Assembly (NCBI GenBank): GCA_951406725.2
Contig: OX597816.1
Coordinates: forward strand, 128,154,001 to 128,218,000
Reading direction: 5' to 3'
Length of the DNA stretch: 64,000 nucleotides
Source of the DNA: Octopus vulgaris
Taxonomy: Eukaryota
Position numbers and translations under genes: made by a program. Below are positions 1 to 64,000 of this stretch, in pieces (position 1 is the stretch's first letter; each line of letters begins with the position of its first letter). The notes under the pieces are model-generated. The model was not told the origin of the DNA. It saw only the letters and a program-made list of their open reading frames with translations, and did no database searches.

Positions 1-866
1 CAAATCAATTCTACAATGCTTTTCAATTTATTAAACTAAATGAATAAATAAAGTTGTCTAAATTCCCACAAAAACGTTTGGCTAATAGAACCTGACAGAG
101 TTACAGACAGTTTCAAATAATAATAATAGAAAGTCTATAGGTCTTAGTTAATGAAGTGACATTCACAGCAGTTAAAGGATAGGTTAAATCCCAGTAATTA
201 ACTAGGATTCCACTTGATTCCTTACGCAGGTATCTATAAGCAAATGGAAACTAAATGGTTATGAAATCATATGACTGAGTTGCTGTCTGGCCGACACCTT
301 AATATAATTCTTCCAAGAGATGACAGACTCACCTTATTTGAGAAATAAATTTCTGAAATGAAATGCATCCTGAATATCTACAATAAAATATGACTAGATT
401 TCAGAAAACTCAAATGTTTTACTTTCAGTGCAGTTGCTTGAGTTTGTGTTTGTGTGTTGTTTGTATGTGCATAAGATAATACTATTCTGAGGTCCAGTTT
501 CTGAAAAGGATTTCATTATAAACACATGTTATTTTGTTTAACATTATCATTATGACAGAAAACACTCATAGCCTGACCAACAACTGACCTTACAATTCAA
601 TACTGAAGTATTAACTCACCAAAAAACAGTGCATCAGTCAGTCAACGTTCTGCTCAGTCTTGACAGTCTATGGCTTTTCATCAAACACAAGAATGTTGCA
701 TATTGCTTTCTGTACATCAAATATCTTTTCCATGAATACTGAAAAACATTAGGATTTGTATTAATGAAAGCTGTTTTCTGATTAATACTGAAATTAGGAT
801 GAAATATTCTTCCAAATGATCTTATCTCAAATCACTCTTGCATCTAAAGCAACATTTATTAAAGTT

Positions 867-1001
867 TTGGGGTTCAGTTAACTGGCTATAACCTTTTTTT
901 TATAAAATGTGGTTTTTGTACATATGTAAGACAGTAATCATTGTTAAAGAATGTTAGTTTGATTGGGGACATATTTGCTATAATCTATTTCTATCACCAC
1001 C

Positions 1002-1053
<52 letters not shown>

Positions 1054-1211
1054 TTCTCTCAAAATTACACAGAATATTTTTCTTAGCAAATGAATTAGAT
1101 TCTTAAAATCTATGTAAAATAAGCCATTTTTTACAAGTGGGGCCAGATTTCAGAATTATGTATTTTTAAACAGTTTAAAAATGACCATAATTCCAGTTAA
1201 CTAACCTCAAA
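867..1211. mobile_element. old MITE-like element with degenerate terminal inverted repeats and an internal (CT)n
   Basis: TTGGGGTTCAGTTAACTGG (~867) is inverted relative to CCAGTTAACTAACCTCAA (~1196-1211); (CT)n at ~1002-1060. Confidence 0.35.
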
Positions 1212-2165
1212 TGTTGTGAAGCAATTTCTGTTGCTTAACCATTTTCCCAAATTTCTTTATTATTTTTTTTTTTTTTTGCATTCTAAATAATTCAGCTGCC
1301 AAAACATGATAAACAAAAATGCTTTTCTGAACATAAAATTTTGAACAGAAAATCTTCCTCAATGTAAAATTATTTAATATTGAAAAGACATAGTTCTGAG
1401 CAGTAACTAAACATTGAAAGAAGCAAAAAAAAAGAAAAAAAGCAAGTTAACAAGAAAAAGCAGCAAAAACTACTGCAGCAATATTTATAACAAATTTGAA
1501 ATGTATTTAACATTACTGTAGTTTCAGTGACATTACTAGTGGCAAATGTCACATATTTCATGACTTCTGTTACAGTTTTTCATCATAACAAATTGACAGC
1601 TTGGCCTAAACTTTAAATCTATTGAATTTTTTTTCCCTAAAGCAAAAGATACTACTTTGAAATAAAAAGTGAAACCAATATGGGGGGACAGTTAAAATTG
1701 AATTTTCTTTATTCTTCAATTTAACTCTGCTATAATATGATATTTGTGTAGTAAGACTAGCAGTTTTTATGATTTCTATCATTAAAAACCTTGGAAAATG
1801 TCTTTAGCATAGATGTACAATAAGATTGCAGAGTGCACATATGGCCAGGTCACATTATATTGCTTTACAGCTTAACTCTTGTAGAAAACCATGCAAGAAT
1901 AAATACCATTCCACTCAGGTGATTTGGTACAATCTTCAATGCTTTATGCACCTTCATGATGCAAACAAATCTTTAAAATTATAAAAATATACAAACAAAT
2001 AAAACATTTTGATATTTTAAGCCATTATATTTAAAATTTATGATTTAATTAGAATTGGCATAAATGAAGTTTGTTCTTCTAATTCTCTATTAGAGGTAAT
2101 GAATACAAAGGCATCGTTGATGATCGTCTGTTTAAATACCAATACATTTACATTTCTAATTAGTA

Positions 2166-3457
2166 GTGGGTTGGCAAATAAGTTCCCGCTGTTTTTTAAA
2201 ATTTTGGAATTTATTGCGTTTTTAAATTTTGGAATCTATTTTTTTCAAGAATTCTATTTTTGAATCATTTTGGAATCTATTTTGCTTTTTTCTAGTTAAT
2301 TTTAGGTAATTTTTATTTATTTTCAGATCATTAAAATGGAATGTCTAGTTAAGAAAAACGAGCATTTTTGACACCTCCTTTTTGTTTTTAACGAACGTTC
2401 TAAGGCCGCAAAATCTGCTCATGACATTTGTGCTGTGTATGGAGAGGATGCCATAGCTGAAAGAACTGCTCGTGATTAGTATGCCAAGTTCAAAAATGGA
2501 AATTTTTACCTCAAAGACACACCTCGTTCTGGCTGCCCAGTTGAGTTCAATGAAGAGCGATTAAACCAACTTTTGCATGAAAATTCTCATCAAATGACAA
2601 CAGAACTGGCAGAGAAAATGAAATGCTCCCACACTGCTATAGAAAAGCATCTTCACTTGATGGGAAAGGTTTAGAAGTATGGAGCATGGGACGCATGCTT
2701 TAAGTGACAGCAACAAAAATCAACAAGCCACAATCTCCACTTATTTGCTTGCTCATCACCACTCAACTCATAGACACAAGCAATGATTTCTTTACGAATT
2801 GTTACTGGCGATGAAAAATGGTGCCTGTATATCAATATGAAGCAGCGTAAGGAATGGCTTAGCCCCAGTAAACAAGCAACACCATTTGTGAAACAAGATC
2901 TTCATCCACCTAAAATGATATGTGGATGGTGGGACTGGGAAGGGATTATCCATTACGAATTGCTTGAATGGAACCAAATGGTCAATGCAGAACTCTATGT
3001 TCAACAGATGGAACGACTCAGCACGGCTATTCAAGAGAAAAGACCTAATCTTCAGCATGGAGTTCTTCTGCTGCACAACACCCACCCTTATATTGCCAAT
3101 ATGACCAAGGAAGCCATTCAAACACATGGCTGGGAAGTGCTGCCACACCCACCATACTCTCCTGATTTGGCACCAACAGATTTCCACTTCTTTCAATCTC
3201 TTTCAAATGCTATGCATGAAGTTTCATTCAATACTGATGCAGAATTGAGAGCTTAGTTGGATCAATTTTTCGAGTCGAAATTGGGTGATTTCTACCAACA
3301 AGGTATTGAAAATCTTGTTGAACGTTGGGAAGAAGTTGTAAACAAGGGTGAATACATTATTGATTACTTAGCTGTTATTTTTTATTAAACCTTTTAAAAA
3401 ATTTAAATTTTTAAAAATTTAAATTTTAAAAAATGGCAGGAACTTATGCCAACCCAT
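2166..3457 (+). mobile_element. full-length defective mariner transposon
   Basis: TA-flanked TIRs GTGGGTTGGCAAATAAGTTCC / GGAACTTATGCCAACCCAT; about 1.29 kb; transposase motifs IVTGDEKW, WWDWEG, HPPYSPDLAPTDF, with stops and frameshifts. Confidence 0.95.
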
Positions 3458-3859
3458 TACATCATAACTGGAAATACTTTTACTCACATTTAGTGAACTG
3501 ATTTCAGTTGTAATATTTGACGGATGCATGTTTTTTTTTAATCCTACTGCCGTTATGTTAAGAAATAGATATTGTGTAAATGTTGCCATTTCTGATTAAC
3601 CATCATAAAAATAATTTTGCCTGACCAGTTATTCCTTGCTTGACTGTTTAAATATACATATATATATATTCTGAGAAATGTGGAGAGATCAAGTTTGCTA
3701 CCAGACCATATGGGCCAAGCTGGATGTTACTGTGAGAAAACTTCAGTGTCTTTTACTGTAACATGAACTGACCAAAGCCTTATAAATAGAATTTTATAAA
3801 CACTGTATGTGTTTACGTGTGGGTGGAGTGCATGCACACATATGTACATATATTCATAA

Positions 3860-4162
3860 ACCCCAACAGCCATCTGTCACAAGTGAGTATGATTTGGGAC
3901 CAAGCTTTCACAAATTGCTTTAGGTGCTTAAGTAGTCATGAACCAACATAAATATCCAGAGTGTCTGTTCATGACCCAGCTGAAAGGCAAAAGTGTAACA
4001 AGAGGGAAAAGGAAAGGTGTGTATCAACACTTGGCTGGTTCTAATTTTAGCTAATGTGTCTGGAACAACATGCCTTATTTAAGAATACAATGTATCACCT
4101 GATCCTGGAATCGATCCAGCACCTTATGATCATGAGCCCAGCACTTTAACCATTAGGCCATG
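3860..4162 (-). mobile_element. degenerate tRNA-derived SINE (family C-like)
   Basis: Minus-strand A box TGGCCTAATGG and B-box-like GATCGATTCC; same layout as 16545-16820. Confidence 0.55.
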
Positions 4163-5414
4163 CATCGTAACATTTGTGTGTGCATGTATGTGTATCTTTG
4201 GTTAGGGTGTGTGTTTGCGTGTATCTAGTTTTATGTCTATATTTACATCAGTTAAAAGTGGAAACAGTGTTGTGTTCATGCTGTGTGCTACAACTTGATT
4301 ATTTGGTAAATAAGGAGCAATAGTTACAGACAAATAAGTACCACAAATGACATTGTGCTTTTTAATGCCAAATGTCTAAAAGAGATGCTTTCTTGAGATG
4401 AATACAACAATTTATCAGGATTTCAGTGATGTACACGATTTAAGTATGATACACAGATTGCTATTTTGAACTAATACTGCTTTTATCACTCAATGAATTT
4501 TAATCCAGCCTCTTGGCTAATTACAACAGTGATTTCTCAGTCACTGTCTTACTTTATTAGTAGTGGCCAATTTTGTCATAACATATGGTTACTAGTCGAT
4601 ACTTGCTAGAGACAAAGCCCAAAGATGGAGAAATATACATTCAGCAATGCTGCTAACAATTTTCATTTGCTAATGATATATTTCTGTGGGGGTTTTTTTA
4701 ACACTAAATATTTATAAGAGATGCTTTCTCAAGATGATACTGCAGTTTATCAGACTTTCAATGACATACATGTTTTAAGTGTAATACACTGATACACAGC
4801 TAGATTATGAAATATTTCTCCACCATACTTGCAATCCACTGACAGAAACTAGTAAAAGACTAAGAGGTGCACACACTGTTGCAGCAATTATGCTTTTAGG
4901 TGGATATGTACAGTTAACTACTCAACCATTAAAAAATGTAACTTGCTATCAACTAGACAGATCTTAACAATTATGCTGCTTTCTCAGAGAGAAAACACAA
5001 TTTCTTTATAAAAATTTTAATCCAAGGTCATGTAGTTAATAAGGAAACATGAGATAAAATTCAGAATAATACTAACTTCAGTAATTATTGTATTAATTAC
5101 ATGTGAAATTATTAACAGACACAATAAGTAACCTATATACACGATCATTTCATGGAGCGCTTGTTTTAAAAATTTTTTTCATCTGCATACCTTTCAAAAA
5201 ATTTTCTAAAAGCATCCACAACGATTTCAATATAACCAAACATCAAATTTACTTTTTAATCAATAAATCTTCCAATAAAGTTCAAATGTTATCAATGAAG
5301 TGGAGAAAAAATACAGAATAAAAAACATTGATGTTCACCTATAGTTTTATATGTACAATAAGAAATAGACATCATGCATAAACATGGATACAAACATTTA
5401 TATGTTTACCAACA

Positions 5415-5536
5415 TAAATTTGTACATATGTGTATATATATATATATGCATACATATATGTATGTATATATATATATATACATACATGCATAATATATGT
5501 ATGTATATATATATATACATGCATAATATATGTATG

Positions 5537-5585
<49 letters not shown>
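5415..5585. repeat. compound (TA)n/(TATG)n/(GA)n microsatellite
   Basis: Direct inspection; explains the YIYI/SLSL ORFs. Confidence 0.95.
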
Positions 5586-5586
<1 letters not shown>

Positions 5587-5803
5587 AAGACAGAAGTAGT
5601 AGTAATGCAGATAAACATGATTAGGCCTTAAATATATATATAAAATATATATAGGAATGTGTATAGATACAAAAACTAAATATATTCAGAAAAAAATTAC
5701 ATATGTACAAGCATATAGATATTTATACATATTGACAAATAAATTTACCTTAACATGGTGCAGAAAATGCAGAAAATTAAGGGAAGAGTGCATGGTGTTT
5801 TGA

Positions 5804-5949
5804 CTCAACAGCTGTTTCTGGGAGCTCAGAATTATGTAATAGTTGTAATGTTCATAATTAGATGGTGGAATGTGCAAAAGTCATGGACATGCAACCAATA
5901 GATGCCTGCTTAGAGACATTAGTGTAATGCTGGCTTCCTTCATCAAGAG
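5804..5949 (-). ncRNA. degenerate hammerhead-like motif with long stem II (PLE-type)
   Basis: Minus: CTC-TTGATGA-[~120 nt imperfect stem, AGGAAGC..GCTCCCA]-GAA-ACAGCTGT-T-GAG. Confidence 0.4.
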
Positions 5950-6401
5950 AAAGGTTGACAAATAGCTGTGCACATCAGGATGCAAGAGACTTAAAGGTTG
6001 AATGGAAGAAGAGGAAGAGAGAAATAAAATACAAGGAGATGGGAGATACTGGCGGCTTAGGGAGGGGGAATGGAGAAGGAGAGGAAGAGCAAGGAAAAGT
6101 AAGAAAGAAATGACATAAAAAACATTAATATCACAAAATAGTCTGCATAAACAATAAAAAAAGCTAACTTCAACTACACAAAAATTTAAAAGATACAATG
6201 CAGTCACTAAGTAACAACTGACAAAGGAACACACCCACATAGTGTACAGTGGTAAACTTTTAAAATTGCACCAAATTAAGAACATGCCCATTAGCTGGAA
6301 ACTGTATAAAAAGTTAAACAAGTTAGATAAAACTTTGTTGGTATACATTGGTGCTACCTTCAAAGACTAATACACACAACACACTCTTTCTGGAATATAT
6401 T

Positions 6402-6767
6402 ACTCTTTACTTGTTTCAGTCATTTGACTGAGGCCATGCTGGAGCACCCCCTTTAATCGAGCAACTCGACCCTGGGACTTATTCTATCGGTCTCTTTTGC
6501 CGAACCGCTAAGTAACGGGGACGTAAACACACCAGCACTGGTTGTCTAGCAATGCTAGGGGGACAAACACAGACACACAAACACACACACGCATATATAT
6601 ACATATATACGACGGGCTTCTTTCAGTTTCCGTCTACCAAATCCACTCACAAGGCTTTGGTCGGCCCGAGGCTATAGTAGAAGACACTTGCCCAAGATGC
6701 CACGCAGTGGGACTGAACCCGGAACCATGTGGTTGGTAAACAAGCTACTTACCACACAGCCACTCCT
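6402..6767 (-). mobile_element. tRNA-derived SINE family A
   Basis: Head GGAGTGGCTGTGTGG with B box GGTTCAGTCCC, internal TA/TG microsatellite, tail CAGTCAAATGACTGAAACAAGTAAA. Confidence 0.9.
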
Positions 6768-8062
6768 ATATATATAAAAAAAAATACCTTTTTAAGCACA
6801 TCTATCTCTATGTATGTACTTATCTTTAATGTTGGAACATGGTTGCTTCACGATAGTGGTGATATAGTTGCCAAATCTTATATCCATCCATTCCCTTGAC
6901 ATTCTGTTCATCCAACTCTCTTTCTGCCCTATTCGTCCATCAGTCAACCCATTCATCCATCCATCTATATATCAATAGAACGCTTTACATTATTTTCTTT
7001 TGTAGTAAGTTATTACACAGCTGAAATTTATGCAAGCAAAACTTTAAGACATAAAAAGCCACTGTCACAGATAATATAAACAACATGCTGAAATACTAAA
7101 TCCATACAGCTATGCAAAATTACCTTCACTTAAATTTAACTGATAAGTGAACAACTGAGTGCTTTATTTCTTGACAATGCTGGAGTAATACATACATACA
7201 TAAAATATACATATATATATATAAAGTATTCTTTATACAGTAAATTAACAGAACATTAGCAGTGGCTCAAATTTCATGACTGGAAGTAACTGCTTTCACT
7301 TGGATTCAATGCAGATTTTCCATCAGGTCTACATTCTTCAGGCTACAAAATTAATTGATATTGACATTTTTGCAGGCTGAAGAAGGCAAATGTAATGAAA
7401 AACATTTATATACTCAGAGCATTATCAAGCTATGAAACTTGAATCATTGCTAATATTCCATTAATTTACTATGTAAAAGCTACTTTGTGGCCTCATATGA
7501 AATGAATGCTTTCACTTGTTGAATTTTACCCGCATGATAATCATTACTGTCATCATCATTTTAAATTATGTTTTACATGCTAGAATGCATTGCACAGTTA
7601 AAGGGAATCTGAAGGTTGGTAGGGCCTCATCTTGCTTCAATGTTTCAGTTCTGGCATGGTTTCTATGACAGGAAGCCCTTCCTAACAGCAACCATATCAC
7701 AGAATGTAATGGGTGCAATTTTCCATAGCACTAGCACTATATAGCTTGTCTAGCAATAAGCGAGAGATTAAAGAGTCCTCTCAAACTCTGCATTGTCATT
7801 GCTCGATTACAGAGTGTATTGGATGCTTTTTATCATGACACCTGCATTTGAAGACCACAAATTGAAATAGTAGCAGTGAGAGTAACAGAAAGTACCTGTA
7901 TACATTATCAATGTCACATACTAATGTATGTGAGTTGTTAAACGCTTTTAGGCTGCAGCGATTTATCCAGGGAATTTCTCTTTAAGACAGAGTATTAAAA
8001 GAAACACAGTATAATCCAAAGCCAGATAAAATAAATCACCCTGGCAGTGAATGAGAACAGAT

Positions 8063-8415
8063 ATCATCATCATCATTTAACGTCCGTTTTCCATGCTAGC
8101 ATGGGTTGGACGGTTTAACTGGGGTCTGTGAAGCCGGAAGGCTTCATCAGGCCCAGTCAGATTTGGCAGTGTTTCTACGGCTGGATGCCCTTCCTAACGC
8201 CAACCACTCCGCGAGTGTAGTGGGTATTTTTTACGTGCCACCTGCACAGGTGCTAGACAGAGCTGGCAAACGGCCACAAACGGATGGTGCTTTTACGTGT
8301 CACTGGCACGGGGCCAGGCGATGCTGGCAACGGACACGAACGGATGGTGCTTTTACGTGCCACCGACACGGGGGCCAGACAGAGCTGGCAAACGGCCACG
8401 AATGGACGGTGCTTT
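8063..8415 (-). mobile_element. RTE-LINE 3' UTR fragment with (GAT)n tail
   Basis: Matches the 3' end of the RTE copy at 31310-32815; about 3 internal ~60-bp units. Confidence 0.85.
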
Positions 8416-8451
8416 TATTTCATAATCCTTTCTGCTCATAGGTGGCTCATA

Positions 8452-8784
8452 CAGTAATACCTCACTTTATGAGGTCCTGCTTTATGAGACTCTGAACTAA
8501 ATACAAAGGTTTCCACTACCATAACAAATGCATCTGATTGTTACCAAGAAATTTGCAGAGAGCAAAGACAAGCTTCTTCTAAACAAACAACTCTAGACTT
8601 GTTTTTTTAAAAGAAATCTACAAGTCTGTCTATGAGTGCTTGTGAATTGGTGATCACATCTACAAGTGATGGCTTGCACATGTCTTGTGTGAGTGAAAGT
8701 GGGAAATTATTGCTCTGCTTTATGAGTCTTCACTTTATGAGCAGTCTCCAGGAACAAATTAACTTGTATATCAATACATTGCTG
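8452..8784. mobile_element. pogo/Tigger-like MITE
   Basis: TA|CAGTAATACCTCA ... TCAATACATTGCTG|TA; subterminal CTTTATGAG repeats. Confidence 0.55.
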
Positions 8785-8786
8785 TA

Positions 8787-9148
8787 CTCAATTGACACTT
8801 GAAACAAATTTGAATTGCTGGCCTGAAATATATACAGATTGTGTAAAAATCTATCTTCTGATGTGCAAAGGTACCACACAAATGAAACAAATTCAAATTT
8901 TGTGTGAGAAGCAGCTCTAAAATGTGAATATTATCAATATTTATGGCACACATGAAAAGAAACAACTGAAATATCTACATTTAGGCGCAGGAGTGGCTGT
9001 GTGGTAAGTAGCTTTCTAACCAACCACATGGTTCCGGGTTCAGTCCCACTGCGTGGCATCTTGGACAAGTGTCTTCTACTATAGCCTAGGGTCGACCAAT
9101 GCCTTGTGAGTGGATTTGGTAGACAGAAACTGAAAGAAGCCTGTTGTA

Positions 9149-9199
<51 letters not shown>

Positions 9200-9707
9200 T
9201 TGTGTGTCTGTGTTTGTCCCCCTAGCATTGCTAGACAACCGATGCTGGTGTGTTTACGTCCCCGTCACTTAGCGGTTCAGCAAAAGAGACCGATAGAATA
9301 AGTACTGGGCTTACAAAGAATAAGTCCCAGGGTCGATTTGCTCGACTACAGGCGGTGCTCCAGCATGGCCGCAGTCAAATGACTGAAACAAGTAAAAAGA
9401 GAGAGAGAAAGAGTATCTGCCATTCTCATTTTCTTCTGGGGTGATTTGTTTCCCCTGGCATTGACAGTTTATACTCTACCTCTTTAACAGGACCTTCTCT
9501 GGATGGAACATCACAGCTACAAGCATTTAACAATGCACACATACGTTAAATATGTAGCGTTGTTATTGTTTACATTATAGAACTGCTTCTAACAAAATTT
9601 GAATTTTCTTTTACATGTGCAGCACTTTTGCTCATTAGAGGATAAAATTTACACCATCTGTATATACTTCAGACCAGCAATTTGAATTATTCCAAGGGTG
9701 AATTGAG
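8787..9707. mobile_element. TA-flanked non-autonomous element with ~150-bp diverged TIRs, interrupted by a SINE
   Basis: TA|CTCAATTGACACTTG.. is inverted to ..CAAGGGTGAATTGAG|TA; arms ~8787-8920 and ~9575-9707 align by eye. Confidence 0.7.
8984..9410 (+). mobile_element. tRNA-derived SINE family A, full length
   Basis: A/B boxes, internal (TA)n, canonical tail. Confidence 0.9.
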
Positions 9708-10182
9708 TATATAGCATTGATGAGCAGAAATAACTGCGAAATTTCAATGTCTGTTGTTCTTGTTCACTTCCAGACTGATTTGTTTACCCTGGATTTTGAT
9801 ATATTTGCACAGCAACTCTAAATTAATGTCTATGAACAGTAAGCTAGTAAATATTATCTTCACAGGTAGTTTCACTTTCTACATGGGCAATGATGGTAAT
9901 GATATGCAAAGGAGCAAAAACAGTGCCTGCTTCTGAATGCATTTTTTCACAAGTAGTTATAAGACAATGCAACTTTCTCTATAGAATGTATGAGGCAAAT
10001 CCTTCAGATGAGTTTTTACTGATGGTAGTGCACTGAGTTAGTCAGTTTAACCACTATTTACACAGTAAGGATAAATGTATATTTATTAAACATACACAAA
10101 TATATCTATTTACAACATATCTGCAAATATTTTGTGTGCGTATTTTAGTTGATTACCATTCATACATATATACAGACATACA

Positions 10183-10218
<36 letters not shown>

Positions 10219-10221
10219 GAA

Positions 10222-10265
<44 letters not shown>

Positions 10266-10396
10266 GCATATATATATAGTCTGTCATTATTCAGTTTTAT
10301 TTTAAGACTTCTTGCCTATAGAGAAAGAGTCGGTTTCTAAATCCAAGGCTCCTTCATTGGAATTTCAACAACATCAACAGGGTATTTTTGTATGTA

Positions 10397-11658
10397 CAGG
10401 GGTTGGACAAAATAATGGAAACACCTTAAAATTTCAAACAAATTGATTTTAATATTGGGTAGGACCACATTTGGCAGTAATTACAGCTTGAATTCTACAA
10501 GGTATGAACTTGTACAAAGTTTGAATTGTTTCCAAAGAAATTTTTGTCCATTCTTCAGCTAAAACAGTCTCCAGTTCTTGTAGTGATGATGGTGGAGGAT
10601 ATCAAATCCTTACTTGTTTTTCTAAAATGCACCATAAATGTCCAATAATATTGAAATCTGGGGACTGTGGTGTCCAAATAAGATGTTCAACTTCACTAGA
10701 ATGTTCCTCGTGCCATTCAGTAACAACTTTAGCTGTATGAATTGATGTATTATCATCCTGAAAGACTGCGTTTCCCTCCGGAAACAGTTCCGCAACCATA
10801 GAATGAATTTGATTGGATAAAATGCTTAAATAGTCTTGGCTATTAATTCTGCCATGAAGGGAAACCATTGGGCCAGCAGATTTCCAAGATATAACCCTCC
10901 AGATCGTCACAGACACTCCTCTATGTTCAACAGTTGGAAGAAGGCAGTTTGGGTCAAATGCTTCTTTTGGCAGACTCTGCATGTATACCCGGCCAGTAGT
11001 CAGAAATAAGGTAAAGGATGACTCATCCAAGAAAATAACATTCTTCCACTGCTCTAGGGACTAATTCTGTAGGTTTTTACTCTGCTCTAAACACTTTACA
11101 ACGTTTGTTTTTGAAAGTAGTGGTTTTCTGATTGCAGCCCTCCTGTGAAATCCAGCTCTGTACAGCTCCTGGTAAACAGTTTTTGTGGAAACTGGGTTCT
11201 CGAGGTGGTCATTAAGCTCTGCAGTAAGTTTGGGAGCTGTACTCTTGTGATCCTTTCTAACAATTCGTGTAAGAGTCGGACAGTCCTTATCTGAGAGTTC
11301 TGGTTTTCTTCTGGAGTTTTTTTTCGATGAGGAGGTTTTTCCCTCTTTCTCAAAGGCTGTCATTACTTTCAAGACAGTACTTCTTGATAAAGCAAATATT
11401 TCGGCAGTTTTCATTATGCTAGTGCCTGCCAAAAATTTGACCTCTTTGAAAGTCCAATAGATCTATCATTTTAATGAATTTTAATTACCTTTTTCTGATC
11501 ATATCTGAAGAGAAACAGCAATTTTAGCAAAACATATTAAGCAACACTAAAAATAAATCAAGAAGCATAAAAATAAACAAGCTTTTGATGGTTTTATAGA
11601 TATTTCAAACTTATGATGCTATGATGCTAGACGTTTCCATTGTTTTGTCCAACCCTTG
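10397..11658 (-). mobile_element. full-length defective Tc1-like transposon
   Basis: TA|CAGGGGTTGGACAAAATAATGGAAAC ... GTTTCCATTGTTTTGTCCAACCCTTG|TA; HTH ORF 11061-11432; DESSF, FQDDN, SPDFNIIG motifs with the catalytic E mutated. Confidence 0.95.
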
Positions 11659-11767
11659 TATGTACATGTCCAATATTTGGAGTCAATGTATGAGCAGATA
11701 TGTATTTTTTGTTTTATTTATGTATTCTCATGCATATACTTGCATATCTAGACATGCACATACACAC

Positions 11768-12290
11768 ATCATCATCATCATCATCGTTTAGCGTCCGCTT
11801 TCCATGCTAGCATGGGTTGGACGGGTCAACTGGGGTCTGTGAAGCTGGAAGGCTTCGTCAGGCCCAGTCAGATCTGGCAGTGTTTCTACAGCTGGATGCC
11901 CTTCCTAACGCCAACCACTCCGCGAGTGTAGTGGGTGTTTTTTACGTGCCACCTGCACAGGTGCCAGACAGAGCTGGCGAACGGCCACGAACGGATGGTG
12001 CTTTTACGTGTCACCGGCACGGGGCCAGGCGATGCTGGCAACGGACACGAACGGATGGTGCTTTTACGTGCCACTGACACGGGGCCAGACAGAGCTGGCA
12101 AACGGCCTCGAACGGACGGTGCTTTTACGTGTCACCGGCACGGGGGCCAGCCAAGGCTGGCAACGGACGCGAACGGATGGTGCTTTTACGTGCCACCGAC
12201 ACGGTTGCCAGTCAGAGCTGGCAAACGGCCACGAGCAGACGGTGCTTTTACATGTCACCAGCACGGGGGCCAGCCGAGGCTGGCAACGGA
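11768..12290 (-). mobile_element. RTE-LINE 3' UTR fragment with ~6 tandem units
   Basis: (CAT)n end, CCATGCTAGCATGG, ~60-bp tandem units. Confidence 0.85.
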
Positions 12291-13499
12291 TAAACTTCTG
12301 AAAGGTTTTATAGATTTTAGCAGATCCAGTGAAGGCCTGAATCTGTAGTATTTGAATCAGCTTTCTGGTTTTGAGAAGCCTAATTTCTCTAGATTGGTAC
12401 TTTGGCAGTGTGTTACATATACCAGAGACCCACAGGTATAAATTTGATCTTGTAATCTGGTAAGAGTAACTGTAGATTTCTCAATAGTTCAGTGTAGATA
12501 TTTTCTTTCTCACTGATCTTTAGCTTTATGTTAGCATCTGCTGGGCAGCTGATTTCCACAACTGTAAAAAGTTTCTCTTCTTTGTCCCAAATCACTATGC
12601 CTGGAAGGGAGAAGTCACAGAGATGTAAAAGTAAAAAATATCCCCAGTCAAGGATACTAGTTTTACCAGTTTCTCAAAAATAGGGGAAGTATCAGACTAA
12701 GATAGGTATGTGTAACACAGTTCCATGATTGAATAAATAATATAGTTATAAGTAAGGTCCATTACCAGTTTCAAATGAGACTGTTCAATGATAATCTATG
12801 GCAAAGAATAGTGGAAGTTACCAGTTCCATTTCTGCATAAGGTGACACAAAGTGAGATAAACCGAGATAGACCACAAAACATTGGATAATGAAGCAAACT
12901 TCATAATTATGCAGTCATTTACATAAAAGTACACACACATATACATATAAGTGTGTTTGTGTGTGTATGTGCATGCATATATATGCATGCATGTATATAT
13001 ATATATATAAATATATACATATATGTGTGTGTATATATGTATGTATGTATGTATATATAAATACATACATATGCATATAAATATGTATATGTATATGTTT
13101 ACATATATGTATATATATATATACACCTACACACATATATATATATATACGCATAATATTTACATGCACGCATGCATACATACATATATATAACATGAGT
13201 GCAACAAATCTGAGCATGTATTACTAAAACATTACTGGAATTTTCTAAACATATTTTCACATTTTTATTGATTTTTGAGTTGTATGCATAAACACAGTTG
13301 CTTTTGTTAATCAATAAACTGTAAGTATTGATCATTCGAAATTTCAAAAAAAAAAAAAAAAAGAGAGAGAGAGAGAGAAAGAAAGAAAGATAGTGAAAGA
13401 AAAGAGATCAAACGAAAAACATCTTGTGGTTTTTAATCAAAAACTTTTGGGTTAAAAGGTAACTAACTTTAACAGAATAACATGATGTAAATTACAAAA

Positions 13500-13536
<37 letters not shown>

Positions 13537-14069
13537 GAAAAAGTACTTATAATAGAAGTTGGGTTTGGAACAAATATTTCCAAGAATTTATCTGTATTTT
13601 TTCCTATTTTCTAATATCAATGAAATCAGAGAAGGTATTCCTACTTTCATTTTGTAGTGGTTTTCCTTATGTTTTTTTTATACCTTTCTTAGTAATTGAA
13701 GAACGAACCACTGTGGAAAGGATAAAATATAATAACTGAATTAATTTTTTTTAATAGTCTGGTTTATGGTTTCAATTCTGGATGTTTACTGGAAATATTT
13801 TTAAAATTCTGAAGAAAAAAGATAACAAAAATACTAAATACATACCACCATATTCCATATTCTATGTACAAGTATTCAATATAAAAATTATACTGACACC
13901 GTGGCTTGCATATTATAACATGCGCAGACTACACACTGCTTGTCTTACAAATGTAATGAAATTAACTTTTTCATGTAAAGCATCTTAGGAGAAAACTTGA
14001 TGAATATAAAATGAATTTGTGTCAAGAGCAATAATATAATGAAATATAAAATCAAAATCATATTCGATA

Positions 14070-14525
14070 ACTGGCGTCCGTGCTAATGGGGTGCAAAGAG
14101 CACCATACGAGTGTGATCGTTGACAGAGCGCCTTACCGGCACTCGAGCCCTGTGCTAGTAGGGTGTTAAGAGCACCATCCGAGTGATTGTTGCCAGAGCG
14201 GCTATCTGGCGTCTGTGCCAGTGGCACATAAAAGACATCATTCGAGTGTGATCGTTACCAACATTGCCTTACTGGAACCTGTGCTGGTGGCATGTGTAAA
14301 AGATTCAAGCGAGGTCGTTGCCAGTACCGCCTGACTGGCCTCGTGGTGGTGGCACGTTAAAGTACCCACTATACTCTGAGAGTTGTTGGCATTAGGAAGG
14401 GCATCCAGCTGTAGAAACTCTGCCAGATCAAGATTGAAACCTGGTGCAGCCATCTTGTTCGCCAGCCCTCAGTCAAATCGTCCAACCCATGCTAGCATGG
14501 AAAGCAGACGTTAAACGATGATGAT
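14070..14525 (+). mobile_element. RTE-LINE 3' UTR fragment
   Basis: Ends CCCATGCTAGCATGGAAAGCAGACGTTAAACGATGATGAT. Confidence 0.85.
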
Positions 14526-15857
14526 AAAAATAGTTAAAACAAAAGAACACTAGAAGATAGTCAGTGTAAGCATGTTATCTTTAAGATAGCAGTTTTACTT
14601 TATTCTATATCATTGTATCATATATTCCTATAGTGTATATGCATGCATGTGGGACAAATGCTGGTAAGGCATGCAACATTAAGTAAGCCCAAATGTCACC
14701 GGCGGAAAACATAAAATAAGGCTACAAGATGAAATGCAACTATGTCAAAAAACATACATTTATATAGCAATGAAAAAACACTGCCTAAATACTGCCATTA
14801 AATTTTAATACATAAAAATATAAATGTGCACACACACACACTTTGATGCATTTTAATACAGTTAGTATTTGTTACTAAGCACAATATCATTATAAACAGT
14901 GTTATCCTATCTACAATTATGTGTAGTGAGAAATTAAGGCCATCTAATGTACGTTATTGTCACCCTTTTGATGAAAACTGAACAAAAGAAGTGTATTGTT
15001 TGTTTATATATGACATGTAGTTATATGATGAAATATTGTTACATACAAAATGGAAGTGAAGCAACCCAATATGTAGATATTTAATAACAATGTAATCTTA
15101 CTATTACTTATTTTGAAAAGAAAAATACTAAAAGTATAATTACTGTTGTTAAAGCAATGAAAGCATGCAACAGTTGAAAATGAAAATGTAAAGCAAACAG
15201 TTTAAGATGAAATATTACAAAGCTGTTATTAACAGAATGTGCATTTAAATATTGAAAACACAATGATGAATGAATGAAACCTATTAACTGGAAAACAAAA
15301 GACAATGAAGCATAAGCTGTAACATATGAGAAAATCCTACTACTGAAAAGGTTTCAACATAAAATGTTATCAACAACTGAAAAGAGGCTTAAACAAAATA
15401 TCATTAATATCAAGGAAGCAGGAAGAAAACACATTATTAATGATAATAAATGTGTAAAAACAAGCAATGGGAATTTTTGAATGGCTTATATCACACTATT
15501 TGTATAGCCGTTGTCCATGCTGGCATGCTGGAAGACTGCACCAGACTCCAGTCTTATTTGGCATGGTTTTCTACGGATGGATACCCATCTTTATGCCAAC
15601 CACTCCAGGAGTGTGCTGGGTGCTTTTTATGTGCCACCAGCATGGGTATCATTTGCATGACACTGGTATCTGCTACAACTGTGATTTTGCTCGGCTTGAA
15701 TTGTTCTTCTTCTCAAGTATGACATAATCCCAAAGGTTTGGTCATTGCCTCCATGAGACCCAACACTTGAAAGGAACTTAGCCACTTTGCCTCCATGTGT
15801 ATATATATATATATATATATCATCATCATCATCGTCGTTTAACGTCCGTTCTCCATG

Positions 15858-15907
<50 letters not shown>

Positions 15908-15914
15908 TATATAA

Positions 15915-16507
15915 CATACATGTAAGAGGAATGACCACTAGGTGGACTCCTAATATGCTAAATGTAGACCCCATATGGTCTGATCACTATGAAAAATAAT
16001 GTTTTTTAATCGGCAAGCTTCAATGCAGAAAATTATTTTCTGCAGTCATTTTCAGCTTTGGTGTGCCAAAACAAAGACATTTGAAATATATCACCAAATA
16101 TAATTGATAGAACTGTATGCATGTTCTCTCTCCGAAGGAGGTTTCATGCATAGTTCTGAAAATTATATTTTCTATGACGGTCACACCATGAGGATTTGTA
16201 GACATTTAAGTAATGTAAATGGTAACAATGAAACCATGGTATGTGACTAATCATTATATTTTCTATCTTTCCATTTGTCTTGTTCACTTTACATTCTGGC
16301 ATTTGCCGAATTTTCTTGAGAACAATTGTTCTTAGTGGCCAGACCATAAGGGATCTACATTTAGCATATTAGGAGTCCACCTAGTGATCATTCCTCTTAC
16401 ATGTATGTAATCTAATTTTCTGAATCTTCAGATTTTTTCACTATGCTAGGCCACTGGTTTAAATTGATATTAATTTAATTAATATCAATTTTTACCCTTA
16501 TTATTTA

Positions 16508-16510
<3 letters not shown>
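15915..16510 (+). mobile_element. Penelope-like terminal-repeat remnant with a partial inverted copy
   Basis: 15915-15990 is inverted to 16330-16410; HHR-like motif at 16180-16247; AT-rich end into (TA)n. Confidence 0.5.
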
Positions 16511-16543
<33 letters not shown>

Positions 16544-16544
16544 T

Positions 16545-17003
16545 GTTTCATTTGATTCAATCACCAGAACAGCCAGCTTGTGAAATTAACATACAAGTGG
16601 TTGAGCATTCCATAAATTAATATAGTTTTCAGGGAGATTCAGCAAGACACAGAATATGACAAGGCTGGCCCTTTGAAATACAGATACTACCCATTTTTGC
16701 CAGCTGAGTGAACTGGAGCAATGTGAAATAAAGTGTCTTGCTCAAGGAAACAACATGTAGCTGGGAATTTAACTCATAACCTTAAGATTATGAGCCAAAT
16801 ACCCTAACCACTAAAGCCACTCATTTGGCAAAATGAATAGTGCCTGTATTTTAAAGGGCCATGCTGTGTCTTGATGAATCTCCCTGCGAACTATGTTAAT
16901 GGTACATGTGTTAGTGGAGTGCTCAGTCACTTGCACATTAATTTCATGAGCAGGCTGTTCCACTGATCGGATCAACTGGAACCCTTGTCATAATAACAGA
17001 GTG

Positions 17004-17005
<2 letters not shown>
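16545..17005. mobile_element. head-to-head pair of family C SINEs (16545-16820 minus; 16820-17005 plus, 5' truncated)
   Basis: Same body as 63458-63808 (GAACAGCC..GTGAAATTAAC..GCTGGCCCTTT) in both orientations. Confidence 0.75.
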
Positions 17006-17046
<41 letters not shown>

Positions 17047-17375
17047 CATATATATACATATATACATACATATATACATACATACACATATATATATGCA
17101 TACATATATACATACATACACACACATATACATACATATATATACATACATACATACATACACATACATATACATACATACATATATATACATACATACA
17201 TACACATATATATACATACATATACATACATATATATACATACATACATATACATACATATATATACATACATACATATACATACATATATATACATACA
17301 TACACGTACATATATATATACATACATTCGTTCATACATATACTTATATACATACATACATATATACACATACAA

Positions 17376-17412
<37 letters not shown>
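17006..17412. repeat. long compound TA/TACA microsatellite
   Basis: Direct inspection. Confidence 0.95.
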
Positions 17413-18978
17413 GAAAACACTGTTATTTTATTTCACACAGGTAGAAATATAGGAAAAATAGAAGTTGAAAATGCATTGAAAATAGTTAAAATATTTTTTA
17501 TTAACATATTTAATGCTTTAACTGGTTTCAGAGTTTACACTGATTCTCAAAGTTCAAATATAAAGACATGACTTATGCCACAGATGTTTTGCTTCTGACT
17601 AATGTTTGAAGCTTGCCCTATTTTTATAGGGAGTTCATAGCTCAAATTAGTTTATGTTTTGAATAGGATTTGATTGATAGAGGATAGTCACATGACTGGT
17701 CTTAGAATTTTTGTAGGCTCCTGGCTACCACCGTGTGTTAGTATCAAATGACAATGCTTAGTGTCATAAGGATGACACGGTTGACTGAACATGTCCAAAA
17801 AAAATCAATGCTCTGAATGTTTTCTGTCAAGTGTTTGTAGAGAATGAACACATGATTAAGTTTATAACCTTTTGTACGTTTCTCACTATGTTCATGCATT
17901 AGTGTCATGTGACAGTATATTTTGCACCTAAAAAGGTCAACACGGTTGAGGGAACATGTTTAGTTATAATCAAGGCACTTCAAATTTAATTTGTCTTATG
18001 CGAGAGTGACAGGAGTCGTTTGTATGTAGTTCAGTGGCAAAAGTTTAGGTTGTTAGCTGTGTAGCTTCCTCATGATAAGTAGCAGAATAAATTTTGTGTG
18101 TGAATAGTTATTTGTGTATGTACTCTGTTAATGTTTGTAATTTTGCATGAAAGTAGTTTTGTTTGGTTTATCCATGCTTCATCTGTGGTATTTGCAGAAC
18201 ATACGTAGAGTGGAAAGACCTAGAATTTAAGAGACTTATGTTTTGCACATATGTCTATGTGTCCACTCGGTGGAATCTGTCTAGTACTGGGGTCTTGTAT
18301 TTGTTGTCGGTGAATGATCAGTCTATTTCTAAGAGTAAGTTTTGTTTGACCTATATAATCTTCATCACATCCTTGATATTTGATAGTGTATATTAAATTC
18401 CTTGAAGAATATGTAAAGAGATTTTTTACAGTAAAAGTCTGTACTGATTTGAATTTGTATGTTGTGTCTTCAAAAAGGCTGATGTTGGTCGGACAATTGG
18501 GGCAGCCACACATTTTGACTGTTGGTGTAAGAATTATGGAAGGTAATTTAGCACTTTTGAGGGACTTTGATTGTCTTTTACTTTTCATTATTTTGTGTAT
18601 TTCGAGTGCTTGTTTCATTCTTGGATCTTGTTTTAGTAGTAGGATGCTCTGGTGGATAATATTGTAAACCTCTGTGTTTCTTGGGTTGTGTGTTGTAACA
18701 AAGGGTAGAGCATTGGATGTATCTGGAATGTTTTTCGCTTTTCCTAGTTCTTCAATATTTAATGCTTTGGCACATTCTATTCCATTGTCTATTATCATTA
18801 ATGGATATTATCTTTTAAGTAGGACTTGTTTTAGTTCCTAGATTCTTTTATTGGGAGTTTTAGAGTTTGAGACAATTGTGCAGATTCTTCTTGCTAGATT
18901 AAAGGGGATATTATTCTTTATGTGTCTGGAATGGTATAAGGCGAACAGTAAGTATTGTTTAGAATCTGTCTATTTAAA

Positions 18979-19017
18979 CTTTTTGAAAATCAGTGTAAAC
19001 TGTGAAACCAGTTAAAG
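18979..19017 (+). ncRNA. minimal type-I hammerhead ribozyme, U3-A8 core variant
   Basis: CTTT-TTGAAAA-T-CAGT(GTAA)ACTG-T-GAA-ACCAGT-T-AAAG; partner copy at 17515-17555 on minus. Confidence 0.65.
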
Positions 19018-19030
19018 CTTTAAATATATT

Positions 19031-19262
19031 TATTTCTCTATTGTCCACAAGGGGCTAAACACAGGAGGAACAAAACAAGGACAGACAAAGGGATTAAGTT
19101 GATTACATCGACTCCAGTGCATAACTGGTACTTATTTAATCGACCCCAAAAGGATGAAAGGAAAGGTCAACCGCAGCAGAATTTGAACTCAGAACGTAAA
19201 GATGGGCAAAATACCACTAAGTATTTCACCCAGCATGCTAATGATTCTGCCAGCTCGCTGCT
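19031..19262 (-). mobile_element. tRNA-derived SINE family B
   Basis: Head GCGAGCTGGCAGAA, B box GAGTTCAAATTC, core CTTTCATCCTTTTGGGGTCGAT..AAGTACCAG (resembles the Meta-type SINE core, from recall). Confidence 0.85.
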
Positions 19263-19317
19263 ATATTAAAAAATATTTTAACTATTCTCAGTGAATTTTC
19301 AACTTCTATTTTTCCTA

Positions 19318-19700
19318 GGTGCAGGAGTGGTTGTGTGATAAGAAGCTTGCTTCCCAACCACATGGTTCCGGGTTCAGTCCCACTAGTGTCTTCTACTATA
19401 GCCTCAGGCTGACCAAAGACTTGTGAGTGAATTTGGTAGATGGAAACTAAAAGAAGCCCATCGTATATATATATATATATATATATACATATATATATCT
19501 ATATGTATTTGTCCCCACACCACCAATACTTAACACCAATGCTGGTATGTTTACGTACCTGTAACTTAGTGGTTCAGCAAAAGAGGCCAATAGAATAGTA
19601 CTAGGCTTACAAAAAATAAGTCCTGGGGTCGATTTGTTCAACTAAAAGAGGTGCTCCAGCATTGCAGCAGTCAAAATGACTGAATCAAGTAAAAGAGTAC
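19318..19700 (+). mobile_element. SINE family A
   Basis: Same head, body and tail as 8984-9410. Confidence 0.9.
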
Positions 19701-20339
19701 ACACACACACACACACACAAAATAATATTATTATGGAAGCAACACAGGCGAAGTTTAAAAGAACATAATTGAAATACACATCCAAAACTTATATAAATAC
19801 ATATATTCTCTATAAAATGGAAATAAAATTCCAAAATACACAAATATATATAAATAGACAATATCAACACAAAGCATAAAACACAATTGAATTTAAGAAA
19901 ATATCGTTTATAATTACATTTAAAATTGTACATTGTATGATGAAATTAAAATTTTAACTTGAAAGGATAATGTATTAAAACCAATGAAAGAAAAAAAAAG
20001 AAAATATATAAACATCGCCTCTACGGGCCATTTTAGAGATGTGCCAAGGAATATGACATATTTCATTATTAATCAAGGCACCCTCATCAGGATGTTACAC
20101 TAAATTCATAAATACATCTACATACCAAGGCCGGTCCACCATCAGCGGCAGTGTCATAGGTTTTAGATGCTTATTTCAATTATGTTCTTTTAGACTTTGC
20201 CTTTGTTGCCTCCATAATAATATTATTTTGAATATGGCTCAAACCAAGCACTACACTACTGTATTAATGTGAGTTATTGTTAACAACAAGCTCTAATTAA
20301 ACTATACATTTTATTTGTCACCTTACTGGCTCTTATGCT

Positions 20340-20677
20340 ACCTGCGTCGCCTTACTGGCACTTGTGCTGGTGGCACATGAAAAACATTCTAGCGAGGTCA
20401 TTGCCAGTGCTGCTGGACTGGCTCCTGTGCAGGTGACACATAAAAAGCATCATTTGAGCGTGGCCACTGCCAGTACTGCTTGACTGACCCTCGTGCCAGT
20501 GGCATGTAAAAGCACCCACTACACTCTCGGAGTGGTTGGCATTAGGGAGGGCATCCAGCTGTAGAAACTCTGCCAGATCAGATTGGAGTCTGGTCAGCCA
20601 TCTGGTTCACTAGACCTCAGTCAAATCGTCCAACACAAACTAGCATGGAAAGCGGACGTTAAACGATGATGATGATG
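20340..20677 (+). mobile_element. RTE-LINE 3' UTR fragment
   Basis: Tandem units plus GGACGTTAAACGATGATG end. Confidence 0.85.
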
Positions 20678-20985
20678 AGGATATATATATCCGATGGACT
20701 CTCCCACCAAAGAGACAATGTGCGAGTGTTCAGCTTTTGCCAAACAACCTGCGCAAATGATTTGTTTACAGTGGTCAAATGTATATGCTGCACATTAGCT
20801 CACTCCCTTTATCAAACTGACTTTGCCAATAGAGGGGCAGAGTGCACCACATGTCAAATGCTGAAGTGATCTCTAAGCTACATGAGATGAAATGTTTTAC
20901 TCAAGAACACAACACACCGCCTGGTCTAGGAATTGAAACCATGATATTACAATCATGAGTGCAACACCCTAACCACTAGGTCAGG
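20678..20985 (-). mobile_element. tRNA-derived SINE (family C head, distinct tail); second tail copy at ~22790-22930
   Basis: Minus head TGACCTAGTGGTTAGGG..GGTTTCAATTCC; GGACTCTCCCACCAAAGAGACAATG occurs at both loci. Confidence 0.7.
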
Positions 20986-20987
20986 CA

Positions 20988-21023
<36 letters not shown>

Positions 21024-21065
21024 ATAGTATATATGTATATATATCTATCTATATATATATTATAT

Positions 21066-21099
<34 letters not shown>

Positions 21100-21996
21100 G
21101 CTCATATACATATATATACGTATATATATGTATATATACACATACATATATATATCAATACACACTCACACAAATATGTATACATAATTACATACATATA
21201 TAATTATATATATACATACATACAAACACACAAAATACACCAGTGCAGAGATACAGATGTTATTGTAGTTTATTCTGTTTATCTACTCTGTCTAGAGTAC
21301 TAATTACAAAATTGTCTCTAATGACCATGTTGACATCTTGTCATCCAAAGGGTAATTGTTACTATGTGGAAAGAATAATAGGTGATGTAGTTACATCTCT
21401 CTTTGGCAGAGATATTTTCTTCAAAATATGTTTGTTTTTTAGAATGGCTCTGTATTGAAATAAGTTATGAATAACACTCTTATGATTCTATTACAATTTT
21501 ATCCCAGCCATTCTGTGCATCTACTTCTTTATTAGATCTAGGTTTATATTGACACAGATGCACTTCTGGTTACTTTTTTATACCCTATCTTCAAGATGTC
21601 AGATATTTGGAAATCTCTCCTTTTTTTTATGATTATCTTCTAGCTCTGTAAATCTGTCATATAATATTCTAACCCATTTATAGATTTAACTTCTTTGGGT
21701 ACCATTTAAGCCTTTCTTTTACTTTTTATGTGACAGCTTTACTATGTTATTCCATTATAATAATTGCCTGGTACACAGCAACAGGTTTGGTCCATAGCTT
21801 GAACTTTTGTATTTTGAAAGAATACAACAAAACACCAACAACCACGAGTTTTTGCGATAATGGTTCACATCAGTAAAAAAATCAATTGCATGAAGTTCAT
21901 AAAATGGAAGGCCTTGATCAAATTGTCATAATTCTCTTCTCATTAAGAAACAAAAATTTATTCCATTTGGTGAATTCTATGGCTTAAGAATACCTA

Positions 21997-22626
21997 GAAG
22001 TCTTATGGCTGTCTGGTTAAGAAGTTCGCTTTGCAACCACATGGTTTTAGGTTCATTTCCACAATGAATACATTCACAAATAACTTCTACTGAGAACCCT
22101 GTCTGACCAATGCCTCATGAGTGCATTTTTGGTGACAAAAACTGCAGAGGCCTATGTTGTACATACATGTAGTTGTTGTTGTTGTTGTTAACCAACAAGA
22201 CAAGTAAGGGTGATTAGGTCATGGTCTAGATCTCAGGGGCAGGAAACCCCAGACCTTGGAAAAAAAAACTGGTCATCTTGTAGTCGAGGGTTCTTCATTG
22301 ACGCCTGACGCCACTGGAAGGTGGCCCTCGAAGTCACTGGAAATGGAGATCTCCAGGTCCAAATTCTTGAACGGCTACATACATGTATGCATGAGTATGT
22401 GTGTGTGTGTGTACACATCTGTGTATGTCTTTGTGTTCATCCACCCTGCCACCACTTGACAATCAGCGTTGTGTTGTTTATAGCCATGTAACTTGGTAGT
22501 TCAAAAGACCTGAGACAATAAGTACTGGACTTGAAATAAAATTAAGTGCTGGGAATGATTTGCTGGATTAAACCCTACAAGGTAGTACTCCAGCATGGCT
22601 TCCACTAACTAAAACAAATAAAAGAA
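21997..22626 (+). mobile_element. degenerate SINE family A with internal insertion
   Basis: Head and tail motifs recognisable. Confidence 0.6.
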
Positions 22627-23097
22627 TAAATGAATCTATATATGCATTGTGTAATATTTTATTTGAAGCTCTTCATTATTTATGAAGCCTTTAAATTTTT
22701 TACTCCTAAGCATTCTCAGCTATCCCTTCCAGAGGTTTGTTCAGTCAGGCTTGCTCTAAAGTAAGCAATGAATGATGATGATGATGATATATATATATCC
22801 AATGGACTCTCCCACCAAAGAGACAATGTATGAGCGTTCAGCTTCTGCCAAACAACCTGCACAGATGATTTGTTTATAGTGGTCAAATATATATGCTGTA
22901 CATTAGCTCACTCCTTTTATCAAATTGACAAGCAATGAATCAAATCTTCAGATCAACTCCCCTTCTCTGACATTTTAAGGAAAGAAAGACATCTCGGATA
23001 ATGTAGTCTTCAATACACTTCGCTTGAAAAAGAAAGATGGGAATCTGTGTGTGGTCATAAAACCAATGTAATAAAGTATTAACCTAGGGTAGCAGAA

Positions 23098-23303
23098 GGC
23101 ATCAAGCTGGCAGAATCATTAGCATGCTGGGCAAAATGTTTAGTGGCATTTTGTCAGTCTTTACATTCTGAGTTCAAATTTCATGGAGATTGATTTAGCC
23201 TTTCATTGGTCGATAAAATAATTACTAGTTGAACACTGGGGTGATGTAATCACCTTATCCTCTCCCACAAAATTGCTGGCCTTGTGCCAAAATTTGAAAC
23301 CAA
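23098..23303 (+). mobile_element. SINE family B
   Basis: AGCTGGCAGAA head and core; related copy at 26313-26521. Confidence 0.75.
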
Positions 23304-25775
23304 TCTAGGTGATAGATTAATAGACTTGTTAGACTTGTTAGAGCAGCAAACAGCATATCTTGTGCTATTTCTTTAAGCTGCTAGTGGTGTGAGTTATTTG
23401 GTGGCAGATCTATTCCATTACTCAGTTTAACAACACTTGCTAATCCTTGAATGCTTTTAACAGGTTTTACTCTGTTGAATGTATTGAAAACTGGTGTTTG
23501 ATTCTGGATTCTTACCATCTTCCTACCAATCTTAGAAGCCTAGGGAAAATAGTTAAAAGAATTATCCTTCCCTTCTTGACTAAATTGTAAAAAAAAATAA
23601 GATAAAGGGGGAAAATCCATGATAGTGATGCATGTCTCACTTAAGCTTTTATTTACTATCTGTCTTGAATATAAATATTAATTCATCATATCAAATGGCT
23701 AGTAAAATTCAACTACGGATAATACCTTCCTATTCTTATTAATATAAAGTGATATCCAATGTAAAATTCATTTACAGGACATTTACAAACATTTCTTGCT
23801 TTTGAAATATAAATTATATTTGAAAATAATTATGTGTATATTCATAATTAATGATAGAGAGGTTTATCTTTGTCATAGTTTCTAAAATGTCAGAATCATC
23901 AAAAACCCCACCCTAGATAAATCTCAGTCACTTTGTAAGGAAGCGATATAATAAGTACGGTGTCTATTTCTCAATACTCTACAGATGTAGAATTTAGATT
24001 GAGATCAATTTAATGTCAAGTAGTATTTCATATTCTGGCTGTTTTTCTGAGACAATGTTTTGAATGATTTATGACAAAACTACACTAGATATGCTAACAT
24101 TCTGAAATATAAGAATTCCTCAGGCATTTATTTCCTTCAGCCGAACTTCTTTTTTACATTTTGTTTTCTAACCTTCTAACTGTTGTTATGTATTTTCCCC
24201 CACCATACATTTTCTCCATCGTTTTATCAATATCTTTCTTTATTCCTTATTATCTTCCTTACAATCTTTTTTGGGAGTGAAAGCATGCAATAGTTTTAGG
24301 AAATATTCTTTTACTGACTACATCTTGATCCAAAATGTCTTTTCAACCATCTGTCCTTAAAACATTTCAGTCCATTCTCCTCTAAAACTTGTGTTTACTA
24401 TTTCACAATTCTATTTAGACATTTTAGTAGCTTCTAGTTGCTAATGTTTTATTACAGTAGTTTTGTTTTTTTAAATTCTGCTTCTATAGATTTATGTTTT
24501 TTTTCTTTTGATTCCTTATGTCTTTTTTTCTTTTCTATTTGTAATTCTAACACTATAAGTATAAATCATCAGTAACATTGGCTCACAAATAACTGCATGG
24601 TCATTGGTGCAGGCTTGGAATACCTTGAGTTTTAATACTTTTACTGTCTTCTCCAACAATCAATATTTATATTTTTCTCTATTATATTCATTATTGTTTA
24701 CCATTTATTTTTTTTTTTAAAAAAAAAAAAGCATATACCGCACATCTTTTATGCCATTCCTAACGTTCTATCCTTTTATCCATACCCAGTGCACAATTCC
24801 ATAGCTATCATCTATTTCTTTTAAATCACCATTAAAATCTATAACTGGCATTATCTCCTCTTTGAAAGCAAAAGCTGTCATTTGAGTGACACTAAATTCT
24901 ACCATGCAGTCAAGACAAATGTATATCTTTCAAACATACTTTAGATGTAAGTCTTATCGCCATCTTTTCTGTTTTAAATGTATGAGGCATATATACGATA
25001 CAAGTCTTGGGGGTGAGTGCTTATGCATGTGTAATTGTGAAAGAGAGAATGTATATAAATGGTATAAATGAGAGAAAGAGAGAGAGAGAAAGAAGGAGAG
25101 AGAGAGAGAGAGAGTATGAAGTCTTTCTCACTTTCTTAAATATTCTTACAGCATCAAATGATTATTTTTCCCTGTAGTGCTTCAAGTTCAGATTTCTGCT
25201 TCATTTACAAATCACTTCAACAATCATCGCCACCACAAGCCAAGCAAGGAACATAGACATGGTTACTCGATTTGCTGGAAATAACAGTCAAACTTGCTTC
25301 AAATTACACACTACTGTTTTGAAAAAGTCACCATAGGCAATTTGTCTTAGATATGCAATGCTAAAGAGAAGGGATGGAGATTCATGGTTGAAATGCCATT
25401 GGTTATAGGTCTGTTTAATAAGGACTATCTTGCAGATAAACAACAGCATTCTCACACCCTCTACCAGCTGTGAATGCTGTCATTAACATATTTTTCCCCC
25501 TAGATACAAGCCATGGTTTAACTGGTTTATGTCATACATCTTATGAGGTTTAATATTGGGATGAAAAATCTAATGTTTGTCTAGCACCTCATAATCCTTC
25601 TTTTATGCTGTGTATTCTTTATTCTTATTTATCAAATATTTTCCTCTTGCACTACCAAATATAGTTTCTTTCTTGCACAAAATAGAAAATACCCCTGATG
25701 TTCAGTTGCTATCTTTCTTTCACACTCATTGAATTATATTCGAATCATGAATTTCAAATCACTCAAGTTATATAT

Positions 25776-26177
25776 AGGCATAGGAGTGACTGTGTGATAA
25801 GCAGCTTGCTTACCAACCACATGGTTCCAGGTTCAGTTCCACTGCAAGGCACCTTGACAAGTGTCTTCTACTATAGCCTCAAGCTGACCAAAGCCTGGTG
25901 AGTGGATTTGGTAGACGGAAACTGAAAGAAGCCCATCGTATATATATATATGTGTGTGTGTGTGTGTCTGTGTTTGTTCCCCCCCCCCCCCCAATATCGC
26001 TTGACAACCGATGCTGGTGTGTTTACATCCCCTAACTTAGCGGTTTGGCAAAAAGACCAATAGAATAAAGTACTAGGCTTACAAAGAATGAGTTCTGGGG
26101 TAGATTTGCTCGACTAAAAGTGGTGCTCCAGCAAGGCCACAGTCAAATGACTGAAACGAGTAAAAGAGTGAAGAGTA
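25776..26177 (+). mobile_element. SINE family A
   Basis: Full head, body and tail. Confidence 0.9.
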
Positions 26178-26546
26178 TACCTTCAGTGCACATGTTTATC
26201 ATTATGCAATATTTTTATCACTATTTTTTAATCACATACCCTCCAACTAAACAATATTTAGTGATTGAACTGCTTAATCATCATTGGGCTTCTTAATATT
26301 TCCTTTCTATAAAGCAGCGAACTGGCCAAATTATTAGCATACTGGGCAAAAAATAAAATGCCTCCATCTTTACATTGTGAGTTCAAATTTCACCGAGGTC
26401 AGCTTTGTCTTTTACCCTTTTGGGATCAATAAAATAAGTACCAGTTGATGACTGGTGTCGATATAATCAGCTTACCCTCTCCCTGCTAATTGCTGGCCTT
26501 GAGCCAAAATTTAAAACCAATATTTCCTTTATAGACTATTCTTTAT

Positions 26547-27146
26547 GGCCTGACTGTTTTGGGTTAAGAAGTTTGCTTCTCAACCAGGTAGCTTTGGGTT
26601 CAGTCTTACTGTGTAGTACCTTACGCAAATATCTTCTACTACAACTCCAAGCAGACCAAAGCCTTATGAGTGGATCTGGTAAACAGAAATTGAAAGAAAC
26701 CTATTGTATATATATTTCTTTCCTGCTCACAAGGGGCTAAACATAGAGGGGACAAACAAGGACAGACAAAGGGATTAAGTCGATTACATCGACCCCTGTG
26801 CGAAACTGATACTATATTTATCGACCTCGAAAGGATGAAAGGCAAAGTCAACCTCGGCGGAATTTGAACTCAGAACGTAATGACAGACAAAATACCGCTA
26901 AGTATTTTGCCTGGCACGCTAACATTTCTGCCAGCTCGTCACCTTGTATATATTGTATATATGTATGTGTGTGTGTATATATATGTGTGTGTGTGTGTAT
27001 GTGTATATATATATATATATATCAATCGTGTGTATGTCCTTGTGTTTGTACCCCATCTCTGGGGCTGCTTTGTTTAACAGAACCTTTCAAAGTAATACTC
27101 CAGCATGGCCAAAGTACAATAAGTGAAACAAGTAAAAGTTAAAAGA
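26547..27146 (+). mobile_element. SINE family A interrupted in its TA tract by an antisense family B SINE (26713-26943)
   Basis: Family A head 26547-26710 and tail to 27146; family B sequence on minus between them. Confidence 0.8.
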
Positions 27147-27944
27147 CTATGGGTATCCTGCCATTAGTTTTCGTTGCTACTTTTCAGTAGTTGTTATTGT
27201 GTTATTTTTAGTAATCTAAAATTTTACAAGTAAATACTGGATTAACACTTTAACAACTTTTGTTCAAGAGTTCCTTCACAGCCTTCTATATTGGACAGTC
27301 AGAAAGCTGTGAAGCAGCTATTGAACAAAGATGGTTCTGAGAGGTTTCATAGACACTTTAATGGACTATAAATACCACATTAAATATTTAGCAAATTTCA
27401 ACCCAACATTTAGCTCCATCCTACTTCATTGACATAGTCATAGGCTTAGCTTTCTCAATTCTTATTTGACAGAAATACATGAAACCTTGATAAATGCTTT
27501 TGGCTTGTTAGTAAATGCATGAGGATTGTGTTTGTTTCTCATAAAGTACTTCCTTTTCATTTGTTGTGACGGAAGAGTTCTCTCCATAATATATGAGCTG
27601 TCTATAAATTATGTATAAGCACTATAACAAATACTAATTTTGAGAAAATTTTACTCTCCTTCTCGTAAGTTCTTCATTGTTATATTTCATTTTTGGTTGG
27701 TTTGTTTTGGTATTAGATATATGAGAATGTGTATGAATGCATGTATATGCTGCAGTATAAATATATAAATATTTAAACTTAAAATTGCATCTCAATTTAA
27801 ATGTAAAGATGATGATATCCTTCCAGTATAACTGTTGAACATATAGATGGTTAGATGAAGAACTTACAATGCTTTCAGTCAAATTAAATTGACATATGCA
27901 TGCCAATTAACGCTGCTACAAAAAAATCTTAGCAGTATCTAACA

Positions 27945-27981
<37 letters not shown>

Positions 27982-28057
27982 CTATCTATCTATCTATCTA
28001 TCTATATATATATATATGAAAGAAGGTTGGAAAATGCAATTTTAAAGATGCTTATTC

Positions 28058-28099
28058 ACTTGACCGGTTTCACTTTTTTAGAAAAAGATTGTCAAAAGT
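28058..28099 (-). ncRNA. minimal type-I hammerhead ribozyme, U3-A8 variant, GUC site
   Basis: Minus: ACTT-TTGACAA-T-CTTTTT(CTA)AAAAAG-T-GAA-ACCGGT-C-AAGT. Confidence 0.7.
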
Positions 28100-28282
28100 A
28101 AAATGTAAAGCTTTATATAAGCTTTGTTGTGTTAAGTACTGGTTGTCACAAAAGTATTAAAACACATATATACATTCTTTGATAATAATAAGAAAATGTT
28201 AAAAACAATTTACAAGAAAGTATTTAAGAAAATATTCAACAAAAAGTATTAGGAGTTCAATATAAATCATGTTTGTTTGGTA

Positions 28283-28319
<37 letters not shown>

Positions 28320-28814
28320 CACATACACAGAAGGAGATATATTTAAGAATTTACAAAAAATTGGAGAGGAACCAACCTGTCTTTTTGGCATTTTTTCTAT
28401 TTTGTGTGCAGCTAAGGAATGCTTGCTATTTTAAGGGACAGTGTGGGAGGTTAGTTGGGGTGGGGGAAGGAGGAGCAATGTGGTATTATAAGGATTTTTT
28501 GGGGTTTCTGGGCTAGTGTATCATGGTTCAATGGTTTTTGGGACTGGTCTTAGAGGTCAGAATGGTTTGAGTGTGTGTGTGTATGTGTTTGTGCACCTCT
28601 CTATGTGTGTGTGTATATACATGTGTTTGTGTGTGTGGGCCATTTTTGATTGGTCCCAGAGTTTATTGTGGTGTGTGAATATGGGTCTGTGTATGTGTGT
28701 GTCTGTGTGTGTAGCAACTCTCCTCAGCCTAGTTGCCAACAGCCCGGTCATGCAACAGGTTGTACTGGATTCCATGTTAGCAGTAGCACTTGTGAGAGCC
28801 TCATAAGTGACCTG

Positions 28815-28879
<65 letters not shown>

Positions 28880-28989
28880 GATTAAGGTAAACTTAATTGG
28901 AAATGGATGTGTTGTGTTCAATCAAATAATATAAATAATATATGTATTATGTATGTGTATATATATATATATATATATGCATATATACA

Positions 28990-29190
28990 CTTTTGCTTGT
29001 TTCAGTCATTTGACTGCGGCCATGCTGGAGCACCGCCTTTAATTTAGCAACTCGACCCCGGGACTTATTCTTTTGTAAGCCCAGTACTTATTCTATCGGT
29101 CTCTTTTGCCGAACCGCTAAGAAACGGGGACATAAATACACCAGCTTTGGTTGTCAAGCAATGCTAGGGGGACAAACACAGACACACAAA

Positions 29191-29240
<50 letters not shown>

Positions 29241-29375
29241 TATGACGGGCTTCTTTCAGTTTCAATCTACCAAAGCCTTGTGAGTGTATAAGACACTTTC
29301 CCAAGGTGCCACGCAGTGGGACTGATCCCGGAACAATGTGGTTGGTAAACAAGTTACTTACCACACAGCCACTCC
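28990..29375 (-). mobile_element. SINE family A
   Basis: Full motif set on minus. Confidence 0.9.
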
Positions 29376-29458
29376 AGCACCTATATATGTATAGATATGC
29401 ATATATGTATAGATATGCATATATATATATATGCATATATATATATATATATATATGC

Positions 29459-29493
<35 letters not shown>

Positions 29494-29554
29494 CACACAC
29501 ACATATATGTATAGATATGCATATACATATATGCATATATGTATATATATGCAT

Positions 29555-30812
29555 ATCATCATCATCATCATCATCATCGTTTAACGTCCGCTTTCCATGC
29601 TAGCATGGGTTGGACGGTTCAACTGGGGTCTGGGAAGCCCGAAGGCTGCACCAGGCCAGTCAGATGTGGCAGTGTTTCTACAGCTGGATGCCCTTCCTAA
29701 CGCCAACCACTCCGAGAGTGTAGTGGGTGATTTTATGTGCCACCGACACAGGTGCCAGACGAGGCTGGCAGACGGCCACACTCGGATGGTGTTTTTTATG
29801 TGCCACCGACACAGGTGCCAGACGAGGCTGGCAGACGGCCACGCTCGGATGGTGTTTTTTATGTGCCACCGACACAGGTGCCAGACGAGGCTGGCAGACG
29901 GCCACGCTCGGATGGTGTTTTTTATGTGCCACCGACACAGGTGCCAGACGAGGCTGGCAGACGGCCACGCTCGGATGGTGTTTTCTTATGTGTCACCGAC
30001 ACAGGTGCCAGACGAGGCTGGCCGGATGGTGTTTTCTTATGTGTCACCGACACAGGTGCCAGACGAGGCTGGCGGACGGCCACGCTCGGATGGTGTTTGT
30101 TACGTGCCCTCAGCACGGAGGCCAGTCATTGCGGTACTGGCTACGGTCACGTTCGGATGGTTTTCTTATGTGCCACCGGCACTGGTACCACAAGGATACA
30201 AATTCCATTGATGTTCATCTATTTTGATTTGGTTCGATTTGATTTGATACGATTCGATTCTCACTTGCCTCAACAAGTCTTCACAAGTGTCACAAGAAGG
30301 AAGGTATGCACAGGTGGACTGACTACGTCCCAGGTAGGGGCCACGGATTATGGCTTCACTAGTCTTGCCGGGTCTTCTCATGCACAGCATACTTCCATAG
30401 GTCTCGGTCTCTAGTCATTTCCATGGTGAGACCTAACGTCCGAAGGTCGTGCTTCACCACCTCGTCCCAGGTTTTCCTGGGTCTACCTCTTCCACGGGTT
30501 CCCTCAACTGCTAGGGATTGGCACTTTCTCACACACCTATCTTCATCCATTCTCGCCACATGACCATACCAGCGCAATCGTCTCTCTTGCACACAACAAC
30601 TGATGCTTCTTAGGTACAACATTTCTCTCAAGGTACTAACGCTCTGTCGAGTAAGTACACTGACATTACACATCTATCGGAGCATACTGGCTTCGTTCCT
30701 CACGAGCTTACGCATGTCCTCAGCAGTCACGGCCCATGTTTCACTGCCATGTAGCATAGCTGTTCGTACACATGCATCATACAGTCTGCCTTTTACTCTG
30801 AGCGAGAGGCCT
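29555..30812 (-). mobile_element. 5'-truncated RTE-clade LINE
   Basis: KGRLYDACVRTAMLHGSETW, RRLRWYGHVARMD, RGRGRPRKTW; 3' UTR with 63-bp tandem array and (GAT)n tail. Confidence 0.92.
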
Positions 30813-31029
30813 TTATATTTATAGATATGCATATATGTATATATATGCATATATTTATAGATATGCACATATATATATATATATATATGCATATATTTAT
30901 AGATATGCACACATATATATATATATATATTTATAGATATGCACACACACACATATATATATATGCATATATTTATAGATATGCACACACACACATATAT
31001 ATATATATATGCATATATTTATAGATATG

Positions 31030-31062
<33 letters not shown>

Positions 31063-31104
31063 CCCTCTCTCTCTTTCGGAGAGGCACAAGCACCTACACG
31101 TACA

Positions 31105-31262
31105 TGTACACACACGGCAGTAACTTCCGCCTGCCAAATTCAATCACAAAGCTTCGGTCGGCTCGGGGCCATAGCAGAAGACACCCACCCAAAGTGCCAC
31201 GCAGTGGGACTGAACCCGAAACCATGTAGCTAGGAAGCAAGCTCCCTAACCACACAGCCATG

Positions 31263-31266
<4 letters not shown>
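31105..31266 (-). mobile_element. SINE family A, 5' half
   Basis: Head with A/B boxes. Confidence 0.75.
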
Positions 31267-31301
<35 letters not shown>

Positions 31302-31309
31302 ACACATAT

Positions 31310-32815
31310 ATGTGAACTAGAGGAGAATTTTCGAGTGTGGAAACAAGGATTAGAATCTAAGGGCCTTAGAGTCAACCTAGCTAAAACCAAAGTCCTAATA
31401 AGTAGGAAGGCAGGCAAACCACAAATCCCTTCAGCTAGATGCCCTGCTCAATCTGTAGAAAAGGTGTAGGTAGAAACTCTACAAGATGTACCCAGTATAA
31501 GCTATGGACACATAAGAGGGGCAGCAATATCAAGTGAAGGCTAACTGGGAAGATAATTTTTCTATGTGGCAGATGCTCCGGAGCAATAAATGCTGAAAAT
31601 GTTCAGAGAACAACTTCTACCACATTCCAGGGAGAAAAACTAGAAGTAGTTGATAGCTTCTGTTACCTAGGTGACCAAGTCAGTAGAAGGGGAGGGTGTG
31701 CTGAAAGTGTAGCTGCTAGAATAAGAATAGCCTGGGCAAAGTTCAGAGAGCTCTTACCTCTGCTGGTGACAAAGGGCCTCTCGCTCAGAGTAAAAGGTAG
31801 ACTGTACAACGCATGTGTACGAACAGCCATGCTACATGGCAGTGAAACATGGGCCGTGACCGCTGAGGACATGCGTAAGCTAGCAAGGAATGAAGCCAGC
31901 ATGCTCCGATGGATGTGTAATGTCAGTGTGCATACTCAACAGAGTGTTAGTGCCTTGGGAGAAATGTTGGACCTAAGAAGCATCAGATATGGTGTGCAAG
32001 AGAGATGACTGCACTGATATGGTCACGCGGTGAGAATGGATGTGGATAGCTGTGAGAAAATGCGCCACACCCTAGCAGTTGAGGGAACCTGTGGAAGAGA
32101 TAGACCCAGGAAGACCTGGGAGGAGGTGGTGAAGCATGACCTTCAAACATTGGGCCTCACCGAGGCAATAACTAGCAACCGAGACCTTTGGAAATATGCT
32201 GTGCTTGAGAAGACTCAGCAAGCACAAGTGAGACCATAACCTTGTGGCCTATGCCAGGGGTGTAACCAGTCCACTTATGCGTACCTTTCCTTCATTGGAC
32301 ACTAAACTCTGCTTGCGAAGACCTGTTGAGGCAAGTGAAATCAAAATCAAATTCGATGACTGGCATCCATGCTAGTGGAGCGCTAAGAGTACCATACAAG
32401 CGAGATTATTGCCAGAGCAACAAGCTGGCCTCCATGGCGATGGCAGGTAAAAAACACCATTCAAACGTGATTGTTACCTGCATCGCCTTACTGGCATTTG
32501 TGCTGGTGGCACGTGAAAAAACATTTGAGAGAGGTCATTGCCAGTGCCGCTGGACTGGCTCCTGTGCAGGTGGCACATAAAAAGCACCATTTAAGCATGG
32601 CTGTTGCTAGTACCACTTGACTGGCCATCATATCAGTGACATGTAAAAGCACCTACAACACTCTCAGAGTGGTTAGCGTGAGAAAGGGCATCCAGCTGTA
32701 GAAAATCTGCCAGATCAGATTGGAGTCTGGTGCAGCCATCTGGCTCGCCAGACCTCAGTCAAATCGTCCAACCCATGCTAGCATGGAAAGTGGACGTTAA
32801 ACGATGATGATGATA
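31310..32815 (+). mobile_element. 5'-truncated RTE-clade LINE, same family as 29555-30812
   Basis: GLRVNLAKTKV, FCYLG, ARIRIAWAKF, LHGSETW, RPRKTW, with stops; (GAT)n tail. Confidence 0.92.
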
Positions 32816-33012
32816 TATATATATATATATCAAAAACGTTCATTCATACCTGTTGGGAACATAGTGCCAAGATCAAGTGTGAGGCGTTGATGCTTCTTTT
32901 GTTTTCTAGAGAAGGGGGGTATACATACATAAATATATATACATACATATACATGCATATATACACATACTTACATACACACACACACACACATGTTTGT
33001 ATAGTATGTATG

Positions 33013-34260
33013 TACCAGGTTCAATCAAAATTTGTCCATTTTATAAGGCAAAAAAAACAATAAACAAAACAATATCTGATATTTTCCATCGTTAATATAG
33101 TTACTATTCTTCTCTAATGACTACTTTCTGTCTGTGAATGAGCTTTTTAATGCCATGTTTATAAAATTCCTGAGGTTTAGAAGTGAAAAACGAAATTAAC
33201 TCATTTTCCACTTCTACTCTTAAAGTATATCTTAATCTACTCAAATGATTTTGTAAACTTCCAAAGAGATGGTAATCTGTGTGTGCAAGGTCTGGGGGTA
33301 ATGCATAATTTCCTAGGTATACATTTCTAGGAGATCTTTGTTCTTCTCTGCAGTGTGAGGTCTAGCGTTATCATGATAAAGGGTGACTTTTTTTATGTTT
33401 GTTAATAATGGAAGTTTTTGCTGTAAAGATGTTTTCAAACGTGTTAGCAGTAAGCATCAGCTGTTATTGCTTAATTATTATCTAGCAGCTCATGATGGAT
33501 TATTGTATGCATATCCCACCATACACTCAGAAAAATCTTCCTTGGATACAAGCTACTTCTGGGCTACTCAGCTGGCTCTTCACCATGACAGAGTCACTGA
33601 CGTTTTTGTTTGACATTATGGTAAGATATCCATTTTTCATCTCCAGTAATGAATCTATTCAAAAAAGGCATTTGAAGCCCATCAGATTGCATTGATGCAC
33701 AGCAGTCAAGACATTGCTTGTGGTTATCTGCAAAGGGACCATGCAGAACTCATTTTCCAAGCTTTGATACATGATGAATGGTGGTATGGCTCATGTTGAA
33801 GCCCGTGCTTAGTTCCTGAACTGTAACAGTCAGGTTTACTTCAACAGTGTCTTCCAATGCATCAGGAACCAACCTTTTGGGGTGCCCTTCTCTTATTCAA
33901 TCTGCAACAACACAACGTAAAATGTGAGGAATATTAATGCAGTATATGGGGATCGGACAATAAGTGTAAGCCAGTGACAATGGTGGTTCCAGAAATTCTG
34001 AGCTGGAAGCTACATCCTAGAAGACAAACTTTGTCCTGGAAGATTTGTAGAGCTCGATAAGGATGTCCTGCAAAACTCTGGAGGAACAAAATCCCATCGT
34101 AACTGTTAAGGAACTAGCAGAAAAGCTTGGATGTGGTCATTCAACCAGTCATTCAAGTCAGCACTAGAAGAAAAATGACCGTCTTTGGTTTCAAGACGAA
34201 AGGTGTTCTTCCATCAGGATCATGCTCAGCCACATACAGCGATGATGACATTCCAAAGGT
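33013..34260. mobile_element. degenerate mariner remnants (33013-33860 minus; 33900-34260 plus)
   Basis: Minus ITGDEKW-like, HDNARPH and YKHGIKKL motifs; plus HTH remnant and HQDHAQPH. Confidence 0.7.
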
Positions 34261-34616
34261 GATCTAAACGATCAGTATGCTAGGTAAGTGCTGTAACGGA
34301 TTACTATAGCTTCAAGGTTGTAGTCGAGATGGTAGTTATGGAGCCATTACAGATTTCTGATATAGCAGATATATAATTCCGTTGTGTCTGGGGAGAGTCA
34401 TTTTCTTTTTGCGCCTTATTATGTAACACACTCACACTCAAAGAAAATGACTCTCCCCAGACACAACAGAATATGCCTCAACACACGAACTCATATAAAG
34501 AATCTTGCAAACCAAATCCAAAAACGAAAGACATAATTGCTAAAGAGGACAACAAACGTTAAGGCAAGGCAAACATCTCAAGTAATATACATTATTATTA
34601 TTGGAAAAAATTCAAA

Positions 34617-34672
34617 GTCTTACAGCTGTTTCTGGAATATCTCAGAGTATGAGATATTCTGTCATCAGAGAC
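34617..34672 (-). ncRNA. type-I hammerhead ribozyme with canonical core
   Basis: Minus: GTCT-CTGATGA-CA-GAATATCTCA(TACTC)TGAGATATTC-CA-GAA-ACAGCTGT-A-AGAC; lies next to the inverted repeat at 34375-34475. Confidence 0.8.
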
Positions 34673-34849
34673 AAATAGGCAAAATGAGAAGGATATAGAT
34701 TAATGAAATGATGGCATAGAGGACAGGAGTAAAGGAATAAGGAGATAAAGAGAAAAATAGGGAAAATGAGGAAGACATATATATATACATACATACATAC
34801 ACCACTGACCAGTAATTGCACAACACATGTACTCACTTTTATTATTGAT

Positions 34850-35042
34850 TTTAAATTTTGGCACGGTTCCAGCAATTTTAGGAAGTGGTTGAGTCAATTG
34901 CATCAATCCCAGTGCTCGGCTGGTACTTATTTTATCTTCTATGAAACAATGCAAAGCAAAGTCAACGTTGGCAGAATTCAAACTCAGAAAGACAGATGAA
35001 ATGCTGCTAAGTGCTTTGTCCAATTCTACCAGCTTACTGCTT
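34850..35042 (-). mobile_element. degenerate SINE family B
   Basis: Head and core motifs. Confidence 0.6.
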
Positions 35043-35532
35043 TACATTGGAAGATATCATGCATTAACAAGCAAGAATAGCAGGAAATTCCATTTAGAAA
35101 CCAATCCAACTTAATCTCATTATTACCCAAATTCCTTATCATAAAGGTGTAAGCCTTACATCCGTATTCAATCTGATTGTTGATAGTTAAGGTGGTTGCA
35201 ATAATTTTCATTATTGTAGAATAATAGCTGCTTGTGTACAGAGTTCAACAGTATACAGTGATTGGTTGCACACTATAATTGGCTGGCTAAATGTCACAGA
35301 CTTTCTTTCCAATTCAGTGGAAATCTTCTACCAATTAATTACAATAATTAAAAATAAATGTGCTTTTAAATATTACATTATCCATAAATTAAAGAATTAA
35401 ACTTGGATTCTTCATCAGATGTGTTTCTATTTAATAAATGTGAACAAGTGTAAACAAACAGATTAGGAAAGCAAAGCAAGTATTAGTGAGGACTACTGCA
35501 GTAATACATGGTCTTATAAGTGTTTTCTTTGC

Positions 35533-35848
35533 AGGCATGGTGTGTGGTCAAGAAGATTGTTTTGCAACCATATAGGTTCAAGTTCAGTCCCACTGCACAG
35601 CATCTTGGGCAATTGTTTCTGCTATACCCAGGGCCAACCAATGCCTTGAAAGCATGTTGTGCATACATGCATGCATGTGTGTGTGAGTAGTTGTGTTTGT
35701 CCCACCACCACTGCTTGACAACAGGTGTCAGTTTATGTCCCTATAACTTTGCAGCTCAGCAAAAGAGACCGATAAAATAAGAACCAGACTTATTTGTTTG
35801 ACTTTTGCTGGTGCACCACTAATGAGAAAAACAAGTAAAAGATAAAAG
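35533..35848 (+). mobile_element. degenerate SINE family A
   Basis: Head and tail motifs. Confidence 0.7.
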
Positions 35849-36861
35849 CATAAATTAATAACTTTAAAGGAGGTTTGTGAACAATTCTAGTTTAATAATA
35901 GATTTAGTGCTTCATTAAATGGAGCATAAATTTTTTTCTTAATTGTGTCAGTCTAACTAAATTTATTGATAAAATACTGTCACTGACATGAAATTGGGTG
36001 ACAGCATTTAATAAAATATAAAAGAATATATTTTTGACTTCAGATATTAAACAGTGTTTTGTCTTAGTGAAATACTATACTTAAAAGTCAATGAAGAAAC
36101 TTATGTATATTCACTTGAACTACCCCAAGAGACTGTAGGAAAATATTTCACTCCTTTAAATTAGGGGTCATATATTTAAAGCTACAAATATTGGGATATA
36201 AGGGCTATTGGCTGATCACAATCACCAGAAGCAACACATAATATTGATTTATTCTGAACGGGCAACAAGCCAGTTGTTTCTCAATGAAAGATACAGCTCA
36301 GTAACTCTATTCCAGTACACAACACTGTTTATTATATCAACACTTAAGAAATGAAAGGCAAAAGTGCCTTTGATGAAATTTCAGCTTAAAATCAAGAGTG
36401 ATGAATATAAAGTGTCATCAAACTATGAAAGGACTACAAAAACCAATCAGCCATGTGCGAAATGGTGCAGCACCAGAAACATTATAGTAATATACATGGA
36501 CCATAGCAAGGTTAAGTGGTTTAAGTCGCTTTGTGATTACTGTTTCTTCTCCTAATTTTTCCTTCGCCTTTTTAAATTTAATCAGCAGCAACATCTTCAT
36601 TGCTGTTTTCATCATCGTTGCCATCATCATCAACATCGTCATCAATTTAATATCCACTTTTCCACACTTGTATGGATGAGCTGGAATTTGTTAAGATAGA
36701 TCTATTGCTGGATGCCTTTTCAGTCACCAACTCTTGCTTTAACTAACTAAGCTATTTTTTCCATAGCCAGACATGTTTCCATGGAACAGTAGAAATGATC
36801 AACACTCATATATGATGCTGGAATGCTTTTACAATCAATTATATAATTTTACTGAAGAAAT

Positions 36862-37372
36862 AGGTGTAGGAGTGGCTGTGTGGTAAGTAGCTTGCTTACG
36901 AACCACGTGGTTCCGGGTTCAGTCCCTCTGCATGGCACCTTGGGCAAGTGTCTTCTGCCATAACCTCGAGCTGACCAAAGCCTTGTGAGTGGATTTGGTA
37001 GACAGAAACTGAAAGAAGCCTGTCGTATGTATGTATATATATATCACCGTGACCGACCAGGCTATCAGATGTTGCTACACATCGCTGGTCACAATGCGTT
37101 TCGCATTGTTTTAGCCTTCAAATGACGCCACCCCGCTGGCTAAGCGAGCAGACCAGTATTTATATATATATATATGTATGTGTGTGTGTTTGTCTCCCCA
37201 ACATCACTTGACAACTGATGCTGGTGTGTTTATGTCCCTGTAACTTAGTGGTTCAGCAAAAGAGACCGATAGAATAAGTCCTGTGGTCGCTTTGCTCCAC
37301 TAAAAGTGGTGCACCAGCATGGCCACAGTCAAATGACTAAAACAAGTAAAAGAGTAAAAGGGTAAAGAGTAA
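36862..37372 (+). mobile_element. SINE family A with a ~110-bp CpG-rich insert in its TA tract (37045-37155)
   Basis: Full head and tail; insert flanked by TA repeats. Confidence 0.85.
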
Positions 37373-37809
37373 ATATGGTAGAAAATTCCAAGTGATTTTT
37401 GTGCTCATTTGTGAAACTCCATGTCCCACCCTCGTAAGTCCAAGATTGAAAATAATGTTATGGAACTAGATACTAATAATAAATTTTTGTTTGTTGATCT
37501 TTTGTGCTGTAAATTTTCAATTTAAACAAAATAATGTTGGTATGGTCTTAAACTTATTTTAATGACAATTTCTAATCATTTGAATTAATTGCACATTAAC
37601 ATTATTCAAATTGCAGAAAGATATATAATACCTATATCATTTGAAAGAGAAAAAAATTCTACATAAACTGTATAAAGTAAAATAATTTTATACAGTTTTG
37701 TTAAAAATAAATTAATGAAAGAACAGAACTGTCATCATCAGTCTTAAACTTATTTTGGCTAGTGTATGTGTGCATGTGTGTTTATTTATATATATATATA
37801 TATATATAT

Positions 37810-38615
37810 AGGACATGATAAATAAATTGTCGCCATTCTAGATTTTTGATTTCATGCATGCACATTGTTTTTGATTTTGTCGACTATACAGTATAGTAGG
37901 GTCAGTTGGGCACTGTCTGTGGGAAAAGCATCACCATGATCCAATTCTCTCTGCCAGAAATTTGGAAACGACATGCTTGTACTACTGCGTGGCATTTGTG
38001 CAGGAAGCTCCAATACAAACAGATAGTGAACACACAGAACAACCATTGGCTTGCCATGTCCCTAAGTCATGTACTGAGAGTGATGAAAATCAAACACCCA
38101 GTCAACATCATGATGTTTGGAGTGATCACTAGTGATGGCGATGTTATGCATCCATTCATCTACCCACATGGCCTCACCATGGAGGCCTACATCAAGTGCC
38201 TGGTGGTGTTAGTGCTGCCCTGAGCCAAGAGGGTGGCTACTGGAAGACCACATGTCTAGCAACAGGACTCTGCACTATGCCACACAAGCAGAAGAACCCA
38301 GTCACGGCTGTCAGACAATTTCTGTGACCACATCAACCCTAACATCTGGCCAACTAACTCCTCAGACTGCAACTTACTAGATTATTATGTGTGAGGCACA
38401 GTTGAGCAGGAGACCAACAAAACTCCTTGTAACACCAAAGATGAACTGAAGGCAAGGATTATGGTAATATTCACCAACTTAAATAAGGAGATTACTCAGA
38501 AGAGTTGCAGAAGATTCCAAAGTCATCTGTAGGCTATGGCTGAAGCCAATGGTGATTTTATTGGATAAATTTACTCTTTAGTATTTTAAGATATTTTTAT
38601 GTAATTTTGGTAAAT
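37810..38615 (+). mobile_element. internally deleted DD37D (maT-type) transposon
   Basis: QQDSALCH..WPTNSSDCNLLDY; I counted 37 residues between the second and third catalytic D; internal stops. Confidence 0.85.
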
Positions 38616-39065
38616 GCTACCAATGCTCTACCATCTATCTGGCAGACTTGCAAGGCCCTTCTTCCAAAATTCACTTGTCCGTGATGAAAAATACTCCACC
38701 AGTACTGTTCTGACCTCATCTACAGAATTTTTATTTTTTCCATCCAAATGATTTTGAAGACTGCAGAAAAAATGATAATCAGATGGGACAATGTCCACAA
38801 ATATGGTGGGTGGGGTATTGCTTCCCATTCAAACTGTTCCATCCTTTGGAATGTCATCCTTGCTGTATGTGGCCGAACATTATCTTTATGGAAGAACATC
38901 TTTTGTTTTGAAACCAAAGGGGGTCGTTTTTTTCTTGTGCTGATTTAAGCTCAAGTTGCTTGCAATAGATCTTCTTTGTTATCGTTTAGTTTGGGTTTAA
39001 AAGTTCTATGCAGACTAAACCTTTCATATCCCACTAAACAGATAACAAGATGGAAGATGGAAGGT
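38616..39065 (-). mobile_element. mariner transposase 3' fragment
   Basis: HKDNVRPH, HPPY, PSDYHFF..LQNHL, GLASLPDRW. Confidence 0.85.
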
Positions 39066-39164
39066 ACAAGAATTTTTATTAATCACTACAATTGTTTTGA
39101 CACATTTAGCAGCAATCCCTCATGGATAGAATACTTAGCACACTGATAGATTATATATATATAT

Positions 39165-39325
39165 ATATGACAGGCTTCTTTCGGTTTCTGTCTACCCAAT
39201 CCCCTCACAAAGCTTTGGTTGGTCTGGGCTCTAAAAGAAGACACTTGCCTAAGATGCCAGGCAGTGTGACTGAACCCAGAACCATGTGGTTGAGAAGCAA
39301 ACTTTTTACCACACAGCCATGCCTT
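39165..39325 (-). mobile_element. SINE family A, 5' half
   Basis: Head motifs. Confidence 0.7.
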
Positions 39326-40030
39326 TTCATAGTTTCAACCTTCCGACTCCACACAATAAATATATATTTGTATGTGCGAGTACACACACACACACACAGA
39401 GATAATAGCATGTCTTGGTATAAGATTAGAGAAGCTGATTCAAAATATGAATTACTGGAGATTATACACAGGATTACATATGAAAAGGTGGACATCTTTC
39501 ATTCCCTAAAAGTATTTCTAAATATAATATATGCCAGTAAATGAGCACTGCAAAGCTTAGCTTTAGTTGGAAATATTATAACAATAAACAGTCCAACCCA
39601 TGCTAGCATGGAAAATGGACGCTAAACGATGATGATGATGATGATGATGAAACAAATTTAATAAACTTCAATATCAAATAATCATTCACTGCAGTTGCAA
39701 TATTACAAAAACAGGGTTAATGATATTAAGAGTTATTGCAAAACTAGAATAATTATAAAACAAACCTGAAATATATTAGCCAGTGGTAGTTTTATAGATT
39801 AAAATTGCTGATATAATTTGCAATGTCTATCTCTCTCTCTCCCTACCCCCTCTATCTACTTTTCTCTTTGTCTAGTCCACTGGCCCACAGTGAAAATACT
39901 GACAGATCATTTAGTTAGCTGAGATGTGACTCTCTCATTATGTCTGCACTTTAGTTAACTGAATACTGAACATTATATAAGTTTAACTGTCCATGTGTAG
40001 TCATATATACATACCCACAAATGATATATT

Positions 40031-40066
<36 letters not shown>

Positions 40067-40481
40067 GATATATTTGCATGTATATTTTATTATTTATTAA
40101 ATGCTAAAGAGAAAGTCGATTTTATTAAATCATACTTTGTGGCAAAATAGAGTTTGCCACAAGTAATTAACTACACAAATTAATATTTATCAATCATGAA
40201 TTTTCCATGGGTATCCACGAATATTGTTGATGAAAAAAAAGTTAATGTGCAAATAATGAGACTATATTAAGGTATCCAAAAGTTGTAAAAAATACAGGGA
40301 TGTATTTAGCAGTTAAGCTAAACAGTTAAGAAGTTCACTTCACAATTGCATGGCTCTTTGTTTTGAACTCACTATGCAGCATTTTGAACAAGTGTCTTCT
40401 AACATAGCCTTGCGATAACTATTACCTCATGAATGGAATTTTTTCTTGGTGTAAACTGTGTTAAGTCTGTCATGTGTGTAA

Positions 40482-40522
<41 letters not shown>

Positions 40523-40639
40523 TGAGGGTAAAATTAATTAATCAATTTCACCAAGTGTTCAGTATGTAAAAGGACCATTTAAGGCGAATTCAAAATAAGC
40601 CCTAATTATATAATATATATATATATATATACTTTAATT

Positions 40640-40875
40640 AAAAGCAGCAGAAATTTAACAAAAGCTGTTACTCAGAGTTTCTCATTCCCGTTTGTTGGAC
40701 AGTTTTGTTAAAATAGGTTCTAGTTTAGCAAAACTGCCCGATAAACGGGAACGTGAAACTCTGAGTAACAGCTTTTGTTATATTTCTGCTGCTTTTAAAT
40801 AAAGCATATTACTCTACCTCTAGTGTTTGAGTACTCTTTTTCCACCTTGTTTCACATTTATGTGCTTACTCCGGT
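40640..40875. mobile_element. PLE-like inverted terminal repeat carrying two hammerhead-like copies
   Basis: Arms 40640-40712 and 40724-40797; HHR-like at 40734-40771 (plus) and 40665-40702 (minus). Confidence 0.65.
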
Positions 40876-40954
40876 ATATATATATATATTAAATTATATA
40901 TATATATATATATATAATTTGTAAGTTTGGATATACTCCCTAATATTATTATTA

Positions 40955-41006
<52 letters not shown>

Positions 41007-41010
<4 letters not shown>

Positions 41011-42224
41011 GTCATCCCATAAGTTCTGTCCGAATTTTGAATAAAGAAAACAAGTGATCAAGTGTTATATTTAATTGAAATTTAATCAATGTACTTTCCC
41101 TGATTATCTATGACTTCCTTCCATCTATTTACAAGCTTTTTAATCCCATCAATGTAAAACTCTTTTCGTTTCAAAGCAAAGAACTCTGAAATGCCAGTTT
41201 TGACCTCCTCCTGGCTTGCAGAAGTTATGTTCCCCCAAATGATTCTGTAAACTATGAAACAAATGGTAGTCTGAAGGAGCAAGGTTGGGAGAATAAGGTA
41301 GAATTTTTTACCAACCAAGGTCTTCGATCTTCTGTGATGTGATCTTTGCAGTGTGGGGTCGCACATTGTCCTGATGAAACATCACTCCTTTTTGATTCAC
41401 TAAAGCGGGTCTTTTTTTCTTCAAAGCTTGGTTCAAATACTCTAATTGCTGACAGTAGACTTGAGCATTGATTGTTGTATTAGATGGTAACAATTCAAAG
41501 TGAATTACTCCTTTGCAATCCCACCAGATAGAGAGAACCTTTTTCCCATGAAGTTCCCTTGTACCAAGCCACTGTTTATGATGTTTAACATTTTGATACA
41601 AGATCTATTTTTCGTCACCAGTTACAAGTCTATCCAAAAAGGGTGAAATGAGTTCAGGAGAATGGAGAGAAGAGCAGATGTCGACTTGGGATTTGCGGTT
41701 GCTTTCAGACAATTCATGAAGCACCTATTTTCCGAGTTTAGGAACCTTTCCAAGTTGTTGAAGACGACGATGAACAGTTGTATGGTTTGAACTAAGCTTT
41801 ATTGCAGGACTTTCAAGTAATGCCTCAAGGAGCTTATGAAACTCAACTGGATGTCCTGTTCGATATTCATCTTCAAGACTGAAATCTCCACTACTGAATT
41901 TCGCATCTTCTGCAAGTTCTTTCATTTAATCATTCTTTCTCATAAACTGAGTGTATGTTTCAAGTCACTTTGGCTGCAGAGTTTCCTTTTTTGTACTCAT
42001 AAAGCATTATGTGCCTCAAATGCTCTTTGGATACTTCCATGTTAGAAAGGGTTTTAATCAAAGAAATTTTAATTCTATTATTCTGTAAAATAATATTTAA
42101 TTAATTTAAATGCACACAAATGCATAAAAATAATTTTTAATTGCATTAGACATTCTAAAATACTATTAAATTTCATTCAATTTTAAAAAAGGTAAAATCC
42201 GACAGAACATATGGGATAACCTGA
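41007..42224 (-). mobile_element. full-length defective mariner transposon
   Basis: TA|TCAGGTCATCCCATAAGTTCTGTC ... GACAGAACATATGGGATAACCTGA|TA; MEVSKEHLRHIMLYEY start, VTGDEK, WWDCKG, HQDNVRPH. Confidence 0.95.
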
Positions 42225-42306
42225 TATATGTGTGTCCTAATATTTTGTGAATGTCAACATGAAAACTGATAAATCAGCGTTGCTGAACTAAAATACATCA
42301 TATACA

Positions 42307-42484
42307 GGTGTAGGCATGGCTATGTGATAAGAAGTTTGCGTTCAGGCTACATGGCTCTGGGTTCAGTCCCACTGTGTGGCACCTTGGGCAAGTGTCTTCT
42401 TTTATAGCCCTGGGCCAACCAAAGCCTTGTGAGTGAATTTGGTGGACAGAAACTGAAAGAAGACTGTTGTGTATGTGATGTGTG

Positions 42485-42539
<55 letters not shown>

Positions 42540-42760
42540 TCATGTCTTTATATCTGTGCTTGTCACCCACCACCACTTAACAACTGGTGCTGATGTGTTT
42601 ATGTTCTCATAACTTAGCAGTTCAACAAGAGAGACTGAAAAAATAAGTACCAAGATTAAAAAAAAAAAAAGCACATACTGGGGTTAATTCATTTGACTAA
42701 AAATTCTTCAAGGCAGTACCTTAGCACAGACACAGTCTACTGACTAAAACAAGTAAAAGC
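42307..42760 (+). mobile_element. SINE family A
   Basis: Full motif set. Confidence 0.85.
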
Positions 42761-43089
42761 TAAAATACAAAAGATACCATATATGCCAGAGTAAAAGCCA
42801 ACTGGGTATATAATACAATCCCAGAATTTGTTTTTTAAAAGGAGGCTTTGAGCTATACCCATTGTATAAGACTACCTGGTAATACTTCACTCTTGGTGCA
42901 GTGGCTGATGGGGGTGGGGGTGAAGCAGAGTCCAATGCCTCTATGGCTGTTGGAGTATCGTCCTTATCACCAAGTGTTTTTACTAGAAAATACTTTTGGT
43001 AAAAAAATATTCAGTGTTAGCATCATAGGAGTCGTCCACCACCATTGGGGACACTGTAAACTACAGCATGTTATGGTTCAGATTTTATA

Positions 43090-43217
43090 CTCTTTAGCAT
43101 TTAGATTACTTATAGAATGACATTGCAAGGTAGGTGTGAGAGGATGAAGCTGGCCAGTTTGAACATAAAGCAAGTAAAATATTTGGGCCAGGTAAGGCCA
43201 GTTTAAATACTAAAGGG
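43090..43217. mobile_element. piggyBac-like MITE, internally deleted
   Basis: CTCTTTAGCATT ... AATACTAAAGGG|TTAA; longer antisense relative at 51412-51629. Confidence 0.6.
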
Positions 43218-43505
43218 TTAAAACTATCTCTGGTTTTGGAAAGGTTTTTTTCTTTCTCATTCTTTTTTGAGGCTCAAATTTTGTTTTGTACACCAAATAT
43301 ATGGTAGTAGCTGTTCCACCTAAATTGCATAAACATTTATTTGTCATTCTCACAATTGTAAATGCAGCAAACCAGTGATCACTGATGATATTGTTTAGAA
43401 ATCTGACATAAAATATAATACAGAAATAAAGTACCACAGGAAGGTACTGTAGTGACTGCCACTGTTATCAACTAAATATATTAGTCAATGAATGAACATC
43501 TACAC

Positions 43506-43832
43506 CAATGTTTCCCAATCTATTTTCCTCCCTGGCCCCACTACAACTTTCCAGAAAAATGTATTTCTCACAGGCAGTTGAAAAAAAAAAAAACTTTATT
43601 TTTAATATTTTATCACAATTATTTAATGCAAATAATTATATACTTTCTTTATATTGTTGCAAACAGTCTTCACACAGTATGTTTGACCAGAGTAGTCACT
43701 TTGGCTAGGCTGAGTATAGGGTTAGTATGTTTGCAGTGAAAAATGCTTTTCACAATTCCATGTCTTACTAAAGAAAACAGAAAAACATTTCTGATCCCAT
43801 GCCCTACCAGTATGGTATATTGAGAATCACTG
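43506..43832. mobile_element. hAT-like MITE
   Basis: CAATGTTTCCCAA ... TTGAGAATCACTG; degenerate 8-bp TSD ATCTACAC/GTTTACAC. Confidence 0.6.
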
Positions 43833-46109
43833 GTTTACACAATCACTTGATCTGCTAAATAAGGCTGTTAAAATGCCTTAGAATGTCATTTACAGTTTGT
43901 AGATTGTAGAGACATTAGACAACATTATTCTTGACATACAGAAAGACAAAATGGTGTGACTATGGGTTTGACAGCAACAACAACTAAATAAATATCAGAC
44001 AACTACCACAGGGAGGGGAATTATTTACACATTTAAATGCTCTGCTTTACTCCATGTATCTTGAGACCTATTGCATCAAGATTGTTGCTGTGTATGAATT
44101 TGGTATTGTACATATTCCCAAAGCTCTTCTGAGTCAAACGTCAAACCAATAGGTTAATGGTAGTTATGTAGGAAATGCTGTCTGCTATGTAATATATCTT
44201 TATAATAAATGGATAATAAATAATTGGACATAAATAACAATGAAATGGGACATAAAAGTGTAATAACTTCATGTGAGATAGTAAGAAGTACTAGACAATT
44301 CAAATGTTACTTTGGATTTATAAACATATATGTATTATCTGGCAGAATCCTGTATTAATTCGCTTGTTAGACAATAGCAAAGAAGGTGTAATGAAAGCTG
44401 TTCAGATAATGTATGAGAAGACATTTAAATAAATCATAACTATCCTCTAAAGAATAATTTTAAGTCCTCCCCTTCCATCCTCTCCTTTGGAATTATTACT
44501 GAGGACTTAACACACTCAATGGCTTTTGTATATTGATGACTTACTTTTCATACAAGAGCTGAAGCAATGATGAAACAGTGTAGAGAAGAACTCAATTAAA
44601 AAGATCTAACATAAAACATAGCTAAGCGATCTGAGATTGAACACATTATTAGATAAGGGTAAGTAGTACTAAGCTCAATACCATTACAATACTTAGCATT
44701 TCAAGTATAAAACAATAATTGCAGTAAATAGAAATTCAATACTGCATAATAACTGTAATTAATGATGTTGTGAATCACTGAAACAATACTAAGTGGATCT
44801 TGTGTACAAGTGTAGTATAAAAATAACAAGAAGCAAGTATAGTAAACATAGCTGTTGATATTGCCATTTTGTTGGTGACTAAGTTATATATATATATATA
44901 TATATATAAATGTACATTTCGGAAATATGGTAAATATGAGAGAGGGGATACAGCAACTACAACCTCTTCATGGAACTTAGCTGGGCATTAAAATAAATTT
45001 CCTATATATGAAATAAATCCATCAGTTTAACTTCAATGGATCATTGGGATCATGCGGGGCAAAGAGTGCATCAGTAAATGATTCTTGTAGAAAAATGCCT
45101 ATTAAAATGTTGTAATGCACAGTCATGTATATGTAACAGGATGAGAGGTTCCTGCACTGGATGGGTGCAACTCGCATCCTTTACATTAAATATTAATCGA
45201 AGGAAAGAGTCGAAACTTCCGATTAACTTCAACATATAAATATTTTATTTCTTGATTCACAATATATACATTCTTCATTCTGGGTGAATCAGCAGCCTAG
45301 GAGCATATCGCAGTAGTCAAGTGCAGTGAGCCAAATCCTTTTCCATTCAAGCATAGCAAAGATATGCCACGAGATAGCAGCTTGAGAGAGCTGATAAAAC
45401 ACAACTGTCTTGTTCAGCTGCCGGAGTTCAAGAGAACGATACAAGGAAATTTCGCTGCAGCTAGTTTTCTGCACATGAGCATGAGGAAACTTCCGGCAGA
45501 CCTCCCGGAAGACTCCAACTCTGTGCATGCATGCTGGAGATTTCCAAGATGGCATCGCTACATATAGATACACATAATGCTATATGTTGTTATTTTGTGT
45601 ATACATAAATCGTATGTGAGTGCATTTAAAAGCATATAACAATGATCAATGCACCCTTGTTGACACAAAAGTGGGGTCTAATATACTACAGTTGAATGCA
45701 AACTCTGATTTACTCCTTATTAAAACAGAGGAGTATTCATCTTCATCATTTTACTTCCATCTTTTCTGTCAGCATGGGTCAGCCAGATCTAACTGTGTGT
45801 TGTGACTTCTTACAGTCCATCAGCATCAGACACTCACACAGCAAGAGGTATAAAGAATGGCCTGATCTATTGTTTTATCTTATAAGTTTGACATGAAATT
45901 TACAGGTCGTTCACCTTCCTATCAGCAACAAATCTCCAGAATAGACTGGGTCATTTTATAGTAGTACTGATATTAGAGAGGTAGTTACATATAACTTAAA
46001 TGAATACCCTCTGCCTTACATCATCTCTGCCCATTCCTTCCATGAATTTAGATGAATCAGATACAAAAATTGAATTTCTCTTTAATGAATATTCTTTTAT
46101 TCTTATTCT

Positions 46110-46491
46110 TTTATTTTATTCTGTTTCAGTCATTTGACTGCTGCCATGCTGGAGCACCACCTTTAGTCGAACAAACCTACCCCAGGACTTATTCTTTGTA
46201 AGCCTAGTACTTATTCTATCAGTCTTTATTGCCACACTGCTAAGTTACAGGTATGTAAACACACCAACATTGGGTTTCAAGCAATACACAGATACACAAA
46301 TACACACACACACATATATATACACACAGACACACAACAGGCTTCTTTCAGTTTCTGTCTCCCAAATCTACTAACAAGGCTTTGGTCAGCCCGAGGCTAT
46401 AGTAGAAGACACTTACCCAAGATGCTATGAATTGAGACTGAACCTGAAACCACATGGTTGGGAAGCAAGCTTCTTACCACACAGCCACTCC
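46110..46491 (-). mobile_element. SINE family A
   Basis: Full motif set on minus. Confidence 0.85.
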
Positions 46492-46499
46492 GATAATTT

Positions 46500-48500
46500 T
46501 TTTAAAGTTTAAGTGTCAGTAAATAAGGAAGTCGATATTGAGGACAGTAGTTCAGGAGAGGACTGACTGCAAATGTGTTTCAAGTGGAGTTTAGGATATG
46601 AGAGACAATACCGAGAAGGGAATGTTACATAGCTTGATCAGAGAAGCTGAGATTTATATAAGATACAGAAGAATCACATAGAAAAAGCATGCCTATGAGT
46701 TAGCAGTTATAAAACATAGGGAATGAGTCTTAGTCAATCAACCAATAGTTTTTGGTGGGGATGTGATCAAGTTGTTTGTAAGACAGCCATGTAACATTAT
46801 CATAAATATGAGAACAGAGCAGTACAACATTGTGAGCCTTGCATTTATTTTCAGAGGTGCAGCAACTAATTTTTTCATAGAATTGAAGAGGAAACCCAAA
46901 CTTTGGATTTATATTTGACAATATTATATGCAATTTGGCCATGAAAGATTACATATTGTGGGACTCAACAATCATTATAAAATTTGAGTGTTTTAATTGT
47001 GTTTTGTTGAGATATATGGAGGGTACTGCAAGATTATTTCCATAGTTGTAGCAAGAGTGTTTTGTTCTATTAGAAGTACTTATGTTGTCATGTCTCTATT
47101 GGAAGATGTTGTTGCTATCTTTGCTCATGTAATCAGAGCATGCATAGTGCAAGTTGTCATAACTACATAAGTGTGGATGTGTTGAAAATTCAGAAGTAAA
47201 GAAAGTGTACAAGAGTGTGTGGGGCTAGATGTGGAAATAGGTTATTAATACATGATTTTAAAAAAAAGTGTATAAAACATAACCAAGTCTTGAGTCATAC
47301 CAGATTCCACTGATAATCATCGGGAAAGAGATTGATCAATGCATGCCCTACTAAAATAAATAGTCTGGTAGAAAACATCTGATCAAAAGTGAAGGGATTT
47401 TACACACAGATAACTTACTGTAGATAACATATTTTCATTTGGTAAATACAATCAAATATTTCATTGATATTGATGGCACCAGCATTGCTATGCAGAATCA
47501 CTGAAGGTCAAAAGAGCATTGGTGCATGATGTAGCAGAGCAAGACTACAGTCAGTAGATCTCATTGTACATAAGCTATACCAATTATCAAGACAAAAAGT
47601 TATAAAAATTGAGGCTTTCCTATCACCTTTGACACGAGTGCTGTAGTTGGTGGGTTGGAGAGGTTATTGTTTTGGAGAATGAGATTCACTCTGCCTAGTT
47701 TACCTGAATCTAGTTAAGAGAAGATAATTAAGTTCAGAGAGAGAGAGAATTTAAACATAATAGGATCAAATTCTAGTGTACAGAGTGAGATTAATGGAAA
47801 TGACAATGACAAAAGCAGTCTCTTTGTTGGGTTAAAATGATCAGAGAGAAAGAGTTTTTTGGAGTTTTTTTATTGTACTTATATACTTTGGTGCGACAGT
47901 TGGATTGGATAAGAAGAGTGAGGGAGGAGTTTCGCTGCATATGTGTAATGTAACATTTGAAACAAAACATACACCAAATATGGTGGCTTTATCAATGAAA
48001 GAGAAAGATATTGAGATATTTTTATGGAGATGTGGAAAGTAAAAGAATTCTACGGAGTAGAAAGCCTTCAAGTAAGAGCCAGAAGACCCATCTTCAGAGC
48101 ATCAGCAAGGGAAACACTGAAGGGATTTGGGATTTGTAATATTTGGTTGTATACGTAGCATAGGGATCCAACAAAATAAAATGACACCAGTTGCCTATTT
48201 CACTGTCTTGGATGGGACAGAGGTGAAAAATTAGTTAGCTCAGAACAGGTTTGAGCCATACTTAGTTAACTAACTTAAAGTTCCAGAGATGGAGGAAGGT
48301 ATTGTTTTCTGCTAGGAAGTTGTGAGATGGATTCACTTGATTAAACAGCTATCAAATGAATCCATGTTAATATAGTCAGTGATGACAAGTTTAAGGTTAG
48401 GTTTGGAGATGCCAAAAATGTGAAGGGTATTGGAAGAGACTGCATATCAGGGACATGGGTTTAGCAAGAACACTAATGAGCACATTCAGTTCAAAATAGC
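46500..48500 (-). mobile_element. highly decayed CR1-group LINE remnant
   Basis: LCSHIYD..KQLDHI resembles the post-RT motif YCSHIW..LD.IQ; boundaries approximate. Confidence 0.45.
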
Positions 48501-49391
48501 TGATGATTTGTCCTTTCTATCATCATTGTCACTAAGGAACATATCTGTATACAGAGATAGACTGAGACATATGACCTCTCATTAAGGATTGGAGGTCAAA
48601 CAAATGCTGAATGCAGGTGGAGTTCAAACAGTAGAGATTGCTGCTGAATGTAAAGAAATAGAGATGACAGATTTTGGGTTAGAATGATCAGACATGTTTA
48701 TAGCTGCTTCCCTTCCCAGATGAGAGTGGGAAATTATAGATAATGTAGATGCCAACTTTTAGAAACAAGATGGAATATAGAGTATGCTCTGTATTAGAGA
48801 TAGGAATACCTTGTTGAGTAGTAATATGGCTTACATGTTACTAGAAGAAGATAATGGCTAGAATGAATGTTTAACAAAAGCTCACTGATGTTGGTATAGA
48901 AAAGGAAATTTATCCAGCAGATTGATTATTGCTCTTTTTATTAGAATTTTTCATAATTTTTACAAGAACAACTTATTACAACTATATATTTACACAAATA
49001 AAAACATGATAGTCAGCTATAGAACAGGTGCGTCATTATATAAAAGTGGGAGAATTTTACTTTTAATATCTTTAAATTGCCTCAAGCAAAAGCTGAACAA
49101 TCATCTAATGTAAGTATATAATTCCAAGTTCCAAATATTTCGGCATCCAATAATATGATAGTCTAGTTGAGATATATTTAGCCTGATCTTTCAGCATCTA
49201 ATAAATAGCATGTTAACCTTGTTCAGATATTAGTACTCTAGTCAATAAAGTATCCAACAAGAGAACTGAGAGGGCAAGTCCAATTTTATGTTGCTACAAT
49301 GAAATTATTTTAATCAGTTCTCACAAGAATTAATGCACCTTAAAGGCATCTCAGTTTATTAATACAGGATACTGCATGAAATGAAACTTAC

Positions 49392-49520
49392 TGTTCTCTC
49401 TTTTGATGTATTCTGTTTTGGTTTTTTTCTTTTGTCTTCTTAATATTCTTTACAACTGATTGAGTTAGGTTATAAAAATTATTGGCAGATGGTAGAATTT
49501 CTAAGCCCATTTGATCACTC
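49392..49520 (-). CDS. candidate host-gene coding exon 2 (129 bp), product unknown
   Basis: TTTTTATCTGCAG|G AGT GAT CAA ATG..AGA GAA CA|GTAAGT; open frame (M)SDQMGLEILPSANNFYNLTQSVVKNIKKTKEKNQNRIHQKRE; alternative in-frame acceptor at 49552. Confidence 0.6.
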
Positions 49521-51411
49521 CTGCAGATAAAAACTATTTTCAAAGACAAGTTCTGTAAAGAATAAGAAAACAAAATGTTAAAGAATATAACGAGCAAAAA
49601 GATTGAATGAAAATGTAATAAAGCTAATAATAGTTCATTGTCATATTTTTTAAAAATTCCATAAAAGTTTCATTAGCCAAAGGAATATCAAACTATAATT
49701 TTTCAAGTTTAGTATAATTCTGAATGCAGATATTTGTTTCCTGTTGGATTAATATAAAGTATTATTAAAGGAATGCATGATGTTCAAACAACTGCATAAA
49801 CCATTATCCCTGTTTCCAGAATATCTTAGTGAGCATCTGTCAGTATGCATGAGTCATATCTAAAATATATCAAACTTCAAGAGATATAAAGCATCGTATT
49901 ACCAAGATATCATTTGGTTCTTTTTTTTGTTTTTTTAAATTAATTTTAGTCATGAAATAAGGAATTCAAAATTTTAATTAGATTAGTTATGATAATTAGA
50001 TACTCAGTTGGAAACAAAGATTAGAACTGAAGCCATTGAAGGAAGCCTTGTGGCTAAGTATTATTAATATAATGAAGGAATCTCTTCCAACGGAATCTTA
50101 TTGACAACCTTATTAGAAGAAAGAAGGTTAAGAGAGTAAACTGAGAAAGCAAGTTAAAGAAAGAAAGAAAAGATCATAGAAAAGAAAAAAAACAATAAAG
50201 AATGGATGACTGTTCTCTATTATTCATCAGAAACATCTGAAATTCCCTTTTATATTAAAAGCACTAAACTAGAATTAGATTCTAAATTGCTAAAATCTGA
50301 AGGAAACTGGGGCTTAACAAAAATCTGTAAAGAACCAGGGTCTCAGATTGGATGATCAACTTTGAACTCAATATCTATTAATTAATGAGAGCTGAATTTA
50401 CATCTGGATAGGTAAGCAGTTTTCACAGATAACATTCACTGGAGGAATTAGTCTTCATCGCTAATTAAACTGAGGAATGCAGAAATATAATAAAACGTCT
50501 ACAGCAGATGTGAGCTCATAACCTATAAAATGGTTGTCCATTTTTACTTCAATCAAGCAATTATTATTGCACAGAATTTAATAATTTTGTTTCAATAAAA
50601 ATAAATTTGCTCTGTTGGAACATTTCAATTTGAAAATGAAATATAATTTTACACATATTATTGCTTGTAACAGTCACAAAAGAAATTGTGTCTATAATTT
50701 GATGTGATCTTTGGGTTGAAGATAAAAAAAAAACTAGAATTGAAGACCCGAGTAATAATTTTTGAAGCTGACTTGGAATAAAAATGAAATTTTTGACTTA
50801 AAAAAATAGAATAAAAATATCATAAAAATAAATAAAAGAGGAAACAATATGGAAATAGATAACAAGAAGTTACATTGTGTTTATGGAAGAAATTCTTTGT
50901 TGGTAATACGAAAAATTATAAATTTTTAGTTTAATCTTGTGAAGTGAGTATTCTATAAAGTGCAATGAGGAAGTACTTTTTACATTATATATGACAAGTA
51001 GAGAAATGCTGTGTTGGAACAGACTCATCTAACCCATACCAGCATAGAAAACTGGTTGTAAAAACAATGATGATGGTGATATATTTACTTGGAGCAGGAA
51101 TTTTTGCTCCTTTGCCACTTTTAGGCCTTCTTAGACAGATGAGTTTGATGCAGTTTCTTTTTTAAACTTTTAGTCTGGAAAGAAGGTAGCACTTATGATC
51201 TCTTATAGGGTTTCTGAGACTGATGGGAAGGAATAAGGTAACCTCAAACTGGAGAGTCCCGATCAAGGGTCTGCAACAGGGTGGATGATACTACTAAAAG
51301 TATCCCATGTGCCAGGTGTTGGTGTGGAATCAGGTGATAAAATTAAGTACTCCACACTAAGTGAACAACCCAATTGTGCTCAGCTTTAACATCCATTGGT
51401 TGATACTTTAA

Positions 51412-51629
51412 TCCTTTAAAATTTAAATTGTCCATATCCGGCCCAACATTTTCTACCTGCTTTATGTTCAAACTGGTCAGATCTGGCTTCTCACACCTAC
51501 CAAACAATGCCTTTAATAAAGAAATATAATCATCATTGAAATCCCAAAGCTACATGATAATACATAATTAAATGACAACTGTGAATAAATAAGCATTACA
51601 TTTGACAGAGTAATCTGAATGCTAAAGGG
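51412..51629. mobile_element. piggyBac-like MITE
   Basis: TTAA|TCCTTTAAAATT ... AATGCTAAAGGG|TTTA. Confidence 0.6.
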
Positions 51630-52535
51630 TTTAGGAAGAACTAAGGAAGTGAAAGGATTTAAAGAGGTAAGTCAAGGATGTTTGTGCATTTAAGTACCAT
51701 CTCACGTATTTGATTAATAAATGTTGGTTGCACTTGATCATTGAAGGTCAGCAACTTATCACAGTAAAAGTACTTTCTTATTCTGTAGAAGCTTAGTCTT
51801 TGACCATGTGAGATATTCAAAGATTACGAGGCTGAACATTTGTAGTTACCTTAAAGAAATGGTTCATGTTGTTCAACCCAAAGTCATCTCTGATGGAATA
51901 GACATTTGATCAAAATTATTCTACCTGTAACTTTCCCATATTTTATTCAGATAGAGTGTATCTTGGACCACATTATCAAATATAACAACATCTTTAAGAT
52001 GAGGGGATGTGATATGAAGGAGATTTTAGCTGTTATATTTAGTATGTTAAGTACTCTCCTTGAAACTCCTTCATTGGCTTGCATTTCCAGTGCAAATGAT
52101 AACAGACTACTCTTGATATAAAGCAGATTTATATAACCTTTGCTATATCATGATGCAATATAGCAATGAATAGAGAAGACTTAATAATAAAACACTTAAA
52201 AGAAATGAGAATTTGTGGAGACAAGTTAAAAATTATAATTTAGTTGAAAGAGTATTTATGTATCAAATACTTCAACTAAAAAAAAAAAGCTGCACTGGAA
52301 TTATTATATAGAATGAATGTGGTTAATAAATTCCATAAGGTGGAAGTATGAATAGGTTTTAAAAGAGAAACCAGGATATCAATTGTCAAAGAATAAGGAG
52401 TCCTAAACTACTCAGTTTTTGCCTTGTAAATTATAGTTGAGAAAAAGTAACGAGATAATTCTCTGGTGAACTCTAACTTATACATTGTTTTCCTTATTTT
52501 GATTATATAAAAGATATATTTTATCCCTTTTACAA

Positions 52536-53040
52536 GGTGGTGAGCTGGCAGAATTGTTAGCATGTTAGGCAAATTGCTTAGTGGCATTTCATCCATCTTT
52601 ACGTTCTGAGTTCAAATTCTGCTGAGGTTGACTTTGCCTTTCATATAAATGACTAGTCCCTTCCCCAAAAATTTGAGGCCTTGTGCCTCTAATAGAAAAG
52701 ATTTTTCTCACTTTTACTGCAAGATACTAGTTTCTATCCCCTCTGTCATACTCTGATCTATAATCATCAGACATAAAATTGCCCCTCACAATACTACTCC
52801 CACCTCAGTTAAGAAGTCTTGTCTTGCAAGTTATTTGGTGATCTTGCTGGTGCTGGGGTTATGTACAAAGCGCCCAGTATAGTCTGTAAAGTAGTTGGCA
52901 TTAGGAAGGGTACCCAGCCATAGAAACTATGCCAAAGCTGAAAGTACAGCTTGTCACAGTCCTCTGATTCATTACCACCTGTCAAACCATCCAACCCACG
53001 CCAGCATGGAAGACAGATATTAAAACAATTAGGATGAGGA
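52536..53040 (+). mobile_element. SINE family B (52536-52702) and an old RTE-tail fragment (52810-53040)
   Basis: Family motifs: GAGCTGGCAGAA head; TTGGCATTAGGAAGGG..CCAACCCACGCCAGCATGGAA. Confidence 0.7.
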
Positions 53041-54764
53041 AGATCCATCATCTTGATTATAATTTTTTGTATAACAGTTAATAATAGTGTTGCTGCATTA
53101 GACATTACTTTGTTATACTTAGTGTACTTAAAATAATTGACTACACAAGCTATTATCATAATGATATCCAAATCTGATGCAGCAACTTTTCTTGCCTTTT
53201 AATGCAGCAAATTTTTCCTTGCTTGCATGACCATAATTTCATAACCACATTTATACTGATCCACTACAGCTTACCAATTTGTTGGTTATTGGTTCAATTA
53301 AAAGTCAGCTTTCAATACACAATTTAATCATATTTCTAAATTCGCAACATCTCATGCCTATTCATTTCTCTATTACTGTAGCTAAGTGTGCTTGAATTAT
53401 TGCAAACACACCTCTCACCTAATTATATCTTCATTCAAATAAATACATTGTCTTGCAATTTGAATCCTTCAAAACTGATTTTGCCCTTGAACAAAACAAA
53501 TCAAATTTAAGTGTTAAAATTTCAGAGATTTTTGGTTTATATCAAAGGCAGCTTTTACATCTCAATGCTGCAGTCATTGCATTTATTGTTTAAGTCGAAA
53601 ATTGGAATGACAGTATGAGAGAATAGGTAGAAAGAACAGGAAAGAGTGTAACAGGAAAAAGTTCAATTCTAGTAGAGACTTTACTGTTATTTTCATTATC
53701 TATCAAGTAAATGCACTAATATACCTTTTAAGTCATATGCCAACTAAAGTGTTACTCACCACGAAATTTTTGTGTTAGTGTGTGGGAAGTGAGAGGGAAA
53801 TTAAAGCTTTTTCTTGTTAGCACATAAAATGAACATAAAATATATTTTTCTACTAGGAAGTTAATTCCATCCAAGCTCAGTCGGTTTAGTTAGAGTAAAG
53901 TGAAGAATTGCTTGTTTATGAACCTCAGGAAGATCCTTTAGAATGTAAATACACACATGCTCATACACACACACACACACAACCTTATGGAATTTATCAA
54001 CTGCATTCATTTTATATATACACATGTATATTATCATTTTTGGAATGCAACAATATTTGTATCCTACCTATCTCTTATACACACTAACATCTATTTGTAT
54101 GTGTGTGTGTGTTTGTATATATATCTATATGGAAATGCAAAACACAAAACAAGAATACAAGAGATGTTCATTGTCAATATTAGTTTGACACCCAAAGAAA
54201 AAAGAAAAGAGTAAATGGTACTATGTCTTGAACACAGTTCTTCCAGTGCTAGAGAAAAGTCAAGGAGAAACTCAGAAGTGTAGCAAGAGAAGGAGATAAA
54301 GAAAGAAAAGTGTCAGGAAAACCCCAGTAGGAATCAGCTTGCATGTTCAGTCTATATGTGCATGCATATGTGTGTGTGTGCATGTACATGTGTGTGTCTG
54401 CTTGTGAGTGTGTATACACATGTCCATGTATACATGCACAGCTCCCATTCTCTTTAACAGAAAAAGACGAGTACAATATATAAAATTCTTTCAAATAATG
54501 GTTTCTTACATAAGCACAGAACCAGAAATATTCAGGGAAGTAAAACTAATTCAAAAATTACAATGCTCATGACTTATTCAACAACATTAACAATGTGAAA
54601 GAATGGAATTAGTTCTCAGTGGGAATTGAAATTAGACAAAACTTTCCACCCAACTAGTGTCTACATAAAGTACACTGAAATTCAGATGTCAAAAGGCATA
54701 TTGAACACAGGATATAGTTCCAGAATAAATATTTTGCTTCTGTTATGAGTACACCATTTTCACT

Positions 54765-55072
54765 CGGTACGTAAAAAGCACCATCTGAACGTGGCCAATG
54801 CCAGCACCACCTTGACTGGCTTCCGTGCCAGTGGCACGTAAAAAGCACCAACTGATCATGGCCATTACCAGCCTCGCCTGGCACCTGTAACGGTGACACA
54901 TAAAAAGCACCCACTACATTCATGGAGTGGTTGGCATCAGGAGGGGCATCCAGCTGTAGAAACACTACCAGATCAGACTGGAGCCTGGTGCTGCCTCCTG
55001 GTTTCCCAGACCCTGGTTGAACCGTCCAACCCATGCTAGCATGGAAAACGGACGTTAAACGATGATGATGAT
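54765..55072 (+). mobile_element. RTE-LINE 3' UTR fragment
   Basis: Tandem units plus canonical (GAT)n end. Confidence 0.85.
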
Positions 55073-55399
55073 AAAAATCAAAGAAATTATGATCTATGAA
55101 TGGTTAAGATGTTTTTTTCAGTTTTACTTCATATTTATCTTTGTGGGGTTTTTTTTTTAAGTAGTTTGATCTGGAGAAAGGGATTGTTTTCATAGCCTTC
55201 TCAGGCTCTTCAAAACCAATGAGATTGATTATACCATTTGGTATTTGTTATAACACTTAGCATTCTGAGTTCAAATCCTAATAAGGTCAACTTTGCCTTT
55301 CATCCTTCACAGGTTGATATACTTGACTGTTCCCTTTCCCCAAAGTTTTGACCTTGTGTCTATATGAAAAAAAAAAATCAATGTTCTTGAACCAATGCA

Positions 55400-56560
55400 A
55401 GTTGATAGTTACCAGAAAGAATAGGAGTAGGGAGGGTATTCTAGAGATGTGATGTTCTATGGAGATGGAAGAATTGGATTTAGTAGTTTGTGCAGGAATT
55501 TGAGAGGAGTAAATACAATATGAATGAGAAGAGGAGAAACAAGTGAGCTATGAGGAACTGAGTGAAGGTGACAGTGATATAAGAACAACCAGCTCCAAAG
55601 AGCCGTGGTCAAAGTAGTAGTGATAGGTAGAATGAAAAAGCAGCACACCTGTAGGCCAGAGTTTAGAGAGTGTTAATGAATTACTTCATGCCAAACGACA
55701 TTAGGTGACCCCCCCACTTTTGTCTTTGATGTTATCTAAAATATCTATATGAAAAGGAGCAACCCTATCCCAAATATGAGAGAAGTATTCCCGTGTAAGT
55801 TTCTTTAAGATTTGAAGGATTGGTGGTTGATGTGGATGGTGGGAAAGATGTTCAGATTCTGAAGAAGGTCAGCTTTGTGATGAAACCTTTGCTAAGTAGA
55901 GGATGTGTAATTGCCAGGAAAGTTCTTCAGTGAAAGAGAGACCTAATATTTGTGGTGAATTTGAGGGTTCTGGTGGCATACTGTTTACATTTAGAACAGG
56001 AATATGATATCGTTTTTATTGTGTGTAGTTATGTCTTTGTGTTATTGAAAGGAACAAGATTGGCACAGTTACTTTGTAGAATGTTTTCAAAGACTATAAT
56101 CAATAAGTTAAAGCAGGTTTAGCATATGATAGCTGTGAATAATGCTTGAATGCATAAAGTCTGAGAGGAACAAAAGATGGTACTATCTGTATAGAAATGG
56201 ATATGTTTGAATTTAATCCCCCTATGACTTTTATTGAGTATTATGACTTTTATTGAGTATCTTGACTTTTATTAGGTAGTTCAGCTTTTATTGGTTACTA
56301 CTTTGGAAGATGTAGGCAATTGCCCTCAACTAAATTTTAATCACTGTATTTGGTTGGTTACTGCTACTAGATTATTAAAAGAACAGATGAAGACAAGGAA
56401 TTTAGTATCAGGATTAAAAAAAAAAAAGGCTAGACTTACTACCCAGCGTTGCCAGGTAAAGTATTCATGGAATTGTTTGTCAGTTTGTAGAATAGGAATT
56501 CATGGACTTATTTAATTGGAACTGTCCAAACAATAGTCATCAATTTAATGTCTGAAGAAA
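55400..56560 (-). mobile_element. decayed CR1-group LINE RT fragment
   Basis: Minus LTREYFSHIWDRVAPFHIDILDNI at ~55730-55800. Confidence 0.55.
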
Positions 56561-56719
56561 ATTGTGAGTATGAATACATTGTCTGAAAGGATATTGATAA
56601 TGTTTTCTGTAATAAAGAATAGAGACAACTTTACCTCTTGGTTATTTAAAGGGGAACGTTTCTGGTAGATCTATGTCAGTGTGTGTGTGTAGGTCAAAAA
56701 GACAACGTTTTTTTTTCCT

Positions 56720-56750
<31 letters not shown>

Positions 56751-56853
56751 AAGACTGTATGTGCATATATATCACAGATAGCGTACGTGTGTTTGTGTTA
56801 ATAGAGTTCTAGTATTATTAAGATGAATACATTGTCTGAAAGGATATTGATAA

Positions 56854-57158
56854 TTATGGAGATGTACTTGCATAGCAAGTGACTTGATCTGAGATCATGC
56901 ACTGAACAAAAACAATTCAGCATGGGAGATGCTTGTAAGCCATTTAAGAACACACTAAAACCCTTAGTTTCACTTCAACATTTAAATTTAGTTTGTGTCA
57001 AAATATTTTCGTCACTTTGAAACCACAACCTGTTTACTGGCAAAACTTCGTGAGCGTCGAAAATATTCTTGACACAAATTAAATTTAAATGTTGAAGTGA
57101 AACTAAGGGTTTTTGTGTGTTCTTAAATGGTTTACAAACATATTCCACGCTACAGTTC
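56854..57158. mobile_element. 305-bp PLE-like insertion with internal inverted repeat and 10-bp TSD
   Basis: ATATTGATAA at 56844-56853 and 57159-57168; arms ~56930-57012 and ~57057-57141. Confidence 0.7.
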
Positions 57159-57808
57159 ATATTGATAAATGTTTTCTGCAATAAAGAATAGAAACAACCT
57201 ATGTCAGTGTGTGTACGTCAAAAAGTCGATGTTTTTCTTTTTCTTAGAGAGTGATAGAGAGAGAGCTAGCGTGAAGACTATGTGTGTTTATATGTCACAG
57301 ATAGCGTACGTGTGTTTATGTTGACCTGTTGGGTTACCAGGAAAGTCTGAGTTTACCAGCAACGGAGTTTTGTTTCGTGGGGTTTTTTTTTCTTTTCCAG
57401 ATTATTTTGTATGCTTTCAACGAATGTGACATCGAAATCATATGTAAACGGATCCTTCCCCGCTACAAAAGCAAAGATTTAACTGCTGTTTCTTGCACGC
57501 CCTTTATCGCAAATAGCTGTTACGTGGTAGCAGGGCGTGCTAGAAATAGCAGGCAAATATTTGGAGGTGAGATACATTGAATGCACTCGAAAAAAACAAC
57601 GGAAAAAAATTATTTCACACCGAGGTTATGAATGGGTCTTTTACAAAATATTTACCGTATTTTTAAAGTAATTTTCACTTTAAAATATCTTTTAAATATA
57701 CAAAAAAAAAGTTTGTAATGGTATTCACTTGAAAAATAATTAAAAAACACTAAAATATAGTCTTTAAAGAAAGCTAAAATATAGATACTTACTGTACAAA
57801 CAACTTAC

Positions 57809-57815
57809 ATTTTTG
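57809..57815 (-). other. candidate 3' end of exon 1 with split start codon (CAAAAAT|GTAAGT)
   Basis: Consensus donor GTAAGT; AT joins the G at 49520 to form an in-frame ATG in AAAATG context; region is CpG-rich. Confidence 0.5.
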
Positions 57816-59425
57816 GGTACTAGTCGCGGAGACTAGACCCGGTGCGCGCAGACGTGCATCCGCGCTAGCCAGTCGTAGGTAGTCGATCCTACAGCGACTT
57901 GCGTATGCAAATGAGCTGATTGGCGCAACATGTTGTTATATATATATATTGTATTGAGTATTAAAGGAAGTAGTGAGTACTTAGTATGAAAGATTAAGAA
58001 AATGAGAGAGACTGAAACAACGTGTTAACGATACAAGATACTTTATTCGACTGCCGTTGTTGTACAAGTTAATTGTTTTGGCGGGAAACAAAGTGAAAGT
58101 CCTTTTATCAAGGGAGACAATGGGCGACGTTGATTGTTCATGTTTGTTGTGATGATTATATAACACAACACTGCAAAAACTAAGTTAATAGCGAGCCCCT
58201 ACTGAAGCTCAGGAAACATTTTTCAACGATATACGGTGTATATTATTTTAAAGACAATTGCGTTTTTTTTTTTCGTTACAAAACAATTAGAAGCATTGAA
58301 AAAAAAGCAAAACAACCTTAAGGACAGTCAAACATTTTTTTTTTTTTCAAAGTAGACCACTACAGGCGACAATTCACTCGTGTTTACTTTGAATAGCTAC
58401 GGCAAACTGCAGCATGAAAATTCAAAAAAAAGTTTTTAAAAATTGGCTTAACCCCTCTCCAACAAGGTAATTTTACTGTAGGCTTCAACAGGAAAATCGG
58501 TTACTGGTGACAAGCCAACAACGTGGGGTCAGAATTTAGTTGCCAGGCAGATAGAGGAAGGGTAGTACAGTGACAGATCACAGACGAAGATAACACTAAT
58601 TGCCTCGTATGAAATGGTTCACTCTGTTAACTTATGAGGCTCCTGTCAACGACCAAGTCTCTTCAATGTAAACTTATAGTAAACCAAATTTCCCCCACGT
58701 AGAAATAAAACATTTCTATGAAGTAAAGAGTTACATTACGTCTGGTTAAAAATAAACGCCTTTGATCAGGTCTGCACGACCAGGGCAGTCTTGGGACTGG
58801 GAACTGTTCAGCTAAAGTTAAAGACGAGAGGTCAGTTGGGTCTTTGGAGAAACTGAAAACAAGAAGCAAACACAGACCTTGTACAACTTCGGTCAAGAGA
58901 TATCTTCCACTGAGCTGTTAGAAATAGCAGCCGAATTTTTTTTTTTAAGTCAAACTGAACAATGCAGTATTGGATTTACAACAAAGCGGGATGGCCACGA
59001 CCAAAATGTCTAATAATTTAGGGTTGGTCAGGGGTTAAATTCCAGTTGAAAGAGAACGAGCATAGCTGAATGGTTAACGAAGTTTGCCGTAGCTATTCAA
59101 AGTAAACACAAGTGAATTGTCGCCTGTAGTGGTCTACTTTGGAAAAATAAATGTTTGACTGTCCTTAAGGTTGTTTTGCTTTTTTTCAATGCTTCTAATT
59201 GTTTTGTAACGAAAAAAAAAAAAAAACGCAATTGTCTTTAAAATAGTATACACCGTATATCGTTGAAAAATATTTCCTAAGCTTCAGTAGGGGCTCGCTA
59301 TTAACTTAGTTTTTGCAGTGTTGCGCCAATCAGCTCATTTGCATACGCAAGTCGCTGTAGGATCGCCTACCTACGACTGGCTAGCACGGATGCGCGTACC
59401 GGGTCCAGTCTCCGCGACTAGTACC
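57816..59425. mobile_element. non-autonomous foldback DNA transposon, Merlin-like
   Basis: Perfect 8-bp TSD CATTTTTG (57808-57815 and 59426-59433); termini GGTAC..GTACC fit GGNRM; ~345-bp TIRs (57816-58408 with insert; 59081-59425). Confidence 0.85.
57931..58165 (-). mobile_element. solo LTR (235 bp) in the left TIR
   Basis: TGTT..AACA ends; 5-bp TSD CAACA; empty site GGCGCAACACTGC preserved in the right TIR; AATAAA on minus at ~58042. Confidence 0.8.
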
Positions 59426-59524
59426 CATTTTTGAAATCACATTCACTTAAAAATATTTATAAATGATTAAAATATTGTGTATGTCAAAAAGGCGACGAGA
59501 GCACGAAACTGTTTGTGTTGATTC

Positions 59525-59581
59525 ATACGTCATGACATTTATTACGTCATATGTGTGTGTATTCTGTATGTGTTGACGTCA
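59525..59581. promoter_or_regulatory. cluster of CRE/ATF-like sites
   Basis: TGACGTCA at 59574-59581, TTACGTCA at 59542-59549, ACGTCA at 59527-59532. Confidence 0.4.
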
Positions 59582-59600
59582 TGGAAGCCATGTTTTTCTG

Positions 59601-59810
59601 GTGACCGGTAATAAAGTTACAGGAAAAAGGTCGCAATAATAAAGTCACAATTAACTTATGGTGACCAGTAATAAAGTCACAGCAAAAAAAAAGTCATAAT
59701 TAATTGATGGGATCCATCCCCCCAGGAAAAAAAAAATCCCCCCCCCCACACGCACACACACCTCGGACAAAACCCCTGTGACTTTTTCCTGTATTTTTTT
59801 TTTTACCTGG
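59601..59810. mobile_element. small MULE-like terminal-repeat derivative
   Basis: Repeated GTGACC(G/A)GTAATAAAGT(C/T)ACAG and inverted CCTGTGACTTTTTCCTG. Confidence 0.4.
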
Positions 59811-61644
59811 ATTGGGTTTTTTTTGTTAAGAAATAACAAACAAATTGTATTTAATCGTTTCCATTAATAAATAAAATTCGTACTGCCCTGCATAAAGTAA
59901 GTATCAAAATACATACGTAAAAAAAAAAAATTAAGATACGGTATACTATTTCTGAGATATTTCAGGTACAAAATGACATCTAGAGTTTTAGAATTATTAA
60001 GATAAGCTCAATTTTAATTATCAAATTAGCACAATATCCAGTTTAAACTGGTATTCAAAAATATCACAAGAAAACAGGTTGTTTCATGAACATACATGGA
60101 AGTAATGTTTTTGTAACAACACTCAAAGTTTTTGTAATAGGAGGGGCAAAGTTTGGTTTAATCAATCTTAGTTTATTATTGCTATTTTTTATTTTTTTTT
60201 ACCAAATACTAACTGATGTTTTGACACATTTACATAAATCACCAAGATTGATCACTTACTGACCCACTCCATCAATTCTTACTGTTGCAAGTAACTGAAG
60301 CATAATTGAAGAAAGTTTCTTTGGCACTTGTGTAGCTGAAGAATCTAGCACTTGTATAACTTGGGGATTCTCTTGCCTTAAGTCAGCACAACTTAATCAC
60401 TAACTGATGTAGGCAGTTGAATAAGGAGACTTAAGCAATTAACTCCATGTTGTTTACAAAAGGTAAATATTCATTGTTAGTTTTTGTTCTCTTTTTTTTA
60501 CTGGCATCAAAAAATTAAAAGTAAACCGAGTTTGGTGACTTTTAATACTGAAATACAATGCACAAACTTGATCCCCTGGAACATGGTGCTTGATATCTTA
60601 CAATGAGTACCACCTTATCTTCATTACAAAGGGAGTTAACGAAGTAATAAACAAAACAAAAACAGAATTTTACTGCAGTTCTAGGTTAATTCCACTACGG
60701 TAAATTTCACTATAGGTAATATGAATACACTTTAGCTCACATTTTATTCATATATTTACATAAAAATGATGGCGAGTACATCAAAATCAGACAGATCTTC
60801 AAATCCATTGACAACGTCATTAATTGGTAAAAATGCAAAAGCACAAAAACACTTAATTTTAAGCTGTAAACTTTCATCCGTGTTGTATCGCCTACTCTCA
60901 TTAAGTGCACATATCTTCCACCAAATAGACTGTCCGAGATGAAAAACACACCCAACTACTTCTAAATGAGGAAATACAGAAACATATGAATCATGGAGAG
61001 CTTTTTTCGAAGTCCTTGAGACAGGTCAAGGGTTGACAATTTGCCCTTAAATCCTGCACAGCAGACAAAACATGATGGCATGAGGCTTCTTTTTAGTCAG
61101 GAAGTAAGGAAAATAGCCTGGGCTCGCATTACCCTTCAGTGATGGTATGTAGCATGAAAAGCTGACACCACAAAATAGGAGACACATTAAAAGTCCCATC
61201 ACAGGACCAATTTTCAGAGCTTTCTAGATCATCCAAGCCTTTTTCTGAGAAAAGAACTAAAGTTCTGTCTGAGTCATCAATGCTAATGTCGAAGATCAAA
61301 AACTAGGACCTATTTTCTAAGTACTTAACTGCATCAGGAATTTCAACCCTTAAACAACAAGTTGGAAATGCTGGTATTCCTAAAGCGTGTTGCTTCCAGT
61401 TACGTATGTTACGTGAAATTCTAGGAATATTTTGCAACAATGTCTGTGCTTCCTCATCGAGATTTTGTACAGAAGTAGCTATTACTTCCCACGAAGATAC
61501 TGTGCCCGTTCTCATTACTCCACTTTTCATTGAATTAACTGCCTTTCAGGCATTAAAGTCTACACTGATTGCTGAGTGATTATGGGAGCCTTTGAAAAAA
61601 TAACTTCTGGTACACTGGAGTTGAAAGTGGTATGTAGTCTAGTC

Positions 61645-62146
61645 TGTTAGTGAATTTTTTTCCCCACGATGTTCTGGACCCCAGTTATGAACTCATTTAC
61701 ATACAATCAGAGCTCAACTATCAAACTAATTTATGAGTGCATAACAAGTGATGAGCGATAAGATAAGGTCACTTGGATAAGGAATGACCATGCTTGTTGT
61801 TCTTGTTTTTGTTTCAACCATGGCTGCCTCTGCGTAGTTATCTGTGTTGTTTACTTTGTAAAGCAGTAAGTGGAGAGGGCTGCTAGCACATCACACTCTA
61901 CCCACATCTTTACCATATGGGGCCCTAACAAAATCCGATAATAGGTATAGATGCAAATCTCTCCAATTCCTTGTCTCCTTCTAAAATCAGGCATAACTTA
62001 TCAATCGGGTGACTTACAACACCGTTCTTCGTCTTGAGTTGACTTGGTAGAATGCATTTGTTAACTTGACAAGGTCAGCTCTGATTGGCTGTGTGCAAAT
62101 GAATTCAATACTGGGGTCTGGAATTGTGGGAAAAAAATTTTGCAAC
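61645..62146. mobile_element. MITE with ~75-bp diverged TIRs inserted in the FLYWCH coding region
   Basis: AATTTTTTTCCCCACGA..GACCCCAGT..CATTTACA..CAATCAGAGCT is inverted at 62075-62146; splits the zinc finger between C and HNH. Confidence 0.7.
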
Positions 62147-62329
62147 TTGGCAACCTTTTTAAAAACGTTCACAACACCAATATGTTATTGTTTTGCTACT
62201 GTTAACTCCATTCTTTTCGTATCTATGGTTCTCTTCATCGCAAAGCTTATGTCTGTTCTTCTCTGATGTTATAAATGTTGCCATGGTTGAGGGTTTCAAA
62301 GTTCAAAGTTAAACTGAATAGGAAAAAAA

Positions 62330-63043
62330 ATATCTTTTCCTTTCGAACAGCAGTTTTCAACACAATTTCTAGTTAACTAAACACTTTTAAACTTCGTATA
62401 CTGGTAGAATGTGTCAAAATAAAACATTTTTTTCTCTTGGCTTTCTTGAGAAAATTGTAATTTGTAAGTTTAATTTTTCGAATTTTAATCAATCAATCGC
62501 CTCAATTGAGCTAAAATCATTTGCTGCCTCTAAAACCGAGACAACATCCTGTCACTAACCCTAACCCTAAATTTTAGCCTTTCGTTTTTTTTTCTTAATT
62601 GTTAAATTAATTTAATTGTTACGCGTGTCTAAAATTCGTTTTGTTTTTTGTTTTGAGATATACGTGTATTGTTTAAACTATTTTCCATTGCTTTAGAAAA
62701 AAAAACCCGAAAGCAATGGAAAATAATTTAAACAATTAACAAACAAAATAATTCTATAATTTTATACACACGCTTTCTGTACGTAAACATTCCGTACGTA
62801 AACATAAGTGACAGGATGTTGTCTCAGTTTTAGACGCAGCAAATGATTTTAGCTCAATAGAGGCGATTGATTGGTTAAAATTCGAAAAATTAAACTTCGT
62901 TAAACTTACAAATTACAATTTTCTCAAGAAAGCCAAGAGAAAAAAATGTTTTATTTTGACACATTCTACCAGTATACGAAGTTTAAAAGTGTTTAGTTAA
63001 CTAGAAATTGTGTTGAAAACTGCCGTTCAAAAGGAAAAGATCC
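62330..63043. mobile_element. young MULE-type foldback MITE
   Basis: ~225-bp near-identical TIRs (62332-62555 and 62807-63043); 9-bp TSD GGAAAAAAA (62321-62329 and 63044-63052). Confidence 0.9.
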
Positions 63044-63457
63044 GGAAAAAAATTGGCAGTACGGTGAAATTCAGTTAAAGAATTAGTAACAATGGCATAA
63101 ACCTATACTTTAACTAATGTCTAATTAGTTGAGAAGTGTGTAACAAAGGCGTGTGTAATTAGATTTCTATAGACTGTTTAATGTAGTTGAATTTCCCTTA
63201 GTGGAATATACCTAGCGTGAAATTTTACCGTAGTGGAATTTACCAGTCACGTTAACTGCTTAGTCTGGTCTGCATAGGCATGGACATATGCTGTCCTTAA
63301 CACCAAAATGTATTTTGTATAATGTGATAATTGTCATTGGTAATACACAGCTATGGGAAAGCAGACTAGGAGACAGCATTGTTAAAGAGAGAATGGCCAC
63401 TTTAATATGTTTCCATACCTTTACTTCTTCAACAAGTTGTATATAAATATATATATA

Positions 63458-63808
63458 TTATTACGGCACTCCATTGGTTACGACGACGAGGGTTCCAGTT
63501 GATCCAATCAACGGAACAGCCTGCTTGTGAAATTAACGTGCATGTGGCTGAGCACTCCAAAGACGTGTACCCTTTACGTAGTTCTCGGGGAGATTCAGCG
63601 TGACAGGGTGTGACAAAGCTGGCCCTTTAAAATACAGGTACAACAGAAACAGGAAGAAAGAGAGAGAGAAAGTTGTGGTGAAAGAGTACAGCAGGGTTCG
63701 CCACCAACCCCTGCTGGAGCCTCGTGGAGCTTTATATGTTTTCGCTCAATAAACACTCACAACGCCTGGTCTGGGAATCGAAACCGCGATCCTGACTGCG
63801 AGTCTGGG
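63458..63808 (-). mobile_element. tRNA-derived SINE family C, CpG-intact
   Basis: B box GGTTTCGATTCC on minus; body shared with 16545-17005. Confidence 0.85.
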
Positions 63809-64000
63809 CATATATATATATATATATGAGTGTGTGTGTATACAATAAATGAATTGAATTGAAAAAATGTCCGGTATTGTGTATGTGATAATTTAAAGTT
63901 TCCACGGTGTAAAGCAGAAATAATATATTAATTATAAGATAAGTTCATAGTTGTTACAAGCAGAAAACGTGAGAACACAAGGCAGTTCTATGTAGCAGCT

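Follow-up and report, generated by a model that had tools for sequence, protein, structure and literature searches.

The window, a 64,000-nt stretch of the Octopus vulgaris genome, contains nine stretches with hammerhead ribozyme folds, all of which (9/9) we found with the positions and letters given by an earlier sequence-only reading. They sort into seven high-copy repeat families (A–G) of the 2.8-Gb octopus genome. Family A is represented by a 5'-truncated Penelope-like element (PLE) on the reverse strand (17413–18978), which comprises RT thumb, CX4CxxC linker, GIY-YIG, 3' UTR, hammerhead and tail, and ends at a (TA)n array. Its part from 18978 to 18184 matches an intact 781-aa PLE protein (tblastn, 46%, E 5e-62), and homology among family A copies extends as far as 1,400 nt ahead of the hammerhead. 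The hammerhead itself lies in the 3' pseudo-LTR (17515–17555, reverse strand) and has a U3-A8 core and a stem III palindrome broken by CpG decay. An inverted hammerhead-bearing piece of the same family (18969–19033, forward strand, fold at 18979–19017) abuts the 5' truncation of this element. The family B hammerhead (28055–28102, reverse strand, read before as 28058) has an intact U3-A8 core, a 7-bp stem I, an ACCGGU palindrome and a tail to about 28015; that of family C (34617–34672, reverse strand) has a CUGAUGA core and the palindrome ACAGCUGU. Two family D arms are oriented head to head and both end at (TA)n, the left one with a short tail (40625–40712, reverse strand, fold at 40665–40702) and the right one with a long tail (40717–40875, forward strand, fold at 40734–40771). 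Family E is present as a short copy with a tail of about 144 nt (56853–57048, reverse strand, hammerhead at 56996–57042) and as an inverted piece with the 3' half of the hammerhead only (57053–57170, forward strand), which was absent from the earlier list. The remaining hammerheads belong to family F (16180–16247, forward strand) and family G (5804–5949, reverse strand, loop II of about 100 nt).

All nine folds are members of dispersed repeat families (395–2,363 first-look candidates each), so they are not chance structures. A strict search descriptor, requiring NUGANNA, Watson-Crick pairing of 3 with 8, stems I and II and a nearly palindromic stem III, detected two loci in the window (18979 and 28055–28102), versus 0.1 ± 0.3 in 40 local shuffles; it missed 34617 because stem II is offset in this copy. 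Rfam 15 gave no hammerhead among the 150 of 179 matches listed for the window, and none among all 118 matches for six family loci. Its matches were of the microsatellite-driven miRNA type only, and we discarded them. Close hammerhead pairs were mostly head to head, and no tandem array like the head-to-tail arrays of non-LTR retrozymes lay over any fold within the window.

The intact family core is kept by only four window copies (34617, 28058, 18979 and 17515), and the other five are decayed relative to their own families. At 40734 decay produced C3.A8, while its D subfamily reads CCGACGA, and 40665 differs from family D by G5A and G8A, a double CpG decay. The copy at 56996 carries G5A (family E core, GUGAACA), that at 16180 has a 2-nt insertion in a core which is canonical (CUGANGA) in family F, and that at 5804 shows C3U (family G, CUGAYGA). 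That is, the odd window cores (CCGAUAA, CCAACAA, GUAAACA and CCAUGA) arose by post-insertion decay, and the family comparison overturns the suggestion that CCGAUAA, CCAACAA and GUAAACA are compensated cores.

In the active hammerhead fold, positions 3 and 8 make a tertiary contact. We scanned 800 kb of evenly spaced sequence with a descriptor that left positions 3 and 8 unconstrained, with five shuffles as control. Of 20 matches (versus 0, 1, 0, 1 and 0 in the shuffles), 19 had a Watson-Crick 3-8 pair (8 C-G, 7 U-A, 4 G-C). Among family copies such pairs were found in 96/100 of E, 96/100 of D, 95/100 of B, 53/57 of A, 13/14 of F and 19/29 of G. They were U3-A8 in family A (53/57) and family B (95 of the first 100 of 403 matches) and C3-G8 in the 19 of 29 other copies of family G; CUGANGA was read in 11/14 family F copies. 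Covariation of the 3-8 pair between families is real. The proposed set of compensated C-G, U-A and G-C cores therefore holds at the family level but not in the window copies, G-C being visible in the family only. Searches for CUGANGA would indeed miss families A, B and E and the C4 subfamilies.

Position 4 is U in families A, B, E, F and G. In family C we counted U4 in 66 and C4 in 32 of the first 100 of 259 matches, and with U4 in 66/100 the idea that this family was ancestrally C4 throughout was dropped. Family D, whose pattern has 7,496 matches (control 0), has C4 in 44/100 copies, U4C being fixed in two amplified subfamilies. All seven families show G5, A6, A9, G12, A13 and A14 at the family level, from which the window copies 40665, 56996 and 16180 depart; A15.1-U16.1 is likewise held with G5 and G12 in all seven. 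The three-way junction (closing stem I, stem II, A15.1-U16.1) was recovered by descriptor matches for intact copies of families A to F and was judged by alignment alone for family G. All families have stem III palindromes, and the motifs are minimal type I hammerhead folds, as had been read. A loose pattern run on the genome to look for more families with G3-C8 or A3-U8 was uninformative, because its matches (31,369) fell below the control (35,336).

In families A, C, D and E the motif follows a GIY-YIG endonuclease gene by 0.6–1.1 kb, with RT also present in A, D and E. At the family C locus (L411) only the endonuclease part is found, 0.86 kb upstream of the motif, as a GIY-YIG-like gene with a CxCX5C linker. 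In family D (L381) an RT and GIY-YIG ORF, recognised by motif and with no Pfam match, lies 1.06 kb upstream, and in family E such an ORF lies 1.1 kb upstream (L392, common to L396). The tail of family B is homologous to that of A and to the intact 781-aa PLE, which suggests that B is PLE-derived; around 30 loci each of families B, F and G contained no linked PLE gene. The motifs of families A, C, D and E, with B sharing the tail of A, are thus PLE pseudo-LTR hammerheads. The PLE origin assumed for the whole panel stands for these four and is probable for B, while for F and G these loci gave no PLE gene link. Taken together, the nine folds are decaying copies of small hammerhead motifs, which come from seven families of repeats that include at least four Penelope-like ones. 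Further PLE traits are 5' truncation, inverted 5' pieces, a two-ended tail and (TA)n targets, of which the inverted pieces and the (TA)n targets are shared with the Neptune/Nematis and Hydra clades of PLEs (Craig et al. 2021, PMC8557442). Clades were assigned by motif only: the CX2-5CxxC linker is present in A, in E and E' (see below) and in the 781-aa family, and C has CxCX5C. Family D is Hydra-like: it has a variant of this linker, carries CxxC and CxH around the E and N residues, and lacks CCHH (PMC8557442).

Copies stop at one or two fixed points 30–150 nt downstream of the motif, adjoining (TA)n and often as head-to-head inverted pairs. These tail ends were fixed in four sequencing runs labelled as four organisms. 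In random sequence, the whole hammerhead was spanned by 31 of 51 family matches, and one of 51 started at the cut site.

Family E is a young, ORF-bearing PLE, and its pattern has 11,340 genome matches versus 232 in the control. A metagenome scan gave one weak match. With positions 3 and 8 left free, the pair was G3-C8 in the 96/100 copies given above. The core leaves the consensus at exactly these two positions and retains G5, A6, A9, GAAA and U16.1, with a stem II of 5 bp that opens with G10.1-C11.1, a stem I of 5–7 bp and an extra base after A9. A putative splice acceptor or start site lies about 20 nt before the core. Two candidates were set aside: an RT-EN fragment upstream of family E at L253 is not its own gene but belongs to another family (97% to L226/L232; chimera or nesting), and a 535-nt tandem repeat (L249) fits the family E pattern but lacks stem II.

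Relatives of E occur in echinoderms, cnidarians and gastropods. A sister family, E' (P0006), shares 52% amino acids with E and has a homologous tail and N-terminus. Its pair is C3-G8 in 98/100 copies, with a compensated pair in the same stem II, position 9 is C in 95/100, and stem III is non-palindromic. In both families the next unit's start codon follows the motif after about 60–105 nt. MAFFT left the two motifs unaligned across a 40-nt length difference, and their homology is suggested by the likeness of stem II and by position. E' (3,382 matches) is young and has intact 1,311–1,312-aa frames in spite of C9 and the missing stem III palindrome, so damage to the core does not prevent spread. 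G3-C8 counts as one event, because it occurs in one lineage only.

Work by Lunse et al. in 2017, cited in the review PMC6765202, is said to have found that PLE hammerheads with very short stem III cleave as dimers. The modelled dimer lay 10–21 kcal/mol below one active monomer in 9/9 copies tried, and in 6/9 the cofold minimum paired the palindrome between strands. The active monomer was above the minimum-energy fold in 9/9 copies, as expected of a stem III too short to make the monomer stable; the active dimer was the cofold minimum in 0/9, and in family E the dimer was not favoured over two monomer minima (-28.8 versus -30.8).

Could AT-rich, palindrome-rich repeats produce such folds by chance? 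The loose descriptor does give about one match per shuffled window, and one of the 20 random-sample matches resembles chance. However, the roughly fifty-fold excess over shuffles, the family E counts and the same position with respect to the PLE gene across unrelated lineages (the 781-aa protein and that of family E share only 22–24%) refute this reading, which we regard as having next to no probability. It is also highly improbable that the odd window cores are themselves functional natural variants. Their letters do exist in the window, but they are rare or missing within their families (GUAAACA 2/100, CCAACAA 2/73), the 16180 insertion is missing from the commonest letters of 33 copies, and the family D changes are CpG transitions, several changes striking G5.

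A more serious alternative is that the motifs derive from hammerheads but that their main role today is that of a folded signal, for binding a protein or positioning the template, or that they are slowly degrading relics. The 3-8 pair would then persist for its shape or as a legacy of an earlier catalytic phase, and cleavage would be irrelevant to transposition. A9C and palindrome loss in E', the U4C subfamilies of D and C, and copy ends without a pile-up at the cut site fit this, as do PLE catalytic mutants that insert normally in vitro with no reads ending at the cut (PMC11167929) and Naiads that proliferate without canonical hammerheads (PMC8557442). Against it, a tertiary contact of the active fold is kept in 19/20 unconstrained matches, and G5, G12 and A15.1-U16.1 hold at the family level in seven families; we consider it rather unlikely.

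We favour, as reasonably probable, that each fold is a copy of a minimal type I hammerhead from a repeat family, with four of the families behind PLE genes, and that the family-level motifs, including G3-C8 of family E, likely cut RNA slowly as dimers or aided by the element's protein. An endonuclease would nick (TA)n, and reverse transcription would start within the tail and run back through the uncut hammerhead. Most insertion events would stop early, so that short copies with a hammerhead would accumulate in the tens of thousands and later decay, mostly at CpG. Selection would act only in transposing master lineages, where 3-8 would have changed as a pair (C-G to U-A, C-G to G-C). Such a double change in a master lineage argues for an active fold under selection, and the thriving A9C sister argues that cleavage rate is loosely constrained. 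We counted A9C in E', U4C in D, the copy ends, the family E dimer energies and the single G3-C8 event against this explanation.

PLE minimal hammerheads and U3-A8 families (Schistosoma) have already been published (Cervera and de la Pena 2014, PMC4209133). The octopus motifs resemble them in lying in the pseudo-LTR, in their short stem I and palindromic stem III, in the extra base that separates 9 from 10.1, and in occurring as many solo copies and as pairs on opposite strands. Unlike these, most octopus families have a 6–9-nt palindrome rather than none, and loop II of family G is about 100 nt; G3-C8 and U4C families were not found in the parts of that paper covered here. Natural U3-A8 is also described by Perreault et al. 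2011 (PMC3088659), where U4C is cited from a viroid and reported to lower activity; the text section covered names no natural G3-C8. The PAc element (Poseidon, Anolis; Frangieh et al. 2024, PMC11167929) likewise has a hammerhead near the ORF start, AT-rich targets, an uncleaved template and two tail ends within the ORF. It differs in that the family E motif is wholly upstream of the start codon. PAc is naturally C3-G8; its engineered C3G/G8C double mutant partly restores cleavage, protein-assisted, and cleavage is dispensable in vitro (PMC11167929). New here is thus the natural fixation of G3-C8 in family E, found in the literature covered only as a laboratory mutant, and it is a likely self-cutting variant.

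The function of PLE hammerheads has been called unclear (PMC8557442), and the double change at 3 and 8 together with the A9C sister bears on what they do. We tentatively propose that family E may be a natural working hammerhead with an inverted G3-C8 pair, fixed on a recently active retrotransposon in more than 11,000 copies, and that with its C3-G8/A9C sister and the U4 and C4 subfamilies of D it may form a natural series for the cleavage question. This question is directly testable, since E and E' have long open frames. Standard searches miss these motifs, as the Rfam result illustrates, and the 20 near-perfect folds in 800 kb correspond to an estimated 65,000 or so genome-wide.

All nine stretches listed by the sequence-only reading as type I hammerhead folds are present as described. 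They lie among AT-rich repeats ((TA)n arrays, SINE-like repeats and transposon fragments). A strict descriptor of hammerhead core and stems found 2 loci in the window (0.1 expected from 40 shuffles) and a loose one 6 (0.95 in shuffles); hammerhead was not among the matches listed by an Rfam search. Every fold belongs to a dispersed repeat family of the 2.8 Gb genome, with seven families in total: A (folds at 17515 and 18979), B (28058), C (34617), D (40665 and 40734), E (56996), F (16180) and G (5804). Also present are Mariner/Tc1-type transposase fragments (2774-3256 and 10602-11462; Pfam DDE_3, Transposase_1 and HTH_Tnp_Tc3_2), a LINE-like coding fragment without Pfam match in an inverted duplication with 451-nt arms (30364-32222), and mutually related GC-rich minisatellite arrays of 61-63-nt units (8229-8417, 11940-12290 and 29731-30108).

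Since the 26-73 other copies aligned per family were best matches to the window copy, and thus biased towards it, we complemented the alignments with exact patterns that left positions 3, 4, 5, 7 and 8 free, tallying the listed matches by hand (up to the first 100 where there were more). U3-A8 was found in 53 of the 57 matches of family A and in 95 of the first 100 of 403 listed for B. C3-G8 was the most frequent pair in family C (first 100 of 259 matches listed; U4 in 66, C4 in 32) and occurred in 96 of the first 100 of 7,496 listed for D (U4 in 55, C4 in 44). Family F had the canonical CUGANGA in 11 of 14 matches, and G had C3-G8 in 19 of 29 copies, by alignment only. For family E, the first 100 of 4,785 matches listed contained GUGAACA 93 times and G3-C8 96 times; a core-only E pattern gave 11,340 genome matches versus 232 in the control, a minority being other repeats. 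At other genomic loci (L numbers) we observed a further U4C family with a CCGACGA core and an ACGU palindrome (L077:2332 and nine other loci), and a further U3-A8 family, with three copies in L300, whose stem II is GC-rich.

The odd window cores had been read as compensated variants, which is not supported. Five window copies are decayed: both D cores arose from CCGACGA via CpG transitions, the E copy carries G5A, the F copy a 2-nt insertion and the G copy C3U. Inside families, changes at position 3 or 8 are single and uncompensated, as expected for dead copies; the 3-8 pair covaries between families, not within them. A descriptor search with positions 3, 4 and 8 unconstrained was run on 80 evenly spaced 10 kb stretches of the genome and gave 20 matches versus 0, 1, 0, 1 and 0 in five shuffles. 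The pair was Watson-Crick in 19 of these 20 non-independent matches (8 C-G, 7 U-A and 4 G-C, the last all from one family). Across all loci compared, 183 descriptor matches formed 50 clusters, many of them additional families.

The E core departs from the consensus at positions 3 and 8 only; by our own post hoc arithmetic for a single event, two random changes among 11 core positions would yield a complementary 3-8 pair about once in 165. In contigs from four runs, each labelled as a different organism, no alternative letter made up 5% or more anywhere across the E core, and the two E tail ends were the same from run to run. The sister family E' is a young Penelope-like element (PLE) with intact frames of 1,311-1,312 aa and a hammerhead (L406:870-930, L407 and L410). 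Its protein stands at 52% aa to that of E, and P0006, an E' protein with the source label Octopus vulgaris, aligns to this genome with 100% identity over 109 aa, which makes the host an octopus. Tail and N-terminus are homologous to those of E, stem II is the same apart from one compensated pair, and stem III is non-palindromic. The E' pattern matched 3,382 times in the genome; among the matches listed, C3-G8 was present in 98 of 100 and C9 in 95 of 100, while three copies kept A9.

The PLE minimal hammerhead class, U3-A8 included, is already known (accessible parts of PMC4209133). For natural G3-C8, literature searches returned engineered forms only in the accessible text; the novelty may also depend on what figures and supplements show. 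As far as could be checked against the accessible parts of PMC4209133, PMC11167929, PMC3088659, PMC8557442, PMC6765202, PMC3884650, PMC8495972, PMC6962438, PMC7229834 and a 2026 retrozyme preprint, a family fixed for G3-C8 whose sister carries C3-G8 is new, as are recurrent U4C subfamilies.

Family A connects the window to PLE genes: a fragment with RT thumb and GIY-YIG, truncated on its 5' side (18978-18184), is followed 0.63 kb downstream by the hammerhead. The tail behind that hammerhead ends at (TA)n, and a hammerhead piece in inverted orientation sits at the truncation point. Many of the 148 matches of a GIY-YIG search came from one young family with 781-aa RT-EN frames, whose U3-A8 hammerhead lies 0.87 kb past the stop codon and whose tail can be aligned to those of A and B. 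In L241 and L242, an intact Neptune-like PLE has, upstream of the 781-aa frame and overlapping it, a separate frame that is open over 333-359 aa; the pseudo-LTR of this element contains repeated motifs which we take to be CCAAT- and CRE-like. RT and/or endonuclease frames lie inside four head-to-head pairs of family D (arms 3-4 kb apart), and none inside a fifth, tail-to-tail pair; one head-to-head pair of family C encloses a related endonuclease. For family E, 1.3-2.0 kb of upstream sequence was common to four of 20 further loci, and in L392 an open frame of 530 aa, with RT and GIY-YIG, ends 1.1 kb upstream of the motif. The E endonuclease gave one identical score in 37 of 150 scored genome copies; one copy has a frame of 1,025 aa and bears the G3-C8 motif both at the 3' end and on an inverted 5' piece. 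By motif, following the clade descriptions in the accessible parts of PMC8557442, families C and D resemble the Hydra clade, and families A and E resemble Neptune/Nematis. Families F and G showed no link to a PLE gene among the loci compared.

Tail ends of E and E' fall within the start of the next ORF, as in PAc, the Poseidon PLE of Anolis, where reverse transcription begins internally on uncleaved RNA (accessible parts of PMC11167929). A PAc-like internal start on uncleaved RNA would account for the abundant short copies spanning the cut site. In random sequence, 31 of 51 family matches covered the whole motif and one began at the cut site. Under energy models, with stem II of C and F drawn only in part, the active monomer was less stable than the minimum fold in all nine copies, the dimer lay below two monomer minima in four (A, B and the D copies D1 and D2), and the active dimer was the cofold minimum in none. 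Slow cleavage helped by a dimer or protein is therefore the best reading, and probably the correct one; a structural or relic role of the motifs, its main rival, appears rather unlikely.

Family E also has a long non-coding derivative (L244:52-1450 and L348-L377; 1,376 first-look candidates) with variable 5' ends and the order hammerhead, ORF start, a stretch of about 1.2 kb whose end is a GC-rich hairpin plus CTAG, then (TA)n. Many E copies (L258:4490-4517 and others) start about 20 nt upstream of the core, with a branch-point-like and pyrimidine-AG motif immediately preceding; this point may be a transcription start or splice acceptor. In L249:1000-4300, nearly identical 535-nt units are repeated in tandem, together with an inverted unit; this repeat is not a hammerhead. 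In L253:2400-4700, the RT-EN fragment of another PLE family is fused mid-endonuclease to the E 3' region, a possible template switch. L248 contains a duplicated 6.2-kb unit in which an E copy adjoins an intronless-looking putative coding region on the opposite strand (minus strand, directly upstream of both E copies).

Follow-up and report, generated by a model that had tools for sequence, protein, structure and literature searches.

Classic Foldback elements carry terminal inverted repeats (TIRs) made of tandem-repeat modules, hAT and P elements leave 8-bp duplications and have termini that start with CA or TA, and the maize Ds and dSpm alleles are cases in which transposons are spliced out of host transcripts. 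Merlin elements are defined by TIRs of 24-462 bp with a terminal GG, an 8-9-bp duplication and a DDE_Tnp_IS1595 transposase, and they are abundant in Octopus bimaculoides, with 191 sequences (PMC8101967). Mutator-like elements (MULEs) have TIRs of 14-500 bp and duplications of 8-11 bp, 9 bp being the usual length in the groups tabulated, and are described as preferring insertion near genes, carrying promoters in their TIRs and giving fold-back dsRNA upon read-through (PMC6446971). Octopus genomes are about two-thirds repeats and include Merlin and Mutator families; for Octopus vulgaris, 18 Merlin families are reported, two of them recently active, along with 21 Mutator families that have been active recently (PMC13282606).

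Here we describe an insertion in a 64,000-nucleotide stretch of O. vulgaris DNA (assembly GCA_951406725.2, contig OX597816.1, positions 128,154,001 to 128,218,000 of the forward strand), called the window below and used for all coordinates. We confirm the insertion, which is an ordinary one: it belongs to a known class of non-autonomous long-TIR elements and contains a nested, probable solo LTR.

Structure of the element

The whole TIR transposon occupies 57816-59425 (1610 bp), with GGTACT termini on both strands and hence ends of GG...CC. It is bounded by identical 8-bp target-site duplications at 57808-57815 and 59426-59433, each reading CATTTTTG (CAAAAATG on the minus strand). The initial annotation had reported a perfect duplication with similar arms, and had read the duplication as the reverse complement of an 8-mer in Kozak/ATG context; the CATTTTTG pair is indeed identical and inverts to CAAAAATG, and the arms, each of ~345 bp, match. 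The plus strand has nine copies of CATTTTTG in 64 kb. The ends of the 8-mer are complementary (CA...TG), and duplications of 6 and 4 bp also fit the same sequence, with element termini of GGG or TGGG, whereas readings of 7, 9 and 10 bp do not fit. Eight base pairs is the most economical reading, requiring the fewest coincidences, for the single copy examined.

The left TIR is in two parts, an outer segment at 57816-57930 that starts with GG, is CpG-rich with a GC content of 58%, and carries an octamer-like ATGCAAAT at 57905 and ATTGG at 57919, and an inner segment at 58171-58408. A 672-bp spacer (58409-59080) with no long ORF separates it from the right TIR at 59081-59425, which is an unbroken 345 bp with CCAAT at 59326 and ATTTGCAT at 59337. 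Comparison of arm against arm gave matches of E 5e-106 (247 columns, 94.3%) and E 9e-40 (115 columns, 89.6%); with the nested insert excised, the 357 aligned columns comprise 331 matches, 10 substitutions (8 of them transitions) and 4 indels. The TIRs and the duplication are far above chance. Within the window the arms match only each other, the spacer has neither a transposase match nor a second copy, and blastn and tblastx of spacer, insert and TIR returned no relatives elsewhere in the 64 kb. Because one copy is visible in the window, the family, copy number and boundaries rest on a single locus.

Overlooked in the initial annotation was a 235-bp insert within the left arm, at 57931-58165 on the minus strand. 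It has TG...CA ends with a short terminal inverted repeat and is flanked by a 5-bp duplication, CAACA, at 57926-57930 and 58166-58170, that is, the TG...CA ends and a duplication within the 4-6 bp of a solo LTR. Its minus strand carries a TATA-like GATAAAAG at 58109 and AATAAA at 58047, and these features, in this order, make up what we take to be the anatomy of a solo LTR. We infer that the insert is a solo LTR, the alternative being a short TIR element that makes a 5-bp duplication. It resembles Ty3/Gypsy-like solo LTRs in its TG...CA ends, short inverted repeat, 5-bp duplication and ordered TATA-like and AATAAA signals, and differs from them in having no second copy in the window and no family match.

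The insert also determines how the arms can pair. Folding of the minus strand gave 336 arm-to-arm pairs in 10 helices, the longest perfect helix being 72 bp, and, owing to the left-arm insert, these form two stems, an outer one of 105 pairs and an inner one of 231 pairs with a bulge of ~240 nt between them, rather than the single ~345-bp duplex that had been proposed for a read-through leader.

Superfamily and age

The superfamily assignment depends on the ends, as no transposase that could decide it was found in the element. The TIR starts with 5'-GG under the 8-bp reading, the duplication is 8 bp and the TIR is 345 bp, all within the definition of Merlin, a superfamily present in Octopus; TIRs of hundreds of base pairs and a duplication in the 8-11-bp range also suit a Mutator-like or Foldback element. 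None of the six read-through frames of the element matched Pfam or NCBIfam, and no DDE_Tnp_IS1595 domain or remnant was found in them, which departs from a complete Merlin element, as does the nested solo-LTR-like insert. A missing transposase is expected of a non-autonomous copy, and because of it Merlin and Mutator are indistinguishable here. Little weight can be given to the lack of Pfam matches in the spacer and in host exons, because Pfam also overlooked the decayed transposase of a neighboring MULE. Differences from the Mutator-like and Foldback groups are that the interior shows no similarity to MULE transposase, that the TIRs do not match those of the decayed MULE at 60684-63244, and that the element has none of the tandem-repeat TIR modules of classic Foldback. 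With tblastn, an O. bimaculoides MULE protein had no match in the element, and its only significant match was the remnant at 60786-61530. The GG termini disagree with the CA or TA starts of hAT and P elements. The evidence supports a non-autonomous element with Merlin-type ends, its Merlin membership unproven and Mutator the alternative; the earlier designation as Merlin-like therefore holds for the GG ends, the 8-bp duplication and the TIR length, but with the transposase absent a Mutator-like label fits too. A literature search, mostly outside the scope of subscription papers, returned nothing relevant on a matching TIR or on such an insertion.

The arms differ by 2.9% (95% interval 1.4-5.3%). 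With a calibration of 0.09 per 25 Myr (PMC13282606), this would put the age at about 4 Myr at most, on the assumption that the arms arrived identical, and the 1.5% per arm is inside the 2% bar that the same source sets for recent copies. A perfect 8-bp pair would survive with a probability of 0.79 at 2.9% divergence and still with 0.43 at 10%. Recency of the insertion is thus allowed, not shown, and the proposal that a perfect duplication and similar arms mark a recent, possibly polymorphic allele is not supported by these values. The nested LTR-like insert points to a longer history than a single new jump would leave; the element may, however, have brought it along.

Neighboring elements

The same 6 kb is densely populated by further foldback elements. 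A decayed Mutator-like element at 60684-63244 has ends made of degenerate inverted 15-bp tandem units and, on the minus strand, the remnant of a transposase that shares 68-76% identity with the O. bimaculoides MULE protein; the broken transposase at 60759-61025 is 76% identical, and the tblastn match extends over 60786-61530. Nested in this remnant is a second foldback at 62332-63041, with 235-bp arms that are 93% alike and a right end of CC; the GGA-rich A tracts on its flanks may represent an 8-9-bp duplication. On the other side, 56855-57160 holds a MITE-like palindrome (56919-57151) with a near-perfect 8-9-bp duplication; it lies within one copy of a local duplication (56561-56799 versus 56814-57322), and the palindrome-free copy shows the empty site. 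We considered the right flank of the insertion as a third copy of the 56560-57322 duplication and rejected it, as its scores were reached by 5 of 200 and 15 of 200 shuffles.

Further away, decayed Tc1/mariner copies lie at 2480-3385, 10452-11462 and 41085-42100 (by Pfam match) and at 33107-33896 (by eye), and pieces of LINE and Penelope-like elements were recognized by eye near 30169-32352 and 18223-18807. In the single-copy region 45292-45579, each strand carries open frames of 88-96 codons that overlap those of the other; CpG is raised there, and Pfam gave no match. At 46501-56500, where CpG is lower than anywhere else in the window (o/e 0.12-0.15), the plus strand has a strong skew (G>C, A>T), which may be the signature of either old LINE relics or an intron.

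The promoter-like setting

The element splits a CpG-retaining island at 57000-59900, ~1.3 kb without the element, that has CpG-depleted DNA on either side. Computed on DNA that is single-copy within the 64-kb window, CpG o/e was 1.09 at 57323-57807 and 0.89 at 59434-59900, against 0.12-0.28 in seven distant blocks over 1-56.5 kb and 0.22 at 59901-60680; flanks that are single-copy in the window may be young repeats genome-wide that retain CpG likewise, and the 92-bp palindrome at 57472-57563 and the local duplications at 56560-57322 confound the flank values. Equally CpG-rich 485-nt segments made up 61 of 1121 over 1-56.5 kb, and all of them fell in six stretches of multi-copy repeats. In octopus it is gene bodies that are methylated, and the start sites of many genes are free of methylation (PMC9476566); for this reason the island appears promoter-like, and the long-range CpG depletion on both of its sides suggests gene-body methylation nearby.

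A cluster of CRE-like sites lies at 59527-59581, with ACGTCA at 59527, 59544 and 59576 and the full TGACGTCA at 59574. Three sites within 60 bp occurred in none of 1000 dinucleotide shuffles of 57000-60000, in a post hoc test picked once the cluster had been seen. On the minus strand, an initiator-like TCATTT is found at 59461-59466, ~30 nt upstream of the insertion site, and a pyrimidine-initiator-like match at 59492; these motifs were judged by consensus, and hexamers of this type are frequent, with 117 on the plus strand. Taken together, the setting around the insertion is probably promoter-like, on the circumstantial support of the CpG island, the CRE cluster and a pair of GTAAGT donors 16 bp apart, described below. 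The initial annotation had gone further, stating that the element cut off a leader and the CRE cluster from the donor of exon 1: the cluster exists and is non-random, but a minus-strand gene is unsupported and has plus-strand rivals.

Other sequences recur around the site. At 59596-59801, beside the CRE cluster, a pair of 48-nt repeats plus a weak copy in inverted orientation looks like a small decayed TIR element. The 9-mer GTCAAAAAG occurs window-wide only at 56693, 57217 and 59483, in a shared 22-31-nt motif that flanks the insertion and may be either a duplication relic or a repeated regulatory site. A 39-nt AT-rich unit is also present on either side of the insertion, with a score found in 0 of 200 shuffles.

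The putative start codon

The left duplication runs into a splice signal, as a GTAAGT donor has its +1 position at the final minus-strand base of the duplication. This donor (intron start 57808) scored 8.7 and ranked 18 of 3631 minus-strand GT sites; a second GTAAGT, 16 bp from the first (intron start 57792), scored 7.4 and ranked 60, the pair spanning 57787-57811 and the minus strand of the window holding 15 GTAAGT in total. All splice scores are from rough matrices built from consensus frequencies. Unspliced, the duplicated ATG reads ATG-TAA, its G being base +1 of the donor, and because of this it could be used as a start only if exon 1 ended in AT and the next exon began with G.

The best minus-strand candidate for an internal exon is 49392-49552, with acceptors at 49552 and 49520 and a donor at 49391. 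Acceptor 49520 alone rebuilds the ATG, and the frame from 49520 to 49392 is open for 43 codons into the GTAAGT donor. It is the first downstream acceptor to begin with G and have an open frame into a donor, and it rebuilds the ATG in frame; donors were present for 5 of 47 such G-starting acceptors, and three of these five are in repeats. The stronger acceptor, 49552, does not rebuild the ATG and breaks the frame, leaving an ATG at 49510 as candidate start. The ten-base Kozak-plus-donor string AAAATGTAAG occurs once across the two strands of the window, and this uniqueness, together with the in-frame rebuilding at 49520, favors the start-codon model somewhat.

Searches for a host gene count against a coding start. 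The peptide of the candidate second exon at 49520 showed no homolog in a comparison with proteins of more than 94 aa, O. bimaculoides proteins among them, a null that the tool itself rates as weak evidence and for which the O. bimaculoides MULE match is the control; the Atlas gave no usable match for it. We found no host-gene match above the Pfam cut-off among 400 stop-to-stop ORF pieces of at least 40 aa (209 minus, 191 plus, with pieces over 40% in window-internal repeats or low complexity excluded); five pieces matched Tc1/mariner transposase domains above the cut-off, and eight gave weak matches below it. A separate search of 21 read-through frames, taken from the element, from the MULE remnant and from the DNA on either side of the element, gave a single Pfam match, at E 0.34, which was rejected. 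There were no Rfam and no tRNA matches, and the strand skews seen in unique DNA did not decide between the two gene orientations.

That a minus-strand first exon ends at the insertion-site donors is a tentative proposition, to which we give slightly less than even chances, and that the split ATG is the start codon of such an exon appears improbable; it is more probable that the duplicated ATG is not a start codon. The insertion had been described as lying 5 nt upstream of the putative start codon of a minus-strand gene. Neither part of that description is supported, as the ATG reads ATG-TAA, would need an AT/G split splice and has a fitting exon without a homolog, and as the best-scoring exon is on the opposite strand, among plus-strand rivals.

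Competing explanations of the site

The gene structure implied by a split start codon can be stated in full. A minus-strand gene would start near 59466, its exon 1 would end in AT and splicing to 49520 would build the start codon, so that the element sits 5 nt before that codon and splits the promoter from the donor. This would account for the Kozak-like CAAAA ahead of the AT, for a donor ranking 18 of 3631 with a second one 16 bp on, for a CRE cluster 60-115 nt upstream of the initiator-like site, for a CpG island extending ~800 bp into the supposed intron, and for a 43-codon open frame from 49520 that terminates at a GTAAGT donor. The 49520 peptide has neither a homolog (a weak null) nor an Atlas match, however, the stronger acceptor 49552 breaks the frame, and no further host exon was found among the 400 ORF pieces compared with Pfam, and we regard this structure as quite improbable. 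The island may instead serve a plus-strand transcript, with the element absent from any mature leader. The best-scoring exon of the window is on that strand, at 57401-57566, with the strongest acceptor of either strand and 55 open codons; it ends 241 bp left of the element and ranks first by combined score, at 25.5, with the best minus-strand exon at 20.0. If it is real, the element would lie within the following intron. In another version, the CRE cluster would drive a plus-strand exon that ends at a GTAAGT donor at 59894-59902 (intron start 59897, score 8.7) at the right-hand border of the island, with the element upstream of the promoter; CpG depletion begins immediately past this donor, and CRE sites work in either orientation, which suits this transcript as well. 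The peptide of 57401-57566 has no convincing homolog, with one marginal match (E 9.5e-4, 30% identity) and Atlas scores of 0.79 and 0.76 that are below the Atlas bar, the poly(dA:dT) tracts of promoters resemble acceptors, and the exon candidate contains a TE-like, 92-bp imperfect palindrome (57472-57563). A plus-strand transcript is unlikely in our judgment.

It is also conceivable, if rather doubtful, that there is no gene at all, young DNA transposons and local duplications having piled up to form the CpG-rich stretch; the donors, the CREs and the Kozak-like 8-mer would then be coincidences of AT-rich repeat DNA. The interval 56.9-63.3 kb contains at least five more TE-like inverted structures, CpG-rich young TEs are found elsewhere in the window too, and the recurrence of GTCAAAAAG and of the 39-nt AT-rich unit on either side of the insertion makes the empty site partly duplicated DNA. 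Chance agrees poorly with CRE clustering in 0 of 1000 shuffles and with two GTAAGT within 16 bp of the site against 15 on the whole minus strand, and the CpG depletion is long-range on both sides and suggests gene-body methylation nearby. We conclude, with moderate confidence, that the best explanation as a whole is a non-autonomous TIR element in a promoter-like island, whose duplicated ATG is probably not a start.

Consequences of read-through

A minus-strand transcript through the element would meet several signals. As had been predicted, the ATG of the distal duplication opens a new upstream ORF, which is present in the sequence at 59428-59381 with 15 codons; this ATG is one of 14 on the minus strand in 57808-59433. 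A candidate donor lies in the TIR at 59394-59402 (intron start 59399, score 7.8), 29 nt past the distal ATG, in phase 2 like the original AT/G donor, and the frame stays open when this donor is spliced to 49520. A second TIR donor at 59370 (score 7.9) is past the stop of the upstream ORF, and the two donors are both within the first 60 nt of the distal TIR, with an acceptor at 58852. In the proximal TIR, the CCAAT and octamer-like sites point outward. For a read-through transcript, excision of the element as an intron, early termination or re-initiation would be likelier than a mature leader that contains the long duplex.

We propose the following course of events for the TIR element in the promoter-like island. 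A non-autonomous cut-and-paste element with ~345-bp TIRs would have been mobilized in trans by a Merlin (or Mutator) transposase from a presumed helper, and would have inserted at an 8-bp site in an island that retains CpG and that was presumably unmethylated. Before or after its arrival, an LTR retrotransposon would have entered the left TIR and been reduced to a solo LTR, a step that we infer because of the TG...CA ends, the 5-bp duplication and the poly(A) signal. The element codes for nothing and would have no activity of its own, so that its effects would be in cis only. A minus-strand first exon ending at the GTAAGT donors, if present, would most likely be non-coding, and the element could be tolerated through splicing from the distal TIR donors or through re-initiation in the proximal TIR or the solo LTR, or expression could be lowered by the poly(A) signal at 58047.

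One more specific reading is very improbable on present grounds. In it, the start codon duplicated by the insertion is one that the first intron splits, and the element makes good its own damage: transcripts from the CRE promoter would be translated from the duplicated ATG and spliced from the TIR donor at 59399 to exon 2. The foldback would thereby leave as an intron and nine N-terminal residues would be added, with the donor that retains the upstream ORF and the LTR poly(A) signal giving competing non-productive isoforms. The likeness to the maize Ds and dSpm alleles is that donors near the element end could excise most of the element; the difference is that the octopus case is a prediction from sequence.

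Significance

The entry of such elements into open promoter DNA is expected, and as it stands the importance of the insertion is small. A reading as a regulatory allele is speculative. The locus does offer a usable candidate for a cis-regulatory TE allele, as a nested TIR and solo-LTR insertion in the middle of a CpG-retaining island that also carries a CRE cluster. In-frame rescue through the TIR donor, if borne out by transcripts, would make it a clean animal case of a DNA transposon that lies in a first intron and has extended the N-terminus of the host protein.
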